Below are positions 1 through 64,000 of a stretch of DNA of 64,000 nt, one piece after another. A program made the position numbers and the translations under genes. This DNA comes from Chlamydiia bacterium (lineage in GTDB: Bacteria > Chlamydiota > Chlamydiia > Chlamydiales > 2-12-FULL-49-11). The stretch is taken from contig JAJACI010000001.1 of NCBI GenBank assembly GCA_022601595.1, positions 66,536 to 130,535 of the forward strand, written 5' to 3'. Numbering within the stretch: position 1 is the first letter of the stretch; each line of letters starts with the position of its first letter. Under the pieces are notes generated by a model. It did no database searches. It saw only the letters and a program-made list of their open reading frames with translations, and had not been told where the DNA came from.

Positions 1-53
1 AATACGAGTTATGTGGTATACTCTAGTGCACAAAATAAAGAGAATAGTATATT

Positions 54-482
54 ATGGATATGTCCCCAAGAAAGAGCCGTGAGATTTATGTACAGATGCT
101 CTATTTATTAGAAGATAATGATGATATCTCTCTTGATTCTCTAGTTTCTCTTATGTCAGTATTTCGTGTTAGTAAAAAGAATATGTTAGAATTCTTTGAA
201 AAAGCAAAAGAAATTTTTAATGCTAGAGGTGATTTTGACAGCTATTTGGGAAATATTTCTGAAGAGTATTCTTTAGATAGGATAGCAAAAGTAGATTTGG
301 CTATTTTACGGGTGGTTTTATATGAGCTTGAGCTTGAAAAGATTCCGGTAGAGGTAGGGGTTGCAGAGGCATTACGAATAGCTAATAAATTTAGTAGCTT
401 TGGTGCTGGGAAATATCTTCATGCTATGATAGACTCTGTGTACAAAGAGATGAAGCATGATAACAAAATGGCCGCGCATTGA
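54..482 (+). CDS. nusB: Transcription antitermination factor NusB
   Basis: 142-aa ORF. C-terminal LDRIAKVDLAILRVVLYELE...EALRIANKF...KYLHAMIDSV pattern is typical of NusB. Overlaps the murB start. Confidence 0.8.
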   Translation: MDMSPRKSREIYVQMLYLLEDNDDISLDSLVSLMSVFRVSKKNMLEFFEKAKEIFNARGDFDSYLGNISEEYSLDRIAKVDLAILRVVLYELELEKIPVEVGVAEALRIANKFSSFGAGKYLHAMIDSVYKEMKHDNKMAAH

Positions 483-1320
483 GCGTGAATGTAGTTTAAG
501 ACGGTATCATACCTACGGGATTGATGCTAAAGCAAAATTCTTAATAGAAGTAAGTAACCATACACAATTAATAGAGGCATTATCTTTTGTAAAAGAAGAA
601 AATCAGCCATTTACTGTTTTGGGCAGAGGTTCTAATGTCATCTTTAAAGATGATTATTATGACGGCCTTGTGATTATCAATAAAATGACTGCTTATAAGT
701 TGGTGCAAAATACGCTTATATGTGAGGGCGGAGTAAACCTTCCTCTTATTGCAAGAAAAACGGCAAAACAAAATCTTGCAGGCCTTGAGTCTTTGGTAGG
801 GATACCAGGAACCGTTGGTGGTAGTATATTTATGAACGCAGGCATTTCAGGAGCGTGGATCTCTTCTCATCTTATTTCTGTAGAAGCGCTTTTTTTAGAT
901 GGAAGGCGAAGGATCTTTTCTAAAGAGCAATGTGAATTTTCCTATCGCTCTTCTATCTTTCATAAAAACAAAGCGGTAATAACCAAGGCGATGTTTGACC
1001 TGGTTCCTGATAGTAATGCGTCCTCTATATTACAAAAAAATTTGGCAGACCGGTTACACTCTCAACCTATTGAAGAGAAAAATTCTGGCTGTATATTTAA
1101 AAATCCAACACCTCAATTATCTGCAGGTATGTTGATTGATAAGTGCGGCTTAAAGGGGCTAAAGGCAAGCGGGGCAGAGATTAGTAGTAAGCATGCAAAT
1201 TTTATTAATAATCTAGGCAGCGCTAAATATAGAGATGTGATCTCATTAATAGATAGAGTAAAAGCAGAAGTAAAAAAACAAAAGGGGGTAGATCTTGAAT
1301 GCGAAATTAGAGTCCTATGA
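457..1320 (+). CDS. murB: UDP-N-acetylenolpyruvoylglucosamine reductase MurB
   Basis: TYGID, LGRGSNVIF, GIPGTVGGSIFMNAG (FAD-binding) and SGCIFKNP motifs. Confidence 0.9.
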   Translation: MITKWPRIERECSLRRYHTYGIDAKAKFLIEVSNHTQLIEALSFVKEENQPFTVLGRGSNVIFKDDYYDGLVIINKMTAYKLVQNTLICEGGVNLPLIARKTAKQNLAGLESLVGIPGTVGGSIFMNAGISGAWISSHLISVEALFLDGRRRIFSKEQCEFSYRSSIFHKNKAVITKAMFDLVPDSNASSILQKNLADRLHSQPIEEKNSGCIFKNPTPQLSAGMLIDKCGLKGLKASGAEISSKHANFINNLGSAKYRDVISLIDRVKAEVKKQKGVDLECEIRVL

Positions 1321-2134
1321 TATGCATTGCCACAGCACCTGTTCTGATGGATCTTTATCACCAATAGAATTACTCAACCTGGCAAAAGAGAGCGGGCTGC
1401 ATGGTATTTCTATTACCGATCACGATACAGTTGCTGCCTATACCCAAAAGACATTTGACCATGCAAAGAAGATAGGTGTGGATCTAATCCCTGGTGTGGA
1501 GTTTAGTACTGTGTACAACAAGAGAGAAGGATCAGAATCTGTTCATATTCTTGGATATGGTATAGATATTCATCACGAAAAAATCAAACACTTACAAAAG
1601 TTACATGAGCAGCGTAGAAAAGAGAGATTTGAGCAGATACTGAGCAAGCTAAAGGCGGGCGGATTTGATCTAACAGATGGGAATTTTGATAAAGAGAAAA
1701 GAGGCTCTGTAGGAAGACCTCATATTGCCTTGGCGCTTATTGAAAAAGGCTATGCAGCCGATATGAAGATGGCTTTTAGAAAATTTTTAGGAGATAGAGC
1801 TCCTTATTTTGTTCCTTCTAATATGCCCTCTATTGAAGAAACGATAGCGACCATTAAAATTGCAGGAGGCAAAGCAATTCTTGCTCATCCAATACTCATT
1901 AAAGGGAGAAAGATCTTAAGGAAGATTATGTCCTCTTATCAGTTTGATGGTATGGAATGCTACTACGGGAATTTTCCTCGCGATAGAATAGAGTTTTTAT
2001 TGAAGATGTGCGAGCATAAAAACTTGCTGATCACAGGAGGCTCAGACTTTCACGGCGAGCATCGCACCTTTGTAACACTTGGATCTTCATTTATGACAAA
2101 ACAGGCGCTAGGGAGTCTTTTATCGCGCTGCTAG
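1295..2134 (+). CDS. PHP-domain metal-dependent phosphoesterase (TrpH/YciV-like)
   Basis: N-terminal DMHCHSTCSDGS...ISITDHDTV PHP metal-site motifs and C-terminal GGSDFHG. The start could be the internal Met at 1322. Confidence 0.8.
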   Translation: MNAKLESYDMHCHSTCSDGSLSPIELLNLAKESGLHGISITDHDTVAAYTQKTFDHAKKIGVDLIPGVEFSTVYNKREGSESVHILGYGIDIHHEKIKHLQKLHEQRRKERFEQILSKLKAGGFDLTDGNFDKEKRGSVGRPHIALALIEKGYAADMKMAFRKFLGDRAPYFVPSNMPSIEETIATIKIAGGKAILAHPILIKGRKILRKIMSSYQFDGMECYYGNFPRDRIEFLLKMCEHKNLLITGGSDFHGEHRTFVTLGSSFMTKQALGSLLSRC

Positions 2135-2169
2135 ATAAACTCCTCCGTCCAAAAAAATATCACAGCAAG

Positions 2170-3192
2170 ATGCACAGCCTTGAAGAGGTTAAAGATGGCT
2201 ATAAGAAGCTTGGATCACCTGCAAAGCATTTTAAAACAGTTCATGTTACAGGCACCAACGGCAAGGGAACGGTATCATTAAATATTGCTAAAGGGCTGGA
2301 GAATCAGAGGTATAAGACAGCGCTATTTTCTTCTCCACATATTCATAGCGTTACCGAAAGGATCTCTATCAATGGAGATGAAATCTCTCTTGCTCGTATG
2401 GAAAAAATCTACAAAGAAAATATTTCCATTTTAGAGAAATTTTATTTTTTTGAATTGCTCACCTTGATTGCCTATATTTATTTTGCCGAAGAAGGGGTAG
2501 ATATAGCAGTTATTGAAGTGGGGGTTGGCGGTTTACACGATTCCACAAACGTTATCCACCCAGTGCTCTCTGTTATCACCAATATCACCTTTGATCATAC
2601 GCAGCTGCTTGGTAGCAGCCTAGAGAGCATTGCCTACAACAAAGCAAAGATCATAAAAAAAGATACCCCAGTCATTCTTGGTTTTCATGCAAGACACCCT
2701 TTAGTCTATGAACAGGCAAAGCAAGTAAATGCAAAAGTGATCGATCTTGATAGAGAATATGAGGATTACTTGGAGGAAAATAAGGCTATCTCCGATGCCG
2801 CTTTATTAGAGCTAGGAATAGAGCCCTCTAAAGAGTTTTTTTCTCCTCCTGCACGATTTGAGGTGCACAAAAACATCATTTTTGACATGGCACATAATAG
2901 AGCTGGGTTCTTGTCTTTAAAACAAAAATGTCTAAAGACCTATCCTTCGAAGAAAATAATAGCAATATGGAACATTGCCTCTGATAAAGAGATTCTCCCA
3001 TGCCTTGAAATACTGCACTCTTTCACCGAGGAGGTATACTTCTATCCCTCTACATCTGATAGGCTGATCACCAAAGAGATGGCAAAACAACTAGGCCTTA
3101 AAGAATATGATGGCGAGCAGTCCGATCTTATCTTAGCTTGCGGTAGCGCCTATATTATGGATGATCTTAAGGTGCTTCTCGGCTGCCTATAA
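2170..3192 (+). CDS. folC: Folylpolyglutamate synthase / dihydrofolate synthase
   Basis: VTGTNGKGT P-loop, SSPHIHSVTERISING, and Mur-ligase-type ITNITFDHTQLLG. Shorter N-terminus than is typical. Confidence 0.8.
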   Translation: MHSLEEVKDGYKKLGSPAKHFKTVHVTGTNGKGTVSLNIAKGLENQRYKTALFSSPHIHSVTERISINGDEISLARMEKIYKENISILEKFYFFELLTLIAYIYFAEEGVDIAVIEVGVGGLHDSTNVIHPVLSVITNITFDHTQLLGSSLESIAYNKAKIIKKDTPVILGFHARHPLVYEQAKQVNAKVIDLDREYEDYLEENKAISDAALLELGIEPSKEFFSPPARFEVHKNIIFDMAHNRAGFLSLKQKCLKTYPSKKIIAIWNIASDKEILPCLEILHSFTEEVYFYPSTSDRLITKEMAKQLGLKEYDGEQSDLILACGSAYIMDDLKVLLGCL

Positions 3193-3607
3193 TCTTGTTA
3201 TATATATTAAGGATTGTCTTTATTCCATGAATAACTAAGAGACCTGTTGAAAGTGCTACAACAGTAACTAGAAGGGATAATCCATTAGTGAACCAGGCGG
3301 TACTAATAAGTATGATACCTGCAAATACTTCTGCTATAAATAAGGCAATTTTTTTTGCCTTTTGCCATGTGTTTGTGTTTTCACCAAAGATCTGCGGTAA
3401 AAATTTGCTCTCTTTGTTAAAGTCCACTACAGTTTTGTATGTTTTACGGGCGCCATTAAATGCCAATGCTCCTAATCCTATGGATCCTACCATGCACAGC
3501 ACTGCAGTACTACTCTGATAATCAGTATAAGTAGATTTATAATGCATGAGCATGTTATCATTACTTGGCATTGAGCAACAGCTCTCATAAGTGATATTTA
3601 AAAACAT
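3167..3607 (-). CDS. Hypothetical membrane protein with two hydrophobic segments (Inc-like topology)
   Basis: The tracked ORF 3167..3682 overlaps acpS, so the internal Met (MFLNITYE) at 3607 avoids the overlap. Hydrophobic stretches are AVLCMVGSIGLGALAF and IALFIAEVFAGIILISTAWFTNGLSLLVTVVALSTGLLVI. Convergent 26-nt overlap with the folC end. Confidence 0.5.
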   Translation of the reverse strand: MFLNITYESCCSMPSNDNMLMHYKSTYTDYQSSTAVLCMVGSIGLGALAFNGARKTYKTVVDFNKESKFLPQIFGENTNTWQKAKKIALFIAEVFAGIILISTAWFTNGLSLLVTVVALSTGLLVIHGIKTILNIYNKIIGSREAP

Positions 3608-3668
3608 TTTCCCCTCTCTTTTTTTAAAGTAAATATAAACATTTAGAGAGTAAATAGCAAGGATATGT

Positions 3669-4052
3669 TTAGTGCATAGCAATTGCTACTGCAGTGGCAT
3701 ACTCTTTGCAGTGAGAGAGAGAGAGATGAAATTCTGGATTATTGAAATGCGATAGGGCTGACTTAGAAAGGCGTATATGTGGCTTTCCTAAATCATCTTT
3801 GATGATTTCAATGTCGTGGAATCCTAAATCTTTTCCAATGCCGCATCCAAGTGCTTTGGAAACGGCCTCTTTAGCGCTAAAGCGAGCCGCATAACGCGGG
3901 GTGCTGTCTGAAAAGGCATCGCAATATTCTTGCTCTTCTGCGGTAAAGATTTTATCGAGGAATTTCTTTCCGTATTTCTCTATAGATTTACTAAATCTAC
4001 CGATGGCGATAATATCGGTTCCTAATCCGGTGATGTTTTTGTTGTTATTCAT
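3669..4052 (-). CDS. acpS: Holo-[acyl-carrier-protein] synthase
   Basis: GLGTDIIAIGRF, FTAEEQEYC and YAARFSAKEAVSKALG motifs. Confidence 0.85.
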   Translation of the reverse strand: MNNNKNITGLGTDIIAIGRFSKSIEKYGKKFLDKIFTAEEQEYCDAFSDSTPRYAARFSAKEAVSKALGCGIGKDLGFHDIEIIKDDLGKPHIRLSKSALSHFNNPEFHLSLSHCKEYATAVAIAMH

Positions 4053-4054
4053 AT

Positions 4055-5152
4055 TTAGTCGCGTGAGTGCTCATAGTTAGGCTGGGCATCATAGGCATAT
4101 TCTATATCTTCAACCTCTTCTACCATAGCATTGGTAAAGATGATGCGTCCTGCAGAGGTTTGTTTTACAGAAATAACTTGTGTTTCGATGATTTCACCGA
4201 TAAAGCTTCCGCCATTATTTATCACAACCATGGTACCATCTTCTAAATACCCCACCCCTTGGTTGGGCTCTTTTCCATAACGTTGTACTTTTATTTCAAT
4301 AGACTCGCCGGCCATCATGATGTTCTTTAAGGAGTTTGCTATGCTAGTAAGATCTAAATATTCAACTTCGTCCCCATCTATATGCAGCTTGGATCCTTCC
4401 GCTGTTAAGATTCTAGACTTGGTGATTTTTGCTAGTCTGTGCACCTTTTTCTTTACATCTGTTAGATCAGAAAAGTCTGTTTCGTTTTCTTTTAAATTGA
4501 GATTCTTGATAGACTTTAACTTTTCAAGAACAGCTATAGCCTTGCGAATACCTACTCCTGTATGCTCTTCACAGCTGTCAAGTTTTGCTTGAAGATCGCG
4601 TAGAATAAAGGTTGGAAGAATTACTCTGCTATTTAAGATGCCTGTGGAGAGAAAATCAATAGCACGAGGGTCTGATAGGATGCTATCATCTATGATGATA
4701 TTTTTTTCGTTGTTTGATGCCTTGTTAAATCGAACAAAAGGTACTGATATGTGTAATTCTTCGGCGCAAGCAAAGGTTGCTACCATCCCTAGATGAATGC
4801 TGATAAGATATATAAGAGCTTTTGGAAATGTAATTAAATAAGAGGGGATAGAATTACCGAAAGCGGAAGAAAAGATGATGGTATCAAAGATTCCGCCTAA
4901 TGCTTTGCCTAAAAAGATACCTACAAAAAGCCCTAGTATAAGCGTTGCTAATACCCTAAGATGTACTTTCCTGACCGCTTTGTCTAAAGTGGCAAGTAGA
5001 AAGCATAAAAGAGCGCCGCAGAGTATCCCTGCAAGAAGATTTAAAGAGGTAGATCCTCCAAAGAGAGGCTTTATAAAGAGGAAGGATAAGAGGGTAAAGA
5101 GGGAGATGATAGCAGATGTTATAATACGAGTAAGTTTGATAGGTAGATCCAT
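4055..5152 (-). CDS. PIN/TRAM-domain integral membrane protein (YacL-like)
   Basis: N-terminal multi-TM region, a central PIN-like segment (IIDDSILSDPRAIDFL...ILPTFILRDLQ) and a C-terminal TRAM-like segment (GVGYLEDGTMVVINNGG...SAGRIIF). Confidence 0.7.
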   Translation of the reverse strand: MDLPIKLTRIITSAIISLFTLLSFLFIKPLFGGSTSLNLLAGILCGALLCFLLATLDKAVRKVHLRVLATLILGLFVGIFLGKALGGIFDTIIFSSAFGNSIPSYLITFPKALIYLISIHLGMVATFACAEELHISVPFVRFNKASNNEKNIIIDDSILSDPRAIDFLSTGILNSRVILPTFILRDLQAKLDSCEEHTGVGIRKAIAVLEKLKSIKNLNLKENETDFSDLTDVKKKVHRLAKITKSRILTAEGSKLHIDGDEVEYLDLTSIANSLKNIMMAGESIEIKVQRYGKEPNQGVGYLEDGTMVVINNGGSFIGEIIETQVISVKQTSAGRIIFTNAMVEEVEDIEYAYDAQPNYEHSRD

Positions 5153-5183
5153 TTAAATTTCCTTAAAATATATTTTCTTCATA

Positions 5184-6218
5184 TTAGTGTTCATGGACTT
5201 TTTTGTCGAGAGCCTCTTTTTTACCAAGCGCTTTTATGATCAGGACAAGCCCAAAAAGGATCATAGGAATGCTTAATAGCTGACCAGTTTGTAAGGGGAA
5301 GTGATAGTCATATATTGATTGTGGAACTTTCAAAAATTCTAGGAAAAACCTTACGCTAAAAGAGATTACTAAAGTTAAACCTGTGTATAAACCTGTTTGT
5401 TTTTTATAGGTATTTTTTTTCCACAGAGAGAATAAGAGGAAAAAGACCGATGCGTACAATAAAAATTCATATAATTGCATGGGATGTCTTGCAACAGGTA
5501 GAGCCCCATCTGCAGGATGCTTAAAAATAATGGCCCACGGTAAAGAAGAGGCAGCGCCTAAAATCTCTTGATTGACAAAATTGCCTATACGAATCCAGCT
5601 GCACACAAAGATGGTGGGTATGCTGATAAGATCCATAAAAGTGAGAAAGGAAATGCTTCTTTTACGTATAAAAAGATAGGCTGCGATAAAAATAGCAATA
5701 ATACCGCCATGACTTGCAAGCCCCCCTTCCCAAGTCTTAATGATCATAATGGGAGAAGTTATATACGGCCATATATTTTCATAAAAAAGGATGTGACCGA
5801 GCCTGGATCCAACAACCGTTGCAATAATGATATATAACAGCGCCGACTCTGCAAATGTAATGCTTTGAGATTGGATAGAAGGGATGGGATCTTCCTCTCT
5901 TTCTTCTAAATAAAGGCGTAGTTTTAATTGGTCCACTTTCTCTTTGTTCGATACCCTTGCTTGATAAAAATCTAATAACTTCTGCCCTTTTTTGGAGAGA
6001 ACAAAATCGCTAGGAATGCGAGCCTTTTCATACTTTTCAGGGATAGTAATATTTTGAAGAGAATACCTTGCATAGATCCAAATAAAAATTTTATAACCAA
6101 CATAGAAAGATGCGGAAAATATCACCCCATACCAAGCTATATCATGCTCTATAAAAGGGATAGAGAAGCATACAGGGTCCATATCAAAGGTGATAAAAGA
6201 AAAAAGCATAGCAAACAT
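5184..6218 (-). CDS. lgt: Prolipoprotein diacylglyceryl transferase
   Basis: GGLASHGG, RIGNFVNQEILG, PWAIIF and HPMQLYE motifs. Carries an ~80-aa charged insertion after the first TM pair. Confidence 0.85.
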   Translation of the reverse strand: MFAMLFSFITFDMDPVCFSIPFIEHDIAWYGVIFSASFYVGYKIFIWIYARYSLQNITIPEKYEKARIPSDFVLSKKGQKLLDFYQARVSNKEKVDQLKLRLYLEEREEDPIPSIQSQSITFAESALLYIIIATVVGSRLGHILFYENIWPYITSPIMIIKTWEGGLASHGGIIAIFIAAYLFIRKRSISFLTFMDLISIPTIFVCSWIRIGNFVNQEILGAASSLPWAIIFKHPADGALPVARHPMQLYEFLLYASVFFLLFSLWKKNTYKKQTGLYTGLTLVISFSVRFFLEFLKVPQSIYDYHFPLQTGQLLSIPMILFGLVLIIKALGKKEALDKKVHEH

Positions 6219-6282
6219 TTTAAATCCTCAAAATTCTGACTTTACTATACCCCTTTCTTGAATTTAAGACCACCGTTGATCA

Positions 6283-6449
6283 TTTAGGAGACTCTGATAA
6301 ACTACACCTTTTAGAATCTTTTCAGATTTTTTGAAATAAATCCGATTTTGGAGTAAGCTGCATCCCCGTAGGGATGGGGCGAAACGAAAAATAGGATGTA
6401 TCAAAAATCTGGAAGATTATAAAACTGTCCGTTTTTCAGAGTCTTCTTA
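6283..6449 (+). mobile_element. MITE-like palindromic element, subfamily A, copy A1
   Basis: Termini TTTAGGAGACTCTGATAAAC ... GTTTTTCAGAGTCTTCTTA and central hairpin CATCCC-CGTA-GGGATG. About 90% identical by eye to 10580-10746. Its right end supplies the stop of 6447..6755. Confidence 0.9.
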
Positions 6450-6755
6450 GGGGTTAGGAACCCATATGCTGTTGATAGCAACATCTTTTATAATCACTTG
6501 AGTATGGTCAGAACTTCCTGCATCAAAAAAATGCACCGTAATTCTATGAGCTACTTCTTTTCTATCGTAGCCACTAAATTCTTTTAAGATGGCATAATTT
6601 CTTTTTCCACTTGTTCGAGAAATAACTACTACATCTTCATGATGTAGGTCGCTGTATTTAACGCGTTTAAATTTAGTGTCTTTGTCTATGACTCCTAAGG
6701 TTTGTAAGAGTTTATTTTGATAGATATCTGCAGGCAATCTTATGGAAGCTGTCAT
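6447..6755 (-). CDS. Hypothetical protein (102 aa)
   Basis: ORF with a TAAGGAGACTTCC-ATG ribosome-binding context. The stop codon lies in the terminus of element A1. No recognisable family. Confidence 0.55.
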   Translation of the reverse strand: MTASIRLPADIYQNKLLQTLGVIDKDTKFKRVKYSDLHHEDVVVISRTSGKRNYAILKEFSGYDRKEVAHRITVHFFDAGSSDHTQVIIKDVAINSIWVPNP

Positions 6756-6756
6756 G

Positions 6757-6812
6757 GAAGTCTCCTTAAGGAACCTCTGAATAACTGCTGGTTTTTAAGG
6801 TAATAACTATAC
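6757..6812. repeat. Back-to-back element termini (A-type end fused to B-type arm fragment)
   Basis: GGAAGTCTCCTTAAGGAACCTCTGAATAACTGCTGGTTT matches an outward A-type end plus the first ~30 bp of the B-type arm (compare 41582-41612 and the reverse complement of 19555-19584). Confidence 0.7.
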
Positions 6813-6842
6813 ATATTCTTTGTATTGTTTTATGCTGTTTGC

Positions 6843-7253
6843 ATGGGATATCAGATAAAAATATATCTTGTGGGAAGGCGACATCCTGCGGTTTTGGCAG
6901 ATGCTATTGGCTCGTATGAAAAGCGGATAAAAGGGCACGTTTCTTTAGAATGGGTGATTCTAAAATCAGATAAGGAATTGGAGGAAAGGCTTGCTAGCAA
7001 AGAGTATTATTGCTTTGATGTGCTTGGCAAAGACTATACAAGCGAGTCTTTTTCAAAATTGCTTACATCGAAGATGCATTGGAATTTTGTAATAGGAGGT
7101 GCCTCAGGGCTTCCAAAAGAGGTGGTAAAAGGTGCGCGCGCTCTTATTAGTTTTTCCAAATTCACTTTTCCTCATGAGATAGTAAGATTATTGGTAGTGG
7201 AGCAAATTTATCGGGCTTTTGAGATAGGAAGAGGATCGCCATACCATAAGTAG
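6843..7253 (+). CDS. rlmH: 23S rRNA (pseudouridine1915-N3)-methyltransferase RlmH
   Basis: SPOUT C-terminus FVIGGASGLPKEV...FSKFTFPHEIVRLLVVEQIYRAFEIGRGSPYHK. ATG at 6843 is preferred over the TTG at 6825. Confidence 0.85.
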   Translation: MGYQIKIYLVGRRHPAVLADAIGSYEKRIKGHVSLEWVILKSDKELEERLASKEYYCFDVLGKDYTSESFSKLLTSKMHWNFVIGGASGLPKEVVKGARALISFSKFTFPHEIVRLLVVEQIYRAFEIGRGSPYHK

Positions 7254-7255
7254 AG

Positions 7256-9124
7256 CTAGCTGCCAGATGCTTTTTTCTCTTCAGAATGTAGGATGTTACC
7301 CACGTAAGCTTCTACAAATGGGATGTATGGAAGAAGGGATCTTGTGATGGAGGAGAGCTCTGCCATGTAAAACTCTTTAAACACCGTTTGTTTGTCATGG
7401 GAAAGGCTATGCAGGTGCCATTTTTGAAATCTATCAAAAGGGGTTTCGTTTTTACCCTTCAAGTAGGCGAAGTGGTAATATAAGTAGTAGAGAGAGACTC
7501 TTTTTCTAATGGAGTTTTTCCAAGGTATGAGCCCTGGATGTTTTTTCAGGAATTTTTTAGTAATGGTTTCAATAATTTCTGCATGAGAAAGGTTCCTTAG
7601 CTCAAAGCTTTTCATTTCTTCTTTGAGGATTTTGAAAATGGGGTGATCTTGTGAGAACTTTAAGTGTGCGGCAAGAGTTAAATTCTGAATGCTCCAGTAG
7701 TGAGTACGATCGTTTAGATCATCACCTTTAAGCTCACTTATCCGTTTTAGGTGTTTGATAGAGAGTTCTACTATTTCAGGAAAAGGAAGCTTTGCGTGAT
7801 CAAGGTATAATCCTGCTATTTCATCTTCAATAGTGTGAATTAGATGGGATGGGATTTTCCAGGTATCTTGTAAATCTTCTTTTAGATTTTTCCAGACAAC
7901 AATTTCCAACATAGGAATATTATCGACAGGGAAAGAAGGAAGGTGCGCCATCCTATCAAATAGAGAGATTAGCAAGTTAAGAAGATAATTTTTTATATTT
8001 TTAATCCCTTTTTTCTCAGCAAGGAGGATTTCACTGTTAAGAAAATGGAAAATTTCTTTTCTTATGACAGGTTTACCCAAATTAAAATCAGAAGAGCGTA
8101 GGGAATAGATGTACTCTATTGCAGACTTCAATCCAGAGATAGCTTCTTTTTTACCAAGAGTTTCTTTGATACGCAGGACAAAAAGGATTCGTTTGGCAAA
8201 AGAAAGGCGTCCGGGAGCTGTGATTTTTTTCTCTTCTTCTAATATACGGGTATGTTCTGCGCAAATGAAAGCTTCAATTATCTTAAGTGACTCTTTATCA
8301 TAGAAGCTGTGCAGGGGAGAGGCGGGATACATTTTATCGGCTATGATAGAGGAGATTTGCGGCGTAAGTTCTCTGAAATTACGTATTCTATTGATAGAAA
8401 GAAGCCCTTTGATTTTTCCTAATAATTTTTCTTGCACCACTGACTGAGCTAAGAGAGGACTCTCAGCGATAATCTCTAGTTGAAATCGAATAAGAAGTTT
8501 ATCTAAAGTGTCTATAGATTCATATGGCGAGGCTGTTTTGTCAAAAGTAGGGATGAGCTGTTTTTGCATAGCCCAGATAACTTTGGTGAGCTTACTTTTC
8601 TCTATAGACTCACCATCAATTGCTGCAATACACTCAGAAATTTTTCCGGTGATGTGGTGGGCAAAATGGAAGGATGCTGTCGAGGCAGGAAGTTCTTTTT
8701 CGAAAAATAAAGAGAGGTTCTCGCGAATCAAATAGGAAATGTCGAGTTTCCCATTTTGACTGTATGCGTAATGCTTTTCTAAATATTTTACATAGTAGTG
8801 GATCTTTTCCCAAGTTTTTTTCAGTGCGGAAATACCGAGTCTATAATGAGGAAAGTGTTCTCTAAACTCTGGAAGGACTTCGGCAAGAAGGGTTTTTTGA
8901 ATATTTTGTGACCATTTCTTAGGATGACTTTTTTTTACGATCTCTTTTTTTAAGCGCTTTGCAAGGAATAAAGAGAGCTTAGAAAAAGGGTCGTGAAAGT
9001 CATTTGCCTCTTCCACCGGATAAAGGAAACCATGTTTATGTAGAGCCTTTTGATCACCCTTGGAGTATATGCGATTTAGAGCATCCTTCCCGTGATTTAA
9101 GCCTTCATTAAAATTTTTCGACAT
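7256..9124 (-). CDS. Hypothetical protein (622 aa, predicted helical)
   Basis: Long uninterrupted ORF in an AT-rich context. No family recognised. Confidence 0.7.
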   Translation of the reverse strand: MSKNFNEGLNHGKDALNRIYSKGDQKALHKHGFLYPVEEANDFHDPFSKLSLFLAKRLKKEIVKKSHPKKWSQNIQKTLLAEVLPEFREHFPHYRLGISALKKTWEKIHYYVKYLEKHYAYSQNGKLDISYLIRENLSLFFEKELPASTASFHFAHHITGKISECIAAIDGESIEKSKLTKVIWAMQKQLIPTFDKTASPYESIDTLDKLLIRFQLEIIAESPLLAQSVVQEKLLGKIKGLLSINRIRNFRELTPQISSIIADKMYPASPLHSFYDKESLKIIEAFICAEHTRILEEEKKITAPGRLSFAKRILFVLRIKETLGKKEAISGLKSAIEYIYSLRSSDFNLGKPVIRKEIFHFLNSEILLAEKKGIKNIKNYLLNLLISLFDRMAHLPSFPVDNIPMLEIVVWKNLKEDLQDTWKIPSHLIHTIEDEIAGLYLDHAKLPFPEIVELSIKHLKRISELKGDDLNDRTHYWSIQNLTLAAHLKFSQDHPIFKILKEEMKSFELRNLSHAEIIETITKKFLKKHPGLIPWKNSIRKRVSLYYLYYHFAYLKGKNETPFDRFQKWHLHSLSHDKQTVFKEFYMAELSSITRSLLPYIPFVEAYVGNILHSEEKKASGS

Positions 9125-9353
9125 GGGTCATTTTTTTTTTTAGTTAAGCTTTGTTCTATATTAAACTCATTTTTTTGTCTAATGATTATATTACTTGTTT
9201 AATAATCAGGTAGTTTAATTATTGCGTGGATTTTTCTAATCCCTTATCAGACTTTGTCTTAGGGAAATTCTCTTTTTTTAAAAGTTCCTTTTGAGGAAAA
9301 GAAAAAAAATGATACACTTATGGTAATTTCTAAAAACAAGAAAAGGTTCTGAT

Positions 9354-9791
9354 ATGAATTATACATGGATTGCAGGTAATCTAGGGGCAGATCCCGAGAC
9401 AAGATTTACTCCGTCTGGAAAAAAAGTAACAAGTTTAAGAGTTGCTACTAAATCACGTAAAAATGGTGCTGATGAGACAATGTGGATGAAGGTAACTATT
9501 TGGGGAGAGACTTTTGATAAAATCTTGCCTTATTTTAAAAAAGGAAGCGCAATAGTAGTATGCGGGGAGTTAATGATACCTGACATCTATCAAAATAGAG
9601 ATGGTGTTACTCAAGTGTCGATGGCTATTACTGCACATCACATCTCCTTTAGCCCGTTTGGTAAAGGAAAATCCTCAGAAGGTGCAAATCAAGGCGCAGC
9701 AGCTGCAGGCGGATTTAGTGCGGCTCCAGCTCAGGCTTTTGCTTCTAACCCACCCCCATCAGAAATTCCTGATGAAGGAATCCCTTTTTAG
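9354..9791 (+). CDS. ssb: Single-stranded DNA-binding protein
   Basis: OB-fold N-terminus GNLGADPETRFTPSGKKVTSLRVAT, a Gly/Ala/Pro-rich linker and an acidic tail DEGIPF. Confidence 0.9.
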   Translation: MNYTWIAGNLGADPETRFTPSGKKVTSLRVATKSRKNGADETMWMKVTIWGETFDKILPYFKKGSAIVVCGELMIPDIYQNRDGVTQVSMAITAHHISFSPFGKGKSSEGANQGAAAAGGFSAAPAQAFASNPPPSEIPDEGIPF

Positions 9792-9839
9792 TGATAGAAA
9801 TTTAGAACATAAAGGCTTATAAAGGCCTTTTAATAACAA

Positions 9840-9885
9840 TCCATCCTTCCTATCTGTTTCAGGTAGTGAGGGATGGATTTTTCTT
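9840..9885 (+). terminator. Rho-independent terminator after ssb
   Basis: Stem TCCATCCTTC / GAGGGATGGA followed by TTTTTCTTT. Confidence 0.5.
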
Positions 9886-10008
9886 TATCAAATATTTGCA
9901 AATAAAATACCAAATTTGGTTAGTTGGAGTTAGATATCTTTTTGGAAGGGCAGGTATACTGTGCTTTTAAAAAAGAAAAAAAACTAACGTACTAACTATA
10001 GAGGTATT

Positions 10009-10179
10009 ATGAAAAATTTAACAAAATTAGCAGTTTTCGGACTGGTTGCAGCAATGTGTTTAGCATGTGGTAACGAAGGCCATGGCCGTAAAAAATGTAG
10101 AAAAACTACCCATTCTAGAAAATGTAAATCTTGCACTGCGTTTGTAGAAACAGCTACGCAGTCTTATAAAATTTCTTAA
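10009..10179 (+). CDS. Small putative lipoprotein (56 aa, basic, Cys-rich)
   Basis: Below the ORF-track length cutoff. MKNLTKLAVFGLVAAMCLACGNEG... has a signal peptide plus a lipobox (L-A-C). GAGG lies upstream of the ATG. Confidence 0.5.
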   Translation: MKNLTKLAVFGLVAAMCLACGNEGHGRKKCRKTTHSRKCKSCTAFVETATQSYKIS

Positions 10180-10193
10180 TAAGGAGAAAAATA

Positions 10194-10343
10194 ATGAAAA
10201 AACTAATGTTATTTAGTATCTTAAGTGCTTTTTGCCTATCTCTTACCTCATGCGGTATGATGGATAAAAAAGATAAGAAAGATAAGAAACACTCACCTCC
10301 ATCGCATAGAAGATACCATTCAGAACTTGTGTCAGAGGAATAG
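10194..10343 (+). CDS. Small putative lipoprotein (49 aa, Lys-rich)
   Basis: MKKLMLFSILSAFCLSLTSCGMMDKKDKKDKK... has a signal peptide plus a lipobox (L-T-S-C). A perfect TAAGGAGA SD lies 6 nt upstream. Confidence 0.5.
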   Translation: MKKLMLFSILSAFCLSLTSCGMMDKKDKKDKKHSPPSHRRYHSELVSEE

Positions 10344-10390
10344 CGGCTGCAGGCGCTATGAGAGTATAGAAATGTCAGTTTCTAACGACT

Positions 10391-10423
10391 ATAACCTTTC
10401 TGAATAGAGAGGTTATTTTTTTT
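10391..10423 (+). terminator. Rho-independent terminator after the two small lipoprotein ORFs
   Basis: 10-bp stem ATAACCTTTC / GAGAGGTTAT with a 6-nt loop, followed by a T8 run. Confidence 0.55.
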
Positions 10424-10432
10424 GCAAAAAAA

Positions 10433-10528
10433 TGCCGGAGACTTCTTATAACAAAAGCTACTTGCTTAAGGCTGCTACCTTCCGGTCCTGACCTGGTTCA
10501 CAAGGCTTATTCTATAAGGTCCCCAGCA
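10433..10528 (-). ncRNA. ffs: Signal recognition particle RNA (4.5S-type)
   Basis: The minus strand reads ...GUGAACCAGGUCAGGACCGGAAGGUAGCAGCC..., near-identical to the universally conserved SRP domain IV core (ACCAGGUCAGGUCCGGAAGGAAGCAGCC in E. coli 4.5S). The 5' and 3' ends pair (GGGGACCUUAUAGA with UAUAAGAAGUCUCC). A T7 run follows on the minus strand. Ends are approximate. Confidence 0.75.
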
Positions 10529-10579
10529 AAAAAAATCATATCACACAAGAGCATTCTATTCAATTGTTATGTTAGGTGT

Positions 10580-10746
10580 TTAAGGAGACTCTGATAAACT
10601 ACACTTTTTAGAATCTTTTCAGATTTTTTGAAATAAATTCTATTTTGGAGAAAGCGGCATCCCTGTAGGGATGGGGCGCCACGAAAAATAGGATTTATAA
10701 GAAATCTGGGAGATTATAAAACTGTCCGTTTTTCAGAGTCTCCTAA
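10580..10746 (+). mobile_element. MITE-like palindromic element, subfamily A, copy A2
   Basis: TTAAGGAGACTCTGATAAACTACAC ... GTTTTTCAGAGTCTCCTAA with central CATCCC-TGTA-GGGATG. Its right end supplies the TAG stop of 10743..12926. Confidence 0.9.
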
Positions 10747-12926
10747 TAACGAATAGCACTTCTAGGTACAGGAGGGAATAGCTGTTTAACAAATGAGAGA
10801 ATTTTCGGATGAAAATTAGATAGAGTTTTTGCCCATGTGGGTATATCTTCCCCAAGCTCACCTGTAATATCTGGGTTTTGGTCTAGTTTTAAAACACCTG
10901 TGTCAATCAACAGTAGTTTGATAAAATCTTTTTCAGTGCATAATTTACCTCTAAGTTTTGATCTTATATCCTTTTTCCAACTCTCAAATCTCTTGCTGAA
11001 TGAAGGGGACTGCCGCACTTCGTATTGAATTCTAGCAATCATCAATTCAGGGTTAAAGAAACGGTGTGATGGAGGTGTAGCGGTTGGATCCACTATGGAA
11101 TCTATAATAGGTGGTAGTACTCCATATTTCATATAATCAAAAAGATTCATGTGTTTTATGTTCGCGTTTGGATTAAAGTGTTTATTAACATTATCTATTC
11201 TTATTGCATTCTTATTTACATGAACATCGTTAGAGAGCTCTTTCCCTAGCGCTGCCCCTATTTGGAAAGTCCCTAGATACATTGATTGCTGCTCATTGAA
11301 TACTTTAAGTAGGTAATAAATTTGGTTTTTAAGCGTATCACTTTTATTTTCAGTAAAATAGTTTATTTGGAGGGCAAGGTTCCTTATAGATTCGCTGACA
11401 CCGGTATTGCAAAAATTGCATTTTTCTATGAGTTTTGTCATACGGAAAAGAGCGTTTCTGGTTTCATCATTGTTTATATTATTTTTAATACAATCAAAAA
11501 TAAAGGTGATTTGCTTTTTTAAAACATTTACATCAATCAGCCCTCCTTGTGTAAAAGTTCCAGATTCAAGTTGATCTAGTAAGCCTTCGAATTTCAAAGT
11601 AAAATACTTTTCGTAATACTCTTTTTCCTCTTGAAAAAACTCTTTAACCTTATTTATATCTTTTATTTTAGCTATAGATTCTTGATGTATATTAAGCTGG
11701 TTGATGGCTTCTTGTTTTTTGGCTCTGAATGTAGGTCGTTGTGCTATTGGTGAATTATTTATCCATTCTTCAGTGAGACCTTTGTATCTGCTCCATTGAG
11801 CAAGCTTAACATCAGTAAGACCAATGGTTTGTTTATAGAGCTCTATTAGATGAGCGTCTTGAGATATTTCTCCATTCCATGCCCGTTTTAGCAGTTCTAT
11901 TTTTTCTATTTCTTCGCTGTTAAGGTCATCTTGACTTTGGTAGAGAGCAAGCATTCTGTTAAAATAGTCATCATTAGGTAGCTTGGTCTTAAAATTTGTT
12001 ATAAATTGTTTAAATTCAGTACGAAGTTCAGATACAGATCTAGCTTTTGTCTCTTCGTATGCGGTATAATCTTTAGGGATTGCTGCGTAGTGAGAGGTAT
12101 TAATAATTAATGGCTGACTTCGATCTTTTATAAAAGTATCAAACGACGAGTTGTCTGTATGATGTAAGAGCGTTTGGGTATCAAGGGCGTAGGGGAGATT
12201 TCCTGTTATAAGCTGCGTCCACTTCTGCGTTAGATAAGGAATATCAGAGGAGCTAAGACGGAGTGCTAGAAAGTAAATTTTTCCTAATTTACTAGAATTA
12301 TAAAATGAATTGTACATAATAGTAGTTGATATAATTGATGCAATAATAGACATGGCATTATTAAATACTTTTGTTGTTTTATCAGGAAGAAGTGTTGTGT
12401 TATTTCTAATAATACGAATACTCATTAAACAGACTCCTAATGCAGGTGCAAAGGTTAACCCAGCATTAAAAAAAGAGATATAAACAGCAAGGGAGGCCAC
12501 TTTGCCTGCTGTATCTAAAATAGAATCCATATGTTTTGTAACCGGTCTGATAAAGTCTAGAGTTGGTTTTATGGGTTCTAATATGGGTTTTAATTTAGGT
12601 AGAAATTTAAGACCCATCTTTACATACGCCTCTTTATTGATTTTACCCAATATATAAAGAGCTGTTGGAATACTTTGAAAAAGTAGTCTAGCACCTGTGA
12701 AACGGATAGGACGTTTGGTTGTGATTAGGTCAAAAAGTAACCCTTGTGTAAAAAAAAAGTATGTTACACAGGTAATAGGGTTCCCCCCCGTTTCTTGTGC
12801 CTCTTGTTCATTTCTAGAGAAATATAGACCTGACGCATAGAGAGCTGGACGATTGTTTGTTTGAACAGAATTTTTTAACGCTTTCCAATCAAACTCTTTT
12901 AGATAATTATTTACTCCAGCAATCAT
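10743..12926 (-). CDS. Hypothetical large protein (727 aa), hydrophobic N-terminal third, soluble helical remainder
   Basis: Long ORF with no family recognised. Contains G7 and T9 homopolymers near the 5' end. The stop lies in the element A2 terminus. Confidence 0.7.
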   Translation of the reverse strand: MIAGVNNYLKEFDWKALKNSVQTNNRPALYASGLYFSRNEQEAQETGGNPITCVTYFFFTQGLLFDLITTKRPIRFTGARLLFQSIPTALYILGKINKEAYVKMGLKFLPKLKPILEPIKPTLDFIRPVTKHMDSILDTAGKVASLAVYISFFNAGLTFAPALGVCLMSIRIIRNNTTLLPDKTTKVFNNAMSIIASIISTTIMYNSFYNSSKLGKIYFLALRLSSSDIPYLTQKWTQLITGNLPYALDTQTLLHHTDNSSFDTFIKDRSQPLIINTSHYAAIPKDYTAYEETKARSVSELRTEFKQFITNFKTKLPNDDYFNRMLALYQSQDDLNSEEIEKIELLKRAWNGEISQDAHLIELYKQTIGLTDVKLAQWSRYKGLTEEWINNSPIAQRPTFRAKKQEAINQLNIHQESIAKIKDINKVKEFFQEEKEYYEKYFTLKFEGLLDQLESGTFTQGGLIDVNVLKKQITFIFDCIKNNINNDETRNALFRMTKLIEKCNFCNTGVSESIRNLALQINYFTENKSDTLKNQIYYLLKVFNEQQSMYLGTFQIGAALGKELSNDVHVNKNAIRIDNVNKHFNPNANIKHMNLFDYMKYGVLPPIIDSIVDPTATPPSHRFFNPELMIARIQYEVRQSPSFSKRFESWKKDIRSKLRGKLCTEKDFIKLLLIDTGVLKLDQNPDITGELGEDIPTWAKTLSNFHPKILSFVKQLFPPVPRSAIRY

Positions 12927-13004
12927 GATAAATCCTAAATTTCTTTAATTTCTTTAGGGCAATTATATTAAGTTATGATGAAAAAAACAATAAAATTTAA
13001 CGGT

Positions 13005-16000
13005 CTAATTTAGATAATTGGCGATCAAAGCCTTTTTTCTGTTAAAAATTTCTTTAAAAGGTCCTTTATCAACTATTTTACCGCCATCTGATCCGCCGCC
13101 CGGGCCAAGGTCTATGATATAGTCGCTATTTGCAATAATATCAGTATTATGTTCGATGATCCATATTCCATGCCCTTTTAGAAGGAGGGTATCAAATAAT
13201 TTTAATAACAGCTCGGTGTCTGTAAAATGTAATCCAGTAGTTGGTTCATCAAAAACATATAGCGTATGTCCAAGATCTTTTTGTGTTAGCTCTTTGGTGA
13301 TCTTTAGGCGGGAGGCCTCTCCTCCGGATAATGTTTTTACTCGTCTATTTAACGTTAAGTGATCAAGCCCGGTATCTTTCATAAGAGCTAATGCTTTTGT
13401 AATTTTGGAAAGGGGAGGAAAGAGCATCCTAGCTTTTTCTACATCAGATTGTAAAAGTTCAGAGATGGAGAGCCCTTTATATTTGATAGAGAGGCTTAGG
13501 GGGTTTAATCGCAAACCATTACATGAGGAGCAGGTGAGCTTTACAGGGGGTAGAAAATGGAGATCTATCCATTCATGGCCGTGCCCTTTGCACCTTTTAC
13601 AATGTCCTAAGGGGCTATTAAAGCTAAAGTGTCCAGCTTTTAATCCTTTTATTTTGGAATCAGGAAGGGCAGCAAAAAAAGTCCTTAAAGGAGATAGTAT
13701 ATCTAAAAAGGTAGAAATATCAGATCGTGAGGAGAGAGAGACAGGAGTTTGGTTGATATGTAATATTTTGGATAGTACCTTACAGTTATCGATCACCCCA
13801 TCTTTTTTAGTAAGCTTGTTTAGCGGCTTTCTCCTTTTAAGATTTTCTGAAAGGCGCTCGTATAAGAGATCTATCACTAAAGAGGTCTTTCCTGCGCCAG
13901 AGACACCTGTAAAAGAGGTTATACCATCTAAAGGAATGTCGATACAAAGGTTTTTAATGTTGTGAATCGTAGCCTTTTCTAACAAGAGGAAGTTTGTAGC
14001 AGAGATAGCTTTTGTTTCTCTTTTAAGGATTTTCTTTTTTGAAAGGTAAGGGCCTGTTACAGAATTTTTATCTTTCAGAATCTGTTTATAAGAACCTTGG
14101 AATACAATCTCTCCACCATTTTTACCGCATAGAGGACCAAAGTCAATGATCTGATCAGCAATTTCCATGGTAAGAGGGTCGTGCTCAACAATAAGCAAGG
14201 TGTTGCCTCGCTCTTTCATTTTCAAAAGGGATTTATTTAGCAGTTCATTATTTACTGGGTGGAGGCCAATTGTAGGCTCATCAAGTATATAGCAGGCGCC
14301 TGTTAACTCTTTATGAAGCTCTTTAGAGAGGCGAAGGCGCTGTAATTCACCGGTAGAAAGGGTTCTTGTCATTCGGTTCAAAGAGAGGTAGCCAAGCCCT
14401 ATTTCATTTAAAAAAGATAGTGTGGAAAGTAGTTTTTCTAAAGGCTCTTTTATGCGGTCTGTCTTTTTGATTTTTTTTGCAAAGACTTGCGCTTCAGTAA
14501 GAGAAAGGGCGCATAAACTAGGAAGAGAAAGATTTTCCACAAGGACATTGGATGCAAGCGGGTTTAGCCTCCCTCCCTTACATTCAGGGCAAATTTCTTC
14601 ATTGCCACATCCAAAATAGGCGTACATCTCTTCATCAACATCGATCAAGATGCCAAGGCCGTGGCAATAGTCACACATACCATCTTTATGGTTAAACGAA
14701 AAGGTGTGGTGGGTGATCTTTGGGTAAGATATGCCTGTTTCTTTTACGGAAAAAGAGAGGTTGAAATACTGCTCTTTATCTTCTGTGATAAGGATCACTT
14801 CATCATCAGAGTATTTTACCGCAAGATCGATTCCTGCTATCAACCTTTTTTGTACAGACGGCCCTATAACTAGACGGTCGATAACCAGCTCTAAAGTGTT
14901 TTTTCGTAGCCGTCTATAGGGAATCTCCTCGTCAAGTTCATAGAGCTTTTTATTGAGCCTAATTCTTAAAAATCCACTGGCTAAAAATCTCTCCTTCCAT
15001 TCCTCAAAATTAGAAATTTCAGAGGTATTGATAGGGGCTAAAATGGTAAGCTTTGTTTTTTCAGGGAGATGTACATACTGACTTGCAATATATTCACTGG
15101 TAATTTGCACAATGGGATGGTGAGTATCTGGGCAATATGCCACTCCCTCATGTGTGTATATCAACCTTAGGTGGTCATATGTCTCTGCCATCGTCCCCAA
15201 GGTACTTCTTGGGTTCATACTACGCATCCTTTGCTCTATAGCAACGGTTGGAGAAAGGTTTTCTATTTTCCCATATTTTGGCTTGGGCATAGCTTTTACA
15301 AAACGCCTGGTAAAAGGGGGGAGTGTCTCTACAAACCTTCTTTGCGCCTCTGCAAAAATGGTGTTATAAGCAAGACTTGTTTTGCCTGATCCGGAAGGCC
15401 CTGCAAAAACGGTGATCTTCTCTTTGGGTATTTCAAGAGATAGGTTTTTCAGATTGTGCTCACATGCGCCTGTGATTACAATATTCTTTTCCTTTTCCTT
15501 TCTTACCACTTGTGTTTCTACCTGAGCTTTTTCACCAGCAAGCGCTGCTTTTATAAAAGGCGCTGTGGGAGAATTTTGTTTAGCTACCTGCTCTGGGGTA
15601 CCACATGCCATCACTTTACCACCGCCCGTTCCCCCCTTGGGCCCCAGATCAATCACATAATCACATGTTTTCACAAGATCCATGTTATGCTCAATGACAA
15701 GGATGCTATTTCCCGCATCAACCAGCTCGTGAAGGATAAGAAGGAGCTTTTGTATATCGTAAAAATGGAGACCTGTTGTGGGCTCATCAAGAATATATAA
15801 TGTCTGAGAGCTTTTCTTTTTAAGAAGTTCGCAGGCAAGCTTTACCCTTTGCGCCTCTCCACCTGATAAAGTAACCGCAGACTGTCCGAGGGTAATATAG
15901 CCAAGCCCCATTTGAAAAAGGAGGGAAAGTTTTTTATGAATAGAGGGGATCTCTGAAAAGAAGGTGCTACTTTCATCAATCGACATATCTAAAACATCGG

Positions 16001-18377
16001 AAATATTTTTCCCTTTATACGTGACAGATAGCGTCCCTGCATCAAACCTCTTTCCTTTACACTCCTCACATTCCACCCAGACATCTGCTAAAAAATCCAT
16101 GTCTACTTTAATAGATCCATTACCGCTACACCCTTTGCACGAACCTTCTTTGACGTTAAAGCTAAAGCGTCCATCTGTAAAACCTGCAGCCTTTGCCGCG
16201 GGGAGGGAGGCAAAAAACTTCCTGATATCTGTAAACACCCCAACATAGGTTGCAGGGTTCGACCTGGGCGTTCGCCCTATAGGCGATTGATCAATAGATA
16301 CCACTTTCTGAATAAGATCTTCACCGGTAATACTTTTGTTCTTACCAACAGATAAAGAAGTCTTGTGCAGCTTGTTGTTCAAATAGGGATAGAGCGTTTC
16401 GGAAATCAAAGAAGATTTTCCTGAACCAGAAATGCCTGTTACTGCAACCATTACATTTAGAGGTATGGTTAGGTTTACCTCCTTTAGGTTGTGATGTGAG
16501 GCCTTTTCTATTTTTATCCCCTTTGTAAGATCTATTTTCCGTCTCTTTGGTATGGAGATGGTCTCTCTTCCCGAAAGGTAGTTTGCGGTGATAGAGTTCT
16601 TTTCCTTTAAAAAGGCATCTCTTTTTCCATTGTATAACACCTCTCCGCCACCTTTGCCAGCAAGCGGACCAATATCTACAATAGAGTCGGAGGCAAGAAT
16701 CGTCTCCTCATCATGCTCTACGATGATAATGGTGTTGCCCAGCGCCTGAAGCGCTTTTAACGTTTTAATAAGTTTTAAGTTATCGCTAGGATGCAGACCA
16801 ATAGAGGGCTCATCTAAAATATACAATACATCGGTTAAAGACGATCCAATAAGCCCTGAAAGACGTACACGTTGTGCCTCTCCACCTGATAGCGTGGGAG
16901 AGGTTCTGTCGATAGTAAGGTAGGGGAGGCCTACATCTATTAAAAATGCTAATCGCGATTCTATTTCTTTGATAATTTCTTCAGCGACCACTTTTTGATC
17001 TTTGGTAAGCTTTACCTTTTTTATCTTGCTTAAAAAATCTTCTACCGAAAGCGAGGACCACTGCGCAATGGTCAGCCCATCAAATTGTGCCGCTGCCGGA
17101 TAGCTTTTTAATCGAGAACCTTTACAATCGGGGCATGAAAAGATGTCCATTAAATCGTGCATCTTCTTTTTATACAGAGCAGTGGATGACTCATTGATAC
17201 GATCTTTAGCAATGTTTATCGCCCCTTTCCACTCCACATAATCAGACCACTTATAGCCGGTGTCGGGATGAGTGAATTTCATCTTTACCCACTTCTCTTC
17301 GGTGCCATATAAAAAGATCTGCTTTGCCTTCTCAGAAAGTTTCTTCCACGGAGTGGTAAGCTTAAAGCCATAGATTTTAGCAAGATTTTTGAAGATATTT
17401 CCCCACTTTACCGTGTTATAATGGGGGGCAATAGAGCAACAATCTTCTGAAATACTTTGATCTTCATCTATAATTTTTTCAAGATCAAAATCCTCACATA
17501 TGCCAAGGCCTTTGCACCTGGTGCACATTCCTTTTGGATGGTTAAAAGAAAAATCTTCACTTTCTAATGTTTTATAGTAGATCCCTGATTTAGGGGAAAA
17601 GCTAAATAAAGAGTAAACACGTGTTTCTCCTAAAGAAGGAACAAGCAAAGAGAAAACCCCATCGCCAACACGTAAGGCATGAGCGGTTGCCTCATCAAGC
17701 CTTGTGCTATCATCTTTGGTGATAATACACCTGTCTATGACAATATCGATATCATGAGCTTTTTCTTTATCCAAAGTGGGTATCTCTTCACTCAAGTCAT
17801 AAAAATCCCCATCTATATAGAGTCGATAAAAACCCTTTTTTTGTAACCCTTGCATGTCATCTTTAAACGCGCCTTTTTTCCCTTTTGCAAAGGGAGCTAA
17901 AAATATAGCTTTTATCCCTTCACCTAATGAAACAATACTCTCTTTGATCTCTTTTTCGGTGGCAGGGGCTACCTTTTCGCCGCTGACCGGACAATATGGG
18001 ACGGCAAGATGGGCATATAAAAGCCTTAAATGATCATAGATATTGGTAATCGTTCCAACCGTGGAGCGCGGATTATGAGAGAGGGTCTTCTGCTCAATTG
18101 CAATAGTGGGAGGTAACCCTGAAATGATTTTTGCATCAGGAGATTTTAGCTTGCCTATTCCCCGTCTTGCACTTTTAGACAAGGAGTCAATATACCTTTT
18201 CTGCCCCTCAATAAACAAAGTGTCAAAAGCAAGCGACGATTTTCCTGATCCAGAGACTCCTGTAAAAGCAATCATCTCTCCAATAGTCAAGGAAAGATCG
18301 ACCCCTTTAAGGTTGTGGACCGTCACCCCTTTCAAGGTAATTTTTCTCTCTTTTTTCATAGCAACAGTATTAAGCAA
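13005..18377 (-). CDS. uvrA: Excinuclease ABC subunit A, internally duplicated long form (1790 aa)
   Basis: Four ABC ATPase modules (GVSGSGKSS, GISGSGKSS, GPSGSGKTS, GVSGAGKTS Walker A; repeated LSGGE signatures) and zinc-finger CxxC pairs. A ~1.8-kaa UvrA is characteristic of Chlamydiae as far as I recall. Confidence 0.95.
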   Translation of the reverse strand: MLNTVAMKKERKITLKGVTVHNLKGVDLSLTIGEMIAFTGVSGSGKSSLAFDTLFIEGQKRYIDSLSKSARRGIGKLKSPDAKIISGLPPTIAIEQKTLSHNPRSTVGTITNIYDHLRLLYAHLAVPYCPVSGEKVAPATEKEIKESIVSLGEGIKAIFLAPFAKGKKGAFKDDMQGLQKKGFYRLYIDGDFYDLSEEIPTLDKEKAHDIDIVIDRCIITKDDSTRLDEATAHALRVGDGVFSLLVPSLGETRVYSLFSFSPKSGIYYKTLESEDFSFNHPKGMCTRCKGLGICEDFDLEKIIDEDQSISEDCCSIAPHYNTVKWGNIFKNLAKIYGFKLTTPWKKLSEKAKQIFLYGTEEKWVKMKFTHPDTGYKWSDYVEWKGAINIAKDRINESSTALYKKKMHDLMDIFSCPDCKGSRLKSYPAAAQFDGLTIAQWSSLSVEDFLSKIKKVKLTKDQKVVAEEIIKEIESRLAFLIDVGLPYLTIDRTSPTLSGGEAQRVRLSGLIGSSLTDVLYILDEPSIGLHPSDNLKLIKTLKALQALGNTIIIVEHDEETILASDSIVDIGPLAGKGGGEVLYNGKRDAFLKEKNSITANYLSGRETISIPKRRKIDLTKGIKIEKASHHNLKEVNLTIPLNVMVAVTGISGSGKSSLISETLYPYLNNKLHKTSLSVGKNKSITGEDLIQKVVSIDQSPIGRTPRSNPATYVGVFTDIRKFFASLPAAKAAGFTDGRFSFNVKEGSCKGCSGNGSIKVDMDFLADVWVECEECKGKRFDAGTLSVTYKGKNISDVLDMSIDESSTFFSEIPSIHKKLSLLFQMGLGYITLGQSAVTLSGGEAQRVKLACELLKKKSSQTLYILDEPTTGLHFYDIQKLLLILHELVDAGNSILVIEHNMDLVKTCDYVIDLGPKGGTGGGKVMACGTPEQVAKQNSPTAPFIKAALAGEKAQVETQVVRKEKEKNIVITGACEHNLKNLSLEIPKEKITVFAGPSGSGKTSLAYNTIFAEAQRRFVETLPPFTRRFVKAMPKPKYGKIENLSPTVAIEQRMRSMNPRSTLGTMAETYDHLRLIYTHEGVAYCPDTHHPIVQITSEYIASQYVHLPEKTKLTILAPINTSEISNFEEWKERFLASGFLRIRLNKKLYELDEEIPYRRLRKNTLELVIDRLVIGPSVQKRLIAGIDLAVKYSDDEVILITEDKEQYFNLSFSVKETGISYPKITHHTFSFNHKDGMCDYCHGLGILIDVDEEMYAYFGCGNEEICPECKGGRLNPLASNVLVENLSLPSLCALSLTEAQVFAKKIKKTDRIKEPLEKLLSTLSFLNEIGLGYLSLNRMTRTLSTGELQRLRLSKELHKELTGACYILDEPTIGLHPVNNELLNKSLLKMKERGNTLLIVEHDPLTMEIADQIIDFGPLCGKNGGEIVFQGSYKQILKDKNSVTGPYLSKKKILKRETKAISATNFLLLEKATIHNIKNLCIDIPLDGITSFTGVSGAGKTSLVIDLLYERLSENLKRRKPLNKLTKKDGVIDNCKVLSKILHINQTPVSLSSRSDISTFLDILSPLRTFFAALPDSKIKGLKAGHFSFNSPLGHCKRCKGHGHEWIDLHFLPPVKLTCSSCNGLRLNPLSLSIKYKGLSISELLQSDVEKARMLFPPLSKITKALALMKDTGLDHLTLNRRVKTLSGGEASRLKITKELTQKDLGHTLYVFDEPTTGLHFTDTELLLKLFDTLLLKGHGIWIIEHNTDIIANSDYIIDLGPGGGSDGGKIVDKGPFKEIFNRKKALIANYLN

Positions 18378-18390
18378 GTTGCCTTTTTAG

Positions 18391-18451
18391 TAAAGATGAC
18401 TCTCATAAACTCATGCTTTTAAAAGAGTCACCTTTGGCGACTCTGATAAGC
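18391..18451. repeat. Mini/degenerate B-type element remnant upstream of uvrA
   Basis: TAAAGATGACTCTCATAAACTCATGC...AAAAGAGTCACCTTT forms the GACTCT/AGAGTC inverted pair of the B-type terminus (compare 62831-62895). It is followed by GCGACTCTGATAAGC. Confidence 0.45.
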
Positions 18452-18554
18452 AAGCTCGTATAAAGAGTTCAAAAAATTATTTAAAAAGCTCTGGTGATAA
18501 ATTTTTTGTTAACGTATAATGTGTGTTTGATAAACAATAAAAAGAGGTGCAGCT

Positions 18555-19007
18555 ATGGAGAAAACGAACTTAAATGAGCATATTACTTATCAAGACGAAG
18601 AAAGCCAAAATGGCTTTGCTAATGCTGGTGCTTATTTTTTTGTAGATGCCACCTATGAAGATAAAGTCACAAAAGAGATTGCAGGTTTAAAAATGTGTAT
18701 AGCAACGACTCAGACATTGGAGAGACCCAGGAGAAACTTGTGGCACATTATCCAACATATATTTACCTGCACCTCATGTACAGAAGATGTAAGGGTGGTC
18801 TTACCTGTAAGAAGATGGGACAAACAAATCACACACTTAAGTAGTCTATTACAAATATTGAAATTAAGGGTGATTCAGTTGAATCAAACCGCTTCTCAAG
18901 CGCGCGAAAACAAACCCCGGGATTCTTTTGGTAGAGACTATACTCATGTCTATCTTTCTTTTCCATATGATAAAGGGAGAAATAGTTCTGAAACGCTACA
19001 GGGATAA
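18555..19007 (+). CDS. Hypothetical protein, member of local paralogue family (N-module only)
   Basis: AGAGGTG SD. The N-terminal module (ITYQDEESQNGFANAGAYFFVDATYE...NLWHIIQHIFTC) parallels 19773..20213 and 20210..20995. Confidence 0.6.
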   Translation: MEKTNLNEHITYQDEESQNGFANAGAYFFVDATYEDKVTKEIAGLKMCIATTQTLERPRRNLWHIIQHIFTCTSCTEDVRVVLPVRRWDKQITHLSSLLQILKLRVIQLNQTASQARENKPRDSFGRDYTHVYLSFPYDKGRNSSETLQG

Positions 19008-19008
19008 A

Positions 19009-19431
19009 ATGGTTATGCAGTTTATTCATTTAGAAGATCGATATGTAAACTATGAAAATAAAGATGAATTAGAAGTTTACATTCGCCAAGGCTTATCTCT
19101 TGAAATAGATATAAATCAGGTGCGCAAGATTGTGACAAGTTTACAACACATCAAGTTTTCCAGAGCGAGGTTTTCCTCTATAATAAAGAGAAGGCGCCAG
19201 AGTATTAGAGTTCGACAAAGCGTCACTTGTCTAGGCATAAAAAAATCAGAAAGAAATCTGATGAGAAATTTAGATGATAGAATTCATTGTATAGAGACTT
19301 TGATAAAGTCGCTGAATAAAGCAATAGATAAATTACGATGTAGATCCTTAAGGCATCGAACGAGACTAGAGAAAAAAAAGGGAAGCAAGCTAATGATAAC
19401 AAAAGTTTTTGTCACCTTTAGGAACCTCTGA
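19009..19431 (+). CDS. Hypothetical protein, C-module of the local paralogue family (split from 18555..19007, or frameshifted)
   Basis: The ATG at 19009 is 1 nt after the upstream TAA. QFIHLEDRYVNYENKDELEVYI...ITKVFVTFRNL parallels FVHLDNKNALKQEV...VAKVFVQYREKHL in 20210..20995. The stop TGA lies inside the element B1 terminus. Weak SD. Confidence 0.45.
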   Translation: MVMQFIHLEDRYVNYENKDELEVYIRQGLSLEIDINQVRKIVTSLQHIKFSRARFSSIIKRRRQSIRVRQSVTCLGIKKSERNLMRNLDDRIHCIETLIKSLNKAIDKLRCRSLRHRTRLEKKKGSKLMITKVFVTFRNL

Positions 19432-19584
19432 AAAACTCATGCTGAATAATTAGTCCAGATTTCTTATAAATGAGATTTTTCGCGGCGGTCCAGCCCTACA
19501 GGGCTGAGCCTTACTCCAAAAACCAATTTATTCGAGCAATCTGAAAAAATTATTGAAACCAGCAGTTATTCAGAGTCTCCTTTA
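19418..19584 (+). mobile_element. MITE-like palindromic element, subfamily B, copy B1
   Basis: TTAGGAACCTCTGAAAAACTCATGCTGAATAATTAGTCCAG ... ACCAGCAGTTATTCAGAGTCTCCTTTA with central CAGCCC-TACA-GGGCTG. It is the reverse complement of 41582-41747. Confidence 0.9.
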
Positions 19585-19772
19585 GAGCTCAAATAGAAGA
19601 AGCGGGTAAACAATTGAATTTGACAGGGTAAAGCTCTAAGTGTTAGAGTGTAAAGTTTTTTATTGAAAATAACCTTTGGATTAAAATTATAAATAGGTTA
19701 TGTTTTTTTTACATTAAGATAAAATTATACGCGCGTAAAATAAACGGCATTTAGACAAAAAGGGGGGAAAGG

Positions 19773-20213
19773 ATGGAGCACACAAGTAGACAAGCTATAA
19801 AGGTAAGCGTTTACGATGACGAAGCTTTGAAAGAGCATGCAAGCAATGGGCTATTTTTTAGTTATGATGAAAACCAGGTAGATAATTATAAAACACATAT
19901 GAAACATCATCATGATCGTATAGTGGCCCTAAAAAAAGAGATCAATCCTTGGGGTGTTTTTTTTGACCGTTTACTATGCAGGATAAGCGATCAGAGTTTA
20001 GAAACAATTGCACATATAAAATATAGGCAAAAGTTAAAAAGGCAGTGCAAAAGAAAGATTAAGTTATTAACAGGCACTGCAAGAAAATGGGGGGCAGAAG
20101 CGACTCTATATAGAAAGACAATATTAAGAAAATCCCCAGGCACGAGTAGTATTTCTATGGATTTGGTAAAAGTAGTATTACCTAAAGAGACAGAGAAGGA
20201 GGAGCAACGGTGA
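19773..20213 (+). CDS. Hypothetical protein, local paralogue family (N-module only)
   Basis: G-rich SD AAAGGGGGGAAAGG-ATG. VSVYDDEALKEHASNGLFFSYDENQ...PWGVFFDRLLCR is shared with its neighbours. The stop overlaps the next start (GTGA). Confidence 0.65.
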   Translation: MEHTSRQAIKVSVYDDEALKEHASNGLFFSYDENQVDNYKTHMKHHHDRIVALKKEINPWGVFFDRLLCRISDQSLETIAHIKYRQKLKRQCKRKIKLLTGTARKWGAEATLYRKTILRKSPGTSSISMDLVKVVLPKETEKEEQR

Positions 20214-20995
20214 GCAATTCAGTATCTGCAAATTCCAAGACTGTTGCTTTAAACGATGAAAAAGCTTTACGGCGTTATGTAGAACAAGGAGCAACATTCA
20301 CCTATAATGTGAAGCAGTATAACGAGGCGAAGGATTATGCAGCTGCTATAACAAGGCAAATTGATATAAGAAAACAAAATCGCCCTATAAATAGATGGAA
20401 TATTTTTTTTAAAACACTTTTTTGTCGATTTCAGGATCCGGAATATGCAGCAAATAGGTTAAATCATCAACAAGAAAGAGCAGCAAAGAGTTATAGAGGA
20501 GTTATGAGAAAGCTTGAAGACGAGGCTCAAAAATTGTCTAGTAGAGCTCAAAAGCATAGGAATGAAATAGCTGAGGAACCTACTGGATCGCCCTCATATC
20601 CAGCAGTAGTGGTGCAACTTCCCGTTAAACAGAGGAGTAGGAGTCAGCAAACTTGTAATACACAGCGATTTGTACATTTGGATAATAAGAATGCATTGAA
20701 GCAAGAGGTTCGTATAGGTTCTATTTTTGTGGCAGAGCCTATGCAAATAAATGCTATGCATCAAAAAATGGAAGAAATAGATTCAAACATAAAATCATTA
20801 CCTGATGATAGACTCAAAGAGAAGAGGGGTTTGGAGAGAACTCTAAAGAAAATCAAAAAACTGAAAAAGAGACTCATTTCTCTTGTAGCTAAAATGGAAA
20901 AAAGATCTTTTCATAATAGTATAGATCCTGAAAATACTAATGTAGCAAAGGTTTTTGTTCAATATAGAGAAAAACACCTTACCTTTATGAGGTGA
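20210..20995 (+). CDS. Hypothetical protein, local paralogue family (N-module plus C-module, 261 aa)
   Basis: GTG start 6 nt after GAAGGAGGAG. Carries VALNDEKALRRYVEQGATFTYNVKQ...RWNIFFKTLFCR plus an internal repeat of the module (FVHLDNKNALKQEVRIGSIF) and a basic coiled-coil tail. Confidence 0.7.
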   Translation: MSNSVSANSKTVALNDEKALRRYVEQGATFTYNVKQYNEAKDYAAAITRQIDIRKQNRPINRWNIFFKTLFCRFQDPEYAANRLNHQQERAAKSYRGVMRKLEDEAQKLSSRAQKHRNEIAEEPTGSPSYPAVVVQLPVKQRSRSQQTCNTQRFVHLDNKNALKQEVRIGSIFVAEPMQINAMHQKMEEIDSNIKSLPDDRLKEKRGLERTLKKIKKLKKRLISLVAKMEKRSFHNSIDPENTNVAKVFVQYREKHLTFMR

Positions 20996-21161
20996 TTTGT
21001 GTCGCTATAGTTGCATTATGTATTATTCCTAGAGCACACTTGCAATTAAATCACAAACACCTTATAAACAGGGGTTTATATTTGTGTGTATATAAAATAA
21101 TTGAATTTTTATTATAATTGTGTTATAATTATTTCTTAATAAACGGAAAGAGAGGTTTACT

Positions 21162-21596
21162 ATGGAATTAACACGATTAAGTAGCGTAATTAATGTAAGA
21201 GCAAGTGAAAGAGCTGCAATAGAAAAACGAAAAGAAGAGATGCCTCTTTTAGGTGAGAGTCTTAATACCCTTTGCAAAATGCATGGCTGGACGCCGCATA
21301 CACGACTTCAGACGCTTCGTTTGAATGTGCAGGGACTTATAGAAGAAAAAGCAAAGGCTCGTAAAACAAGTCCTATTATATTAGCTTTGAAGAAGATTAG
21401 CCTTCATTTTAATGATATCAATGTGAAGTCTAAGAATAGACTTGTTCAGAAAGTGTCTAATGCTATTTTTGAATTTTTTGCTCGTATTGTAGGAAAGGCG
21501 GCAATAGCAAAAAAATATCATTTAGCTGCTATTAAAGAGCTTATAGCAGAAAATAAGGCAAGTATTGCAAAGATAGTAGCTAAAAAGCTGGATTGA
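21162..21596 (+). CDS. Hypothetical Lys/Ala-rich helical protein (144 aa)
   Basis: ORF with a GAGAGG SD. No family recognised. Confidence 0.6.
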   Translation: MELTRLSSVINVRASERAAIEKRKEEMPLLGESLNTLCKMHGWTPHTRLQTLRLNVQGLIEEKAKARKTSPIILALKKISLHFNDINVKSKNRLVQKVSNAIFEFFARIVGKAAIAKKYHLAAIKELIAENKASIAKIVAKKLD

Positions 21597-21631
21597 GTAT
21601 AGGGCATTATGCCCTGAAAATATTAATTATT

Positions 21632-21668
21632 AAAAAAGGGCTAGGTTTTATACCTAGCCCTTTTTTTT
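21632..21668. terminator. Bidirectional rho-independent terminator
   Basis: A6 - GGGCTAGGT - loop - ACCTAGCCC - T8. Confidence 0.65.
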
Positions 21669-21776
21669 ATGAAATAGCCTTCTAAAAATGAAAGAGATAC
21701 AGTAAATAAGAATAATATAAATAAACTTTACATAAATAGAATGATAATTAGGATTTAATTAAAAGGAGATAATAAT

Positions 21777-22160
21777 ATGGAAGACATGAAAGGAATTAGA
21801 AACATAGTCATGGCACAGCTTCATGAGATAGGGCATACTCTACAGGGGTTAGATCATAATGCTCAAGGTGATAAGTTTCGAATAATGAAGTTGACAGAGC
21901 AAAAGACACAAAGACTTGTTGGTTTAGGGCAGTTGGAAAAGCTCAATCAACAAATAGTGCAGGCTAAAGATGACATTACGAAGTTTAAGAGAGTAGTACA
22001 TAAAAATACAGGAAGTAAAGGTACAGAAAAGAAGAGTGATAAGATTTCAAAAGCGGCATTTAAAGCAACAATGCAAAGCTTAAAAAAGGAAGTTCAAACT
22101 CTTGAAAACCAAAAAGCTGATCTTACAAGAAAAATCACTGCTGATGTTGAATTCCTTTAA
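21777..22160 (+). CDS. Hypothetical coiled-coil protein (127 aa)
   Basis: AAGGAGA SD 7 nt upstream and a heptad-like Lys/Gln-rich sequence. No family recognised. Confidence 0.6.
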   Translation: MEDMKGIRNIVMAQLHEIGHTLQGLDHNAQGDKFRIMKLTEQKTQRLVGLGQLEKLNQQIVQAKDDITKFKRVVHKNTGSKGTEKKSDKISKAAFKATMQSLKKEVQTLENQKADLTRKITADVEFL

Positions 22161-22220
22161 ATGACTTTAAATGACTATATATTACCTTGCAAACAATCAT
22201 TACTCGGTTACACTTAAGGT

Positions 22221-23993
22221 ATGAGAAAGACCAAGGTAATATGCACTATTGGCCCAGCGGTATCCTCTAAAAAGGGGCTTAAGTCTTTGATAGACGCTGG
22301 CATGAATGTATGCAGACTAAACTTTAGTCATGGCTCTTATGAAGATCATGGGAAAGTTATTGATCAGATAAAAGATCTTCGAAAAGACCTCGGCCGCCCT
22401 CTTGCTATCCTATTGGATACAAAGGGTCCGGAGGTAAGAACCCAAAATAGAGTTCCCCAGGAGCTGGTGGATGGCGCTTTATACCCGCTGCATGGAGATC
22501 CTGATAAAGAGGGGATCTCTATTGCTCCAAAATCTGCTTTAGATGACTTAAAGCAAGGGGATACCATCTTATTTGATGATGGCCATTTGAAAGGAAAGAT
22601 CTTAGGCTCTACATCTTCTGGTTTTTCTGTAAAGGTAATGGTTCCTGGTATTTTGAAACCCAATAAAAGCGTTAACTTTCCTGGCGTGAAACTGAATATC
22701 CCTTTTCTTACTGATAAAGATAAAGAGGATATCTTATATGGGATAAAACAAGGGGTGGAAGCAATTGCTGCATCATTTACTATGTCTGCAGAGCACATTT
22801 TAAGCATCAAAGAGCTCCTTCGAAAAGAAAATGCCGCACATATCCTTGTCTTTTCAAAGATAGAGAGTTTAGAGGGAATACACCATTTTGATGAAATACT
22901 AGAAGTCTCTGATGGTATTATGGTTGCTCGTGGTGACCTTGCTGTGGAATGCTCTTTTGCGCAGGTGCCTCCTATGCAGAAGATGATGATAGATAAATGT
23001 AATAAAGAGGGGAAACCTGTAATTGTGGCCACAGAGATGCTCGAGTCGATGGTTAGTAGCAAAAGCCCCACACGGGCTGAGGTTTCAGATGTTGCAAATA
23101 GCGTTTTTGATGGCACCTCTTGCACCATGTTATCTGGTGAAACGGCCATGGGAAAACATCCTGCTCATACCGTATCTATTATGTGTGAGATTATCAAAGA
23201 GGCTGAAAAAGCTACTTTTGATGACCGCGTTGCTCCAGAGCATATTCGCTCTTTATCTTCAAAAGTAGCCTTTTCAGCAGTGCAGATAGCAAATGATATT
23301 GAAGCAGGGGCTATCCTTGCTTTTACAAAATCTGGACGTACCGCAAGGCGAATATCTTCTTTAAGACCTGACATGAAAGCAATTGTAATCACCCCAGAAG
23401 AAAGTACGTACCACCAGACAGCATTTTTATTTGGTATCATAGCCATGCGCGAGCCTAAGACTTCTGACCATAAAGATATTATGCCGTGTATGTGCAGCAT
23501 GCTGCAGAAAAAATATGTTGCCTATGGTGATTTGATAGTGATCACCCAGGGAGTTCCTTTTGGCGTGAGCTTTACCACTAATACGGTGCAGATAGAAAGT
23601 ATTGGCAATGCAATCATCCGAGGAGCAAAGAAAAATAGAAGCCCTAAAAATATGGTAGAGGGAGAAGTTTTTTACTACTTTCCACGTACTAAAAAAGATG
23701 CCCTCCATCATAAAGGAAAGATTGCTATTTTAAGGGAATTTTTTGAGGATACCGGAGATATGCTCACAGATGTAAAAGGGATCATCCTCCAAAATGCTCA
23801 TTACGATAAACATTCAGAAGAAGCCCTTTTTGCCTTTTCTGAAAAATACCAAATCCCATATATAAAACGGGGAGAAGGTGCTATGTCTCTTTTAAAAGAG
23901 GGAGATCATGTACGTATGGAGCCTGCTCTAGGGTTGGTATTTAAAGGCGATGCACTCACCAAACAAGAGATGCTCAAAGCCCCCGGCTTATAA
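22221..23993 (+). CDS. pyk: Pyruvate kinase with C-terminal PEP-utiliser-like extension (590 aa)
   Basis: RKTKVICTIGPA, NVCRLNFSHG, LLDTKGPEVR, MVARGDLAVE and ATEMLESM motifs. An extra ~110-aa C-terminal domain is present. Confidence 0.95.
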   Translation: MRKTKVICTIGPAVSSKKGLKSLIDAGMNVCRLNFSHGSYEDHGKVIDQIKDLRKDLGRPLAILLDTKGPEVRTQNRVPQELVDGALYPLHGDPDKEGISIAPKSALDDLKQGDTILFDDGHLKGKILGSTSSGFSVKVMVPGILKPNKSVNFPGVKLNIPFLTDKDKEDILYGIKQGVEAIAASFTMSAEHILSIKELLRKENAAHILVFSKIESLEGIHHFDEILEVSDGIMVARGDLAVECSFAQVPPMQKMMIDKCNKEGKPVIVATEMLESMVSSKSPTRAEVSDVANSVFDGTSCTMLSGETAMGKHPAHTVSIMCEIIKEAEKATFDDRVAPEHIRSLSSKVAFSAVQIANDIEAGAILAFTKSGRTARRISSLRPDMKAIVITPEESTYHQTAFLFGIIAMREPKTSDHKDIMPCMCSMLQKKYVAYGDLIVITQGVPFGVSFTTNTVQIESIGNAIIRGAKKNRSPKNMVEGEVFYYFPRTKKDALHHKGKIAILREFFEDTGDMLTDVKGIILQNAHYDKHSEEALFAFSEKYQIPYIKRGEGAMSLLKEGDHVRMEPALGLVFKGDALTKQEMLKAPGL

Positions 23994-24043
23994 AAAAGAC
24001 TCTGAAGAAATTCTAAAAAGTGTAGTTTATCAGAGTCTCCTAA
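23994..24043. repeat. Mini A-type element (terminal hairpin only) between convergent pyk and the ankyrin gene
   Basis: AAAAAGACTCTGAAGAAATTCTAAAAAGTGTAGTTTATCAGAGTCTCCTAA. Its last ~40 bp equal the end of A10 (57884-57923). GACTCTGA/TCAGAGTC form a hairpin. Confidence 0.8.
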
Positions 24044-24056
24044 TGTCACTATCGTT

Positions 24057-24902
24057 TTAAAAACTTTGTAAGAAAAGCTTTCTAGCTGTTTCTCCATTTT
24101 TATTTGCATGATCAGGATCGGCTTCTGGAATCTCTAAAAGTGTACTTAGAATTTTTTGACTGTTTACACAAATGTTATATTCTTGGTTATTGATATAACT
24201 AGTACGGGTCTTTTTTACTGCATGAATAAGAGCGGTGTTCCCATCAATATCTGCATGATTGATAAATCCTAAAAAAGAACCAGCTTGCAGTTTGCTAGCC
24301 TCCAAAAGGCTTTCTACAGTATGCAGATCGTGTTCTACGATAGCCTCTATTAGCGCTGTCCTACCATATTTATTAGCGGCATTGATATTTGCTCCTGCTT
24401 GCAAAAGACTTTGTATAATGGCACGTCTCTTTTTCCAGAGAGATCTAGACCTTTGCTGCGCTTGGAGGCTAAACTCTGCACTAGCTCGAGCGTTTTCTAC
24501 AGCTAAAATAAGAAGGGTGTTTTTGTTTTCATCGGTATGATTGATATCAGCACCTCCTCTTATAAGCTCGTCTACGACCTCTAAAGCACCTTCTTTGATT
24601 GCTATTTCAAAAGCCTTACTGGTGTTTTGTTTTACCTTTAAAAGCTCTCGCACTAAATCTGGGCGATTTTGCCTTGCCGCGTATATTAGAGGTGTAGTTT
24701 GCACCTTCCAGTCACAATCACCATCAGTATGAATGTATGGAATAGGGGTAAGTACATCAGCTCCGAGCTGTAAAAGTTCTTGCACCTGCTCAGAATTATT
24801 TTTTTTTATAGCTGAAATAAAAGCGTTATCTAATTTTACATTACCATCAAGCTGACTCATTCCAATTGCTAAGAAGAATAAAAATATGTTTTGTCTTTTC
24901 AT
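24057..24902 (-). CDS. Ankyrin-repeat protein with N-terminal signal-like sequence
   Basis: Repeated ankyrin consensus (GADINHTDENKNTLLILAV, GANINAANKYGRTALIEAI, DIDGNTALIHAV) and a hydrophobic N-terminus MKRQNIFLFFLAIGM. Confidence 0.85.
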   Translation of the reverse strand: MKRQNIFLFFLAIGMSQLDGNVKLDNAFISAIKKNNSEQVQELLQLGADVLTPIPYIHTDGDCDWKVQTTPLIYAARQNRPDLVRELLKVKQNTSKAFEIAIKEGALEVVDELIRGGADINHTDENKNTLLILAVENARASAEFSLQAQQRSRSLWKKRRAIIQSLLQAGANINAANKYGRTALIEAIVEHDLHTVESLLEASKLQAGSFLGFINHADIDGNTALIHAVKKTRTSYINNQEYNICVNSQKILSTLLEIPEADPDHANKNGETARKLFLQSF

Positions 24903-24966
24903 AGGGCTCCAAATTAAAAAAAATGTAAATTAAATATGTAACTTACTACTTATTGTCACGAAATTT

Positions 24967-24995
24967 ATTATATCTTTCCCATTAATTTACTTCAA
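24967..24995 (-). promoter_or_regulatory. Sigma70-type promoter (TTGAAG-17-TATAAT) upstream of the ankyrin gene, copy 1 of a duplicated module
   Basis: The minus strand reads TTGAAG TAAATTAATGGGAAAGA TATAAT. The same module recurs at 26413-26441. Confidence 0.5.
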
Positions 24996-25009
24996 GAAGA
25001 ACTGATCAT

Positions 25010-25068
25010 TTAAGAAGACTCTGAAAAACGGACAGTTTCAGAATCCCATAGATTTTTTATAGTTGATT
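25010..25068. repeat. A-type element arm fragment (inward-facing)
   Basis: TTAAGAAGACTCTGAAAAACGGACAGTTTCAGAATCCCATAGATTTTTTATAG aligns with the first ~55 bp of A10 (57756-57812). Confidence 0.8.
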
Positions 25069-25122
25069 GTATACAAGAAAAATGCTATCCTTTTGTTAAG
25101 AAATAATTAAGTAGAGGAAAGT

Positions 25123-25767
25123 ATGACATATGGCATAGGAAGTTTACCTTCGATTAATCCACTGCATAAAGCGAAGCTAAACTATGCAATGGCCGGAGTG
25201 GGAGCTTCGGTTCTTGCTGTTTTATCACCATTTGAATCTGCAAAGATCATTGGGGCAACTGTTTTAACAGGAGTAGGCTATGGGATCGCAAATGATATGT
25301 TTGCATGTAGAGACTGTATAGAATATTTTACCGTAGGTCATCATTACGACGGGGAAAAATTAAGAGGTCGCCTTTTATTTACATTGGATCCAAATTGGAA
25401 TGCTTTAGCATGGGGAGCCTTCGCAACCTGGCATGTGTGTACTATTGCGGGTATTGTGTTAGCATTTATTTCAAGGACTCCTTTTAGAGGTCTGAAATCT
25501 AAGATTACAGCAAAAACGCTTGCGCCGAAATTGGTAGTGGGTGCTTTATTGTTAATAGTAAAGTCTCATTTTGCCGCAAGAGCTGCGCAAAAAGCTTATG
25601 AAAATAAAGGGAAGAGGTATTTTTTCTGGGGTGTGCCTGAAGAGTTCCAATCTAGATGGAATGCATGTCACGTAAGAAATCTTACTGGATATTTAGGTTT
25701 AGCGGTAGGTGGCGTAGCGCTTTCAGTTGCTATTATTGCATCCAGAGCAGGCCTCTATAAATTATAA
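25123..25767 (+). CDS. Hypothetical polytopic membrane protein (214 aa)
   Basis: GAGGAAA SD and 4-5 hydrophobic segments. The last codons and the stop lie in an element arm. No family recognised. Confidence 0.65.
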   Translation: MTYGIGSLPSINPLHKAKLNYAMAGVGASVLAVLSPFESAKIIGATVLTGVGYGIANDMFACRDCIEYFTVGHHYDGEKLRGRLLFTLDPNWNALAWGAFATWHVCTIAGIVLAFISRTPFRGLKSKITAKTLAPKLVVGALLLIVKSHFAARAAQKAYENKGKRYFFWGVPEEFQSRWNACHVRNLTGYLGLAVGGVALSVAIIASRAGLYKL

Positions 25768-25797
25768 AACTGCTCGTTTTTCAGAGTCTCCTTAATA
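25761..25797. repeat. A-type element arm fragment (right end)
   Basis: ATTATAAAACTGCTCGTTTTTCAGAGTCTCCTTAA. It supplies stops for both convergent genes, 25123..25767 and 25781..26377. Confidence 0.8.
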
Positions 25798-26377
25798 AAC
25801 CGGCTAAAAATGCAGACTTATAACAACCGAAAAGTTGCTTAGCCCTTTCTATTATCCATCGTGCATTCCTCTTATTCCCTTGTGCCCATCTGTTGCTGAT
25901 AAGTCTAAGAGCCTCAACCCGATTTTCTCCAAATGACATCCTTGTAGCTGCGTCAAATGCTCCTTCTAAATCATCTCTTTTTGTCTTTTCTTTTACAACC
26001 AGCAGTAAAATAGTATCTTGAGCATCGGGATCGTTTTTTATTTCAGCAGCAGTTTCTTCGACTAGAGCAAACATACCAACTTGTATTTGAGCTATTGCAA
26101 TAGTCGTTAATTTACTATTAGCATCTAAAATGAAGAGCGGATTAACAAATGTTTTTGCATACTTGAATATCTCACAAGTATTGCAAGGATCAGTAGCGGA
26201 GTAGGCAATAGCAACGGCCACCAAAGTAGCTATTCTTTGATTAACATCATCAAAAGAATCAACTTTCATTAGTATTTGAGTAAAGCCGCATTGATCAGAT
26301 GCTTTCCCTTGATAATCTCCTAGTGGTCTTGTTGTGTTAAGCCTGTCATCTGTTGCGCTATTTGTTATTGATACCAT
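25781..26377 (-). CDS. Hypothetical protein (198 aa)
   Basis: ORF whose C-terminal LLRRL-stop is encoded by TTATTAAGGAGACTCTGA, i.e. the element terminus. No family recognised. Confidence 0.6.
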   Translation of the reverse strand: MVSITNSATDDRLNTTRPLGDYQGKASDQCGFTQILMKVDSFDDVNQRIATLVAVAIAYSATDPCNTCEIFKYAKTFVNPLFILDANSKLTTIAIAQIQVGMFALVEETAAEIKNDPDAQDTILLLVVKEKTKRDDLEGAFDAATRMSFGENRVEALRLISNRWAQGNKRNARWIIERAKQLFGCYKSAFLAGLLRRL

Positions 26378-26412
26378 ATGAAAAAATTCTGTTATTTATT
26401 ATAAAGAACTTT

Positions 26413-26441
26413 ATTATATCTTTCCCGTTTGTTTACTTCAA
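26413..26441 (-). promoter_or_regulatory. Sigma70-type promoter (TTGAAG-17-TATAAT), copy 2 of the duplicated module, upstream of 25781..26377
   Basis: The minus strand reads TTGAAG TAAACAAACGGGAAAGA TATAAT. 33 of 37 bp are identical to 24964-25000. Confidence 0.5.
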
Positions 26442-26466
26442 CAAGAGTTTATCAAAGGTTCCTAAA
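26441..26466. repeat. Degenerate element terminus abutting the rsmE stop
   Basis: AGTTTATCAAAGGTTCCTAAAG resembles GTTTATCAAGGTCTCCTTAG, the right end of A6. The rsmE stop (CTA at 26462-26464) lies inside it. Confidence 0.5.
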
Positions 26467-27124
26467 GAGAGATCAGATAAGCGGCGCATATTGCAGCGGT
26501 TTCTGCGCGCAGCACCCCATCTGAAAGGAGGATCGGGAGGGCTTTGAGCTCTTGCTTGAAATAAGCAACCTCTTGTGCGGTAAAGCCGCTTTCTGGGCCG
26601 ATGATAAAAGTGTATGATTTATCCTCTTTTTGCAATTCTTTCCCGTCAAAATCTGCAAGCAGATAGTTTTCCTCTTTTGGAAGATCTTCTTTTTTGTTGT
26701 AATAGGTGACTGTGGGGAGGAAAAGGCGTTTAGACTGCTTTATTCCTGATATGAGGATTTTATGTATTCTTTCCTGTTTATTTGGTGAGAGGGCTCTTAA
26801 TTTGCTTTTTTGTGCTGGGAAGATAAGAAACGAGTGGATGCCAATTTCTGTTGCCTTTTCAATGACTAGCTCTAAGTTTTTTGGTTCGGTGAGCGCTAGT
26901 GCTAAAGATTTTCTTTTTGGAGCAAGGGGCTCTTTGGTAACTTTGTTAATAAGTATTTGATCATCGAATGTAGCGTGAGCTAAAGATCCCTCTCCGTTAA
27001 TAATTTCTAGCGCAGCCCCTTTTTTGGTGCGCATCACTTTTTTGAGATGCTGAGACTCTTCTTTGCTGAGCTCAATATAGGCTCCTTGGACAAGCGGCCC
27101 TTGATAAAAATATCTATGTGGCAT
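26462..27124 (-). CDS. rsmE: 16S rRNA (uracil1498-N3)-methyltransferase RsmE
   Basis: The N-terminal RYFYQGPL...SKEESQHLKKVMR PUA-like region, IGPESGFT and VLRAETAAI motifs. Confidence 0.8.
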   Translation of the reverse strand: MPHRYFYQGPLVQGAYIELSKEESQHLKKVMRTKKGAALEIINGEGSLAHATFDDQILINKVTKEPLAPKRKSLALALTEPKNLELVIEKATEIGIHSFLIFPAQKSKLRALSPNKQERIHKILISGIKQSKRLFLPTVTYYNKKEDLPKEENYLLADFDGKELQKEDKSYTFIIGPESGFTAQEVAYFKQELKALPILLSDGVLRAETAAICAAYLISL

Positions 27125-27127
27125 AAT

Positions 27128-27286
27128 CTAGCGGGACTCTTCTATGATCTTGGTGTTTATGGAGGTGAAATTGATAGGTGTTATGATTGACTTGTTGATT
27201 ACAAACCAAACAATAATAGCAGCGATGAAAGAGATGAATTTCCTTAGAAGATTATCCACAAAGATTCTTTTTATGATTGACATCAT
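27128..27286 (-). CDS. Small single-TM protein (52 aa), resembles only the N-terminal anchor of CdaR/YbbR
   Basis: Below the ORF-track cutoff. ATGA overlap with the cdaA stop. MMSIIKRIFVDNLLRKFISFIAAIIVWFVINKS... is the position and anchor pattern expected for the YbbR-domain regulator, but no YbbR repeats follow. Confidence 0.4.
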   Translation of the reverse strand: MMSIIKRIFVDNLLRKFISFIAAIIVWFVINKSIITPINFTSINTKIIEESR

Positions 27287-28080
27287 GATCCTAACCACCC
27301 TGCAAATTTTCTTTTAGGCTCTTCTTCATTACTCTCTTCTTCCGAGCCAAAGAGTGATCTAATGATCACTTTAAAGCGCTCTATTTTAATTCCTCTTGTT
27401 ATGATACCTTCACGAGCAATAGAGACTTTCCCTGTTTCTTCGGAGGCGACAATAACTACAGCGTCTGTAACAATGCTTAGGCCTACTGCCGCCCTATGGC
27501 GCGTTCCTAGGTTTTTTTGTACATGAGGGGTATCGGCAAGAGGAAGTATAGCCCCTGCTGCTGCGATTTTCTGGTCTCGGATAATAACAGCGCCATCGTG
27601 AAGAGGGGAGTATCTAGAGAAGATGGCATCAACAAGTTCATTACTAAATTTAGCACCAATGATACTGGATTTATTGATAAAGTCTTCTAATGAGTCTTCT
27701 CTTTCAAGAACTATTAGAGCTCCTGTTTGCTTAGAAGAGAGATTGTATACCGATGTGGTTAGTTCTTCTAAAAAGGTGTCAAAATCACTTATCTGTTTAA
27801 ACCGCTTTCCTTTAAGGCTTAATTTCGAGAGAGCAACTCGTAATTCTGGTTGGAATATTACTATAATACCAATGATCGCAACATTGGCAATAAGGAGCAT
27901 GATCTTATGAAGAACAGGAAAGGGTAAAAGGGAAGAGAACGCATAGATGAGCAAAAAGGCGAAGAAACCTAAAAGTAAATCCATAGAGCGCGTGCTCCAG
28001 AAAAAGGAAAGTAAATAGTTAATCATTACGGTAATAATGACAACTTCCACCATCGGATTTACAAATGAAAAGATACTCAA
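27283..28080 (-). CDS. cdaA: Diadenylate cyclase (c-di-AMP synthase) CdaA/DacA
   Basis: Three N-terminal TM helices and a DAC domain with TGALIVLERED, PLHDGAVIIRD, LGTRHRAAVGLS and ASEETGKVS motifs. Confidence 0.9.
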   Translation of the reverse strand: MSIFSFVNPMVEVVIITVMINYLLSFFWSTRSMDLLLGFFAFLLIYAFSSLLPFPVLHKIMLLIANVAIIGIIVIFQPELRVALSKLSLKGKRFKQISDFDTFLEELTTSVYNLSSKQTGALIVLEREDSLEDFINKSSIIGAKFSNELVDAIFSRYSPLHDGAVIIRDQKIAAAGAILPLADTPHVQKNLGTRHRAAVGLSIVTDAVVIVASEETGKVSIAREGIITRGIKIERFKVIIRSLFGSEEESNEEEPKRKFAGWLGS

Positions 28081-28137
28081 CGTTGTTTTTTTACCTCTGG
28101 GTGTATATATCCCTTGTGTCTTTTTTCTTTAATAATA

Positions 28138-28776
28138 TCAAGCAAAATCTAAGCCTCCTGCGACTTTATCACGTGGGCTCATAATCCTATAATTTAAATA
28201 ATTACCAACTTTTAAGCCATCTTCCCGCGTTATCTTGCCAGTCTCTCCCATACACAAACCAATAATATTTAGGCCTTCTTTTTTCTGTTTATGAATAAAG
28301 TGGAGCATTCTATAAGAATCAGATAAGTCTTTTGAAGTGGTGCATAGTTTGTATGCATAGGCTTTTTTTTGTTTCATTTTCTCTAAAACTTTCTCTAGCA
28401 ATGGGGGCGTTTTCTCAAAATCGTGATAGGAAGCAATGATTTTTGTGTCTGTAATATCTTTAAAGAGCTGCTCGGAAAGATCCCATTCAATATCCATATA
28501 ATCAGGCTTTAATAGAGATAATCTTCTTACTTCTTGCTCAAGCAGATCGATCTTTCGGTTATAGCCGCCGCCACCTGTTAAAGATCTAAGGGTGATGATG
28601 ATTTTTTTTCCCTTTGCTCTGCACATATCTATAATAGCTTTAATATTTTCTATGTTAATCTCTTTAAATAGATCCAGTCGGAGTTCTATACCGTCCATTG
28701 TCTTAAGCGCTTTTCGTATTCTTAAAAGTGCAGTGCTATACTCTGGTCCTGCTACTACAATAAATTCCATAGTCAA
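28138..28776 (-). CDS. aroD: 3-dehydroquinate dehydratase, type I
   Basis: GIELRLDLF, ITLRS..GGG, IIASYHDFEKTP and CMGETGKITR motifs. Adjacent to the aro cluster. Confidence 0.75.
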   Translation of the reverse strand: MTMEFIVVAGPEYSTALLRIRKALKTMDGIELRLDLFKEINIENIKAIIDMCRAKGKKIIITLRSLTGGGGYNRKIDLLEQEVRRLSLLKPDYMDIEWDLSEQLFKDITDTKIIASYHDFEKTPPLLEKVLEKMKQKKAYAYKLCTTSKDLSDSYRMLHFIHKQKKEGLNIIGLCMGETGKITREDGLKVGNYLNYRIMSPRDKVAGGLDFA

Positions 28777-28835
28777 AATTATTTGGTTTGCTATATTCTA
28801 TAGAAATCGTAAATAAATCACACTATTTAATTTAT

Positions 28836-29831
28836 ATGATCAGCGCAAAGACTCGTGAAATGGAGATTTTTCTAGAAAAGGTAATGGAAAGAGGGCATAA
28901 AGTGCTATTAATTACAGATGAAAATGTAGCTACTATATACGCCAGCTTTCTAGAAAATCTCCCCTTTCCTTACTTGGTGCTCTCTGCTGGAGAAAAGACA
29001 AAAAGCCGGGAGATGAAGAGCTTTATTGAGGATTATTTATGCAGAGGCGGCTATTTGAAAAATACCGAGCTGATAGCATTTGGCGGGGGCGTTATATCAG
29101 ATCTTGTAGGTTTTGTTAGCTCCACTTACATGAGAGGAATCCCTTTTTCTATTATCCCTACTACCATTATCGGGTATGTCGATGCAAGCGTAGGCGGGAA
29201 AAATGGTATAAACACTTCTTATGGAAAGAATCTTATTGGAACTTTTCACTTTCCACAAGATGTATGTTTGGAAAAAGGGTTTTTTAAAACCTTGCCAAAA
29301 AAGTTATATGAGGAGCAGCTGTCAGAAGTGGTGAAAATAGCTTTGACAAGTGATAGGGATCTGTTTTTCTCTATGAATGATGCTATTGCTCGAGCAAGGG
29401 CTATTAAACTTGCAATTGTTCAAAAGGATCAAAAAGAGCTTGGTCTTCGCAAGATATTGAATTTTGGCCATACCTTCGCCCATGCCTATGAGATGCTAAT
29501 GGATTATAAGGTATCACATGGAAAAGCTGTTTGGAAAGGAATATATTTTGCCTCCTGCCTTAGTTTTCACATGGGAATTTTACCCGAAAAGGAATGGGAG
29601 GTAATCAAAGGGAGGTGTAAAGAGAGTTATTCAGATATAGATGGAGAGAAATTATTTACCGCAATGTTAATGGATAAGAAAAACGAGGGTAGCACACCTA
29701 TGTTTGTTTTCCTTTCAGAGATAGGCAAGGTCTATCAGCCTGAGGGTAAAGTGATCCATGCAGCGGAAAAACAAATGGTATTAAAGACGCTTGAAGCGCT
29801 TAAAAAGGAAGGGGTATGCACTGTATTATAG
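28836..29831 (+). CDS. aroB: 3-dehydroquinate synthase
   Basis: GEKTKS, FGGGVISDLVGFVSSTYMRGIPF, VDASVGGKNGIN and LNFGHTFAHA motifs. The start is uncertain (TTG 28788, ATG 28836 or ATG 28860). Confidence 0.9.
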   Translation: MISAKTREMEIFLEKVMERGHKVLLITDENVATIYASFLENLPFPYLVLSAGEKTKSREMKSFIEDYLCRGGYLKNTELIAFGGGVISDLVGFVSSTYMRGIPFSIIPTTIIGYVDASVGGKNGINTSYGKNLIGTFHFPQDVCLEKGFFKTLPKKLYEEQLSEVVKIALTSDRDLFFSMNDAIARARAIKLAIVQKDQKELGLRKILNFGHTFAHAYEMLMDYKVSHGKAVWKGIYFASCLSFHMGILPEKEWEVIKGRCKESYSDIDGEKLFTAMLMDKKNEGSTPMFVFLSEIGKVYQPEGKVIHAAEKQMVLKTLEALKKEGVCTVL

Positions 29832-31126
29832 AACCAGGAAAGGTAAGTGGTGATGTCTATATTCCCCCTTCCAAATCAGAGACAATGCGGGCGATTGTAT
29901 TTGCGGCAATGGCAAAAGGGGTGTCTCATATAGATAATATCCTTCCATCACCTGATACCTATTTTATGATAGAAGGGGTGCAAGCATTTGGAGCAAAAGT
30001 GAAAACCAATGGCTTATCTTTAGAGATAACAGGGGTAGCGGGGGTTCCTACATGCCCAGATCACATAATAGATGTAGGAAACTCAGGGCTTGCTTTGCGC
30101 TTTTTATTATCTCTTGCTGCTTTAGTAGAGGGAGAGGTGTTGTTAACAGGGGATGAGTCAATTAAAACACGGCGCCCGGTAAAGCCTTTGCTCGAAGTAT
30201 ATGAGAGATGCGGTATGGAGGTGTTATCATTTGATCAACGGCAAGATGGATGTATGTCTATTAAGGGGAAGATGAAACCAGGATCGATGTTAATACAGGG
30301 CGAGGATTCCCAACCGGTTTCTTCTTTATTATTTACCGCAGCCTTTTTAAAAGGGGCTTCAGAGATCTATGTTTTAAAAGCTGGGGAAAAACCTTTTGTC
30401 GATTTAACCGTGCATTGGTTAGAATTTGTAGGTGCGGGCGTATACAACGAAAGTTATCGAGTATTTGAAGTGGAGGGAGGGTTATCCTATCTAGGATTTT
30501 CTTTAAAGATAGGAGGCGATTATAGCACAGCCCTCTTTCCCATCGGTACTGCCCTTGTCACAGGTGGACATATGCAGGTTCATGGATTAAATCAGGAGAG
30601 TATGCAGGGAGATAGGAAGGCTCTAGATATTTTTAAAGAGATGGGAGCTACGATAGCATTTAGCAAGGATGGGGCATTAACGGCTATGTGTGATGGGGAG
30701 TTAAAAGGGGTGGATGTAGATATCAACCACTGTATAGATGTACTGCCTATTTTGGCGGTGGTTGCCTCTTTTGCAAATTCAAAGACCGTGATTAGAGGAG
30801 CGGAGATAGCTAGGTTGAAGGAATCGAATAGAATAGCGGTAATGGTAGAGCAGCTTAGAGAAATGGGAGCTTTTGTGGAAGATAGAGTAGATGGGATGGT
30901 AATCTATCCTTCAAAGTTGTATGGTGCTCACCTGTCAGGAGAAAAAGATCACCGTGTGGTGATGGCTTTGATGGCAGCGGCCGCTGGAGCTGAAGGAAAC
31001 TCGATGATTACAGGTCCCGAGGTATTGGTAAAAACATACCCAACAGCGGTATATGATTTTTTGGCATGTGGAATGAAGATCAGCTTAAAAGTAAAACAGG
31101 AAAAAAGGATTAGCAGAAATGAGTAA
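29816..31126 (+). CDS. aroA: 3-phosphoshikimate 1-carboxyvinyltransferase (EPSP synthase)
   Basis: PPSKSETMRA, GNSGLALRFL, TRRPVKPL, KESNRI and DHRVVMAL motifs. Confidence 0.95.
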   Translation: MHCIIEPGKVSGDVYIPPSKSETMRAIVFAAMAKGVSHIDNILPSPDTYFMIEGVQAFGAKVKTNGLSLEITGVAGVPTCPDHIIDVGNSGLALRFLLSLAALVEGEVLLTGDESIKTRRPVKPLLEVYERCGMEVLSFDQRQDGCMSIKGKMKPGSMLIQGEDSQPVSSLLFTAAFLKGASEIYVLKAGEKPFVDLTVHWLEFVGAGVYNESYRVFEVEGGLSYLGFSLKIGGDYSTALFPIGTALVTGGHMQVHGLNQESMQGDRKALDIFKEMGATIAFSKDGALTAMCDGELKGVDVDINHCIDVLPILAVVASFANSKTVIRGAEIARLKESNRIAVMVEQLREMGAFVEDRVDGMVIYPSKLYGAHLSGEKDHRVVMALMAAAAGAEGNSMITGPEVLVKTYPTAVYDFLACGMKISLKVKQEKRISRNE

Positions 31127-31598
31127 TATAGTTTTGATAGGGTTTCAGGGAGTGGGCAAGACATTTTTTGGAAAGAGGCTTGCCAAACATTTAAGGTGGG
31201 ATTTTATAGATACAGACAAGCTTTTGTGTGCAGAATTTGGCGGGGGGATGACCAAGAAGGAGATCTTTGTTAGCATAGGAGAGCGGGAGTTTAGAAAGAG
31301 AGAAAAGGCTATTTTAAAAAGCCTTATTGGTAATGAGCGTTGCGTAATAGCGGCAGGCGGAGGTGTTGTCGAGGTGAAGGGCGTACGTTCTATCTTATGG
31401 CAGCTTGGGAAAGTGATATACCTAAAGAAAGATTTAGCTTGCTTAGAAGAAGCTCATGAAGGGGGAGAGAGAATGTATCTTAGAGGGCAGAGTGTCGAAG
31501 AGGTGTATCAACGAAGGTCTGCTCTTTATCAAGAAATATGTACGGAGACAGTGGAGGCAGAGTGGGATCAAATTCTTTTGGCAGACAGTTTAAAGTAA
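31119..31598 (+). CDS. aroK: Shikimate kinase
   Basis: IVLIGFQGVGKTFFGKRLA Walker A followed by FIDTD. Confidence 0.9.
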   Translation: MSNIVLIGFQGVGKTFFGKRLAKHLRWDFIDTDKLLCAEFGGGMTKKEIFVSIGEREFRKREKAILKSLIGNERCVIAAGGGVVEVKGVRSILWQLGKVIYLKKDLACLEEAHEGGERMYLRGQSVEEVYQRRSALYQEICTETVEAEWDQILLADSLK

Positions 31599-32566
31599 CC
31601 AGTTTTGGGGAGTCTCATGGGAAAGGGATAGGATGCGTAATAGATGGATGCCCTGCAGGTGTTTATCTTGATGAGCAGATGTTTGCCTCTGCGATGAAAA
31701 GGCGAAGGCCTGGTTTTTCTCCCTTCACCTCACCGAGAAAAGAGGAAGATAGAGTAGAGATTTTATCTGGAGTATTTGAAAATACATCCACAGGGGCACC
31801 TATTACCTTATGGATAGAGAATAAAGATCAGAAAAGCACCTCCTATGAAGAAGTGAAGGATGTGATACGGCCCGGACATGCAAACTTTAGCTACTTAAAA
31901 AAGTATGGTATTTTCGATTATAGAGGGGGAGGAAGAGCGTCTGCCCGAGAGACAGCAACGCGTGTCGCAGCAGGGGTGGTGGCTAAACAATTACTTGGTG
32001 CTATTGTCATTCAAGCAAAAGTTATCCAAGTGGGGGGATATAAAGAGAACTTCAAAAAAGTACTTGAACAAGTGATAGAAGAGGGGGATTCGGTAGGCGG
32101 TATTATAGAATGTAATATTAAAAATGTCCCTCCCGGGCTTGGCGATCCTATCTATGAAAAGGTGGAGGCAAACCTTGCTAAAGCGATGCTTTCTATCAAC
32201 GCATGCCGAGGTGTAGAGTTTGGAGATGGCTTTGATTCAGCAGCTATGAAAGGCTCTTTGCACAATGACCAAATGGAAAATGGAAAATTTTTAACCAACC
32301 ACCACGGCGGAATCCTTGCAGGGATCACGACAGGAGAAGAGATAACCTTTAGAGCAGCCTTTAAACCCACCTCAAGCATCAAAAAAGAGATGAAAACGCT
32401 GCTTACCTGCGGAGCAAATACCACTTTAGCCCCTAAAAAAAACACAAGACATGATCCATGTGTCGCACTACGCGCCCCTGCGATTGTGGAAGCAATGGCC
32501 GCCCTTGTTTTCGCAGATTTTATTTTACTTAGCAATTGTGATAAATTGGAAAAAACTTTAACATAG
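31538..32566 (+). CDS. aroC: Chorismate synthase
   Basis: FGESHG, RRPG, GGGRASARETA and RHDPCV motifs. The real start may be the GTG at 31562. Confidence 0.95.
   Translation: MYGDSGGRVGSNSFGRQFKVTSFGESHGKGIGCVIDGCPAGVYLDEQMFASAMKRRRPGFSPFTSPRKEEDRVEILSGVFENTSTGAPITLWIENKDQKSTSYEEVKDVIRPGHANFSYLKKYGIFDYRGGGRASARETATRVAAGVVAKQLLGAIVIQAKVIQVGGYKENFKKVLEQVIEEGDSVGGIIECNIKNVPPGLGDPIYEKVEANLAKAMLSINACRGVEFGDGFDSAAMKGSLHNDQMENGKFLTNHHGGILAGITTGEEITFRAAFKPTSSIKKEMKTLLTCGANTTLAPKKNTRHDPCVALRAPAIVEAMAALVFADFILLSNCDKLEKTLT
32526..32565 (+). repeat. Direct repeat copy 1 (native 3' end of aroC)
   Basis: TACTTAGCAATTGTGATAAATTGGAAAAAACTTTAACATA. 37 of 40 bp are identical to 33789-33828. Confidence 0.9.
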
Positions 32567-32571
32567 ATTAC

Positions 32572-32731
32572 TATAGTCATTACCGTTTCATATGGCGTCT
32601 TCTTCTGCGAATTTGTGTAGTCTTTTGGTAAATGCATCTTGCTAATATTTATAATATTAGCTCGCTAACCCCCCCAAAACCCCCTCAAAAATTCATTGAA
32701 TAACAAACCATATGAAACGGTAATGACTATA
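32572..32731. mobile_element. MITE-like element, family C (160 bp, perfect 24-bp terminal inverted repeats)
   Basis: TATAGTCATTACCGTTTCATATGG ... CCATATGAAACGGTAATGACTATA with a central hairpin GCTAATATT-TAT-AATATTAGC and C7/C5 runs. Solo termini occur at 37485, 57943 and 63084. Confidence 0.85.
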
Positions 32732-32757
32732 TTAAATATTTTAGGTTAATCTTATGA

Positions 32758-33025
32758 AGTTCTCTTTATGATCCGCCGCCATATACATGGGATGATCTAG
32801 GCGATGACGCAACAAAGTGCCCTGGAGAAGGATTTAAATGGGGGGGGTAGTGGGGCTCCAGAAACTGGAAATGGTAATTGGGTGAAGGGTAGAAGAAAAG
32901 AATTTGACCTTCTTCATCCTGATTTTGATAATCCCCAGCATGACCCGCATTGGGACTATGAGAGCTCAGAATTTCCTGCAGGAGTTAGAATATATCCAGA
33001 TGGATGGGAGCATAAGGTACCATGA
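32758..33025 (+). pseudogene. Start-less, frameshifted fragment resembling the C-terminal toxin domain of a polymorphic toxin
   Basis: Two frames join across the G8 tract (32840-32847) to read SSLYDPPPYTWDDLGDDATKCPGEGFKWGG|SGAPETGNGNWVKGRRKEFDLLHPDFDNPQHDPHWDYESSEFPAGVRIYPDGWEHKVP. There is no start codon in the upstream frame. The tracked ORF 32804..33025 is the downstream part. Confidence 0.5.
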
Positions 33026-33483
33026 TACGAGAATTAGTTAAGTATAAATTAGACAAAGAAAAAATCCTGGAATATTTTCGTTGGAATTTAAAAGATTTAA
33101 ATATTTTGTCCAAAGAGGTTGTTGAAAATACTCCTTTTGACAAAGGAGAGTTTTACACGTTAATGCCAAAAGGCTTGTCGGAGGAGCAGGTGCATAGTTT
33201 TCGAGGGGGATGTGTAAAAAGTCACGGTATTCAGGAAGGAGTGTGTGATTTTATTTACAAAAAACAGAAATCAAATTCTGCTTTATTTTGTATATTTGAC
33301 GCTTTGTATGAAGAGTATGATTCAGATTTTGGTATAGGAGATGATCTTTTTTCAAAAATATCAGTGCATAATAATTGCAAGGAAATATATTTAGCTGTAC
33401 TAGATGGTGGGTTTTATGTGAGTTTATTACAAAAATGCTTTCAAATGACGGACTGTATTTGGCATTCACAAAGGAGACCTTGA
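33022..33483 (+). CDS. Hypothetical protein (153 aa), candidate immunity protein of the preceding toxin-like fragment
   Basis: ATGA start/stop overlap with the toxin-like ORF. The last four codons plus the stop (QRRP-TGA) are encoded by the terminus of element A6. No family recognised. Confidence 0.5.
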   Translation: MIRELVKYKLDKEKILEYFRWNLKDLNILSKEVVENTPFDKGEFYTLMPKGLSEEQVHSFRGGCVKSHGIQEGVCDFIYKKQKSNSALFCIFDALYEEYDSDFGIGDDLFSKISVHNNCKEIYLAVLDGGFYVSLLQKCFQMTDCIWHSQRRP

Positions 33484-33635
33484 TAAACGACACTTTTTAG
33501 AATTTCTTCAGATTTTTTGAAAGGTATTCTATTTTGGAGTAAGCGGCATCCCTGTCGGGATGGGGCGAAACGAAAAATAGAATGGATAAGAAATCTGGGA
33601 GATTATAAAACTGTCCTTTTATCAAGGTCTCCTTA
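33469..33635 (+). mobile_element. MITE-like palindromic element, subfamily A, copy A6
   Basis: CAAAGGAGACCTTGATAAACGACAC ... CTTTTATCAAGGTCTCCTTAG. Both termini carry the same CT-to-CC / AG-to-GG change, which preserves complementarity. The centre is CATCCC-TGTC-GGGATG. Confidence 0.9.
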
Positions 33636-33788
33636 GATGGTGATGAGTGATATCCCGTTTGAGAGAAATAAGGATAAGAGTATATCTACGCAGCAATTAG
33701 AGGATATAGCGAAAAAAGCACAGCTTGTTGTGCTTAGGGCCTATGACCAAGAGGGGTATGTTTTTTGGCAAAGAAATAGTGCGTTGAG

Positions 33789-33828
33789 TACTTAGTAATT
33801 GTGATAAATTGGAAAAAACTTTAGTATA
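33789..33828 (+). repeat. Direct repeat copy 2 (duplicated aroC 3' end) immediately upstream of cydA
   Basis: TACTTAGTAATTGTGATAAATTGGAAAAAACTTTAGTATA. It would encode LLSNCDKLEKTLV-stop, matching the aroC C-terminus LLSNCDKLEKTLT-stop. Confidence 0.9.
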
Positions 33829-33858
33829 AAATAATATTATACAATAAGGGCTTATCAT

Positions 33859-35226
33859 ATGGATGTAACCATGCTTTCTCGTATTCAATTTGCATTGAAT
33901 ATTTCTTTTCACTATTTGTTCCCTCCAATGTCAATAGGCCTTGCTTGGGTGATTATAATCATGGAAGGGATCTACCTTAAAACAAAAAACAAAGAGTATT
34001 ATAAAATCACAAGGTTCTTAGTGAATATTTTTGGTCTGTTTTTTGCCATGGGAGTGGCAACAGGTTTTGTTCAGCTTTTTGCTTTTGGAAATAATTGGTC
34101 GCAGTTTTCTAAGTTTGTGGGCAATGTCTTTGGATCTTTGCTTGCGGCAGAGGGAGTTTTTGCCTTTTTCATGGAGGCAGGATTTTTAGGGATAATGATT
34201 TTTGGGTGGACAAAAGTAAAGCCTGTTACTCATTATATTTCAACTATCTTGGTGGGTCTTGGAGCTACCTTTTCAGCAACTTGGATTGTGATGGCAAATT
34301 CATGGATGCAAACCCCTGCTGGATATAAAATTATTGGAGAGGGGATTCATAGAAGAGCTGTTATCACAGATTTGTGGGCGGTATATTTCAACCCTTCTTT
34401 TTTAACCAGGCTCGGCCATGTTCTTTTAGGTTGTTTTTTGATGGGGATATTTTTAGTGATTAGTATTTCTGCCTATTATGTATTAAAGAAAAAGCATGAG
34501 TATTTTGGTAAAAAGATGTTAAAGGGAGCTCTTATTACGGCCTTTGTTGTGTTGATACTACAGTTATGGTCGGCAGATAGTAGTGCTCGCGTAGTTGCAA
34601 AGCATCAGCCGGTGAAATTTGCTGCGATGGAAGCGGTTTTTGAGACAAAGCCAAATACACCAATATCTATTATCGGCATTGTTGATATGAAAGATGAAAA
34701 GGTTTACGGCCTTTCTGTGCCATCGCTTCTTAGTTTGTTAACTTTCCACAACCTTCACGAAGCGGTTCCTGGATTAAATGAATTTCCAAAAGAGGACTGG
34801 CCTCATGTTCCGACGGTATTTTATAGTTATCATATGATGATCTATTGTTGGGGAGGGATGTTATTTATTGCAATTTTAGGGCTTATTTTTAGAAAAAGTC
34901 TTGATAGGAGAAAGTGGTTTTTATGGGGAGCAATGTTATCTATTGCCTTTCCTTATATTGCAAACCTTGCTGGTTGGTTTACTGCCGAGGTGGGAAGGCA
35001 GCCATGGATTGTTCATGGGGTGATGCGAACTGCTCAGGGAGTCTCGCGAGTGATACACAGATCTGATGTGATTGCATCACTTGTTATGTTCACCGTTATG
35101 TATACGATGATGGGCGTACTATTTGTCTACCTGTTAAATAAAAAGATACAAAAAGGGCCTGTCTTTGATGATGATGAGTCAAGCTCAGAGTATAGAGATC
35201 CATTTTTAGAATTAAACAAAAAATAA
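33859..35226 (+). CDS. cydA: Cytochrome bd ubiquinol oxidase subunit I
   Basis: LSRIQFALNISFHYLFPPMSIGLA and GWFTAEVGRQPWIVHGVMRT motifs. Confidence 0.95.
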   Translation: MDVTMLSRIQFALNISFHYLFPPMSIGLAWVIIIMEGIYLKTKNKEYYKITRFLVNIFGLFFAMGVATGFVQLFAFGNNWSQFSKFVGNVFGSLLAAEGVFAFFMEAGFLGIMIFGWTKVKPVTHYISTILVGLGATFSATWIVMANSWMQTPAGYKIIGEGIHRRAVITDLWAVYFNPSFLTRLGHVLLGCFLMGIFLVISISAYYVLKKKHEYFGKKMLKGALITAFVVLILQLWSADSSARVVAKHQPVKFAAMEAVFETKPNTPISIIGIVDMKDEKVYGLSVPSLLSLLTFHNLHEAVPGLNEFPKEDWPHVPTVFYSYHMMIYCWGGMLFIAILGLIFRKSLDRRKWFLWGAMLSIAFPYIANLAGWFTAEVGRQPWIVHGVMRTAQGVSRVIHRSDVIASLVMFTVMYTMMGVLFVYLLNKKIQKGPVFDDDESSSEYRDPFLELNKK

Positions 35227-35236
35227 GGGCGAAATT

Positions 35237-44241: not shown

Positions 44242-44437
44242 TTGGTTTAGACCACTGTATGCCGATCTAAAAATAAAATCAACCCTATTATTTCAAAAAT
44301 TAAAAAAAGAGTTTCTTATCCCCTAAATTATATGCATTTAGAAATACATCTCTTTTTTATAAATAAAACATTTAATTGATCGTTAAGAAGAAAAAATATA
44401 GAGTAGGAAAGTTGACATAACCACAAAAGGACACTGT

Positions 44438-45769
44438 ATGAATAAAGGAATAATCTCTGAAAAAGAGCTACTTAAGGTGAAAAAATGTTTATCCAAAGAC
44501 CTCTCTTTTAAATTGGCTTGTAATGCGGTAACAAGAGGAGATTTGCAGGATGTTGCCATGAATTGGGATCGTTTTTCTTTGATAGATCATACCTTTTCTC
44601 ATGTAGTAACACCTGAGCTTTCTGCAACAAGTCAGCATCATAGCGGTCGTTGTTGGATATTTTCTGCCTTAAATTTAATCCGCATTCCTTTTGCAAAAAA
44701 GTATAAACTGGAAGATTTTGAGTTCTCACAAAGTTATTTATTTTTCTTTGACAAGCTTGAAAGGACCAATTATTTCTTAGAAAATATATTAAGCACCTCA
44801 GACATGCCTGTAGATGGACGTCTTGTTTCTCATTTACTTAAAGATCCTGTTCAAGATGGCGGACAGTGGGATATGTTTGTTTCTCTTATCCAAAAATATG
44901 GTATTGTGCCAAAATCTATTTTCCCCGATAGCAAGGCCTCTTTAAATTCTCGATCGATCAACTATATTCTCAGCTATAAGTTAAGAGAGTGGGCAAAAAC
45001 CCTACGTGATTTAAAAGAAAAAAAAGCCTCTGATAAAACGCTTTCTGAAAAAAAAGATTTAATGATGAATGAAGCATTCAGGATAATCTCCATCCATATT
45101 GGGCATCCTCCTGAAAAATTTGATTGGGAGTATGTGGATAAAGATAAAAAATTTCACGCCTGCAGGAACCTTACACCAAAGACATTTTTCAAAAAGCATG
45201 TGAATTTCCCGCTTGATGAAATGGTTAGCCTTGTAAATAGCCCTAGAAAATCTACTCCTTATGGAAAGTCTTATACAGTGAAGTATTTGGGAAATGTAAT
45301 AGAGGGGCAAATAGTTCGTTATTTAAATGTAGAAACACATGTGATGAAAAAAGCTGCTATTGCGGCTATTAAAGATAACTCCCCTGTTTGGATAGGGTGT
45401 GATGTTGGTAAGTTTTTTCATAGAGGCCTCGGTGTAATGGATGCAGAACTGTACGAATACAAGCATTTATATGATACAGAATTTGATTTGGATAAAGGAG
45501 GAAGGCTTGATTATGGGGAGGCGCAGATAGCTCATGCAATGCTTTTTACGGGGGTGAATCTTGTAAATGGCAAGCCTACAAAGTGGCGCGTTGAAAATAG
45601 TTGGGGTGAAAAAAATGGTGACAAAGGATATTATATTATGACCGACAAATGGTTTGATGAATTCATGTTTTTGATCACTGTTCATAAAAAGTACCTTACC
45701 AAGAAGCTTCAGGATGAATATAAGGCTAAACCTCAGGTTGTTCCACCGTGGGATCCTTTGGGAGATTAG
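44438..45769 (+). CDS. pepC: Aminopeptidase C / bleomycin hydrolase family cysteine peptidase (C1B), copy 1
   Basis: The QHHSGRCWIFSALN catalytic Cys motif, HAMLFTGV (His) and ENSWG. Confidence 0.85.
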   Translation: MNKGIISEKELLKVKKCLSKDLSFKLACNAVTRGDLQDVAMNWDRFSLIDHTFSHVVTPELSATSQHHSGRCWIFSALNLIRIPFAKKYKLEDFEFSQSYLFFFDKLERTNYFLENILSTSDMPVDGRLVSHLLKDPVQDGGQWDMFVSLIQKYGIVPKSIFPDSKASLNSRSINYILSYKLREWAKTLRDLKEKKASDKTLSEKKDLMMNEAFRIISIHIGHPPEKFDWEYVDKDKKFHACRNLTPKTFFKKHVNFPLDEMVSLVNSPRKSTPYGKSYTVKYLGNVIEGQIVRYLNVETHVMKKAAIAAIKDNSPVWIGCDVGKFFHRGLGVMDAELYEYKHLYDTEFDLDKGGRLDYGEAQIAHAMLFTGVNLVNGKPTKWRVENSWGEKNGDKGYYIMTDKWFDEFMFLITVHKKYLTKKLQDEYKAKPQVVPPWDPLGD

Positions 45770-45854
45770 GTGTGTTTTAAGAAGAAAAAACTTTATCGTT
45801 AACGAAAAAAATAGTAAGGTAAAGGATGGTTATTTAATACAAAAGGATAGATAT

Positions 45855-47195
45855 ATGAGCAAAGGGAAAATTTCTGAGAAAGAGTTGGTTAAGATGAAAA
45901 ACAGTTTGGTAAAGGATCCTTCCTTTCGTTTAGCGCGTAATGCGGTAACAAGAGGAGATTTGCAAGATGTTGCTATGAATTGGGATCGTTTTGCTTTGCT
46001 TGATCATACCTTTTCAGAGATGGTATCACCAGAGCTTGCTGCAACCAGTCAGCATCAAAGTGGACGTTGTTGGCTTTTTGCTGCGATGAATTTAATGCGT
46101 ATCCCTTTTGCACGTAAGTACAAGTTAGAAAAGTTTGAGTTCTCACAAAGTTATTTATTTTTCTTTGACAAGTTGGAGAAAGCCAATTACTTTTTGGAGA
46201 ATATATTAAAAACAACGGATGAAGCATTTGATGGTCGTCTAGTATCTCATCTGCTCACCGATCCCCTTTCAGATGGCGGACAGTGGGATATGCTTGTCAA
46301 TATAATCAATAAATATGGTGTAGTGCCAAAATCCATTTTCCCAGATAGTAAAGCATCTTTAAACTCTCGTTCCATCAACTACATCTTAACTTTAAAATTA
46401 AGAGAATGGGCAAAGACTCTACGTGATTTAAAGGAGAAAAAAGCCTCTGATAAAAAGCTTTCGGAAACCAAAGATCTGATGATGAACGAGGCGTATAGAA
46501 TTATGGTCACCCATTTTGGGCAGCCTCCTGAAAAGTTTGATTGGGAATATGTGGATAAAAATAAAAAATTCCATGCACATAGAAATTTAACACCAAAGAC
46601 ATTTTTCAAAAAGCATGTGAATTTCCCGCTTGATGAGATGGTCTGCCTGGTCGATAGCCCAAGGAAATCCACCCCTTATAACAAAGCTTATACCGTGAAG
46701 TATCTTGGTAATGTTGTTGAGGGACAGGCTGTTCGTTATTTAAATGTAAAAATTGATGTGATGAAAAAGGCTGCTATTGCATCTATTAAAGATAACACCC
46801 CTGTGTGGTTTGGTTGTGATGTGGGCAAGTTTTTCCATAGAGATATTGGGGTGATGGATACAGAATTTTATGAATATGAGGATTTATATAACACCCGTTT
46901 TGAGCTGGATAAAGCTGGAAGGATGAACTTTGGTGAAAGTCAGATGACTCATGCGATGCTTTTTACTGGGGTGAACCTTGTAAACGGAAAGCCTACAAGG
47001 TGGCGTGTGGAAAATAGCTGGGGGAAAAAGAGCGGTGATAAGGGATATTTTATCATGACAGACAAATGGTTTGATGAGTTTATGTTTGAAATCGCTATCC
47101 ATAAAAAGTACCTTACTAAAAAGATTTGTGATGAATATAAAACAAAACCACAAGCGCTAGAACCTTGGGATCCTTTAGGCGCATTAGCTTATTGA
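45855..47195 (+). CDS. pepC: Aminopeptidase C / bleomycin hydrolase family cysteine peptidase (C1B), copy 2
   Basis: Colinear paralogue of copy 1 (QHQSGRCWLFAAMN, HAMLFTGV, ENSWG). Homology begins at MSKGKISEKEL (45855), so the tracked upstream extension from 45714 is rejected. Confidence 0.85.
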   Translation: MSKGKISEKELVKMKNSLVKDPSFRLARNAVTRGDLQDVAMNWDRFALLDHTFSEMVSPELAATSQHQSGRCWLFAAMNLMRIPFARKYKLEKFEFSQSYLFFFDKLEKANYFLENILKTTDEAFDGRLVSHLLTDPLSDGGQWDMLVNIINKYGVVPKSIFPDSKASLNSRSINYILTLKLREWAKTLRDLKEKKASDKKLSETKDLMMNEAYRIMVTHFGQPPEKFDWEYVDKNKKFHAHRNLTPKTFFKKHVNFPLDEMVCLVDSPRKSTPYNKAYTVKYLGNVVEGQAVRYLNVKIDVMKKAAIASIKDNTPVWFGCDVGKFFHRDIGVMDTEFYEYEDLYNTRFELDKAGRMNFGESQMTHAMLFTGVNLVNGKPTRWRVENSWGKKSGDKGYFIMTDKWFDEFMFEIAIHKKYLTKKICDEYKTKPQALEPWDPLGALAY

Positions 47196-49189
47196 AAAAA
47201 CGTCCACTGACGTTTGTCTGATTCTTTTAGCGTGTGCTTTTTAAAGATGTTGATTTTGTGGTAGGTAGAATTTTTACTATCGGGATAAAAAAGAAGTTTT
47301 TGCTCTCGGTATTTAATCTCATGCCTACCGCAAGATGTTTGTAGCTCAAAACCTTTTCCAAAATGAATAGCTGGAAGAAAAATTTCTACCGGATCATCTA
47401 TTTCTATGTCATGAGTAAAGCTACAAGTGAACTGACCAAGAAGTGCACAAAAAGAGTATGAGGTTAGCTTTCCTGGGGTTTTTATAGGATAAGGTCTTAC
47501 AATAGCCTCTTTGCCCCGAATCCCTGAGTAAGGACTTTCTGGTTTTTTGATTTGATCTGGGCTAAAGATTGAAAAATCTTCATTATTCCACAAGTCCCCT
47601 TTCTCATTAGAGTTTACAGAAGTATAATTCCAAATAATAGAAGAAACAAGCGTATCTTCAACTGCTTTAAATGATCTTTCTAGCCCTTCCTTCTGCTTAG
47701 TGAAGTTTCCATTTTTATATGCTTTTTTCCGATTTAAATCGAAAGGAATACCGAACTCGCTTAAAAGAAAGGGTACTTTCCCAAAATTCTTCTGCACTTT
47801 TCTCAGCAAGCGAAATATCTGCATAGAAAGGTTCTTCTGCACAAAATAAGGGAAACTAACGCGCACTTTCTGTGTAATCATATCTACTGCAATAAAACTC
47901 CACACCTTTCTCATTGAGATTACAAATGCATCATACCAATGCCCTGAAAACCCAATCTTAAATGGATAATTTTGTATTTTTGGAATAGGATGACCGGTAG
48001 CATGTTCGATAAATGAGATTTTACTTGCATCTACATCAGAAATCGCTTTACATACCTTTGCTACAAAAGGGAGGTAGAAATCTTGATTTGCAGAGCTGGT
48101 GGCAAAATAGTTCTTCCGAAGCAAGATGGGATTGCTATCTTTTCCATACCCCCAAATACCAAGGCTGCGCCAAATGCAAGTGCCCTTGTCCCATACTGTT
48201 TTTCCTTTTGGATTGAATGTCTTTGTATGGGTTGCTTTTAAACTAAAGAGCTTTTTCTCAAATATATCGATAGTTACAGGAATCCCTTCTGCTAAACCAA
48301 AACTTTGAAGGGGAAGCGGTGATGGCCCTAGACGAAAAAGACCTTGGTACTTACTAAGATCATTATTACCTATAAAACCAAGGTGTGGTTCGTTCATTAT
48401 ATCATATCCAATCACATGATTCATTTTTCTTAGTTTTTTTGCGCAGACCCTCACTGCATCTACATAACTATCCTGAAGGAAATCCTGCACATTTTGCCCA
48501 TCTACCTGTAGATCTGGAGCAAATGTATTTCCTCCAAAAAAAAGCGTATACATTGTCTTTACTGCATATCTATCTGCATTGGTAGCCCAAAACAAATGTC
48601 CTAAAGGGAACCTATCTTTATTCTTGTGGGAAATAGCTGCAAGAGTTGCCTCAAAATTCTCAACCTTCATCCCTAATTTTTCAAGTGTCCAATAGGGCGC
48701 TCCTGATCCCCCTGTAAAACGGGACCAAACATCTTGATGAAAATCTATAAGAACATAAAAATCATAACTTTCTGCTAGTGAAATAACGCTATGAAGGTAG
48801 TTAAGGTATTTTTTGTCATACTCCCCTGGCTTGTTTGGGCAGATCGCCTCCCATGGCACCACCCATCTTAGCAAATTAAAACCCAAATATTTTAGGCGAG
48901 TAAAATGAACGCCTGCCTCATTTAAAGGAAAAGGGGTATCCACAAATGATATTTCCCCCTTTTTTAAATGTTTTGTATCTGTTAATGGTATCTTAGCCGC
49001 AATATTTATCCCCCGAAAGGTTATGGTCCTTCCACTGGGATCAATAAATTCACCGTTTTTTGTTGTGACTATTTCCGATATAGAAGATTTCTCATAAAGC
49101 TTTTGAAGGGCAGAAAGAGACTCCTTTCCTATGATAGCCTCAGCTCCCAGCTCACATATGGAGTTTTTAATTAACCGTCTATGATACAT
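47189..49189 (-). CDS. Glycoside hydrolase family 5, glucosylceramidase / steryl-beta-glucosidase-like (EGCrP/Egh1-type)
   Basis: TFRGINIAAKIP, LLRWVVPWEAICP..PGEYDKKYLNYL, YVLIDFHQDVWSRFTGGSGAPYWT and DIMNEPH (the GH5 acid/base NEP). The pattern is recalled from fungal GH5_12 enzymes. Confidence 0.6.
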   Translation of the reverse strand: MYHRRLIKNSICELGAEAIIGKESLSALQKLYEKSSISEIVTTKNGEFIDPSGRTITFRGINIAAKIPLTDTKHLKKGEISFVDTPFPLNEAGVHFTRLKYLGFNLLRWVVPWEAICPNKPGEYDKKYLNYLHSVISLAESYDFYVLIDFHQDVWSRFTGGSGAPYWTLEKLGMKVENFEATLAAISHKNKDRFPLGHLFWATNADRYAVKTMYTLFFGGNTFAPDLQVDGQNVQDFLQDSYVDAVRVCAKKLRKMNHVIGYDIMNEPHLGFIGNNDLSKYQGLFRLGPSPLPLQSFGLAEGIPVTIDIFEKKLFSLKATHTKTFNPKGKTVWDKGTCIWRSLGIWGYGKDSNPILLRKNYFATSSANQDFYLPFVAKVCKAISDVDASKISFIEHATGHPIPKIQNYPFKIGFSGHWYDAFVISMRKVWSFIAVDMITQKVRVSFPYFVQKNLSMQIFRLLRKVQKNFGKVPFLLSEFGIPFDLNRKKAYKNGNFTKQKEGLERSFKAVEDTLVSSIIWNYTSVNSNEKGDLWNNEDFSIFSPDQIKKPESPYSGIRGKEAIVRPYPIKTPGKLTSYSFCALLGQFTCSFTHDIEIDDPVEIFLPAIHFGKGFELQTSCGRHEIKYREQKLLFYPDSKNSTYHKINIFKKHTLKESDKRQWTFFQ

Positions 49190-49250
49190 TGATTCTAATT
49201 ACCCATCTTTACCGCCGTCATCCCTGCTTTAGCACTATTTACCAGATAGT

Positions 49251-49601
49251 TCAATATATATTTACTCGCCAAATGAAGCGGTTTGTGATAAGCCCTGTTA
49301 CCCATACAGAAAAGGCCCCCCAAAAAAGGGCTGAGAAGGAATGGAAATGTACGCCGTAGGAAAGTTCTGATGCCAGGAAAAAGGTGAAAAAGTTAATAAC
49401 AAGGGTGAACAGGCCAAGGGTTAGAATGGTAATAGGCAGGGTTAATAATGTTAAGACAGGTCTGACCACCGCATTTATCGCACTTAATATTATTGCAAAA
49501 AAGAACGCATCGGTCCCATTATGAATCTCAAAACCAGGGATATAGCGCCCAATGAATAAGACTACAGCAAAGGTGATAAAAAACCGAAAAAGTAAAAACA
49601 T
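49251..49601 (-). CDS. Phage holin family 4 / DUF360 (YvlD-like) membrane protein
   Basis: Four TM segments. AIILSAINAVVRPVLTLLTLPITILTLGLFTLVINFF matches the YvlD-type core. Confidence 0.75.
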   Translation of the reverse strand: MFLLFRFFITFAVVLFIGRYIPGFEIHNGTDAFFFAIILSAINAVVRPVLTLLTLPITILTLGLFTLVINFFTFFLASELSYGVHFHSFSALFWGAFSVWVTGLITNRFIWRVNIY

Positions 49602-49603
49602 AT

Positions 49604-50122
49604 CTAGATCTCCCCTTCTAAAGCTTTTTGTAGAGCTTCAAAGTCTGGCATCTTAGAAATATTCTCAGTAAGCTCTGAATAGACCACCTTATCTGAATCG
49701 CTTAATAAGAGTATACTTCTAGCAAGAAGCCCATCTAAAGGGCCTGAGGCTATTTTTATCCCATAATTCTTAGAAAAGCCAGAACGAGATCTTAAGTCTG
49801 AAAGGAGAATGATATTATGCAAACTTGCCGACTTACAAAACCTCTCTAAGGCAAAAGGGAGGTCTTTGGAAATCACTAAAAATAAGACAGATGGATATTT
49901 GATTGCTAGATCATTAATCGCTTTTGATTCCAAAGCGCAAACAGATGTATCGATACTTGGTATGGTAGCCAGCACTTTTCTTTTTCCCTGGAAGCTTTCT
50001 AATGTTTTTGTCTCTAAATCACTTGCACATAGAGCAAAATCAGGAGCAAGATCCCCTTCCTTTAAGAAACTGCCCTCAATTTGCACCTCATTTCCATCTA
50101 AAGTAACCCTAGCCAAAAACAC
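49604..50122 (-). CDS. tpx: Thiol peroxidase
   Basis: GDLAPDFAL...FQGKRKVLATIPSIDTSVCALE, the Tpx peroxidatic Cys context. Confidence 0.85.
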   Translation of the reverse strand: MFLARVTLDGNEVQIEGSFLKEGDLAPDFALCASDLETKTLESFQGKRKVLATIPSIDTSVCALESKAINDLAIKYPSVLFLVISKDLPFALERFCKSASLHNIILLSDLRSRSGFSKNYGIKIASGPLDGLLARSILLLSDSDKVVYSELTENISKMPDFEALQKALEGEI

Positions 50123-50276
50123 CCCTCCTTTAGCTTCATCACTGACTATACCTGGATTTTAGCTCCGCAGCAAGAAAATTATTTATAAAGTTATACCCTG
50201 CTAACCCTCAGTAGCTTACCTTTTACCTTTTCTTAATATAAAGAATATGTTAAAATGTACTTCGAAAGAGGGTGCA

Positions 50277-50855
50277 ATGAACAAGAAACAACTGAAAAAT
50301 TATTTGGAAAAAGCGGAATATCTACAGGTTCTTATCAAAGGAGCTACGAAATCTCCAGCTCCATTTGGACACAAAATAAGCAAACCTAGCAGGTGTTTAA
50401 ACGCCTTAAGACCAACACCTTACCGATCGCATAACAAAAAAAAGCTCAGTGCCTTACTAAAATCCTCAGTCTTTGTAGAGATTTCCTTAACAGAGGCCTC
50501 CCCGGCAGATGATAATAACACAGTTAAAATAGCTGAGATTGCTAATGCCGTTGGGAATAGGCAGAATCTGCATCTTTTATACTATAAAATGGTCTACTAT
50601 TCGTCTAGGAAAAAGCCTTTATTCCAATGGAAGCGCCAGCAGACCTTTAACGCCCCCCTTAAACTTCAGAAAATGGCGCCCGTTTTAAAAGGAGCCTCCT
50701 CTAAGACTTTTATCGCTAAATTTTCAAAAATCACCAGCGCAGAAAGTGACTCATTAAAAGAGGGAAAGGAAACCATGGAAATCAATCAACTTGCGAGAGA
50801 GAGAGAGTTTTCTGAGCGTAGAAATTATAGAACATCTACACACCTTTACACATAA
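50277..50855 (+). CDS. Hypothetical basic protein (192 aa)
   Basis: ORF. The ATG at 50277 is preceded by GAGGGTG. No family recognised. Confidence 0.55.
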   Translation: MNKKQLKNYLEKAEYLQVLIKGATKSPAPFGHKISKPSRCLNALRPTPYRSHNKKKLSALLKSSVFVEISLTEASPADDNNTVKIAEIANAVGNRQNLHLLYYKMVYYSSRKKPLFQWKRQQTFNAPLKLQKMAPVLKGASSKTFIAKFSKITSAESDSLKEGKETMEINQLAREREFSERRNYRTSTHLYT

Positions 50856-51038
50856 TTAGCAGTTATATAATTTATATACGTTATTATCCTTTACTTATAA
50901 AACGCATGATGGTATAATAATCATATTAGTACTCCTCTTTAGAGGAGTGCTAGGGGGGATATGTTTTAGCCCTTTATGTGTCCCCCCATTTTTTTATTTC
51001 ACCCCCACTCACTCAATTATACAATAGAATCACCTCTC

Positions 51039-51063
51039 GGTTTGTTTATCAGAGTCTTCTTAA
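51039..51063. repeat. A-type element right-end fragment
   Basis: GGTTTGTTTATCAGAGTCTTCTTAA. Confidence 0.6.
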
Positions 51064-51087
51064 TTATTAGAAGCAAATTACTTTCGG

Positions 51088-51116
51088 TTGTAAAATAAAG
51101 TTTATTATGTTATAAT
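51088..51116 (+). promoter_or_regulatory. Sigma70-type promoter (TTGTAA-17-TATAAT) upstream of 51144..52391
   Basis: TTGTAA AATAAAGTTTATTATGT TATAAT, ~28 nt before the ATG. Confidence 0.45.
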
Positions 51117-51143
51117 ATTACTTTAATAACAAACGAGGTTCTT

Positions 51144-52391
51144 ATGCCAACCATATCACACTCTACAAGTAGCAGCAGTATCAATACAGTTAGCTCGGAC
51201 AGCGACAGAGCTTATCGCCCGCTTGGTCGTCATAGAAGAAAAAGCAGTCCATCACCTACAATAGAGGTACAAAAACCAACCTCAACAACTAAATCCATTA
51301 CTAAAGTAGCGCTTTCTGCCGCTCTATCGAATGCTGATAAAAAAGTACATTTAAATGAAAAAATAGAGATCCAAAAAGCAAAAATCCGCAAACTAGAAAA
51401 AAGATTAGCAAGGTATAAAAGTAGGCCGGAAAAATCCGACAAGCTATCTAAACTAGAGCAAAGAATTCAAAAAACCCATGTTAAGGTTGCAGCTCATGAA
51501 CAAACTCTTTCAAAACTTAACGCGACCATAGAGCAACGCATAGAAAAAGGTCTACCTGCAATTGCTGATATTCCGGTAGTGCCTTTAGAGGAAGAGGTCG
51601 TTAAAAAAGAGAAATCTATTTATAGTACCGTGAGGTTTTTTACAGAATTTAAAGACCAAACTCCTCTGATGCAAGTGATTCAAGTAATCTTCTCTGTGGC
51701 AATTTTAGCGGTACGTCTTCTAGTAGATGGTTTAGTTTTTATTACCAATACTTATGTAGATGGAGTTTTGGAAGGTAAGATAAGAAATGGAACACTAACA
51801 AAACTGGTTGTTAAGACTGGAGTGGATACCCTTTCTGACCCTGAACTAGTACAAACAATTATTGATACAGGCGAAAAACTTATAGAATCCTTGGGAGATA
51901 AAGCCTCTGTAGTGATTGTTGCATTACTTAGAAATAAAGCAACTCTCAGCGCTATTGAAGATGCTCTTTCTAGATTGATCAAAAATCCAGATATAGAACA
52001 AGGTATTGCGGGTCTTATTGGCTCTGAAAAAATCAAAACTGCAGTAAGAGGGTTTATCCAAGATCAAGGAGAAACGCTGACTGGTGTAGCCAAGCGCGCC
52101 CTTACAGACAAAGAACTAGAGGCTCTTATTATATGTTTTCTTCGTAAGCTTCTTGGTGATTCTGCAACAGGCATGGCGATAAGAGTTGCTGATAACGTAA
52201 CATTAGGAGTGGGTGGAAAGCTTGTACAAGGGGCAGGAGCGGTTAAAGATGCGGCTGGATCAGCAGCAAGCAGGCTTCGATCAGGAGCAGGCGCGATTCG
52301 ATCAACCGCCACGCAGTTTGTTAGAAATAGGTTGGGACTCATAAGCCCGCCATCAGAGACCGCTACATCTCGTCCAAGCGGAGAGGCTTAA
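51144..52391 (+). CDS. Hypothetical protein (415 aa): Ser-rich disordered N-terminus, coiled coil, hydrophobic segment; effector/Inc-like
   Basis: MPTISHSTSSSSINTVSSDSD..., Lys-rich heptads (KIRKLEKRLARYK...), the hydrophobic LMQVIQVIFSVAILAVRLLVDGLVFI and a Gly/Ala-rich tail. Confidence 0.65.
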   Translation: MPTISHSTSSSSINTVSSDSDRAYRPLGRHRRKSSPSPTIEVQKPTSTTKSITKVALSAALSNADKKVHLNEKIEIQKAKIRKLEKRLARYKSRPEKSDKLSKLEQRIQKTHVKVAAHEQTLSKLNATIEQRIEKGLPAIADIPVVPLEEEVVKKEKSIYSTVRFFTEFKDQTPLMQVIQVIFSVAILAVRLLVDGLVFITNTYVDGVLEGKIRNGTLTKLVVKTGVDTLSDPELVQTIIDTGEKLIESLGDKASVVIVALLRNKATLSAIEDALSRLIKNPDIEQGIAGLIGSEKIKTAVRGFIQDQGETLTGVAKRALTDKELEALIICFLRKLLGDSATGMAIRVADNVTLGVGGKLVQGAGAVKDAAGSAASRLRSGAGAIRSTATQFVRNRLGLISPPSETATSRPSGEA

Positions 52392-52393
52392 TA

Positions 52394-53431
52394 ATGAATA
52401 AAGTTGATCAATTAGTAGGACGCTCTGTAGGTATTAATATTGAAGAAAAGAAGCCTGCTAAAAAACATAGCACTACACTCATGCATTTAATCGGGGAAAT
52501 TCGGAATAAAGAGAATTCTACCGCAAGAAAGGTTGGTGAGAGTGTCGTTTTAGTTCTTTATTTTTTGAGCGGTCTTTTTTTAGCAGAAGCCCTTGGCTGT
52601 CTAGGAAATTGGATGTGGAGTGAGATCAAAAGAGGTCTCTCAAACCATAAAAGAACAGCTGAATTAAAAAATATCCTTATAAATGATGTCAAAACTAAAG
52701 CTACAAAAGCAATCCGCCCTTTAGCTTACGATATTCTTAACAAGCTTATGAGCAGACCTAAAGTGGTAGAGACCATTGATTATGTTACATCCCTTGGTGT
52801 GGCCACAGGAACAGGTGCCCTGAAAGACGTGCTCAATGGAAGGGTGTTTTGTGACGCTAAAAAGGTAGCTATTGATTCGGTTATGGGCAACTTAGGAGAG
52901 ACTGGAAATACAGTTTTAAAAGACTTCAACACCGTGTTTGGAATAGCAGAGAAACCCGCGGCTACAACGCCTCCGGCTGCAGATAAAGCGAAGCCTGAAG
53001 CAAAGAATCCGTCTGTTGAAAAAGTAAAAAAAATCATTTTTGATGAGCTTGAGACACTTGTTATGCAACCATTTTATACGATACTTGGTAACGCTTCTGA
53101 TGCGGTTAAGGCGGCTTTTTTGGGAACATCGGAAAAAGAGGAGATCGCTCCTATAAAACCTACCGCTACTGCTAAAGTTAAGACTCCAGAGGAAGACAAC
53201 ACTGCTGCATTAGAGTCTCAAGGTGCGCAAATGGTAAGTTGGTTGAAAGCGCTTGTTAAAGAAACACCTGGAAGTGATGCTCCAAAACAAGGTCCTGTTG
53301 TTACTAAAGTAGTACCGACACCCACAACTGGAGCAATACCTGAAATAAATGCAATAAAGGACAAATTTCTTGCAAATTTAAAGAAACAGGCTCCATGGCA
53401 TGTGCGATATTTTTTAGGGCAACTCTATTAA
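52394..53431 (+). CDS. Hypothetical protein (345 aa) with one hydrophobic hairpin-like segment and a Pro/Ala/Lys-rich region
   Basis: GGAGAGG SD, with the start 2 nt after the upstream stop. VVLVLYFLSGLFLAEALGCLGNWMW. The stop TAA is the first TAA of element A9. Confidence 0.65.
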   Translation: MNKVDQLVGRSVGINIEEKKPAKKHSTTLMHLIGEIRNKENSTARKVGESVVLVLYFLSGLFLAEALGCLGNWMWSEIKRGLSNHKRTAELKNILINDVKTKATKAIRPLAYDILNKLMSRPKVVETIDYVTSLGVATGTGALKDVLNGRVFCDAKKVAIDSVMGNLGETGNTVLKDFNTVFGIAEKPAATTPPAADKAKPEAKNPSVEKVKKIIFDELETLVMQPFYTILGNASDAVKAAFLGTSEKEEIAPIKPTATAKVKTPEEDNTAALESQGAQMVSWLKALVKETPGSDAPKQGPVVTKVVPTPTTGAIPEINAIKDKFLANLKKQAPWHVRYFLGQLY

Positions 53432-53595
53432 GGAGACTCTGATAAACGGACAGTTTTATAATCTCCCAGATTTCTTATCAATCCTATTTTTCGTGGCGCC
53501 CCATCCCTACAGGGATGCCGCTTACTCCAAAATAAAATTCATTTCAAAAAATCTGAAAAGATTCTAAAAGGTGTAGTTTATCAGAGTCTCCTTAA
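53428..53595 (-). mobile_element. MITE-like palindromic element, subfamily A, copy A9
   Basis: TTAAGGAGACTCTGATAAACGGACAG ... GTGTAGTTTATCAGAGTCTCCTTAA with centre CATCCC-TACA-GGGATG. Confidence 0.9.
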
Positions 53596-53871
53596 GGAAT
53601 TACACACTTTGAACTATGGTCCGTAAAAGAATTTGATCTTAAAATTAGTAGAATGAACCCTAAAAGGTTGAAAAGAGAAGTAAAGCGTGAAATGCAGAAG
53701 ATCAAAGATACCAGCAAACCATCTACTCATGCTCAAGATTATATGCGTGAAGAACTAGTGCAAAAAAAATTAGAAAGAAAATCTTTTACAAAAAAAATGA
53801 AAGACACGCGGAAAAAAGAGCAATTTGATCTAAAACAAGCTAAGAGAAAAGAAAAGCACCGCGGTCATTAG
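53596..53871 (+). pseudogene. 5'-truncated YjdF/DUF2992-like gene (C-terminal Lys-rich half only)
   Basis: The frame is open from immediately after the in-frame TAA of the A9 terminus. ...NPKRLKREVKRE...KQAKRKEKHRGH matches my recollection of the DUF2992 C-terminus. The tracked ORF 53653..53871 starts at an internal Met. Confidence 0.4.
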
Positions 53872-53953
53872 ATAATTTATTTTATTTCTTTTTTAGTAAA
53901 AAAAAGCAAAGAAAGGATTCTAAAGAAGTAATACTGAGACAGGGTCCCATAAA

Positions 53954-56122
53954 TCATACGCCCACTATCTCGGTGAGAAAATGAGTGAGCCCGGAGAGGC
54001 GTTTTTTTGTTAGGTTGTTGTGTACAGCAAGTGCGAGCGCCTTTTTGCTGGAGACAAGGACAAGGAGTTTTTTTGCACGTGTTATCGCTGTGTATAGAAG
54101 ATTTCTTTGTAGCAGCACATAGTGGCTAGTGTGTAGGGGTAGGATGATGCAGGGGGATTCACTTCCTTGGTATTTATGAATAGATACCGCGTAGGCAAGG
54201 GTTACCTCATTAAGCTCTTCGTAAGCATAGTCCACTTCTTTGTAGTCGAATTTTATAAGCATCTCTTTTGTGCCTACATTGATGTCTACTATGTAGCCGA
54301 TATCGCCGTTAAATACCATTTTCTGATAATTATTTTTCAGCTGTAGCACTTTGTCCCCAATTTTATAGGTGGTATCTCCCCGCTGAATAAAGATAGTAGA
54401 GGTGTTCAACTCTTTTTGCATTACCCCGTTAAGGTACTCTATGCCTGCCTTTCCGCGACGCATTGGAGAAAGTACTTGTATATCTTCTGTACTGTGAAAT
54501 CCAAATTTTTTTGGCAAGGTGTCACTGATAAGTGTTAGCATCTCGGTAAGCATATCTGCTGGATCATCTTTTTCTATATACCAAAAGTCATCATCGACAG
54601 TGGTGTCTAAGGTAGGCATGATCCCTTTGTTTACCGCATGGGCATTTTTTGTAATAAGTGACTGCTTTGCTTGTCTAAATATTTGATAGAGGCGTGTCAT
54701 TGCAAGGGTGGAAGAGTCTATCATACTTTTTAAAACAGAGCCGGGACCAACACTTGGCAGCTGATCAATATCTCCTATTAATATGATTCGGCAGCCATCT
54801 GGCACCGCCTTTAATAGGGAAAACATAAGATAGGTATCTATCATTGATGCCTCATCTATGATCAGAAGATCGCACTCGAGCGGGTCGCTGTGCCCTTTTT
54901 TAAATCCTTTGGTTACAAAATCTACCTCTAAAAGACTATGTATGGTCTTTGCATGGGAGCGCGTGATTTCCGATAGCCTTTTTGCTGCACGCCCTGTTGG
55001 CGCAGCAAGCATAATCTTATCAGAAAGTTTTGCATGGATGGAAAGTATGGTCTTTGTGATGGTACTTTTGCCTGTTCCAGGACCGCCTGTGATAATATGT
55101 ATTTTATCTTCTAAAGCTGAAGAGATAGCGCTTTTCTGCTCTTTGGCAAGCTTTATATGATGTTTCTCTTCCACCCAATCAAGCGCTTTATCCACTTTTA
55201 CAGAGCGGATATTACAATCAGCTTCTTTTATCCGTTCAAGCTCTTTTGCTATGCCAAGCTCTGCATAAAACAACTTGGAGAGCCATAGAAAGGGCATTTC
55301 TTGATCTAACGAAGGGATTACTTCCCTTTTTAATCGCCCGCTCTCTTCAAGTCGCGTTATCGCGCGATGACAAAGGGTCTTTTCGACGGCGAGTATGGGA
55401 GAAATCCTATCAAGAAACTCATCTTCTAGGTAACAACAATGGCCCTCTTCTGATAATTTTTCTAGATGGTATAGTACCGCTGCATCACATCTTTTGGGAT
55501 TGTCCTTGTCCATGCCAAGATTAAATGCTAGCTGATCTGCTGTTAAAAATCCAACGCCAGTAAGATCTCCTATTACCGAATAAGGATTCTCTTTTAATAT
55601 AGAAATGGTCTCATCACCATATTGCTTGAAAATTTTATGGGCAAGACCTTCTGAAACCTTATGGCCGCGCAAGAAAAGCATCACCTCTTTGATATGCTTT
55701 TTCTCACTAAAACTTTTCTTTATTTCATCTACACGCTTTTTACCAATGCCTTTTAGCCGAAGTAATTTATTTGGCGTATCTTCTAAAACGGTGAGTGTAT
55801 CTTTTCCAAAAGCCTCAACAATTGTTTTAGCATGGGTTTTACCAATGCCTTTTATAAATCCAGAGGCTAAAAAAAGTTCTATTCCAACTTCTTCAAGGGG
55901 AAGGGAGCTGGTGAATGTATTTATCTGAAATTGCTCGCCATACTCTTTATGGTCTTTCCACGTTCCTGTGCAATTTAGATTTTCTCCCAGCGCAACATTA
56001 GGAAGCTTTCCCACAATACAAGTTTTTTTATTTTCTCCCGTACGAAGGTGCGCTACTGTAAAATGAGTCTCCTCACTTGCAAAAATAATATGCTCTATAG
56101 TACCGCTGATAGTCTCTTCCAT
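53954..56122 (-). CDS. recD2: RecD2-type (RecD/TraA family) ATP-dependent DNA helicase
   Basis: GGPGTGKST, AAPTGRAAKRL, DEASMID, GDIDQLPSVGPG and SIHKYQGSE motifs, plus N-terminal HhH-like modules. Confidence 0.9.
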   Translation of the reverse strand: MEETISGTIEHIIFASEETHFTVAHLRTGENKKTCIVGKLPNVALGENLNCTGTWKDHKEYGEQFQINTFTSSLPLEEVGIELFLASGFIKGIGKTHAKTIVEAFGKDTLTVLEDTPNKLLRLKGIGKKRVDEIKKSFSEKKHIKEVMLFLRGHKVSEGLAHKIFKQYGDETISILKENPYSVIGDLTGVGFLTADQLAFNLGMDKDNPKRCDAAVLYHLEKLSEEGHCCYLEDEFLDRISPILAVEKTLCHRAITRLEESGRLKREVIPSLDQEMPFLWLSKLFYAELGIAKELERIKEADCNIRSVKVDKALDWVEEKHHIKLAKEQKSAISSALEDKIHIITGGPGTGKSTITKTILSIHAKLSDKIMLAAPTGRAAKRLSEITRSHAKTIHSLLEVDFVTKGFKKGHSDPLECDLLIIDEASMIDTYLMFSLLKAVPDGCRIILIGDIDQLPSVGPGSVLKSMIDSSTLAMTRLYQIFRQAKQSLITKNAHAVNKGIMPTLDTTVDDDFWYIEKDDPADMLTEMLTLISDTLPKKFGFHSTEDIQVLSPMRRGKAGIEYLNGVMQKELNTSTIFIQRGDTTYKIGDKVLQLKNNYQKMVFNGDIGYIVDINVGTKEMLIKFDYKEVDYAYEELNEVTLAYAVSIHKYQGSESPCIILPLHTSHYVLLQRNLLYTAITRAKKLLVLVSSKKALALAVHNNLTKKRLSGLTHFLTEIVGV

Positions 56123-56140
56123 GGGAGGATCATACCCCTC

Positions 56141-57589
56141 CTAATTCTTTTTGTAAAGGAGACTCTTTAGGGAGATTTTTTTATGGAGAAAGTCTTCAAA
56201 AGCTTGATCCTCTTTTTTTTCAAGTGTAAGATCGCTATAAAAGGCATAATTTTTTTTTACAAGATGAGAAATGGATTTGTTAAAGCTGTATTTTTCGCGC
56301 AATATCATACGTAGTTTCTCCATCCCTACATAAAGGGAGGGGTCATCAAGCAGAGAGGCAATCTTTTCCGCACGACTTGCAGGTGTATCTTTTGTCTTAT
56401 AAAGGAGTATAAGATACTCACAAAGGGAAAAGTAGGGGAGCAGCTCTTTATAAGCGACATGGTAGAGATCTATGAGAAAAGGCACGGCATGATCAAGAGC
56501 GTCATAAAAGAACAAAGAATTTGTAGAAAGACATTCGGTAAATGATCCATCACCTCTTAGCCCTACAAAAGGGTTGGATGAATTCATCCAATAGATAAAC
56601 TCCTTTTGATCGATATTTTTTGTGTGTTTTATAGTAAGTGTTTTCCCTTCTTTTTGAATGCTAAGAGAGCTGGTATTTGGATCATCTAGAATAAAAATTT
56701 TTTTTATGCCGTAGGAAAGAAAGTCTATTTCATTAAAAAGGGGGAGAATGGTTGCTAGATTTGGCACAACAATGGTCAGGTTTTCTAAATCACTTTTCCT
56801 GTGCATTAGAATAGATAGAAAATAAGTGATTATCCCCTTTTTAGTAACAAGATAGGCAAAGTAAGTATTGAGATCTCTTTTTTGTGGAGGGACCTGATCT
56901 AGGATAATGATCCCTTTTTCAAGTGCATATAACCCCATCGAACGTTCTTTTGTAGCTGGATGATAATCTGGTGTGTCAATAAATCCATACTGACCAATTC
57001 GGGAGATAATTGGAGGGTCCTGATTCTCTTTTTCTATCATCGATTTTAACGATAAAAAATCATAGTAGGCGGCAGGGATTTCAAGAATAGAAAATGCCGA
57101 TCTCATAAGATCTTGTATGGCCTTAGAAAATTTAGGAGGCTCTGGATGAGAATATTTTACGATATGATGAGCAAGATGAGACCTTAACTTATTAGGTAGA
57201 GGAGACTTTTTATCTATGACGGAGATAAGTTCGATGTTTAGCTCAGGAATTTCTTTTGCAAGAATATCTGCTATATGAATTTGCATAGAAAGATCGCCCA
57301 GTCCAAAAGGAATGACCCATGTAAAAAGGATGAGTTTTTTGTCCCCTTTAATGGGGGTATCTCTATACTTATAAAGGAGGGCTTTGTCCAAAATTTGGTA
57401 AATAATATCTTTAACTGAGGAGAATTCTTCTTTTTCTGGAAGAGCTCGCGGAATCTTAATTTCTGCGTAAGGCGGCAGCTGCAGGGTCTGCAAGTCAAGC
57501 AGTGCAGTTACCTCGGCTAAAATTTCATCGGAGAGAGGTCTCTTTTTCATTTTTTTATTGTAAGGAATTTTCCCTTTTGCTACAATCAT
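56141..57589 (-). CDS. Hypothetical protein (482 aa), possible GT-B glycosyltransferase with EarP-like motifs
   Basis: N-terminal LILFTWVIPFGLGDLSMQIHIADIL and C-terminal NPFVGLRGDGSFTECLSTNSLFFYD resemble, from memory, the EarP FC.V.DN.GD.GV and RGEDSFVRA...PF.W motifs. Unverified. Confidence 0.3.
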   Translation of the reverse strand: MIVAKGKIPYNKKMKKRPLSDEILAEVTALLDLQTLQLPPYAEIKIPRALPEKEEFSSVKDIIYQILDKALLYKYRDTPIKGDKKLILFTWVIPFGLGDLSMQIHIADILAKEIPELNIELISVIDKKSPLPNKLRSHLAHHIVKYSHPEPPKFSKAIQDLMRSAFSILEIPAAYYDFLSLKSMIEKENQDPPIISRIGQYGFIDTPDYHPATKERSMGLYALEKGIIILDQVPPQKRDLNTYFAYLVTKKGIITYFLSILMHRKSDLENLTIVVPNLATILPLFNEIDFLSYGIKKIFILDDPNTSSLSIQKEGKTLTIKHTKNIDQKEFIYWMNSSNPFVGLRGDGSFTECLSTNSLFFYDALDHAVPFLIDLYHVAYKELLPYFSLCEYLILLYKTKDTPASRAEKIASLLDDPSLYVGMEKLRMILREKYSFNKSISHLVKKNYAFYSDLTLEKKEDQAFEDFLHKKISLKSLLYKKN

Positions 57590-57598
57590 TGCTTCTCT

Positions 57599-57670
57599 TC
57601 CGGCTTAGCTCAGTGGTAGAGCAGTAGACTGTTAATCTATTGGTCGCTGGTTCGAATCCAGCAGCCGGAG
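57599..57670 (+). tRNA. tRNA-Asn (anticodon GTT)
   Basis: Acceptor TCCGGCT/AGCCGGA, D-arm GCTC-AGTGGTA-GAGC, anticodon stem-loop GTAGA-CTGTTAA-TCTAT and T-arm GCTGG-TTCGAAT-CCAGC. CCA is not encoded. Confidence 0.95.
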
Positions 57671-57676
57671 CATTAA

Positions 57677-57707
57677 AGCACCAAGTGAATTCTTGGTGCT
57701 TTTTTTT
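57677..57707 (+). terminator. Rho-independent terminator after tRNA-Asn
   Basis: 9-bp stem AGCACCAAG / CTTGGTGCT with a 6-nt loop and a T8 run. Confidence 0.8.
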
Positions 57708-57755
57708 ATCCAGAGTATTGCATTTCAACCTTGAACTGGGGTCCCCAAAATTCCC

Positions 57756-57923
57756 TTAAGGAGACTCTGAAAAACGGACAGTTTTATAATTTTCCAGATT
57801 TCTTATAAATCCTATTTTTCATGGCGCCCCATCCCGAGGGGGATGCAGCTTACTCCAAAATCGGATTTATTTCAAAAAATCTGAAGAAATTCTAAAAAGT
57901 GTAGTTTATCAGAGTCTCCTTAA
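57756..57923 (-). mobile_element. MITE-like palindromic element, subfamily A, copy A10
   Basis: TTAAGGAGACTCTGAAAAACGGACAG ... GTGTAGTTTATCAGAGTCTCCTTAA with centre CATCCC-GAGGG-GGATG. It appears to be inserted into a family-C element. Confidence 0.9.
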
Positions 57924-57966
57924 AAATTCATTGAACAGTACGCCATATGAAACGCTAACGACTATA
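57924..57966. repeat. Right-hand ~43 bp of a family-C element
   Basis: AAAATTCATTGAACAGTACGCCATATGAAACGCTAACGACTATAG aligns with 32689-32731. Confidence 0.75.
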
Positions 57967-58034
57967 GTTTTTATTTGGATGTATCTTAAATAATCAGGTT
58001 TATTGTACAATATATAAAGAAACAGGAGTTGATT

Positions 58035-59219
58035 ATGAGTTTATCTAATTACGTTGAAGTAAATTCACCCGTATCTTTGGAAAGATATGGAGGGGTAAAA
58101 GGTCACAATCTATATTTGAAATTATCAGAAGAGACGATTGCATCTTCAGTAAAACTAATACAAGAGAGAGTAGAAAGTAGCACACCTGCCGCTGATATAT
58201 TTTTTAAGTTGTTTGACTTCCTTCGTAAAAAAAGAGGGCAAATTGCACAAGCTACCCAGACACCAAATGCAGAAACTTTTGGGGCCTTAAGAACTTTTAA
58301 AAAAATCACCATGCCATTTCAGCAATTTGGCGCTGTTCGTACTTCTTTGTATCTTAGATATAATAAACGTTTCATCACCCAACTAGCAAAAAAAATGGGG
58401 CCAATGGATCGTTCTTTAACGGAGTGGAAACAAAGAGAAATTAAATATGGAGAAACGGTATTTAACAGGAAGGTTGCTTTTCAAGTAGAGGTCCTTACAC
58501 AAAAGAATTTACGAGCTCAAAGAATAGTAGAAGATATTACTGAAAAAGAGCTACAAGCATTGTTAGGCACGGAAAAAACAGGTACAGAGATATATAAAGA
58601 TTGGAATCTGATGTTACGCTTAAAGCAAAAACATTCAGAGGTGTATCAAAGAATAGCTAAAAGTGCGCAGTTAAAGCAACTTATTACTTGTTATCCTTCC
58701 CCTAAAAAAGATAGTGAAGGAAAACCTATAGGAGATCTATCTACCTTAAAAAATTTATTTGTTTTTTCTACTGTTCGGATTGAAATTAATCGTAAGCTCT
58801 ATGCTCTTGGAAAGCAACTGACCTGGATGTATACTACACATAGAACAGATCCAGTGGAGCGTATGAAAGAACATTCACAGGCAATTGTTATTCACCAAGA
58901 TGTTTTTCTAATTGATGAGACTCTTAAGGCTATTGCACAAGTGTTTGGGCAAGCGATCTTGTGGGATAAGAAGACTCAGGCTCTTGAAGAGTTAAAAGAT
59001 AAAGTAGCGCTTATCCGTTTTATGTATGCATTTTGTATGCCTTGCCTTCGTGGAGATGGGGCAATAGGGGACTGGATGGAGCTTGCTATTTATAAATATC
59101 ATGGATTTTTAAAGACTCGACATAACTCCAAGATGCTTCCTTGTTTTGAGCCTCTTGCATCTACATCCTTATCTTCCTACAGAAAAAGATATGACAAGAC
59201 GATTAAAATTGAAGAATAA
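58035..59219 (+). CDS. Hypothetical protein (395 aa), candidate secreted effector
   Basis: ACAGGAG SD 6 nt before the ATG at 58035. Conserved-looking C-terminal CLRGDGAIGDWMELAIYKYHGF. No family confidently recognised. Confidence 0.6.
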   Translation: MSLSNYVEVNSPVSLERYGGVKGHNLYLKLSEETIASSVKLIQERVESSTPAADIFFKLFDFLRKKRGQIAQATQTPNAETFGALRTFKKITMPFQQFGAVRTSLYLRYNKRFITQLAKKMGPMDRSLTEWKQREIKYGETVFNRKVAFQVEVLTQKNLRAQRIVEDITEKELQALLGTEKTGTEIYKDWNLMLRLKQKHSEVYQRIAKSAQLKQLITCYPSPKKDSEGKPIGDLSTLKNLFVFSTVRIEINRKLYALGKQLTWMYTTHRTDPVERMKEHSQAIVIHQDVFLIDETLKAIAQVFGQAILWDKKTQALEELKDKVALIRFMYAFCMPCLRGDGAIGDWMELAIYKYHGFLKTRHNSKMLPCFEPLASTSLSSYRKRYDKTIKIEE

Positions 59220-59301
59220 GCGCGAATCTCTTTTTAAACAATCGATTATGTTGACAATAATCGATTATTCTGTATAATTGAGGCATGGCCTAGGAGATTA
59301 T

Positions 59302-59934
59302 ATGGATTTAGAGAGTGTTTTGAGAGAGGATATCCTGGATGGCAAGCTGGAGCCAGGTGCTAAATTAAATATTGCAGCGTTGAAGAGCCTTTATGGTGTC
59401 GGGCTTGCGCCTATGCGAGAGGCGTTATCACGCCTTGCAACGACAGGTCTTTTAAAGTGTGCCCCTAATAAGGGGTATAGTGTTTCTCCGATGAGCTTGC
59501 AGGAATTAAAAGATGTATATGAGATAAGCGCTCATATAGAGGCCCTTGCGATGGCTCAAGCTATTGATAGGGGAGGTGCTATCTGGGAAGAGGAGATTAT
59601 TGCTTCTTTGCATCATTTAAAAAAAATGGAGCAGGGGCAGAAAAAGCCAGAATTTTCTCTATGGATGGAGGCAAATCAGAGATTCCATGATGCACTTATT
59701 GGAAGTTGTAGTCCTATTTTAAAAGAGCTTCGAAAGATTATTTGGCTTCATGGTCAAAGATATTCTCGTCTTGCTTTTAAAGAGCTTGTATTAAAAGATT
59801 TTCATGAGGAGCATCAGGCGCTTGCAGATGCCGCTCTTGGTAGAGATAAAGTGAGAGCAAAACGATTAGTAAAAGAGCACCACTTGAGTGGTTTAGGGTT
59901 AAATATAGAGAGGTTTAAAGATGGAACAAAGTAA
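59302..59934 (+). CDS. GntR-family transcriptional regulator (FadR/FCD subfamily)
   Basis: Winged-helix segment LEPGAKLNIAALKSLYGVGLAPMREALSRLATTGLL plus a helical FCD-like C-terminal domain. TAGGAGA SD before the ATG at 59302. Confidence 0.8.
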   Translation: MDLESVLREDILDGKLEPGAKLNIAALKSLYGVGLAPMREALSRLATTGLLKCAPNKGYSVSPMSLQELKDVYEISAHIEALAMAQAIDRGGAIWEEEIIASLHHLKKMEQGQKKPEFSLWMEANQRFHDALIGSCSPILKELRKIIWLHGQRYSRLAFKELVLKDFHEEHQALADAALGRDKVRAKRLVKEHHLSGLGLNIERFKDGTK

Positions 59935-61252
59935 AATATATGGAGAGTCTTATAGGGATTTATTAAGACTTGCAATCCCCTCCATGCTTACCTTTATCTC
60001 AACAACCTTAATGATGTTTTTTGATCGATTGTTTTTATCCAACTACTCATTAGAAGCGCTGGGTGCTGCTGTAAATGCTGGGGCTATTGCCTGGGGAGTG
60101 GTATTTGCATTTCAGGTTTTTACAGAGATGAGTCAGGTGGTTATTGCCCAATATATTGGGGCAGGAAAAGAGGATAAGCTCTCCTCTCCCGTGTGGCAGA
60201 TGTTATGGCTTGTCGCTTTTTCTTGGATCATTTTTATTCCCGTGGCAATTTATGGAGCAAAGATTTTTTTTGAGCCAGGTTCTTTGCAGTCTCAATACTT
60301 TATTTGGTTTGTCTCTTTTGGCACAGCATTTGGCTTAGTTGGGGCGGGATCGGCCTATTTTATAGGTAGGGGAGAGACTCGTATTGTTACGATTACTGCT
60401 GTAATAGGAAATGTGGTAAATCTTGTATTAGATTATTTTATGATATTTGGAGTCAAAGGGTTATTTGCTCCTATGGGAGTGAAGGGCGCTGCAATTGCTA
60501 CTGGTATTGGTATAGTGGTGCAAGGCATTTTATTGTTGATCTTATTTTTACGACAGACCAATTATAAGGTGTTTTCATGGGATCCAGAGGTGTTAAAGCC
60601 TTGCATTCGAGTGGGTTTTTCCCCAAGTCTATCAAGAAGCGCAGAAATTATTGGCTGGGGATTATTTTTTAGCATGATGGCAAAAGCAGGAAGCGTGCAC
60701 CTAATTGTTACAAGTGTTTGCCATAGTCTATTGCCAATTTTTGCCTGTGTGGGTTTTGGGCTTCAAAAGGCTATTTCCACTATAACAGGTAATTGGGTTG
60801 GCGCTGGGAAAATAGAGCAGATACCAAAACTGGTGCAAAAAGCTACGGTCGTTCTTGGTCTCTACATGGCGGCAGTTGCTCTGATGATGTATATATTTCC
60901 AGATCTTCTCTTGCAGCTATTTCAAAATAAGGAATTAGATGTCGAGCTAAGCAGTCTTATTCGCATAGGATTTTTACTTTCTTTAGGCTATCTATTCTTT
61001 GGAGGACTTCGAAATATTGCCACAGGAGTTCTTTCTGCAGTTGGTGATTCATGGTTCTTAATGACCTTTGGGATTTTAACTATTTGGATGTTTTTATTAA
61101 TTCCTGTTTACTATTTTATTGTTTTCTCAGGAAAGTCGGTAACTTTTGCGCAAACTTTACTATTAGCCTATGGGGTGATGGGCTCATTGGTATATTTAGC
61201 AAGGTATAGTTCAGGCAGATGGGCTGCAAACGCCTCTTTAATAAAAGAATAG
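59921..61252 (+). CDS. MATE-family efflux transporter
   Basis: 12-TM protein whose N-terminus LLRLAIPSMLTFISTTLMMFFDRLFLS is typical of MATE. Overlaps the GntR gene by 14 nt. Confidence 0.75.
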   Translation: MEQSKIYGESYRDLLRLAIPSMLTFISTTLMMFFDRLFLSNYSLEALGAAVNAGAIAWGVVFAFQVFTEMSQVVIAQYIGAGKEDKLSSPVWQMLWLVAFSWIIFIPVAIYGAKIFFEPGSLQSQYFIWFVSFGTAFGLVGAGSAYFIGRGETRIVTITAVIGNVVNLVLDYFMIFGVKGLFAPMGVKGAAIATGIGIVVQGILLLILFLRQTNYKVFSWDPEVLKPCIRVGFSPSLSRSAEIIGWGLFFSMMAKAGSVHLIVTSVCHSLLPIFACVGFGLQKAISTITGNWVGAGKIEQIPKLVQKATVVLGLYMAAVALMMYIFPDLLLQLFQNKELDVELSSLIRIGFLLSLGYLFFGGLRNIATGVLSAVGDSWFLMTFGILTIWMFLLIPVYYFIVFSGKSVTFAQTLLLAYGVMGSLVYLARYSSGRWAANASLIKE

Positions 61253-61309
61253 TTGTACAGAAATATTGACTTTTTGCTAAGGTTGTGTTTTTTTTATCAA
61301 GGGTCGAGT

Positions 61310-62383
61310 ATGAAGATTTTTAAAAAGCTATTTATTTTAGCAACGGTTTTTATGTTATGCACAGAAAGTGCGCTCATTGCATCAGAAAAAATACAACCAA
61401 ATTCTTTTATTGAGTATGACTTGTATAGCGCTATAAGTGAGGGCAATCTGGATAAAATGGGTGCTTTGATTGAGACGTATGCTTTTAGCCCAAAGGTTTT
61501 AGGGGAATTTTATCTTTTACTACTTTCTTCAGAAAATATTTCTAAGCAGGATATATTAGAAAATATATCCGTGCTAAAAAATGAAGGGGCTGAGTTATTT
61601 GCAGAAACAGAAATGACATTAAATTGGGATCATTTTATAGATAATTTTGATGCGGATATGTATGAAGCGCTCCAAGGAATAAAGGGCTATGAGAAATTTA
61701 TTCACTTTGTATATTTGAATGTTAAGAGTTTTGTGGAGTACGAGCAAAAGAATCCATGTGTGAAATCAATAGATTTCTTAAATGAATCACTGGAGTTTTT
61801 TAAAAAAATAGATGCATTTCTTATTCGAAAAAAAATATCTTTTTCTAAAAAAGAAATGGGTCCATTTATCGAAGAAAACTATCATTTGTGGCGTGAAGCC
61901 CCCTCATTTCTAGTATCAGATATTTTAGAGCATGTGTCGCCTAAAATAAATGCCGAGCTATTTTATAGATATATGTGCTGCACTCCCGGGTTTATGCTCC
62001 ATTTATTAGAAACCAATGAATGTCAAAAATATTGCATGCTTATTGCTCCTTTTTTTCTAGGAGAGTTTCCTAAACATGTAACTGCAAAGGCATTGTTACT
62101 TTGGATAATTGAAGATATGGGGAAAGCAGATGATATGTCGGGGTACTATTTACAAGAAGAGAGTGCACGCCAGGTGGGGAGGGTAGGAGATTACTATTTT
62201 ATTTTGCAATCTGCTGGGATGAAAGCATATTTAGATAAAGAACTTGAAACTCTTGATGATAATGTAAAACAGAAGGTTTTAGAAATATTTCGTTTAGGTC
62301 CTAAAGAATGGATAGATAATGAAATGCAAGAGCTTTTGCATGACATAGAAGAGGCAAATAAATTAACAAAGGATATGAAATGA
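61310..62383 (+). CDS. Hypothetical secreted protein (357 aa)
   Basis: The signal peptide MKIFKKLFILATVFMLCTESALIAS begins at the internal Met, position 61310. No family recognised. Confidence 0.6.
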   Translation: MKIFKKLFILATVFMLCTESALIASEKIQPNSFIEYDLYSAISEGNLDKMGALIETYAFSPKVLGEFYLLLLSSENISKQDILENISVLKNEGAELFAETEMTLNWDHFIDNFDADMYEALQGIKGYEKFIHFVYLNVKSFVEYEQKNPCVKSIDFLNESLEFFKKIDAFLIRKKISFSKKEMGPFIEENYHLWREAPSFLVSDILEHVSPKINAELFYRYMCCTPGFMLHLLETNECQKYCMLIAPFFLGEFPKHVTAKALLLWIIEDMGKADDMSGYYLQEESARQVGRVGDYYFILQSAGMKAYLDKELETLDDNVKQKVLEIFRLGPKEWIDNEMQELLHDIEEANKLTKDMK

Positions 62384-62808
62384 AAATATTTAGAAACTTA
62401 TTATTAGGATTTATTGTAGGATTTACCGGTTTGACAAGCAGTGTATTTGCTGGAGATCAAAACTTAGAGATAGAAAATGAAGAATATAGAACCGAAGGAA
62501 ATACACAATTAGATGAGGCTCTGCAGCAGTTTTTTAGCACAGATAGCTTTGATCGTATATTGTTAACGCTTCACGATGAAAATTTAGAAACTCATAAGAT
62601 TGGCGTTCTATTTGATCCCGTGAATGGATACTTTGATTTACAAGGAATGAAGATGAACAATCCTGTCTTAATTGTAACTCCGTATGGTACACCAAAAGCA
62701 TTAATAGATTTAGTTAAAAGAAAAATACCCGCAGATCTCTCTTGCTCTGTATTTTGTTGTGGGAGCTTTAACGGAACTCCAGTTTTAGAATACTTCGGTT
62801 TCGAATAG
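62380..62808 (+). CDS. Hypothetical secreted protein (142 aa)
   Basis: ATGA overlap with the upstream gene. Signal peptide MKIFRNLLLGFIVGFTGLTSSVFA. Confidence 0.6.
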   Translation: MKIFRNLLLGFIVGFTGLTSSVFAGDQNLEIENEEYRTEGNTQLDEALQQFFSTDSFDRILLTLHDENLETHKIGVLFDPVNGYFDLQGMKMNNPVLIVTPYGTPKALIDLVKRKIPADLSCSVFCCGSFNGTPVLEYFGFE

Positions 62809-62817
62809 ATTAAATGT

Positions 62818-62895
62818 CTACAGAGTCTCCTAAAGAAGACACTGAAAAACTCATGCGGAATAATTAGTCCAGCAGTTATGCAGAGTCTCCTAAAG
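62818..62895. repeat. Solo outward terminus plus internally deleted B-type mini element
   Basis: CAGAGTCTCCTAAAG occurs twice, 60 bp apart (62821 and 62881). Between them, AGAAGACACTGAAAAACTCATGCGGAATAATTAGTCCAG|CAGTTATG joins the two B-arm ends without the centre. Confidence 0.75.
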
Positions 62896-62926
62896 AGGCT
62901 CTCATTTTTTTTGATAAGAACAATTT

Positions 62927-62948
62927 GGTTACTACAATTGTAGTAACC
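62927..62948. repeat. Perfect palindrome GGTTACTACAATTGTAGTAACC
   Basis: Shares the 16-bp core TACTACAATTGTAGTA with the cydB terminator palindrome (36303-36326). Confidence 0.8.
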
Positions 62949-63083
62949 AAGAAGCAATAGTCAAGGCGTTACTGTTTTTCTATTAAGGATACGCTCTACA
63001 GTTAGGGAGATTTTTGGTGTTCTAGGAATTTATACTTAAAGCTTTACATTTTCTCTTGTTGTGATAAAGTGTATTTTTTACAG

Positions 63084-63107
63084 TCATATGAAACGGTGAT
63101 GACTATA
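63084..63107. repeat. Solo family-C terminus
   Basis: TCATATGAAACGGTGATGACTATA versus the consensus CCATATGAAACGGTAATGACTATA. Confidence 0.7.
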
Positions 63108-63123
63108 ATTCTCTTGGAGGGAA

Positions 63124-64000
63124 TATGAAAATACTAAGAAATTTATTTTATACTTGTCTTGCAGTCAATCTTTTTGCTTCAAAAGGAGATATACCAATCT
63201 ACCATGTAGAGTATTTTGATATTGGTAGGTGGGAGAGTGATCATTTTATTGACACTGGCACAGGAACGGTAAGCGAAGATCGTATAGATAGTTATTTATA
63301 CTATTTCTTTCAAGATATGTGGGGGCAAGGGCAGTGTAATGTAAATTTCTGTCATGGCCAAGCGGTTGATCTCTCTAACTTTATCAAGGGGGATTATGCA
63401 TCTATGAGTGCCACCAATTCTTTTGGTATATTGGAGAAAAAGACTTTAGGAAAGCTTGTAGGTGGCAAGTCTGTCTCTATGTATGTAGTGGATTGGTTGA
63501 TTACTTCGGTAGCGATGAAGACAGGAATTTCTTTTGGGGGAAAGGCTGCGACTGGTGGGGATTGGGATTTCGGATTTGATAAAATAGATCCGGTAGAGCT
63601 TGCACAAGATTTTTCAACATGGGCAAATGATTTAGCGCTTTCTAGACTTGATTTTGATGTGCAAAGTGCTGATTTTATTAAAAATGATCCACAGAAATTA
63701 GCAAGTTTCTTTACCACTTTAAAGGATCATTTCAATGGGAGAGTTACTTTAACTGTTCCAGGTGATGTTACATTGTGGGGGCTTCAAGGGAAAAATCTTT
63801 TTCCTCTTTTTAGGCATGCGCCTTTTAAGACAATGTTTGATAGTTTAAATTTAATCCTATTTGATCAAACCCATTATTATTTAAATGCAGGGCAAAAGCC
63901 TGTGCAAAATTGGGATTTATTTTTATGGATATCTCAGCTTGCAAAAGATAGTGGATATACCTTTGCACAGGCTGCCTCTCTTGTGAACATTGGATTTAAT
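63124..64000 (+). CDS. Secreted protein, partial (runs off the window end), possibly GH18 chitinase-like with Glu-to-Gln at the catalytic position
   Basis: Not in the ORF track because there is no stop within the window. TGGAGGG SD and signal peptide MKILRNLFYTCLAVNLFA. I read 292 codons without a stop. LSRLDFDVQS resembles the class-III GH18 motif LDGIDFDIE. Confidence 0.55.

Follow-up and report, generated by a model that had tools for sequence, protein, structure and literature searches.

The DNA that we analysed, a window of 64,000 nucleotides, contains a dense family of palindromic repeats. Very probably, these are non-coding MITEs (mobile, non-autonomous, inverted-repeat elements) derived from IS5-type insertion sequences. 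The host is an uncultured sponge-associated chlamydia. Note that IS5-derived MITEs are a well known kind of element; this family was previously undescribed in sponge chlamydiae. The original prediction was of a dense palindromic family, in which a copy or remnant occurs roughly every 4 kb. Both the family and the density, which corresponds to 2.6% of the window, are real: there are eight full-length copies and at least eight truncated copies, mini copies, or solo ends.

Each full-length copy has a body of ~160 bp, beginning GGAG and ending CTCC, with a 4 bp flank on each side. The body has no coding content and is an imperfect palindrome throughout. The true terminus, GGAGACTCTGAWWAAC, is present at both ends and is of the IS5 left-end type. 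TTAA had been read as part of the terminal repeat; instead, both the T(T)AA before the body and the TTAA after it are duplicated target sequence. Allowing up to two mismatches, the motif AAGGAGACTCTGA occurs 25 times in the window (1.95 expected; largest count in shuffled sequence, 7). All eight full-length copies align end to end, and an nhmmer profile built from them finds each again, with E values from 1e-33 to 1e-54. Subfamily A copies are 84-96% identical to one another. Hence, the proposed identity of ~90% or more was broadly right but slightly generous for the copy at 33469. The nhmmer alignments also bear out the orientations first assigned to subfamily A: copies 6283, 10580 and 33469 are on the + strand and copies 36421, 53428 and 57756 on the - strand. 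Subfamily B, thought to share only its termini with A in sequence, is 67-73% identical to A along the whole length, with internal blocks in common.

The full-length copies have varied surroundings. The A copy at 6283..6449 (+; E 2e-51) has its body at 6287-6446, flanked by TTTA and TTAG, and the right flank holds the stop codon of ORF 6447-6755(-). The A copy at 10580..10746 (+; E 1e-53) has mismatched flanks, TTAA and TAAT. The two B copies are oppositely oriented. That at 19418..19584 (-; E 3e-38) has matching non-consensus flanks, TTTA and TTTA; ORF 18928-19431 runs four codons into its end and terminates at the TGA of the element. For the other, at 41582..41747 (+; E 7e-40), the stop of ORF 41745-42206(-) is provided by one flank, which reads CTAA on the - strand. 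The A copy at 33469..33635 (+; E 6e-48) sits within a 1.26-kb lineage-specific insert. Note that, in both single copies 33469 and 41582, the same substitution is present in the copy's own two ends (a 2-nt change, GGAGACCTTGA, in the former; GGAGAGTCTGA in the latter). The A copy at 36421..36588 (-; E 3e-53) lies at a TTAA containing the NAD kinase stop codon, between that stop and the terminator hairpin of the gene (36394-36412). The remaining A copies are at 53428..53595 (-; E 1e-53) and 57756..57923 (-; E 1e-52); the latter is 85 bp downstream of tRNA-Asn and flanked by TTAA on each side.

Five of the shorter derivatives originally listed are supported. The remnant at 6757..6812 (E 4e-3) has three parts: an element end of 9 nt, GAAGTCTCC, TTAA, and ~30 nt of B-type end, in that order; its AAGGAG precedes the ATG of ORF 6447-6755(-) by 6 nt. 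At 23994..24043 (-; E 7e-10) there is a 50-bp mini copy, internally deleted so that end joins end, directly after the pyruvate kinase stop codon. Truncated copies at 25010..25068 (-; E 8e-8) and 25761..25797 (+; E 6e-5) retain 59 nt of one A arm and a 37-nt end, respectively. The second of these lies between two convergent ORFs, one of which, 25781-26377(-), terminates ...LRRL* within it. The remnant at 62818..62895 (E 0.025) begins 10 nt past the stop of ORF 62380-62808, with a solo end, CAGAGTCTCC, after which comes a B-type mini copy of 60 bp, flanked by TAAA and TAAA. Three others are weak but recognisable by eye: a degenerate composite of end-like pieces at 18391..18451 (E 0.75), a solo end, B-like and 26 nt long, at the stop codon of rsmE (26441..26466; E 0.08) and a 25-nt solo end, TTAAGAAGACTCTGATAAACAAACC on the - strand (51039..51063; E 0.64). 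The possible remnants at 9243-9263 and 56159-56175 are not significant alone. One solo end, missing from the earlier list (40745..40768; - strand, TTAAGGAGACTAACTGAAAAAG), lies between the def stop and that of ORF 40758-41342.

The flanking duplication is 4 bp, from a YTAR-like target. This is apparent where non-consensus flanks match, as at 19418 (TTTA/TTTA) and 62833 (TAAA/TAAA). Similarly, sister MITEs in Nitrosomonas, Korobacteraceae and Thiotrichaceae have matching flanks (CTAA/CTAA, TTAA/TTAA, TAAA/TAAA). Furthermore, a relative with ~85% nucleotide identity (L055) has TTAA with no insert at precisely the point that copy 36421 occupies in the window. The empty site reads CCATTAA|ACATGCGGGACGCTGTCCC, compared with CCATTAA[GGAG...CTCC TTAA]AAGAAGATTATGGGACGCTGTCCC in the window. 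The flanks of four of the eight full copies (6283, 10580, 33469, 41582) are mismatched; therefore, decay, recombination or misassembly is needed to account for these.

Logically, a MITE of another superfamily favouring TA-rich targets might leave similar flanks, either IS630/Tc1-mariner, with a TA duplication, or a piggyBac-like TTAA integrator. Most flanks are TTAA, which is palindromic and contains TA, so that for three of the eight full copies in the window the flanks alone are ambiguous. Even so, we regard such an origin as highly improbable. The flanks co-vary as 4-mers other than TTAA (CTAA/CTAA, TAAA/TAAA, TTTA/TTTA), the 16-nt end is identical to the ends of elements encoding DUF772 and DDE_Tnp_1 IS5 transposases, and no protein of IS630 or piggyBac type was found among the window ORFs tested. 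An IS630/Tc1-mariner-type MITE, including a Correia-like one, was rejected since the duplicated 4-mers co-vary beyond TA.

The match to IS5-family elements is precise. In complete IS5-family elements of 1.16-1.18 kb found elsewhere, the left end is identical to GGAGACTCTGAWWAAC at 16 of 16 positions; these elements also share the 4-bp YTAR-like duplication but, unlike the window MITEs, have a transposase gene. One such element (L041) encodes a 319-aa transposase with Pfam domains DUF772 and DDE_Tnp_1, has the right end GGAACGTCTGAACAAG and is flanked by CTAA and CTAG. Seven more complete elements (L062-L065, L067, L069, L071) are 1158-1178 bp long, with transposases of 319-323 aa and YTAR flanks. 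Their right ends are GGACACTCTGAATAAG, or GGAACGTCTGAATAAG in L071. The closest source-named database proteins to the matching transposases are all labelled IS5 family transposase. Annotated plasmid IS5-family elements have the same layout (TTAA|GGCAATGCTGATCAAG...|TTAA), and the MITE end fits their GG..A..CTGA..AA. pattern. Because termini and 4-bp duplication both match, we place the window family in the IS5 family (IS5 group).

As first noted, the window appears to have no transposase: no window ORF tested has a transposase domain in Pfam. A search of ~81 kb of this genome gave neither an autonomous IS5-type partner nor any piece of a transposase, and no chlamydial sequence examined has a cognate full-length element. 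In a metagenome pattern scan, full-length elements with the matching end were found only in GC-rich soil or other bacteria (GC 0.47-0.64), and no chlamydial name appears among the top 120 relatives of these elements' transposases. Possibly, the family is an inactive orphan; alternatively, something unseen may mobilise it. Short MITEs with the same left end do occur in Nitrosomonas (~110 bp), Korobacteraceae (~119 bp) and a Thiotrichaceae genome (~261 bp); their interiors are unrelated to that of the window family. Against simple derivation, both ends of the window MITEs are left-end-like and the body is palindromic throughout, whereas the internal-deletion derivatives in Nitrosomonas keep distinct left and right ends.

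The family is not confined to the window. In the same genome, 16.8 kb of flanking DNA has two more full copies and one partial copy, so copy number outside the window is not essentially zero. At least two other chlamydial lineages also have the family. In L056, an A copy is 45 bp downstream of a gene whose window ortholog has a B copy on its stop codon; L006 likewise has a copy. Conversely, there are no copies in 11.5 kb of a relative with 94% amino acid identity, or in 15 kb of L057. The syntenic part of the window has two full copies and one solo end, and L056 has one copy at a different site. Hence, orthologous loci differ in occupancy (L055 and L057 are without copies at orthologous sites), and positions are not identical everywhere. 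Together, the empty TTAA, the other sites in other lineages and the copies beyond the window support the mobile, MITE-like reading.

Since the window derives from a metagenome-assembled genome, we considered an assembly or binning artefact, with one repeat collapsed or pasted into the contig and both density and positions unreal. Contigs of other assemblies do break inside copies. In addition, two copies have different flanks elsewhere: copy 10580, in L079, is joined to a different right flank, with matching TTAA, and copy 53428, in L082, interrupts a DUF2992 pseudogene and has TTAA at either end. The left join of copy 53428 in the window is therefore suspect, and the window contig seems to be a chimera or recombinant at these two copies. 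However, independent assemblies from different samples (L072, L074) show the same copies in the same context, with 99.6-100% identity across three copies. Furthermore, copies differ from one another by 4-16%, every copy has its own flanks, and there is an empty site in a relative. An artefact is thus scarcely credible; the copies are reliable, and doubt attaches only to their joins.

Copies are biased towards stop codons. An ORF stop codon is touched by 11 of 16 copies, compared with 23 of 193 non-genic YTAR sites (~12% expected; p = 2e-7). Note that two full copies just beyond the window sit in divergent promoter regions, not at stops. The bias is most simply explained by TAA or TAG within YTAR together with tolerance of insertions at the 3' ends of genes; selection may be its cause. 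In such a scheme, an IS5-family DDE transposase, supplied in trans by a full-length element, would bind both MITE ends and insert the MITE at a YTAR-like tetranucleotide (mostly TTAA, also CTAA, TTAG, TTTA and TAAA), which would then be duplicated on each side. Mobilisation in trans could, in principle, continue today. The MITE end itself carries stops in two frames, TAA in the duplication and TGA at body position 9-11. Since target and end carry stop codons, insertion at or just before a stop would leave the protein intact or only ~4 residues longer. Tolerated copies would survive in a genome that is 88% coding and accumulate within 3' UTRs, at the 3' ends of genes. Subsequently, they would decay into mini copies and solo ends, and might also serve as substrates for recombination, or assembly confusion.

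The predicted whole-element hairpin is well supported. RNA folding gave dG values of -71 kcal/mol (z -8.8) and -79 kcal/mol (z -11.5), and DNA folding -39 kcal/mol (z -9.9). The arms also co-vary. Of 54 pairs, 11 had changes in both partners (shuffled controls, 3.4 +/- 1.5; slid controls, 1-4), and 94% of cells were paired. This raises the possibility of a selected structural module, that is, a 3' UTR or DNA hairpin (RNA stabiliser, RNase target, terminator or regulatory sRNA) kept for host benefit, with transposon ancestry incidental. Co-variation, the shared substitutions in both ends of 33469 and 41582, and enrichment at stop codons are all consistent with this; copy 36421, lying between stop and terminator, is predicted to be co-transcribed. 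Moreover, across lineages the family is 84-92% similar, where silent sites are 52% identical (copy identity in this comparison, 84-86%). However, horizontal spread of a mobile element would likewise give such similarity, and co-variation is equally expected from template switching, which reportedly produces it in quasi-palindromes (Ripley, Lovett). Copies also occur in either orientation relative to the preceding gene, three of them have no predicted terminator-like T tract or promoter inside, and many are decayed. Others have inserted in a pseudogene or divergent promoter regions, and orthologous sites in close relatives lack copies. We consider a host-selected module unlikely and favour an IS5-derived MITE. 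In Rfam, no MITE copy reached the gathering score, which only tRNA and SRP RNA pass in the window. One copy gave sub-threshold matches to plant microRNA hairpin precursors (40.7 bits; 119 needed), which is a consequence of its long hairpin and nothing more.

The original prediction likened the family to Correia elements, RPEs and ERIC/BOX repeats. This holds in concept only, since termini and 4-bp duplication assign membership to the IS5 family. Correia elements, which are MITEs of Neisseria, have TA duplications and unrelated 26-bp ends. Like the window MITEs, they are ~100-200 bp long, with terminal inverted repeats, high density, co-transcription with neighbours and decay into variants; the window MITEs differ in their 4-bp duplication and IS5-type ends, and the two families show no similarity in sequence. 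RPEs are in-frame insertions within genes, without defined terminal repeats or duplications. Both RPEs and the QMITEs of Coxiella resemble the window MITEs in size, in palindromic form and in their obligate intracellular hosts, and ORFs read into some copies (up to ~4 codons for the window MITEs), but neither has IS5-type ends. Correia elements exceed 120 copies per genome, and QMITE2 has GTAG REP-like features (PMC10969869). REP/BIME and ERIC/BOX repeats are, like the window MITEs, intergenic, hairpin-forming and often downstream of genes; ERIC and BOX sequences differ from ours. REPs, which are associated with RAYT enzymes, measure 20-40 bp and carry GTAG/CGTC heads (PMC3733652). A REP/RAYT-associated repeat was rejected, since the ~160 bp body, GGAG ends and 4-bp duplications contrast with 20-40 bp, a GTAG/CGTC head and no duplication.

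With up to two mismatches allowed, the window contains 25 matches to the 13-nt core AAGGAGACTCTGA, compared with 1.95 expected from shuffling. The repeat family first proposed from the sequence is real; its eight full-length copies align end to end, and searching with a profile of the eight detects every one (E-values between 1e-33 and 1e-54). Copies are named here by start coordinate. The orientations originally assigned to the six subfamily A copies (6283, 10580, 33469, 36421, 53428 and 57756) agree with the profile search. The two subfamily B copies, 19418 and 41582, are mutually inverted. A copies are 84-96% identical to each other. The B copies had been thought to share only termini, length and architecture with subfamily A. 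Instead, they are 67-73% identical to A copies over their whole length and have internal blocks in common with them. Hence, the two subfamilies share more than their ends. As anticipated, each copy can form a single long hairpin. RNA folding gave ΔG values of -71 and -79 kcal/mol (z -8.8 and -11.5) and DNA folding of the element gave a ΔG of -39 (z -9.9).

Most of the truncated copies listed previously were supported, although two possible remnants, at 9243-9263 and 56159-56175, were not significant. Those supported include a 50 bp mini copy, in which one end is joined to the other, at 23994-24043, and a 60 bp B-type mini copy, 62833, within 62818-62895. A solo end, absent from the original prediction, lies at 40745-40768. 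Together, all pieces account for 1,693 bp (2.6% of the window). Counting remnants, there is one per 4 kb, as first estimated. This density is comparable to that of Correia elements in Neisseria. Two further full copies, and one partial copy, are present in 16.8 kb of flanking DNA from the same genome, and several contigs of other assemblies terminate within copies. Two pairs of short intergenic repeats close to copies, 36328-36372/53881-53925 (45 nt, 76%) and 32683-32741/57918-57976 (59 nt, 80%), are unrelated to the element.

The terminus originally described, TTAAGGAGACTCTGA, is not one unit. The ends and flanks of complete IS5-family elements, and of plasmid elements, identify it as a 4-bp target duplication (TTAA) followed by an IS5-type end (GGAGACTCTGA...). 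Among the matches listed in a species-wide scan, the 18-nt end is borne by three kinds of sequence. The first is a near-identical A copy in L006, another sponge chlamydial bin. The second comprises short elements that are palindromic or have inverted repeats, and whose interiors are unrelated; these occur in Nitrosomonas, Korobacteraceae and a Thiotrichaceae genome. The third is L041, a complete insertion sequence from a Gaiellales contig. This encodes a 319 aa transposase, with Pfam domains DUF772 and DDE_Tnp_1, and is bounded by CTAA followed by GGAGACTCTGAAAAAC on the left and GGAACGTCTGAACAAG followed by CTAG on the right. Scanning metagenomes for the left end, then 125-155 nt, then the motif MExxxPW, gave 11 loci. 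Seven of these hold complete elements, 1158-1178 bp long, whose transposases are 319-323 aa. All seven have the left end GGAGACTCTGA(TT/AA)AAC. The right end is GGACACTCTGAATAAG, except in locus L071 where it is GGAACGTCTGAATAAG. Their flanks match YTAR, the IS5-type 4-bp target (for example, TTAG/TTAG and CTAG/CTAG). Among the best 120 matches with a source name, the close database relatives of these transposases are all labelled IS5 family transposase. Annotated IS5-family elements of plasmids have the same design, with TTAA and GGCAATGCTGATCAAG at one end and CTTGTTCAGCATTGCC and TTAA at the other.

The short elements of other bacteria form MITE families of ~110 bp in Nitrosomonas (L015-L052), ~119 bp in Korobacteraceae (L007/L011/L029/L033) and ~261 bp in Thiotrichaceae M17 (L001/L031/L032/L034/L039). 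All carry this IS5-type left end, over 16-18 nt, and 4-bp YTAR-like duplications; matching flanks in these sister MITEs are CTAA/CTAA, TTAA/TTAA and TAAA/TAAA. It seems that one IS5 lineage, or end sequence, repeatedly gave rise to separate and unrelated MITEs in different phyla.

Several observations indicate insertion of the chlamydial elements. Flanks other than TTAA agree at both ends of copies 19418 (TTTA/TTTA) and 62833 (TAAA/TAAA). The clearest case is an empty site at the end of the NAD kinase gene. Here, the relative L055 (94% protein and ~85% DNA identity) reads CCATTAA followed directly by ACATGCGGGACGCTGTCCC. In the window, CCATTAA is followed by the element (GGAG...CTCC), a second TTAA and AAGAAGATTATGGGACGCTGTCCC. 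Hence, copy 36421 inserted into a TTAA containing the stop codon and duplicated it. The copy now lies between the NAD kinase stop codon and the terminator hairpin of that gene (36394-36412). In another lineage, L056, an A copy lies 45 bp past the stop codon of a gene whose ortholog in the window bears a B copy on the stop itself. The two insertions are independent. No copies were found in 11.5-15 kb of syntenic DNA from L055, L057 and L058, although a stretch of L055 at the site of copy 41582, with ~60% similarity over 40 nt, could be a decayed B copy. In keeping with mobile DNA, as originally predicted, the copies hit no known annotated family, are not fixed at orthologous sites and exist elsewhere. 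The parent family, for which the original prediction had no name, can be identified as IS5.

Two copies are joined differently in contigs of other assemblies from the same population. At copy 10580, contig L079 (20125-20400) leads into a different gene and its TTAA flank matches, in contrast to the mismatched TAAT of the window. In contig L082 (3340-4040), copy 53428 interrupts a DUF2992 pseudogene and is flanked on each side by TTAA. In the window it is joined to ORF 52394-53431, for which an exact look-up returned no record, and the sequence switches inside the element's first 22 nt. Hence, the window contig appears to be a chimera or a recombinant at both copies, and the same may explain the mismatched flanks seen elsewhere. 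Copies disrupt and mis-join metagenome assemblies, and two joins in the window are suspect. The DUF2992 gene itself (L082, 3366-3951) is split by the element at TTAA and has an in-frame stop. Window positions 53596-53870 correspond to its C-terminal part, and the N-terminal part is missing from the window arrangement.

We conclude that the elements are IS5-family-derived MITEs, which they resemble in their working. They carry the testable marks of membership: the ends, a 4-bp YTAR duplication, a small non-coding body, and dispersed, polymorphic copies. They belong to none of the Correia, RPE, REP or ERIC/BOX groups, and MITEs described in Thiomargarita are of unrelated types. The original prediction noted no transposase in the window and, consistent with this, none of the window ORFs tested has a Pfam transposase domain. 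Similarly, tblastn with an IS5 transposase against the chlamydial sequence examined here, including ~81 kb of this genome, detected no transposase or fragment. In the metagenome pattern scan for a partner, none of the 11 loci was AT-rich or chlamydial, and the best 120 named matches of a profile protein search were all IS5-family and none chlamydial. A plasmid collection searched for similar DNA yielded none. Since no chlamydial transposase or partner was found, we infer mobilisation in trans from the anatomy of the elements. It would come from an autonomous, AT-rich element of ~1.2 kb, with GGAGACTCTGAWAAAC ends and an ORF encoding DUF772 and DDE_Tnp_1.

The copies are not randomly placed. 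Of the 16 copies and remnants, 11 touch the stop codon of an ORF, a higher proportion than the 23 stop codons among the window's 193 non-genic YTAR sites (p = 2e-7). At copies 36421, 53428 and 41582 the stop codon is the TAA of the duplication. At other copies, the ORF gains 'RRL', 'FRNL' or 'RRP' from the element end and terminates at the element's TGA, so that the C-termini of predicted proteins are altered by a few residues. The bias is incomplete: one copy follows a tRNA, one splits the DUF2992 pseudogene, and two just outside the window are in divergent promoter regions. On the simplest reading, the IS5 target includes TAA/TAG and, with 88% of the genome coding, the insertions tolerated would be those at gene 3' ends. 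In work from the Saier laboratory, IS5 reportedly prefers particular DNA structures, and this preference could also contribute. A link to one gene family was considered. All-against-all comparison of window ORFs relates only two neighbours, 40758-41342 and 41745-42206 (34% identity), and so the elements do not move together with a gene family. These two small paralogous ORFs, both on the minus strand, have the common motif ...ILGYIP...FSG..R, and the first is absent from L055.

The two arms of the elements co-vary. Both sides are changed in 11 of 54 pairs, compared with 3.4 ± 1.5 after shuffling and 1-4 in slid controls, and 94% of cells are paired. Co-variation extends to the terminal repeats, with GGAGACCTTGA at both ends of copy 33469 and GGAGAGTCTGA at both ends of copy 41582. 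Template switching in quasi-palindromes copies changes between arms. Hence, the co-variation can result from either hairpin selection or template switching. Between the L056 lineage and the window, silent sites are near saturation (third-position identity of 52%), yet the A copy of L056 has 84-86% identity to those of the window, and that of L006 has 85-92%. Such conservation suggests that either the family has spread horizontally among chlamydiae or the body is constrained along its whole length. Plain neutral decay accounts for neither the arm co-variation nor the cross-lineage conservation. These observations leave the IS5-MITE classification unaltered and leave room for a functional reading. 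An orphan IS5-type MITE might have spread horizontally among chlamydiae of the same host, with the whole palindrome kept as a 3'-UTR hairpin between stop codons and terminators. We consider this unlikely, though it is compatible with the co-varying arms, the 84-92% identity despite saturated silent sites, and the strong stop-codon enrichment. If true, such a module would supply an obligate intracellular bacterium with a preformed, mobile element that regulates the fate of its mRNAs. A terminator or promoter role was set aside, since neither was predicted within the three copies examined. No Rfam family matched the elements at threshold. The only matches were sub-threshold ones to plant microRNA hairpins. 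One of these, the precursor MIR7996, scored 40.7 bits at 36419-36588, where 119 are needed; this is a by-product of the long hairpin and not homology.

Proteins of the window match those recorded for 'MAG: Chlamydiia bacterium' exactly. The contigs come from sponge metagenomes published by Dharamshi et al. 2022 (PMC9666466), and that genome-release paper says nothing of transposases or mobile elements. Chlamydiae do not feature in a 2024 review of prokaryotic MITEs. Literature searches found no paper with the end sequence in a bacterial context, and no description of a chlamydial MITE. The lineage is far from Parachlamydiaceae (NAD kinase identity of ~41%). Given these omissions, and an occupancy of 2.6%, the family is a useful addition to the view of genome plasticity in environmental chlamydiae, and copies could serve as strain markers. 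The findings leave current understanding standing; their relevance is to chlamydial genome biology, and to assembly and annotation practice.

Other features of the neighbourhood were apparent. A 1.26-kb block between aroC and cydA (32526-33837), absent from L056 and L057, is bordered by 49-nt direct repeats (32526-32574/33789-33837, 88%). It contains copy 33469 and overlapping small ORFs (~32804-33025 and 33022-33483) with no Pfam match. Between pyruvate kinase and rsmE, a ~2.5 kb segment (24044-26461) appears to be an accessory region that tolerates insertions. It has three ORFs, one encoding ankyrin repeats, together with four element remnants; in L057 it is absent and the genes abut. A 62-nt repeat (24947-25008 and 26393-26454, 81% identity), each copy of which abuts an element remnant, has by eye a near-consensus promoter on the minus strand (TTGAAG, 17 nt, TATAAT). 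It is upstream of two minus-strand ORFs, 24057-24902 (ankyrin-repeat) and 25781-26377. Within ORF 42270-43379, a hypothetical protein on the minus strand, a 21-bp tandem repeat (42994-43161) encodes PKAEPQL heptads. There are five units in the window and in contig L073, three in L072 and two in L075; hence, repeat number varies among assemblies or strains. Tandem Peptidase_C1_2 (aminopeptidase C-like) paralogs, 44438-45769 and 45714-47195, are 79% identical, and the pair is also present in L055. Finally, a small minus-strand ORF at 49251-49601, adjoining a redoxin gene, has a match to Pfam Phage_holin_4_2 (E 2e-23); there are no further phage genes in the vicinity.

Follow-up and report, generated by a model that had tools for sequence, protein, structure and literature searches.

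A probable TTAA-duplicating MITE family with copies at gene stop codons in an uncultured environmental chlamydia

The genome segment examined here, a window of 64,000 nucleotides from an uncultured environmental chlamydia, carries a dispersed short repeat that is probably a MITE, a non-autonomous DNA transposon inserting at and duplicating the sequence TTAA. We put the probability of this reading at roughly 0.75 and regard the family as new, though of a kind already known. Its target and its end sequence would together make stop codons a neutral landing place in a gene-dense genome, and the same features would allow such elements to re-tail proteins by a few residues.

Copies and anatomy of the repeat family

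The terminus TTAAGGAGACTCTGATAAAC was found 16 times in the 64-kb window with at most three mismatches, against an expectation of 0.01. Eight full copies of about 168 bp each (167-168 bp) were delimited by nhmmer, alongside a number of partial or solo ends and a 786-bp relative that carries a gene, and a position matrix returned extra termini at 6766, 18391, 24044, 25010, 25795, 26466, 51063 and 62831/62894. The copies and remnants are the following.

6283..6450, minus strand: full MITE copy (nhmmer, E=1e-56); the TAA stop of gene 6447..6755 lies in its right end (ORF overlap 4 nt)
6766..6791, plus strand: solo subfamily 2 terminus (matrix), 11 nt from the start of gene 6447..6755
10580..10747, minus strand: full MITE copy (nhmmer), separating the stop of gene 10743..12926 from the SRP RNA promoter
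18391..18460: decayed remnant (matrix) upstream of a uvrA-like gene; a relative has a full copy at the same site (L075:2369-2536)
19417..19584, plus strand: diverged subfamily 2 MITE copy (nhmmer), flanks TTTA/TTTA; TGA ends gene 19009..19431 with the tail FRNL
23988..24044, minus strand: truncated copy, last 57 nt of the element (matrix and nhmmer)
25010..25795: 786-bp unit with two inverted termini, flanks TTAA/TTAA; carries ORF 25123..25767
26441..26466, minus strand: degenerate solo terminus (matrix score 17.8); holds the rsmE TAG stop and runs on into a promoter-like repeat
33469..33636, minus strand: MITE copy (nhmmer); TGA ends gene 33022..33483 with the tail QRRP
36421..36588, plus strand: full MITE copy (nhmmer), flanks TTAA/TTAA; the right-hand TTAA contains the nadK stop TAA
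41582..41748, minus strand: subfamily 2 MITE copy (nhmmer); its right end holds the TAA stop of gene 41745..42206
51038..51063, minus strand: solo terminus (matrix), 81 nt upstream of the start of gene 51144..52391
53428..53595, plus strand: full MITE copy (nhmmer), flanks TTAA/TTAA; its left end holds the TAA stop of gene 52394..53431
57756..57923, plus strand: full MITE copy (nhmmer), flanks TTAA/TTAA; touches no stop codon
62831..62894: 64-bp internally deleted mini-copy with two termini (matrix), 23 nt downstream of the stop of gene 62380..62808

Terminal inverted repeats of 20-26 nt (GGAGACTCTGAWAAAC...) are conserved at both ends of every copy and enclose a near-palindromic body, so that the element matches its own reverse strand in nhmmer searches. 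The consensus contains stops in all six frames and has no coding capacity or transposase gene of its own. The inverted repeat opens with TAA followed by a Shine-Dalgarno-like AAGGAG, and it closes the two remaining frames with back-up stops. The copies of subfamily 1 are 90-96% similar to one another, and subfamily 2 comprises the copies at 19417..19584 and 41582..41748 together with the solo terminus at 6766..6791. Eight base pairs have changed on both sides, some of them in the central hairpin when the two subfamilies are compared, and the copy at 33469..33636 carries an identical TC-to-CT change in both inverted repeats. The whole 168 nt folds as one long hairpin (-71.4 and -67.4 kcal/mol, with z = -8.8 and -9.7). 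Decaying copies are represented by 18391, 23988-24044 and 62831-62894; in the copy at 23988..24044 the inner break adjoins the stop of pyruvate kinase, and the outer end is found some 10 nt past that of gene 24057..24902. As to surroundings, the copy at 6283..6450 is located 65 nt upstream of the lgt start, and that at 57756..57923 lies 86 nt downstream of a tRNA, behind the terminator of that tRNA.

Two further full copies were found in 18 kb flanking the window, both in divergent promoter regions. The copies are fixed in all assemblies of the host species, the left flank of the copy at 53428..53595 being different in one MAG contig (L068). Related species (L075, L076 and L077) carry the family at other sites, and one such site holds only a decayed remnant in the window, which suggests that the family has moved over time. 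Several features by which MITEs are recognised are present: small dispersed copies, terminal inverted repeats, a target duplication with empty sites in relatives, and no transposase of their own. Short-read assemblies are broken by the family, contigs ending inside copies, and its members may seed rearrangements or chimeric joins. MITEs have to our knowledge hardly been described in chlamydiae, and annotation and comparative work on environmental chlamydiae will need to account for this one.

Target site, stop codons and C-terminal tails

Flanks were read for 13 full copies, namely 12 aligned ones and L077:1117-1283. Of these, eight are bordered by TTAA on both sides and one by TTTA on both sides, the junctions of the other four being imperfect; beyond TTAA, no motif is shared by the flanks. 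The nadK site is empty in four relatives (L061, L062, L077 and L078), three of which (L061, L077 and L078) have a single TTAA there; in the sister species L061 the nadK stop reads CAT TAA ACATGC. These observations support the proposal of the initial annotation that the element targets TTAA or TAA and regenerates the stop. Alignment with orthologues located the native C-termini. NadK ends in ...GWKGFH in all close orthologues; the L061 and L077 regions orthologous to gene 41745 stop at the same aligned residue (ILYIV*, ILYLA*) with no element at the stop; and in L076, which lacks the element next to gene 10743, the orthologue ends 3 residues earlier. The native stop is therefore kept for nadK and gene 41745, and to within three residues for gene 10743. 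In the first two genes, and to that approximation in the third, the TAA is the gene's own stop, contained in a TTAA target that the insertion duplicated.

The stop codons of ten genes had been assigned to element termini, which holds as described for eight of them, the exceptions being rsmE, whose terminus is degenerate and solo, and gene 25123..25767, which lies inside the 786-bp unit and stops about 29 nt within its far end, so that it is not an incoming frame. The matrix score of the rsmE terminus overlaps the best scores of shuffled sequences; it is identical at 28/40 positions to the left end of the copy at 19417, and RsmE in the window is 1 residue shorter than in L062. For four of the remaining genes (6447..6755, nadK, 41745.. 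and 52394..53431) the stop is the TAA within the TTAA junction and hence belongs to the duplicated target, contrary to the view that the element supplies it. The stop of gene 10743..12926 is a TAG made of the target's TA and the first G of the element, which is all that the element adds, replacing a native TAA. Only in genes 19009..19431, 33022..33483 and 25781..26377 does the element provide both the stop, the TGA of TTA-AGG-AGA-CTC-TGA 15 nt into the element, and a four-residue tail; in 25781..26377 this end is supplied by the right terminus of the 786-bp unit. The element-encoded protein ends described earlier (LLRRL, QRRP and FRNL) were confirmed for these three genes, as was, by a frame check of the consensus, the closure of all three incoming frames by the terminus. 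When the insertions were excised in silico and the ORFs extended, the four-residue tails LRRL, QRRP and FRNL were found to replace only 4-12 native residues, gene 19009..19431 running 12 codons further. Overall, protein ends lie 0-46 codons into the element. Gene 52394..53431 may have been truncated by its copy, judging from its only distant orthologue, which is about 68 residues longer; a tblastn search of the retrieved DNA with the P0122 tail gave no match for a lost C-terminus.

Placement at gene 3' ends and its possible causes

When the window, its flanks and the relatives are taken together, about 10 of the roughly 17 insertions fall at gene 3' boundaries, a small sample drawn from 82 kb of one species and fragments of related ones; the others are found within genes, behind a tRNA or in promoter regions. 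Five full copies are situated away from stops: two are in divergent promoter regions, a third is upstream of uvrA (in a relative), a fourth follows a tRNA and the fifth is 44 nt beyond a stop; two copies lie within genes (DUF2992, and a 185-residue ORF in L076), and the solo ends at 6766, 18391 and 51063 are near gene starts. TTAA occurs at 484 sites, 390 of them coding, 86 intergenic and eight containing a stop. Occupied TTAAs amount to 5/11 at stop codons versus 1/78 in intergenic DNA (Fisher p = 6e-5), and measured against all tolerated TTAA sites the excess remains significant (p = 3e-5 to 1.4e-3), though not absolute. The non-random placement noticed initially is thus real, but the count of ten out of ten behind it reflects ascertainment, only termini touching a stop having been listed. 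The orientation of the copies relative to the gene is alike in 5/7, which is not significant.

We propose that a transposase, presumably encoded elsewhere, would move the MITE into TTAA, occasionally TTTA or TTAG, and duplicate this target. As TTAA reads TAA on both strands and would stand on both sides of the inserted element, a gene whose T-TAA stop receives a copy, in either orientation, would retain its own stop and an unchanged protein. Where the insertion falls a few codons short of the stop, the TGA at repeat positions 13-15 would rescue the gene, at the price of a four-residue tail. Insertions elsewhere in genes would be lost to selection, and many intergenic sites (promoters, 5' leaders) are probably costly too, so that the survivors would accumulate at gene 3' boundaries. 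The earlier suggestion that only such insertions are tolerated probably captures a part of the explanation; alone it is insufficient, since a pure tolerated-sites null leaves the stop-codon excess unexplained, and either a preference for certain targets or additional selection has to be assumed. How much target choice and selection each contribute, like any effect at the RNA level, is inferred.

One way to account for the excess is active homing, the transposase or a host factor preferring a TTAA that ends a translated or transcribed unit, so that the element would seek out stop codons as a safe haven. TTAAs at stop codons have an occupancy about 10 times that of intergenic ones, and the intergenic regions that host copies left 1-10 other TTAA and 2-11 YTAR sites unused; moreover, the close likeness of subfamily 1 copies, together with the emptiness of the checked sites in an 85%-identical relative, implies that selection has had limited time to act. 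The full copies away from any stop, the two inside genes and the absence of a common flanking motif beyond TTAA all argue against such homing, and we know of no DDE-type transposon that senses stop codons. We consider it rather unlikely that the preference is of this kind, and hold the same opinion of the broader claim that the element or its transposase evolved to home on stop codons, with gene-end insertion being a selected life-style and not a survivorship pattern. True targeting, if the bias proved to be that, would amount to a safe-site strategy of a new kind among DNA transposons.

The stability of the hairpins, the base pairs changed on both sides and the fixation of the copies in all assemblies of the species could alternatively point to an exapted 3'-end RNA element, the third possibility raised in the initial annotation, that stabilises or terminates the upstream mRNA or marks it for processing, as has been proposed for the Correia/NEMIS elements of Neisseria and ERIC of Yersinia. 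However, the hairpin spans the full 168 nt, where a REP is a palindrome of 20-40 nt, and is not followed by the U-tract that an intrinsic terminator has after its GC-rich stem, and consensus scans of two regions detected no intrinsic-terminator-like or promoter-like site inside the elements. At the Rfam gathering score the elements had no match, the window matching only tRNA and SRP RNA. Copies also occur in 5' regions, several are decaying, a common orientation relative to the gene is limited to five of seven, and a palindrome with matched inverted repeats is expected of a MITE without any RNA role; an RNA function as the cause of the placement is a quite improbable explanation.

It is very improbable that the pattern is an annotation artefact in which stop-rich termini merely end chance frames. 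A Pfam domain is absent from 7/10 of the listed ORFs, and genes 52394..53431 and 10743..12926 have two matches each among 5.8 billion proteins. Against this, nadK and rsmE are bona fide genes, orthologues in other species exist for genes 10743, 41745 and 52394, and independent public assemblies call the same ORFs. A long ORF reaches seven of the eight full copies, whereas a copy lying in intergenic DNA would not be reached. Exact-protein searches with 61253..62383, 52394..53431 and 51144..52391 gave no match, which strain differences or another called start may explain.

Relation to known elements

Neither the window nor the retrieved loci contained a parent insertion sequence or a transposase sharing the inverted repeats. 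A scan of a genome collection with a 17-nt terminus pattern yielded mostly chance matches, the only real copy among the matches listed being in a Chlamydiia MAG (L010); a 23-nt pattern hit three loci in metagenome contigs, none a real copy, the terminus pattern was not found in viral contigs and plasmids, and a literature search for the terminus string returned only unrelated primer sequences. A transposase is unlikely to be encoded by the 214-residue ORF in the 786-bp unit, which lacks a Pfam domain, has a membrane-like composition and is one of a sizeable family of uncharacterised proteins. Since neither a transposase nor a full-length insertion sequence with these repeats was found, we infer both the mobilisation and the family assignment. 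MITEs derived from IS630/Tc1-mariner (RUP, Correia, ERIC, Nezha) duplicate the dinucleotide TA, IS5-group insertion sequences and MITEs, mobilised by an IS5-family DDE transposase, duplicate the 4-bp YTAR, and eukaryotic piggyBac duplicates TTAA. TA being the centre of TTAA, most junctions fit both a TA and a 4-bp duplication, the latter being favoured by the copy at 19417 (TTTA/TTTA) and by the invariant outer T and A. Most flanks fit YTAR (TTAA, some TTAG/CTAA), TTTA/TTTA being the non-YTAR exception of one copy. The inverted repeat starts with GGA..., as does that of IS5, which, with the YTAR fit, we take as a lead towards the IS5 group.

QMITE1 and QMITE2 of Coxiella burnetii are likewise MITEs of an intracellular bacterium with stable hairpins; many of their copies overlap functional genes at the 3' end, by 1-50 bp, and they sometimes supply the stop codon or C-terminal residues, as in enhC (Wachter et al. 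2018, PMC5896051). The likeness drawn here is one of description. In QMITEs the direct repeats (2-3 nt or 7-11 nt) vary in sequence and are no fixed TTAA, a stop-regenerating target is not described for them, and QMITE1, unlike the chlamydial element, carries promoters and encodes small basic peptides. ERIC/RU-1, RU-2, YPAL and Correia/NEMIS resemble it as palindromic MITEs of 100-170 bp with a TA-centred target duplication, co-transcribed with adjacent genes as long hairpins and sometimes fused to gene 3' ends (PMC2229807, PMC2759123); for RU/ERIC elements of enterobacteria, a TA duplication and fusion to protein C-termini are described (PMC2759123). Their inverted repeats differ, and some have open frames and insert in frame, whereas the chlamydial element is closed in all frames and flanked by TTAA. 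Correia elements, moreover, carry promoters and IHF sites, while no promoter was detected inside the chlamydial element. The Rickettsia palindromic elements (RPEs), finally, are also palindromic repeats of an obligate intracellular bacterium that touch protein-coding genes. An RPE, however, keeps the reading frame and becomes a translated segment of its host protein; the chlamydial element, by contrast, is closed in every frame and ends the protein in place of being carried within it.

The element family, its host and its history

Sixteen matches to the 20-nt terminus were found in the window at three or fewer mismatches, against 0.01 expected by chance, and the best copies were used to build a profile, which delimited eight full elements of 167-168 bp. 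The reverse strand of every full element also matches the profile, indicating that the whole element is a near-palindrome. Scanning with a position matrix for the outermost 26 nt located further ends, and copies are named below by their start coordinates.

Element copies and termini in the window
6283-6450, full copy (profile match)
10580-10747, full copy (profile match)
19417-19584, full copy (profile match)
33469-33636, full copy (profile match)
36421-36588, full copy (profile match)
41582-41748, full copy (profile match)
53428-53595, full copy (profile match)
57756-57923, full copy (profile match)
6766, solo terminus (position matrix)
24044, solo terminus (position matrix)
26466, solo terminus (position matrix)
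51063, solo terminus (position matrix)
62831-62894, 64-bp mini-copy, internally deleted (position matrix)
~18391-18460, decayed remnant (position matrix)
25010 and 25795, inverted terminus pair around a 214-codon ORF (position matrix)

All six frames of the element consensus contain stops, and the Rfam matches in the window were one tRNA and the SRP RNA only, with none to the elements. Each defining feature of a MITE other than the parent insertion sequence was tested and found, and we conclude that the elements form a new family of MITEs in environmental chlamydiae; literature searches found no account of it or of another chlamydial MITE. The repeat begins with GGA... and has TTAA/YTAR flanks, features that make an IS5-type parent a candidate.

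NadK and the neighbouring genes place the host among the uncultured Chlamydiia. The same species is represented in public metagenome assemblies and one MAG (GCA_022601415.1, GCA_022599525.1, GCA_022599615.1 and ENA DHAR22-1; 99.6-100% identity), which contain all element copies within their span, and these copies act as break points, numerous short-read contigs stopping inside one. Comparison contigs were fetched via orthologous proteins from a sister species (~85% nucleotide identity; JGI 3300060835 and 3300060682) and from more distant relatives. The family has been present in the clade for some time: the sister species carries its own diverged copies (73-79% identity to those of the window), and the decayed remnant at 18391 has its orthologue among them. 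The subfamily 1 copies of the window are 90-96% alike and all three of their sites with sister-species coverage (6283, 10580 and 36421) are element-free there, so these copies expanded after the species split.

Origin of the stop codons at element termini

The initial annotation had listed ten genes whose stop codons fall inside an element terminus. For seven of the eight full copies the adjoining ORF does have its stop within a terminus, and eight of the listed genes end as described. Genes 6447..6755, nadK, 41745.. and 52394..53431 end with the TAA contained in the flanking TTAA; 10743..12926 ends with a TAG composed of the TA of the target and the first G of the element; and 19009..19431, 33022..33483 and 25781..26377 (at the 25795 terminus) end with the TGA of TTA-AGG-AGA-CTC-TGA, where the element-derived tails FRNL, QRRP and LLRRL, respectively, were seen as reported. 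The terminus also closes the other incoming frames as proposed, one by the TGA at 13-15 nt and the other by a TAG or TAA after 10-17 codons. rsmE is a plausible member of the list: its stop is a TAG inside a degenerate solo terminus whose matrix score of 17.8 is not above the best shuffles and whose first 40 nt share 28/40 identity with the left end of copy 19417, and the window RsmE is one residue shorter than that of the relative L062. Gene 25123..25767 represents a different situation, being internal to a 786-bp unit with its stop ~29 nt short of the unit's far end.

That the element itself supplies these stops is correct for part of the genes only. At nadK, the window reads CAT TAA [GGAGAC...GTCTCC] TTAA AAGAAG and the element-free sister-species contig L061 reads GGC TTC CAT TAA ACATGC; the empty site is T-TAA in the relatives L077 and L078 and C-TAA in L062, and the closest NadK orthologues end ...GWKGFH. 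The C-termini of gene 41745 lie at the same aligned position in the window (ILYLT*), L061 (ILYIV*) and L077 (ILYLA*). These matching gene ends in relatives that lack an element at the stop indicate that the TAA is the gene's own stop, contained in the TTAA target and present on both sides after insertion, so that nadK and 41745 have kept theirs; the TGA cases do end inside the element. For gene 10743, the site is empty in the relative L076 and the orthologue P0124 is three residues shorter at the C-terminus.

Among the 13 full copies with flanks read, 8 have perfect TTAA/TTAA and one has TTTA/TTTA; because of the latter copy and the invariant outer bases, we favour a 4-bp target duplication over a 2-bp one (TA) inside a preferred TTAA. 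With the element removed in silico, the three TGA-type ORFs extend by only 4, 5 and 12 codons, so these insertions struck the last few codons. The only gene that may have been seriously truncated is 52394..53431; its sole distant orthologue, P0122 (53% identity), runs on for ~68 residues, and the missing C-terminal part is absent from all fetched DNA.

Neighbouring segments and paralogues

The 786-bp unit (25010-25795) comprises two inverted element termini, flanked by TTAA/TTAA, and the membrane-like 214-codon ORF 25123..25767, which is without a Pfam domain and matched 353 cluster representatives at E<1e-3; it looks like a passenger-carrying MITE relative that moved as a whole. Together with ORFs 24057..24902 (possibly ankyrin-repeat) and 25781..26377, it occupies a 2.4-kb segment (23994-26461) missing in L062, where rsmE and the pyruvate kinase gene are convergent and overlapping. 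A 62-nt repeat (24947-25008 and 26393-26454) places a TTGAAG-17-TATAAT promoter before both minus-strand genes, and its rsmE-side copy runs continuously into the element terminus. Direct repeats of 49 nt (32526-32574 and 33789-33837, 88% identical) bracket a 1.26-kb segment (32526-33837) with ORFs 32804..33025 and 33022..33483 and the MITE 33469-33636; it is absent from L062, L077 and L078, in which aroC and cydA are adjacent.

In the same-species MAG contig JAJACR010000001.1 (L068:907-1492), copy 53428 has another left flank, with adh_short and the N-part of DUF2992; the element interrupts a DUF2992 pseudogene there, whose N and C parts are contiguous across it. In the window (53428-53871) the left flank is gene 52394..53431 instead. 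The two versions of the copy differ at 5/26 positions in the first 26 nt and are identical beyond, and the two flanks reflect recombination among element copies, or else a chimeric join made at the repeat during assembly.

Gene 6447..6755 begins with TTAAGGAGACTTCCATG immediately after a solo terminus (6753-6791), and its Shine-Dalgarno sequence is the junction of TTAA and GGAGAC, so an element end may have supplied the ribosome-binding site. Element 10580-10747 fills the gap between the upstream gene's stop and the SRP RNA promoter, which starts just 17 nt from the element's end:

10432-10526, minus strand, SRP RNA gene, promoter TTGAAT-17-TATGAT at 10563-10535

A MITE also lies between the tandem paralogues 40758..41342 and 41745..42206 (34% identical). 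Further tandem paralogues are the peptidase C1_2 genes 44438..45769 and 45714..47195 (79% identical), and the gene starting just past 63100 forms a tandem pair (384 and 383 residues) in one assembly of the species (L070:5254-7561), to the right of the window, and is single copy in L068 and L069. Inside gene 42270..43379, a 21-nt tandem repeat of ~six units (42994-43161) encodes a heptapeptide repeat; the product is called as 355, 369 or 348 residues across same-species assemblies, so the repeat number may vary.

Accumulation at gene 3' ends

Outside element interiors, the window contains 484 TTAA sites (390 coding, 86 intergenic and 8 stop-containing). Occupancy was 5/11 for stop-containing TTAA versus 1/78 for intergenic TTAA (Fisher p = 6e-5). 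When intergenic, stop-containing and last-12-codon sites are all assumed to be tolerated, finding seven of eight window copies at 3' boundaries has a probability of 3e-5 for TTAA sites and 3e-4 for YTAR sites; among all sites seen the proportion is ~10/17 (p = 5e-5 to 1.4e-3). The association with stops is not absolute, and the earlier count of "ten of ten" came from listing stop-touching termini only. Other copies lie elsewhere: copy 57756 is located behind a tRNA terminator, both new full copies in 18 kb of sequence next to the window (same-species contigs L068 and L071) have perfect TTAA flanks and lie in divergent promoter regions, and relatives have one copy upstream of uvrA (L075), one within a 185-codon ORF (L076) and one 44 nt beyond a stop (L077). 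We regard true homing of the transposase to stop codons as unlikely.

The phenomenon is real and mostly explained, the TTAA target making stop codons neutral landing sites. A transposase presumably encoded elsewhere would insert the element into TTAA and duplicate the target. Since TTAA gives TAA on either strand and the inverted repeat shuts the remaining two frames, a copy landing on a stop codon or shortly ahead of it would cost the gene nothing or a few residues, and insertions elsewhere in genes would be removed by selection. The excess over intergenic TTAA would stem from an extra cost in promoters and leaders or from a genuine transposase preference for gene ends. We assign this combination of tolerance and a TTAA target a probability of about three in four as the account of copies at stops.

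The initial annotation had also considered a 3'-end function. A copy transcribed either way yields a single long hairpin (-71.4 and -67.4 kcal/mol for the two subfamilies; z = -8.8 and -9.7) with the stop codon at the base of the stem. Two-sided changes were found at eight base pairs, among them pairs of the central hairpin (CATCCC/GGGATG versus CAGCCC/GGGCTG) and of the copy 33469 inverted repeats. Such changes fit a pairing constraint but would also result from a fold-back origin and from matched ends that bind the transposase. Elements are oriented 5 to 2 relative to the upstream gene, and scans of two regions found no intrinsic-terminator-like or sigma-70-like site inside an element. Correia and ERIC elements have been proposed to act as RNA at gene 3' ends; such a role is possible for the chlamydial element, though these results do not support it.

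The closest functional parallel is provided by the Coxiella QMITEs, which likewise overlap gene 3' ends by 1-50 bp (ubiB, ruvB, recN and others) and also lengthen EnhC (PMC5896051). The enterobacterial ERIC/RU elements, with their TA duplication and fusion to C-termini (PMC2759123; PMC2229807), are also close to the chlamydial element. Rickettsia palindromic elements differ in that they are read through in frame, whereas the chlamydial element never is.

Follow-up and report, generated by a model that had tools for sequence, protein, structure and literature searches.

The gene for chorismate synthase (aroC) and those for cytochrome bd oxidase (cydA and cydB) are intact in the 64-kb stretch of DNA analysed here (the window), and they lie in the order aroA-aroK-aroC-cydA-cydB, which is common to the window and its relatives. 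Between aroC and cydA we observed a 1.26-kb segment that contains a toxin pseudogene, an interrupted gene downstream of it and two MITEs, and that is flanked by direct repeats of the aroC 3' end (Table 1). The GC content of this insert was approximately that of its flanks, and its composition thus gave no signal of foreign origin.

Table 1 Features of the aroC-cydA region, with window coordinates
Feature	Position	Strand	Description and evidence
aroC (chorismate synthase)	31538..32566	+	Intact; Pfam Chorismate_synt, E=4e-118
Left repeat copy	32526..32564	+	Functional aroC 3' end, LLSNCDKLEKTLT followed by stop
Family-C MITE	32568..32735	.	Between aroC stop and toxin start, in junction hairpin; absent in L042
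Predicted mini-Rhs toxin gene, start remnant	32754..32765	+	ATG AAG TTC TCT (MKFS); aligns to L042 4250-4281; intact homologs start with MKFS
Deletion junction	32766..32775	+	Signal peptide and YD-repeat core missing (1,089 bp, L042 4282-5370); blastn of window versus L042, junction sequences
Ntox37-like C-terminal toxin domain (predicted), pseudogene	32776..33025	+	Frameshift in G8 run at 32840-32847; three-frame translations
Predicted immunity gene, N-terminal three quarters (153-aa ORF)	33022..33468	+	Start overlaps toxin stop (ATGA); family alignment
A-type MITE	33469..33636	.	Splits immunity gene between IWHS and LMVMSD; absent in L042
Predicted immunity gene, C-terminal quarter (52-aa ORF)	33637..33795	+	Stop TAG inside right repeat copy; one continuous gene in L042
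Right repeat copy	33789..33829	+	Recipient's original aroC 3' end and stop, VLSNCDKLEKTLV followed by stop; ancestral 29-bp spacing to cydA kept; comparison with empty sites
cydA and cydB (cytochrome bd oxidase)	33859..36265	+	Intact, 3' of insert; ORFs, with Pfam Cyt_bd_oxida_I and II on the identical locus L045

Direct repeat of the aroC 3' end

The last 13 codons of aroC (32526-32564) were repeated upstream of cydA at 33789-33827. Identity between the two sequences was 88% over 49 nt (32526-32574 versus 33789-33837), with a 35-nt core that contained a single mismatch, was found in none of 100 dinucleotide shuffles and occurred only twice in the window. The duplication described by the first-pass annotation is thus real, and the peptide KVFSNLSQLLS, which it had noted in antisense ORFs on both copies, is indeed present in each. 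Strict identity between the left and right copies extended over 39 nt and did not include the last 2 nt of the original stop codon, the identity block having a sharp left boundary and reaching the end of the gene. The aroC reading frame is open through both copies, and the reconstructed ancestral left and right copies matched over at least 35 nt. The right copy is non-coding, with conservation roughly equal to that of the adjoining coding sequence. Its stop codon is separated from the cydA initiation codon (33859) by 29 bp; the corresponding aroC-cydA spacing in relatives without an insert is 27-32 bp.

Toxin gene and predicted immunity gene

Comparison with the contig L042, whose insert is a fuller, 2-kb version of the cassette, identified the genes in the window copy. 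The toxin-like fragment had been annotated as start-less, but its start codon persists within four remaining codons, which are followed by the 1,089-bp deletion and then by the frameshift. The sequence TAATG is present at both ends of the deleted segment in L042. A tblastn search of the window with P0004 yielded two segments in different frames.

The sole Pfam match of the toxin domain was Ntox37, which for the window copy (E=0.12, 13.4 bits) fell short of the cut-off of 27.8 bits. All seven homologous toxin domains examined matched Ntox37 only, with a best E value of 1.2e-5, and the domain lies below the Pfam Ntox37 threshold. The orthologous cassette and the homologs contain RHS/YD repeats (PF05593, PF25023) in the part that has been deleted from the window, and approximately 100 homolog clusters of 400-570 aa possess RHS_repeat or TEN_YD-shell domains. 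Sequence matches in the PDB were to the end of the shell in TccC3, teneurin and Rhs. The Rhs core motif (PxxxxDPxGL-type), which divides the shell from the toxin tip, was found as NNPFYY(M/I)DPDGR in both the L042 toxin and P0004, and DP.G was nearly invariant among 22 homologs. The intact toxin is thus predicted to be a secreted "mini-Rhs" protein of ~450 aa, with a Sec-type signal peptide, a short YD/RHS stretch, a core motif that ends in DPDGR, a pair of hydrophobic helices and an Ntox37-like domain of ~85 aa. It is likewise predicted to act as a toxin.

The 153-aa and 52-aa ORFs are present as annotated, but they are not separate genes; they are the two parts of one predicted immunity gene that is split by the A-type MITE. 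In the uninterrupted gene of L042, CFQMTDCIWHS is followed directly by LMVMSDIPFEKNK, the boundary between the two being the MITE site in the window. Alignment of the immunity family, which comprises 26 clusters, revealed the conserved motifs IWHSL and AYDxEGYxFW. Its members were always located 3' of toxins with this C-terminal domain or in immunity arrays, and at no fewer than eight loci a member of ~200 aa directly followed such a toxin, frequently with a start/stop overlap. For the reconstructed window protein, Pfam detected no family at E<=1; three intact homologs gave only unrelated matches below threshold, none of them to Imm32. A confident model of the immunity protein gave no match in a Foldseek search of the PDB. 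From its position and sequence, the downstream protein of ~200 aa is predicted to be the cognate immunity partner of the toxin.

Ntox37 has been listed for chlamydiae together with RHS repeats and T2SS signals (PMC3482391). The genes described here resemble the Rhs/YD toxin systems with Ntox37 (Zhang et al. 2012, PMC3482391) in their RHS/YD repeats, their core ending in DPxGR and their variable C-terminal toxin domain, as well as in the immunity gene directly downstream with its start/stop overlap, in the immunity arrays and in the orphan toxin fragments at paralogous loci. They differ from these systems in that the toxin domain is below the Pfam Ntox37 cut-off, the window copy is a pseudogene, and the immunity protein falls outside Imm32, which is the family reported as the immunity partner of Ntox37, and corresponds to no Pfam family or PDB fold found by Foldseek. 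Whereas typical Rhs proteins are larger than 1,400 aa, the toxin here is of ~450 aa, and its YD region does not have the length needed for a full shell. In environmental chlamydiae, Rhs toxins that are unusually short and bear a signal peptide form a large family, whose partner immunity family is uncharacterised.

MITEs and decay of the window copy

Both MITEs are ~165 nt long, multicopy and non-coding, and have terminal inverted repeats. The family-C element was confirmed as real, with inverted arms of 50 nt (32568-32617 and 32686-32735) and a terminal repeat that is perfect over 24 nt; two more ends were located at other places in the window. The A-type element (33469-33634) also proved to be what it had been taken for: it is a member of a 165-nt family, and the window contains 21 occurrences of the terminal repeat of this family. 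The corresponding uninterrupted site in L042 contains TTAA, and many copies of the family are flanked by TTAA; the flanks of the window copy are mutated. An Rfam scan of this region of the window detected only sub-threshold hairpin look-alikes, at the MITEs. Given that both elements are absent in L042, they are later arrivals that lie outside the original insert, and they are unrelated to the aroC-tail duplication.

Relative to L042, the window copy has thus lost the toxin core by deletion, acquired a frameshift in the G8 run and received two MITEs, the immunity gene being split by one of them. The 1.26-kb segment is therefore best described as the wreck of what is predicted from its sequence to be a two-gene polymorphic-toxin cassette, and not as a decayed integrative element. 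One dead toxin-immunity cassette and two later MITEs together explain four small features of the window: the repeat, the toxin-like fragment and the ORFs of 153 and 52 aa.

Empty and filled sites in relatives

The first-pass annotation had proposed a search for an empty site, and such sites were found in four related Chlamydiia contigs (L001, L002, L003 and L009), in which cydA follows aroC after 27-32 bp without an insert. A phylogenetic tree placed L001 as the sister of the filled clade. In three contigs (L042, L043 and L044) whose flanking-gene proteins are 86-93% identical to those of the window, a 401-aa YD-shell protein with the toxin domain and an immunity gene are located between the same two repeats. 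The L042 insert is flush with both repeats: the toxin gene starts 28 nt past the left copy and overlaps the immunity gene, which ends inside the right copy. In a third lineage, L053, an intact 450-aa toxin gene lies straight after the aroC tail. Because the last 2 nt of the stop codon fall outside the repeat, aroC is lengthened by 2-5 codons in L042 and L053. These comparisons support the conclusion that DNA was inserted between aroC and cydA and that the repeat marks this old insertion.

Cassettes of the same family at other loci

Two-gene cassettes of the same family were present at many different loci. Long flanking duplications were observed at three of the eight independent cassette loci with testable flanks, with lengths of 39, 202 and 57 nt. 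The 202-nt duplication (98% identity) flanks the cassette in L061 and covers the stop codon, the shared terminator and the clpB 3' end; here, as in the window, the right copy supplies in its first bases the stop codon of the immunity gene. The 57-nt duplication (88% identity) flanks the cassette in L062. Its by-eye resemblance to a tRNA 3' half was rejected, since ARAGORN and Rfam found nothing. The cassette ends at these loci had no conserved motif in common. In L056 and L058, a classic scar of the Rhs-displacement type was found inside the toxin genes.

A second aroC-tail duplication

In L004, which belongs to a distant lineage, two diverged copies of the aroC tail (~75% identical) are separated by 126 bp, and the boundary of the duplication coincides with that in the window to within 1 nt. 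The functional left tail of L004 is aberrant, and the remnant right tail is native-looking. An unconstrained alignment of the 126-bp insert with the cassette was not significant. A position-constrained test gave p=0.0005 against shuffles and 0.003 empirically, with the same stretch resembling the end of the A-type MITE about equally well; homology of this insert to the cassette, perhaps as a relic of the same event, is thus only suggested by the alignment. Local nucleotide identity around the junction gave no clear indication that the lineages of the window and L004 had recently exchanged DNA laterally. The shared boundary would not be expected of independent illegitimate events, and it therefore calls for shared ancestry followed by precise losses, for lateral spread or for a site-specific process.

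Origin of the insert

The most plausible history is that a two-gene toxin-immunity cassette was inserted at the aroC-cydA junction independently of a recombinase and then decayed in the lineage of the window, and we consider this probable. Recombinase-independent insertion is favoured because the length of the duplication varies, the cassette ends are not conserved and no integrase is present. The cassette would have entered the junction in the ancestor of a small clade of environmental Chlamydiia, with vertical inheritance thereafter. The insertion could have been anchored by homology in aroC, either through one-sided homologous recombination coupled with illegitimate recombination or through a single crossover of a small circle, or it could have been mediated by illegitimate recombination at both cassette ends. 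It may have survived because it duplicated 39 nt that both neighbours need, with the aroC tail and the native sequence upstream of cydA both being kept; the mechanism of insertion and this role of selection are what we infer from the arrangement. In the window lineage the cassette subsequently died through loss of the toxin core, the frameshift and the two MITE insertions. Neither a donor configuration, with the cassette 3' of aroC and the right copy lacking, nor a circular form of the cassette was found, and both results count against this history, as does the boundary shared with L004. Also counting against it is that chlamydiae are not known for frequent DNA uptake.

Events of the same kind have been invoked in models for the displacement of Rhs tips via circular intermediates (Jackson et al. 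2009, PMC2935791) and for that of T6SS effector-immunity modules by homology-facilitated illegitimate recombination (Kirchberger et al. 2017, PMC5361080). In those models, as here, a toxin-immunity unit leaves a 3' stretch of the upstream gene duplicated on its far side with no need for an integrase (PMC2935791, PMC5361080). The present case differs in that what has been duplicated comes from housekeeping neighbours (the aroC tail, or the terminator with the clpB 3' end) rather than from a resident toxin gene, and in that no old toxin tip was displaced. If confirmed, the bracketing of three independent cassettes by long duplications of the ends of their neighbours would extend the Rhs and T6SS displacement models to insertions anchored in housekeeping genes, and would reveal how toxin cassettes settle in the narrow spaces between genes of compact genomes while leaving essential neighbours intact.

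Neisseria minimal mobile elements are cassettes between conserved genes that are swapped by recombination in the flanking homology. Like them, the insert described here is bordered by two conserved housekeeping genes, brings no genes for its own mobility and is found in some relatives but not in others; unlike it, they are not known for a duplicated end of a flanking gene, and natural transformation is not known to be established in chlamydiae.

Site-specific integration is unlikely, although several observations point towards it. According to this explanation, a non-autonomous 2-kb unit with an attP mimicking the aroC tail would have been integrated by a tyrosine or serine recombinase encoded elsewhere, with the two copies representing attL and attR. 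The direct repeats abut the insert and the site is empty in relatives, as for islands and prophages at tRNA or protein-gene 3' ends, and the identity block runs from its sharp left boundary to the gene end, as it does in islands that target gene 3' ends. The L004 duplication shares this boundary, with an aberrant left tail and a native-looking right tail as expected if the element supplied a surrogate tail, and cassettes of the family occupy many loci. However, no recombinase is encoded by any version of the insert, including the least decayed, and a search for recombinase, integrase, resolvase and transposase domains in 20 other ORFs of the window found none. The first-pass annotation was correct in reading the segment as a decayed orphan module, in that it is a toxin-immunity wreck; its proposal of an integrative cassette with attL and attR made by a lost recombinase was not supported, given that the genes of L042 are flush with the repeats and leave no room in which a recombinase gene could have been located or from which it could have been deleted. 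The suggestion of a lost integrase in the window is thereby removed. The annotation had also proposed a search of the genome for further copies of the repeat; a degenerate 27-mer scan for attP-like copies gave two unrelated chance hits in metagenome contigs and none in viral contigs, these collections being incomplete and containing no L042-type contigs, and the same scans revealed no closer empty site. The three loci with duplications moreover differ in duplication length and sequence and share no motif at the cassette ends, unlike the products of a single fixed-core integrase, and aroC is extended rather than cleanly restored, the repeat lacking a complete stop codon. Islands and prophages at gene 3' ends also differ from this 2-kb, two-gene insert, flush with its repeats, for which no version with an integrase was found.

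A broader proposal, which we regard as doubtful, is that the mini-Rhs toxin-immunity pairs of environmental Chlamydiota are autonomous mobile cassettes of ~2 kb, for which a dedicated trans-acting mechanism would make target duplications of 39-202 nt that rebuild the ends of both neighbours, with the aroC tail serving as a preferred target reused in the window clade and in L004.

It is improbable that the duplication came first, with slippage producing a tandem copy of the aroC tail and the cassette (or, in L004, other DNA) landing later between the copies. The diverged tail copies of L004, only 126 bp apart, are compatible with such a course. Yet the cassette occupies exactly the interval between the copies, and the immunity gene stops in the right copy, so that a later insertion would have had to land on the very point where the copies meet; an equally flush fit is seen in L061 with an unrelated 202-nt target, and a bare tandem duplication was found in none of the relatives with an empty site. 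A long target-site duplication arising from a transposition-like staggered cut is very improbable: the two copies were probably identical when formed, as the agreement of the ancestral reconstructions over at least 35 nt suggests, but the cassette has neither terminal inverted repeats nor a transposase, and the target-site duplications of IS and Tn families known to us in bacteria are far shorter and less variable than 39, 57 and 202 nt.

That the repeat is a regulatory motif, such as a cydAB promoter, instead of an insertion scar is scarcely credible: a weak TTGTnn-N17-TAnnnT was seen by inspection at the same place 5' of cydA in all seven lineages, the right copy of L042 scores 9/12 as a promoter-like site, and the right copy is about as conserved as neighbouring coding sequence, but promoter-like matches were no commoner than in shuffles, only the two copies exist in the window with no related one in the metagenome or viral scans, the right copy is still an in-frame aroC tail, and a promoter could explain retention of the copy but not its duplication. 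We do not claim the right copy as the cydA promoter, since a promoter and terminator scan gave no excess of promoter-like sites over shuffles.

At the left junction of the insert we also observed a palindrome, for which we claim no function given that it is weak in the window and in L053. In L042 the palindrome is very stable (-23.3 kcal/mol, z=-7), and three of the changes between L042 and the window affect both arms.

Insertion between aroC and cydA

The 3' end of aroC is present twice in the window, as a two-copy repeat family of 49 nt and 88% identity found by a repeat search. Its 35-nt core, with a single base mismatch between the copies, occurs only twice in the whole window (0 of 100 shuffles contained a match), so that the duplication upstream of cydA described in the first-pass annotation is real. 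Translated in the aroC frame, the left copy gives LLSNCDKLEKTLT and the right copy VLSNCDKLEKTLV, each followed by a stop codon, and their antisense ORFs were seen to have KVFSNLSQLLS in common, as that annotation had also reported. The stop codon of the right copy is located 29 bp before the cydA ATG. The empty site that had been proposed as a check was found in four relatives (L001, L002, L003 and L009), in which cydA follows aroC after 27–32 bp. Given this matching distance, the right copy and its spacer represent the ancestral state of the aroC end and its junction, which makes the 1.26 kb an insertion. Left-right identity stops 2 nt short of the end of the original stop codon, with the result that AroC is 2–5 residues longer in L042 and L053 and was not cleanly restored. 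At position 23 of the repeat, the two window copies both have G, against A in all other copies compared, a pattern suggestive of gene conversion between the two.

The window sequence is identical to NCBI contig JAHZIP010002522.1, and the annotation of a Chlamydiia MAG lists the 153-aa ORF under SP4CHLAM5_01930. Scanning of a genome collection with AroC yielded relatives at 69–75% identity and no identical genome.

Related cassettes and decay

A homolog of the 153-aa ORF (67% identity) also lies between aroC and cydA on three JGI contigs (L042–L044) from a closer relative, whose flanking genes share 86–93% protein identity with those of the window. The 2-kb gap in these contigs contains a 401-aa ORF with a YD-shell match, which continues past one in-frame TAG into a C-terminal domain of ~85 aa, followed 3' by an immunity gene of ~203 aa that is frameshifted in an A-run. 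The aroC-tail repeat (39 nt with 3 mismatches) is flush on each side of the insert. The TAG is a TGG-to-TAG nonsense change at a codon that encodes Trp in the window. This orthologous cassette is inactivated too, independently of that in the window; the A10-run frameshift could be a homopolymer sequencing error. A third lineage (L053) carries an intact 450-aa toxin immediately 3' of the aroC tail.

Alignment of the window with L042 revealed three lineage-specific lesions and a frameshift. A family-C MITE is inserted immediately after the aroC stop; the toxin gene lacks 1,089 bp between two TAATG motifs, with the remnant ATGAAGTTCTCT; and an A-type MITE interrupts the immunity gene between IWHS and LMVMSD, so that the 153-aa and 52-aa ORFs are two halves of one gene. 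The frameshift is in a G8 run of the toxin domain. It follows that the two MITEs arrived after the insertion and do not belong to the insert. The small inverted-repeat elements proved to be genuine multi-copy MITEs, as first annotated: for the A-type terminal repeat AAGGAGACTCTGATAAAC, 21 occurrences were counted in 64 kb versus 0.04 expected, and TTAA flanks many of the ~165-nt copies, in which the window is dense.

A binned MAG contig (L046, JAJACR010000009.1) matches the window until the final base of the A-type MITE and then diverges into unrelated genes, which encode a methyltransferase and an Rce1-like protein and stand where cydA would be expected. An assembly join at the repeat is the probable cause, but the contig may also reflect a real rearrangement. 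The L042 aroC stop is overlapped by a perfect palindrome with 14-bp arms (GTATCAACCTAAAA-TA-TTTTAGGTTGATAC) just 5' of the toxin start, which with its outer pairs folds at -23.3 kcal/mol (z = -7). Its window counterpart, disrupted by the family-C MITE, differs at three positions on both arms such that pairing would persist, and the L053 structure is weak.

Coordinates of features in the window and in homologous loci
Sequence	Position	Strand	Feature
Window	32526-32574; 33789-33837		Left and right copies of aroC-tail repeat
Window	32561-32567; 32734-32756		Counterpart of L042 palindrome
Window	32754-32765		Toxin gene remnant
Window	32840-32847		G8 run
Window	6283-6447; 10580-10744; 19413-19584; 36417-36588; 41584-41746; 53424-53595; 57752-57923; others		~165-nt MITEs
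Window	42994-43161		21-nt tandem repeat
Window	42270-43379	minus	369-aa ORF
Window	44438-45769; 45714-47195		Peptidase_C1_2 genes
L042	4238-4269		Palindrome
L042	5473-5475		Nonsense change
L042	5862-5871		A10 run
L046	from 6614		Match to window and divergence after A-type MITE
L049	6100-8466		Immunity-gene array
L057	724-3240		Immunity-gene array
L007	2914-5609		Rhs toxin and immunity gene
L061	3700-3901; 5977-6178		Direct duplication
L062	3854-3910; 5953-6009		Direct repeat
L062	3551-3754	minus	rve_3 fragment

Toxin and immunity families

The intact toxin comprises a hydrophobic NH2-terminal signal-like segment, RHS repeats, the motif NNPFYYIDPDGR, two hydrophobic helices and the C-terminal domain, with the signal peptide and helices having been read by inspection. 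Its ~100 homolog clusters (400–570 aa, P0004–P0087) are mostly labelled Chlamydiota where a source is named, and in the PDB the sequence matched shells of TccC3, teneurin and Rhs at their C-terminal end. Ntox37 was the only Pfam match for all seven of the toxin domains tested (best E = 1.2e-5); the window domain scored under the curated threshold (E = 0.12). Ntox37 is listed by Zhang et al. 2012 (PMC3482391) as an all-beta toxin that in chlamydiae accompanies RHS repeats and T2SS signals. These mini-Rhs proteins carry only ~250 aa of YD repeats, and a complete Rhs shell would need more; their conserved length suggests that they may nevertheless be functional.

The immunity family comprises 26 clusters with the invariant motifs W-H and AYD.EG.W, and at other loci its members either follow large Rhs toxins or form tandem arrays. 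It matched no model in a Pfam search and is not Imm32. The AlphaFold model was confident (pLDDT 90, pTM 0.90) and had no match in PDB by Foldseek. Three to four paralogous immunity genes stand behind one toxin at L049 and L057, as is typical of polyimmunity loci. A distant relative (L007, 52% AroC identity) has, directly upstream of aroC, a Rhs toxin of 633 aa that carries the same C-terminal domain and is followed by its immunity gene, which is fused to an orphan toxin fragment; this location may be coincidental or may hint at a preference for aro loci.

A second duplicated aroC tail

Another distant relative (L004, 75% protein identity across AroC, CydA and CydB) has its own duplicated aroC tail, which brackets 126 bp and whose right-copy boundary is that of the window to within 1 nt. 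The remnant right copy looks native (LNNCYKLEKTLS and stop), and the functional left tail is aberrant. Position-specific similarity of the 126 bp to the cassette start gave p = 0.0005 (shuffles) or 0.003 (empirical), with the A-type MITE end being resembled about equally, and traces of the final immunity-gene codons may be present. In a neighbor-joining tree with short deep branches, L001, which has the empty site, branched between L004 and the clade of the window. An ancient insertion might have been followed by precise losses, the expected product of recombination between the repeats; the cassette might have spread laterally; or a specific site might have been used independently, which would favour a site-specific process.

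Mechanism of insertion

The first-pass annotation had interpreted the repeats as attL/attR of a lost recombinase. It was right about the insertion of a decayed orphan toxin module, for which relatives have an empty site; what lies between aroC and cydA belongs, in pseudogenised form, to a kind of system already known. The integrase mechanism is not supported: the repeat ends inside the stop codon, and no integrase, resolvase or transposase domain was detected in 20 other window ORFs. In L042, the toxin starts 28 nt past the left copy, the toxin and immunity genes overlap, and the immunity stop lies within the right copy, a layout that leaves no place for a former recombinase gene. Scans of metagenome and viral contigs for the repeat yielded no relevant match.

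Among eight independent cassette loci with usable flanks, long flanking direct repeats were present at three: aroC-cydA (39 nt), L061 (202 nt, 98% identity) and L062 (57 nt, 88% identity). The L061 duplication surrounds another mini-Rhs and immunity cassette and contains the upstream ORF's stop codon, a shared terminator hairpin and the 3'-terminal ~47 codons of convergent clpB. As at aroC, the immunity gene ends on a stop codon provided by the first bases of the right copy. The duplication leaves a 48-aa clpB fragment ORF. The L062 repeat abuts the 3' end of a convergent gene. This third cassette has a different immunity family (DUF7336), and the region just upstream holds a weak rve_3 transposase fragment. 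A tRNA T-arm, suspected by eye in the 57-nt repeat, was not matched by ARAGORN or Rfam.

The three duplications are unlike in length and sequence and the cassette ends have no common motif, which fits insertion independent of a recombinase. One possible route combines one-sided homologous with illegitimate recombination, or has a small circle integrating through a single crossover; such models have been put forward for the displacement of Rhs tips (PMC2935791) and for effector-immunity modules of the T6SS (PMC5361080). The alternative would be doubly illegitimate joining. On either route, selection would retain only events that duplicate the ends needed by both tightly packed neighbours. The classic form of such a scar, within a toxin gene, is seen at L056 and L058. 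Two subjects merit follow-up: the recurrence of long target duplications at cassettes of this family, and the immunity family, which is uncharacterised.

Other features of the window

The 21-nt tandem repeat (about 6–8 copies) is within the 369-aa ORF, which had no match in Pfam. Two neighbouring genes for Peptidase_C1_2 (bleomycin-hydrolase-like) proteins are paralogs, with 79% identity over a 300-nt stretch.

What the first reader, a model, noticed from the sequence alone, without database searches (positions are those of the whole stretch)
32758..33483. Orphan polymorphic-toxin-like C-terminal fragment plus overlapping candidate immunity gene in a chlamydia-like genome
Joining two frames across the G8 tract gives an 88-aa peptide: ...TKCPGEGFKWGGSGAPETGNGNWVKGRRKEFDLLHPDFDNPQHDPHWDYESSEFPAGVRIYPDGWEHKVP. 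The pattern is a Gly-rich G-x-G-N-W, then LHPD...H-x-P-HWDY, then PDG at the extreme C-terminus. This matches my recollection of a toxin domain found at the tips of RHS, LXG or filamentous-haemagglutinin-type polymorphic toxins. I cannot name the Pfam family with confidence. The fragment has no start codon and begins 26 bp after a MITE. It is followed, with an ATGA overlap, by a 153-aa ORF, the classic toxin-immunity arrangement. Orphan toxin-tip/immunity pairs are typical of polymorphic toxin loci. One embedded in the shikimate/cyd region of an intracellular bacterium would be unexpected.
Basis: inference. Interest (0 to 1): 0.75.

Follow-up and report, generated by a model that had tools for sequence, protein, structure and literature searches.

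The report
Decayed RHS toxin–immunity cassette remnant
Between the chorismate synthase and cytochrome bd genes of a sponge-associated chlamydial genome lies the wreck of a bacterial "RHS" contact-toxin gene and its partner immunity gene, both now broken; this is an ordinary kind of system, though the immunity protein belongs to a family nobody has named.

Summary
An open frame without a start codon (32758-32847) joins across a G8 tract (32840-32847) to a second frame (32849-33022). Together they give an 88-aa peptide that overlaps a 153-aa ORF by ATGA.

The peptide is a real toxin tip. It has 208 relatives (46 at E<=1e-10), almost all at the extreme C-terminus of RHS/YD-repeat proteins. 55 of 62 aligned tips hit Pfam Ntox37, a family already reported on RHS proteins and in chlamydiae.

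It is not a spare "orphan" module. It is what is left of an RHS gene that sat at this spot. A related genome (L003) has a ~449-codon RHS gene (itself carrying an in-frame stop) at the same aroC–cydA position. The window keeps that gene's first five codons but has lost ~1.08 kb of shell, and it also carries the frameshift.

The "153-aa immunity ORF" is the front three quarters of a ~200-aa gene split by a 164-bp MITE. The remainder is the 52-aa ORF at 33637-33795. This family directly follows the tip in 38 of 40 independent genomes, has no Pfam or NCBIfam match, and is not Imm32.

dN/dS of about 0.14 against L003 indicates the decay is recent. Interest is low to moderate.

The parts
32526..32574 (+). 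Direct repeat copy 1 (DR1). It covers the last ~13 codons and the stop of aroC.
   Evidence: 49 nt, 88% identical to 33789-33837, with a 27-nt core that is exact and unique to these two sites in the window. The same repeat pair brackets the cassette in L003/L004.
32568..32735 (.). MITE-A: a 168-bp inverted-repeat element inserted between aroC and the toxin-gene remnant.
   Evidence: 50-nt arms, 82% complementary. TIR-like partial copies lie at 57943 and 63084. It is absent from the syntenic locus L003, which has a short hairpin there instead.
32754..32771 (+). Relic of the RHS gene's 5' end (ATG AAG TTC TCT TTA TGA = MKFSL*). The internal-deletion junction is at about 32766-32771.
   Evidence: It matches GTG AAG TTT TCT ATT TTA... 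at the start of the L003 RHS gene. About 1,077 bp of L003 (roughly 4282-5358) has no counterpart in the window.
32758..32850 (+). Toxin-tip fragment, frame A (30 codons plus TAG). It has no start codon. The G8 tract at 32840-32847 carries a +1 frameshift.
   Evidence: tblastn with the L001 RHS protein aligns residues 487-512 here at 65% identity.
32849..33025 (+). Toxin-tip fragment, frame B (58 codons plus TGA). This is the Ntox37-type C-terminal domain. It is annotated as the 73-aa ORF SP4CHLAM5_01940 from an internal ATG at 32804.
   Evidence: It is 69% identical to the C-terminus of the L001 RHS protein. The AF2 model is all-beta with pLDDT 92.5.
33022..33483 (+). Immunity-family gene, 5' part. 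This is the 153-aa ORF (SP4CHLAM5_01930), which ends at a stop inside MITE-B.
   Evidence: Joined to 33637-33795, it aligns over 98% of its length to intact 199- and 205-aa homologues. The family abuts the tip in 38 of 40 loci.
33471..33634 (.). MITE-B: a 164-bp element inserted in the immunity gene at about codon 150.
   Evidence: Six full copies in the window at 85-90% identity, with TA target duplications at most copies. Absent from L003 at this position.
33637..33795 (+). Immunity-family gene, 3' part (52-aa ORF, same reading frame as the 5' part).
   Evidence: Homologous to the C-termini of P0003, P0004 and P0005. In the AF2 model it supplies the final helix and the last strands of a single domain.
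33789..33837 (+). Direct repeat copy 2 (DR2). It overlaps the stop codon of the immunity gene, just upstream of cydA.

Best explanation
The region 32526-33837 is a pseudogenised RHS-type polymorphic toxin and immunity cassette. It sits between aroC and cydA and is bracketed by a ~40-49-nt direct repeat of the aroC 3' end.

In its intact form, seen in relatives, the cassette has two genes.

- The first encodes a Sec-signal-bearing short YD-repeat/RHS protein of ~450-570 aa. Its RHS-associated core ends in a DPxG motif, followed by a hydrophobic stretch, a Lys/Glu-rich linker and an ~85-aa all-beta Ntox37 tip.
- The second is translationally coupled through overlapping stop and start codons. It encodes a ~200-aa cytoplasmic alpha/beta protein that (inferred) binds and neutralises the tip in the producer.

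Inferred mode of action: the RHS shell encloses the tip, the tip is released by autoproteolysis and delivered into a competitor, and it kills that cell. The killing activity is most likely that of a metal-independent RNase, using the conserved Glu and the His-x-Asp motif. This is only the 2012 prediction for Ntox37; no experiment supports it.

In the window the system is dead.

- About 1.08 kb covering the signal peptide, shell, core and linker is deleted, and the junction is out of frame.
- The tip carries a +1 frameshift in a G8 run.
- The immunity gene is split by a 164-bp MITE.
- A second MITE sits just upstream.

Shown here: homology, architecture, the lesions, synteny and the toxin-immunity adjacency. 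Inferred: the immunity function, the RNase activity and the order of decay.
For: Tip homology
- 208 relatives at E<=1e-3 and 46 at E<=1e-10. The match lies within 10 residues of the C-terminus in 127 of 149.
- The long relatives are RHS_repeat proteins of 1,571-1,656 aa.
- 55 of 62 aligned tips hit Pfam Ntox37, best E = 2.3e-13. One relative (P0041) passes the gathering cut-off.
- The model is all-beta with pLDDT 92.5. E48 and H64-W-D66 are retained. Both fit the published Ntox37 signature: all-beta; E, [KR], Hx[DH]; RHS; chlamydiae.

Intact and syntenic relatives
- L001 holds a 571-aa protein that passes TIGR03696, the RHS-associated core model (58 bits against a cut-off of 32.5), and ends in a tip 64-69% identical to the window's. 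An overlapping immunity gene follows, then a DUF4085 gene and two more immunity paralogues.
- L003/L004 have aroB-aroA-aroK-aroC, then an RHS gene (~449 codons, itself interrupted by an in-frame stop) and the immunity gene (itself frameshifted), then cydA-cydB, with the same direct repeats.

Immunity gene
- The two ORFs joined cover 98% of intact homologues.
- The joined sequence models as one domain, pLDDT 88.6 and pTM 0.88.
- A family member is present in 39 of 40 tip-bearing loci and directly adjacent in 38. Twelve loci have 2-4 paralogues.

Lesions
-. They are reproducible in three other assemblies.

History
- dN/dS against L003 is 0.148 for the tip and 0.136 for the immunity gene at dS of about 1. 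The flanking genes give 0.03-0.10.
Against: - The window's own peptide scores only 13 bits against Ntox37 (cut-off 27.8). Membership therefore rests on transitive homology.
- No toxic, RNase or immunity activity has been shown for this family or for Ntox37. Neither model has a significant Foldseek match in the PDB, so the mechanism is borrowed from a prediction.
- The near-invariant His at alignment position 58 is Asn in the window and in its closest relatives, L001 and L003. They have His61 instead.
- The rest of the genome outside the 64-kb window could not be searched. An intact paralogous system that gives the remnant some residual use cannot be excluded.
- The 40 loci were chosen by tip similarity, so the adjacency statistic is one-directional.
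Confidence: 0.85

Rival explanations
1. It is a classical orphan (displaced) toxin-tip/immunity module, kept as a silent reservoir that can be recombined onto a full-length RHS gene elsewhere in the genome.
For: Related chlamydial loci do show that architecture, with pieces of RHS core or pre-tip sequence repeated downstream of the first immunity gene (L015, L037, L042). The tip has no start codon.
Against: - The fragment keeps the 5' end of its own gene and lies where a related genome has an RHS gene with its YD shell and RHS core, so it arose by internal deletion.
- It keeps no RHS-core sequence to serve as a recombination handle.
- The window has no RHS gene.
- The tip is frameshifted and the immunity gene is split by a MITE, so transfer would give a broken toxin without protection.
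Confidence: 0.07
2. The G8 tract is a phase-variation switch. Slippage to G7 turns on a functional small toxin or effector.
For: Homopolymer tracts are classical contingency switches. L003 also has a homopolymer frameshift (an A11 run) in its immunity gene.
Against: - Restoring the frame still gives an ORF with no start codon, no signal peptide, no shell and no cleavage motif.
- The partner immunity gene is destroyed.
- All three independent assemblies carry the same tract length.
- Relatives have no G run at this position; L003 reads TGG AAA GGC AGG GGG there.
Confidence: 0.03
3. The lesions are assembly or sequencing artefacts and the cassette is intact in the organism.
For: The source is a metagenome-assembled genome. 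MITE repeats can cause mis-joins, and L006 does diverge exactly at the end of MITE-B.
Against: - The data are Illumina, from two DNA extractions and two instruments.
- L005 is 100% and L007 99.93% identical to the window across the whole locus.
- A 1.08-kb deletion and two MITE insertions are not base-calling errors.
- The 52-aa 3' part follows MITE-B in the same frame, as expected for a true insertion.
Confidence: 0.04
4. The ~200-aa protein is not an immunity protein but some other accessory factor of the toxin, such as a chaperone, adaptor or second effector.
For: There is no experimental evidence for immunity. It has no match to any named immunity family, including Imm32, the family reported with Ntox37.
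Against: - It has the standard immunity position: immediately 3' of the tip, on the same strand, usually overlapping the stop, in 38 of 40 loci.
- Tandem paralogue arrays occur in 12 loci, as in poly-immunity loci.
- It covaries with this tip subfamily rather than with the RHS shell, appearing behind both short and long forms.
Confidence: 0.08

Closest known systems
Ntox37 (Pfam PF15535, 'Bacterial toxin 37'), described by Zhang, de Souza, Anantharaman, Iyer & Aravind 2012 (PMC3482391)
   Same: - An all-beta C-terminal tip of ~80 aa with a conserved Glu and an Hx[DH] motif.
- Carried on RHS proteins with Sec-type export.
- Already recorded in chlamydiae.
- 55 of 62 tips of this subfamily hit the Pfam model.
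   Different: - This is a divergent Chlamydiota/Verrucomicrobiota subfamily. Most members score below Pfam's gathering cut-off (17-23 bits for the five sub-threshold hits), and the window's copy scores 13 bits.
- The partner is not Imm32 but an unnamed ~200-aa family.
- The window's copy is a frameshifted fragment.
Rhs/YD-repeat polymorphic toxins with rhsI-type immunity genes (the enterobacterial Rhs-CT/RhsI kind)
   Same: - An RHS-associated core ending in a DPxG motif, followed by a variable toxic C-terminus.
- A small immunity gene immediately downstream.
- Related loci show orphan modules and immunity arrays.
   Different: - Many chlamydial members are short (~450-570 aa), with only a few YD repeats and an N-terminal signal peptide, not ~1,400-aa T6SS-associated cocoons.
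- In the window the whole shell and core are deleted.
Imm32 (the immunity family that Zhang et al. paired with Ntox37, Ntox12 and Ntox7)
   Same: The same genomic role is proposed: the gene directly downstream of an Ntox37 tip. Imm32 is also reported in chlamydiae.
   Different: None of the 42 family members hits Imm32 or any other Pfam model consistently. The family also has no NCBIfam hit, no PDB sequence match and no Foldseek-PDB match.

Membership tests
Pfam Ntox37 (PF15535) | The sequence itself scores above the family's gathering threshold (27.8 bits) | tested here: not met
   The window peptide scores 13.1-13.4 bits, E = 0.12-0.15, although the match spans profile positions 7-78 of 78.
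Pfam Ntox37 (PF15535) | Homology to family members, established through intermediates | tested here: met
   The window peptide matches relatives at E down to 3e-23. 55 of 62 of those tips hit Ntox37, best E = 2.3e-13, and P0041 scores 31.6 bits, above the cut-off.
Pfam Ntox37 (PF15535) | All-beta fold with conserved E, [KR] and Hx[DH] residues (Zhang et al. 2012) | tested here: met
   The AF2 model has six strands and one short helix, pLDDT 92.5. E48, H64-W65-D66 and K86 are near-invariant and present in the window.
Pfam Ntox37 (PF15535) | Toxic (predicted metal-independent RNase) activity | not testable with these tools
   This is only a prediction in the literature. There is no solved structural analogue.
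RHS / YD-repeat toxin | YD-repeat shell and RHS-associated core (TIGR03696) ending in DPxG, upstream of the tip | tested here: not met
   Absent from the window: tblastn with the L001 RHS protein finds only residues 487-569. Present in relatives: TIGR03696 scores 58 and 60 bits against a cut-off of 32.5 in L001 and repaired L003, and RHS_repeat is found in the long relatives. The window is therefore a remnant, not a member in working form.
Polymorphic toxin-immunity pair | A small gene immediately downstream of the tip, on the same strand, conserved as a pair across genomes | tested here: met
   ATGA overlap in the window. The family is adjacent to the tip in 38 of 40 loci and present in 39 of 40.
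Polymorphic toxin-immunity pair | The immunity protein neutralises its cognate toxin | not testable with these tools
   This needs co-expression or binding assays, or at least a multimer model, which was not available here.
Imm32 | Profile match to the Pfam Imm32 model | tested here: not met
   No Imm32 hit for the window protein, P0003, P0004 or any of the 42 family members at E<=0.1.
Orphan toxin module (displaced tip/immunity cassette) | Lies downstream of a full-length main toxin gene and keeps a stretch of core sequence for recombination | tested here: not met
   The upstream gene is aroC. No RHS core is retained. The fragment is fused to the gene's own first five codons.
MITE (non-autonomous inverted-repeat element) | Terminal inverted repeats, small size, no ORF, multiple dispersed copies, target-site duplication | tested here: met
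   MITE-B is 164 bp, with six full copies at 85-90% identity and TA flanks at most copies. MITE-A meets only part of this: 50-nt arms but one full copy in the window.

The most novel reading that the evidence does not exclude
The ~200-aa alpha/beta protein family (WHS and AYDxEGY(I/V)FWEK motifs) is a previously undescribed immunity family. It is dedicated to a Chlamydiota/Verrucomicrobiota-specific branch of Ntox37 toxins. Together with a compact Sec-exported 'mini-RHS' carrier of ~450 aa, it forms a self-contained cassette that can insert at the 3' end of housekeeping genes by duplicating ~40 nt of the target. This would mean that environmental, host-associated chlamydiae wage or recently waged bacterium-against-bacterium warfare.
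Probability: 0.4. Interest if true: 0.45.

Novelty: new member of a known kind. Interest (0 to 1): 0.3.

Why it matters
On its own this is a dead gene pair. It tells us that this sponge-associated chlamydia recently lost a bacterial competition weapon, which fits the genome erosion expected of an intracellular lifestyle.

Three wider points are useful.

- This Ntox37 subfamily and its unnamed partner family are common in environmental Chlamydiota and Verrucomicrobiota. They were under purifying selection until recently (dN/dS about 0.14), so these supposedly secluded bacteria do or did meet competitors.
- The partner family is a clean, testable candidate for a new immunity family, with high-confidence models for both partners and no solved structure for either.
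- The annotated ORFs SP4CHLAM5_01940 and _01930 should be re-annotated as pseudogene fragments.

Tried and rejected
**Searches that gave nothing useful**
- A direct Pfam scan of the 88-aa peptide gave only a sub-threshold Ntox37 hit, and the 153-aa and 52-aa ORFs gave nothing.
- The word-indexed search with the peptide found only the window's own ORF. The exhaustive HMMER search was needed.
- NCBIfam on the tip and immunity proteins found nothing meaningful.
- PDB sequence-profile searches with the tip and immunity alignments found nothing credible.
- Foldseek against the PDB gave a best E of 0.86 for the tip and 0.36 for the immunity model, at low TM-scores, so neither fold could be assigned.
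It was repeated with 8 sequences.
- tblastn of the RHS, immunity and DUF4085 proteins against the whole window found no second copy.
- Rfam gave only far-sub-threshold plant miRNA-precursor matches on the MITE hairpins, and promoter-like sites were at the chance rate.

**Ideas checked and dropped**
- My first manual reading placed an in-frame ATG at the head of the tip frame. Translation showed this was wrong: the ATG at 32754 is in another frame and heads a 5-codon relic.
- I looked for flanking direct repeats at other short RHS cassettes. None were found, so the repeat is specific to the aroC-cydA locus.
- MITE markers did not link L001 to the window's genome, so whether the intact L001 locus belongs to the same organism stays open.

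Full report
**1. The observation**

- A frame opens at 32758 straight after a TGA (32755-57). It has no start codon and reads SSLYDPPPYTWDDLGDDATKCPGEGFKWGG, then stops at TAG 32848-50.
- The stop lies just past a run of eight G (32840-32847). Removing one G continues the reading as SGAPETGNGNWVKGRRKEFDLLHPDFDNPQHDPHWDYESSEFPAGVRIYPDGWEHKVP, with TGA at 33023-25.
- That stop overlaps the ATG of a 153-aa ORF (33022-33483) as ATGA.
- The flanks are aroA, aroK and aroC upstream and cydA and cydB downstream.
- The database's own copies of the two ORFs are "hypothetical proteins" SP4CHLAM5_01940 and _01930 of a Chlamydiia MAG.
- That MAG comes from the sponge Haliclona oculata, sequenced with Illumina from two DNA extractions (Dharamshi et al. 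2022, PMC9666466).
- Contigs from three further assemblies are 99.9-100% identical across the locus and carry the same frameshift.

**2. What the peptide is**

- A direct Pfam scan gave only a weak Ntox37 match (13 bits, E = 0.15) that nevertheless spans the whole profile.
- An exhaustive HMMER search of 1.84 billion representatives found 208 relatives at E<=1e-3 and 46 at E<=1e-10.
- In 127 of 149 relatives the match ends within 10 residues of the C-terminus.
- The long relatives (1,571-1,656 aa) are standard RHS-repeat proteins.
- Of 62 aligned tips, 55 hit Ntox37 (best E = 2.3e-13), and one relative passes Pfam's gathering score. The peptide is therefore a divergent Ntox37 tip by transitive homology.
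- Zhang et al. 2012 (PMC3482391) describe Ntox37 as all-beta with E, [KR] and Hx[DH] motifs. They report it on RHS proteins, note it in chlamydiae, pair it with Imm32 and list it under "Predicted metal-independent RNase toxins".
- An AlphaFold2 model built on 61 tips is confident (pLDDT 92.5, pTM 0.82) and all-beta.
- The near-invariant E48, H64-W65-D66 and K86 are present in the window's copy.
- No solved structure resembles the model, so the RNase mechanism remains a literature prediction.

**3. Where the fragment came from**

Two kinds of relatives settle this.

- *Non-syntenic, intact (L001/L002).* This contig comes from the same sponge specimen. It carries a 571-aa protein with a signal-peptide-like N-terminus, YD repeats and an RHS-associated core (TIGR03696, 58 bits against a cut-off of 32.5). 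Its sequence then shows a DLNGR motif at the position of the canonical DPxG, a hydrophobic stretch, a Lys/Glu-rich linker, and a tip 64-69% identical to the window's.
- *Syntenic (L003/L004).* These contigs come from two other metagenomes. They have aroB-aroA-aroK-aroC, then an RHS gene of ~449 codons and the partner gene, then cydA-cydB.

Aligning the window to L003 shows three things.

- The window keeps the RHS gene's 5' end: ATG AAG TTC TCT at 32754, against GTG AAG TTT TCT in L003.
- About 1,077 bp is missing. That stretch covers the signal peptide, shell, core, DPxG motif and hydrophobic region.
- The junction is out of frame, leaving MKFSL* followed by the start-less tip.

The fragment is therefore the in-situ remnant of a whole gene, not a displaced spare module. 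Classical orphan-module repeats do occur in other chlamydial loci (L015, L037, L042).

**4. The partner gene**

- The 153-aa ORF ends at a stop inside a 164-bp inverted-repeat element (33471-33634).
- The 52-aa ORF at 33637-33795 is in the same frame. The two joined align over 98% of their length to intact 199- and 205-aa proteins, P0003 and P0004.
- The element (MITE-B) has six full copies in the window at 85-90% identity, mostly with TA flanks. It is absent at this position in L003.
- The joined 202-aa sequence models as one compact alpha/beta domain (pLDDT 88.6, pTM 0.88). Its last helix and strands come from the 52-aa part. The annotated 153-aa product is therefore a truncated domain.

**5. 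Is it an immunity gene?**

- A genome scan with a tip alignment returned 40 loci, almost all from Chlamydiota or Verrucomicrobiota MAGs.
- An HMM built from five family members found the family in 39 of these loci. In 38 it lies directly after the tip's stop, on the same strand. Twelve loci have 2-4 tandem paralogues.
- L001 itself has three paralogues plus a DUF4085 gene.
- This is the standard genomic signature of cognate immunity, but it is context evidence only.
- The family has 44 clusters in the indexed database. All are "hypothetical" and none has a Pfam domain.
- No member hits Imm32 or any other Pfam model consistently, and there is no NCBIfam, PDB-sequence or Foldseek-PDB match.

**6. 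History**

- A ~40-49-nt direct repeat of the aroC 3' end brackets the cassette in the window (32526-32574 and 33789-33837) and in L003/L004. It occurs nowhere else in the window.
- This suggests the cassette entered by an event that duplicated the target. No recombinase gene is present, and the mechanism is unexplained.
- Between the window and L003, dS is about 1 for all genes. dN/dS is 0.148 for the tip and 0.136 for the partner, against 0.03-0.10 for aroA, aroK, aroC, cydA and cydB.
- Both cassette genes were therefore constrained for most of the divergence.
- L003 carries its own, different lesions: TGG to TAG at the conserved Trp of the tip, and a frameshift in an A11 run of the partner gene.
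- The parsimonious reading is recent, independent decay in both lineages.
- A split immunity gene is tolerated in the window. This fits the toxin having been inactivated first (inference).

**7. Rivals**

- *Phase-variable switch at G8.* Unlikely. Restoring the frame still leaves no start codon, signal peptide or shell, and the partner gene is broken.
- *Assembly artefact.* Unlikely, given identical sequence in independent Illumina assemblies and the nature of the lesions.
- *A non-immunity accessory role for the partner.* Cannot be excluded without experiments.

**8. Verdict**

It is, however, a doubly pseudogenised remnant of a known kind of system, in a group where that system is common. 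The only new element is the unnamed immunity family, together with the compact Sec-type RHS carrier it accompanies.

Noticed in passing
window 6286-6448, 10582-10744, 33471-33634, 36423-36586, 53430-53593, 57758-57921: A 164-bp MITE family (MITE-B) has six full-length copies at 85-90% identity in 64 kb. The ends are AGGAGAC...GTCTCCT, most copies have TA flanks, and there is a GC-rich central hairpin. Further fragments lie near 19455, 24000 and 25012. This density is high for a chlamydial genome.
   Followed up: partly
window 32568-32735; partial matches at 57943-57964 and 63084-63105: A second inverted-repeat element (MITE-A, 168 bp, 50-nt arms) sits between aroC and the toxin remnant. One of its TIR-like fragments (57943) lies directly next to a MITE-B copy (57758-57921), which suggests nested or clustered insertions.
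   Followed up: partly
L006 (GCA_022601415.1, JAJACR010000009.1) 3832 onward, against window 33635: This MAG contig is 99.9% identical to the window up to the last base of MITE-B. It then continues into a methyltransferase gene and an Rce1-like gene instead of the rest of the immunity gene and cydA. This is either a real rearrangement between MITE copies or a chimeric join at the repeat.
   Followed up: partly
window 32526-32574 and 33789-33837; L003 4204-4242 and 6219-6257: A ~40-49-nt direct repeat of the aroC 3' end brackets the cassette in both lineages. Within each genome the two copies share a lineage-specific base (TTGG in the window, TTAG in L003), which hints at gene conversion. No integrase is nearby and the insertion mechanism is unexplained.
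   Followed up: partly
L003 5470-5475 and 5860-5870 (identical in L004): The syntenic cassette in a related chlamydial metagenome contig is also inactivated, but by different lesions. The conserved Trp codon of the tip is TAG, and an A11 run frameshifts the immunity gene into 92-aa and 112-aa ORFs.
   Followed up: yes
L001 4388-8466: An apparently intact toxin locus from the same sponge specimen: a 571-aa signal-peptide RHS-Ntox37 protein, an immunity gene (199 aa), a DUF4085 protein (165 aa), and two further immunity paralogues (196 and 205 aa). Two predicted beta-rich secreted proteins of ~215-227 aa lie just upstream (2844-4277). Which genome the contig belongs to was not determined.
   Followed up: partly
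L008, L009, L010, L012, L014, L015, L016, L046 (open frames of 366-406 aa upstream of the tip): Many chlamydial carriers of this tip are short (~450 aa) RHS proteins, not ~1,600-aa ones. I did not examine whether these are functional 'mini-RHS' toxins or widespread truncated copies.
   Followed up: no
window ~32766-32771, against L003 ~4283-4291 and ~5356-5364: Both edges of the ~1.08-kb stretch missing from the window carry TAATG in L003 (ATTTTAATGCTC and GGATAATGACAA). The window junction reads TTATGA, which is compatible with a microhomology-mediated deletion.
   Followed up: no
L008, L009, L013, L017, L029, L033, L038 record titles: Several environmental MAGs that carry this toxin are titled 'Chlamydia trachomatis isolate ...' in their public records. 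From their contents they appear to be environmental chlamydiae with a mislabelled organism field.
   Followed up: no
window 13005-18377 (- strand): A 1,790-aa ORF, the largest in the window. It was not examined. tblastn with the RHS protein did not match it.
   Followed up: no
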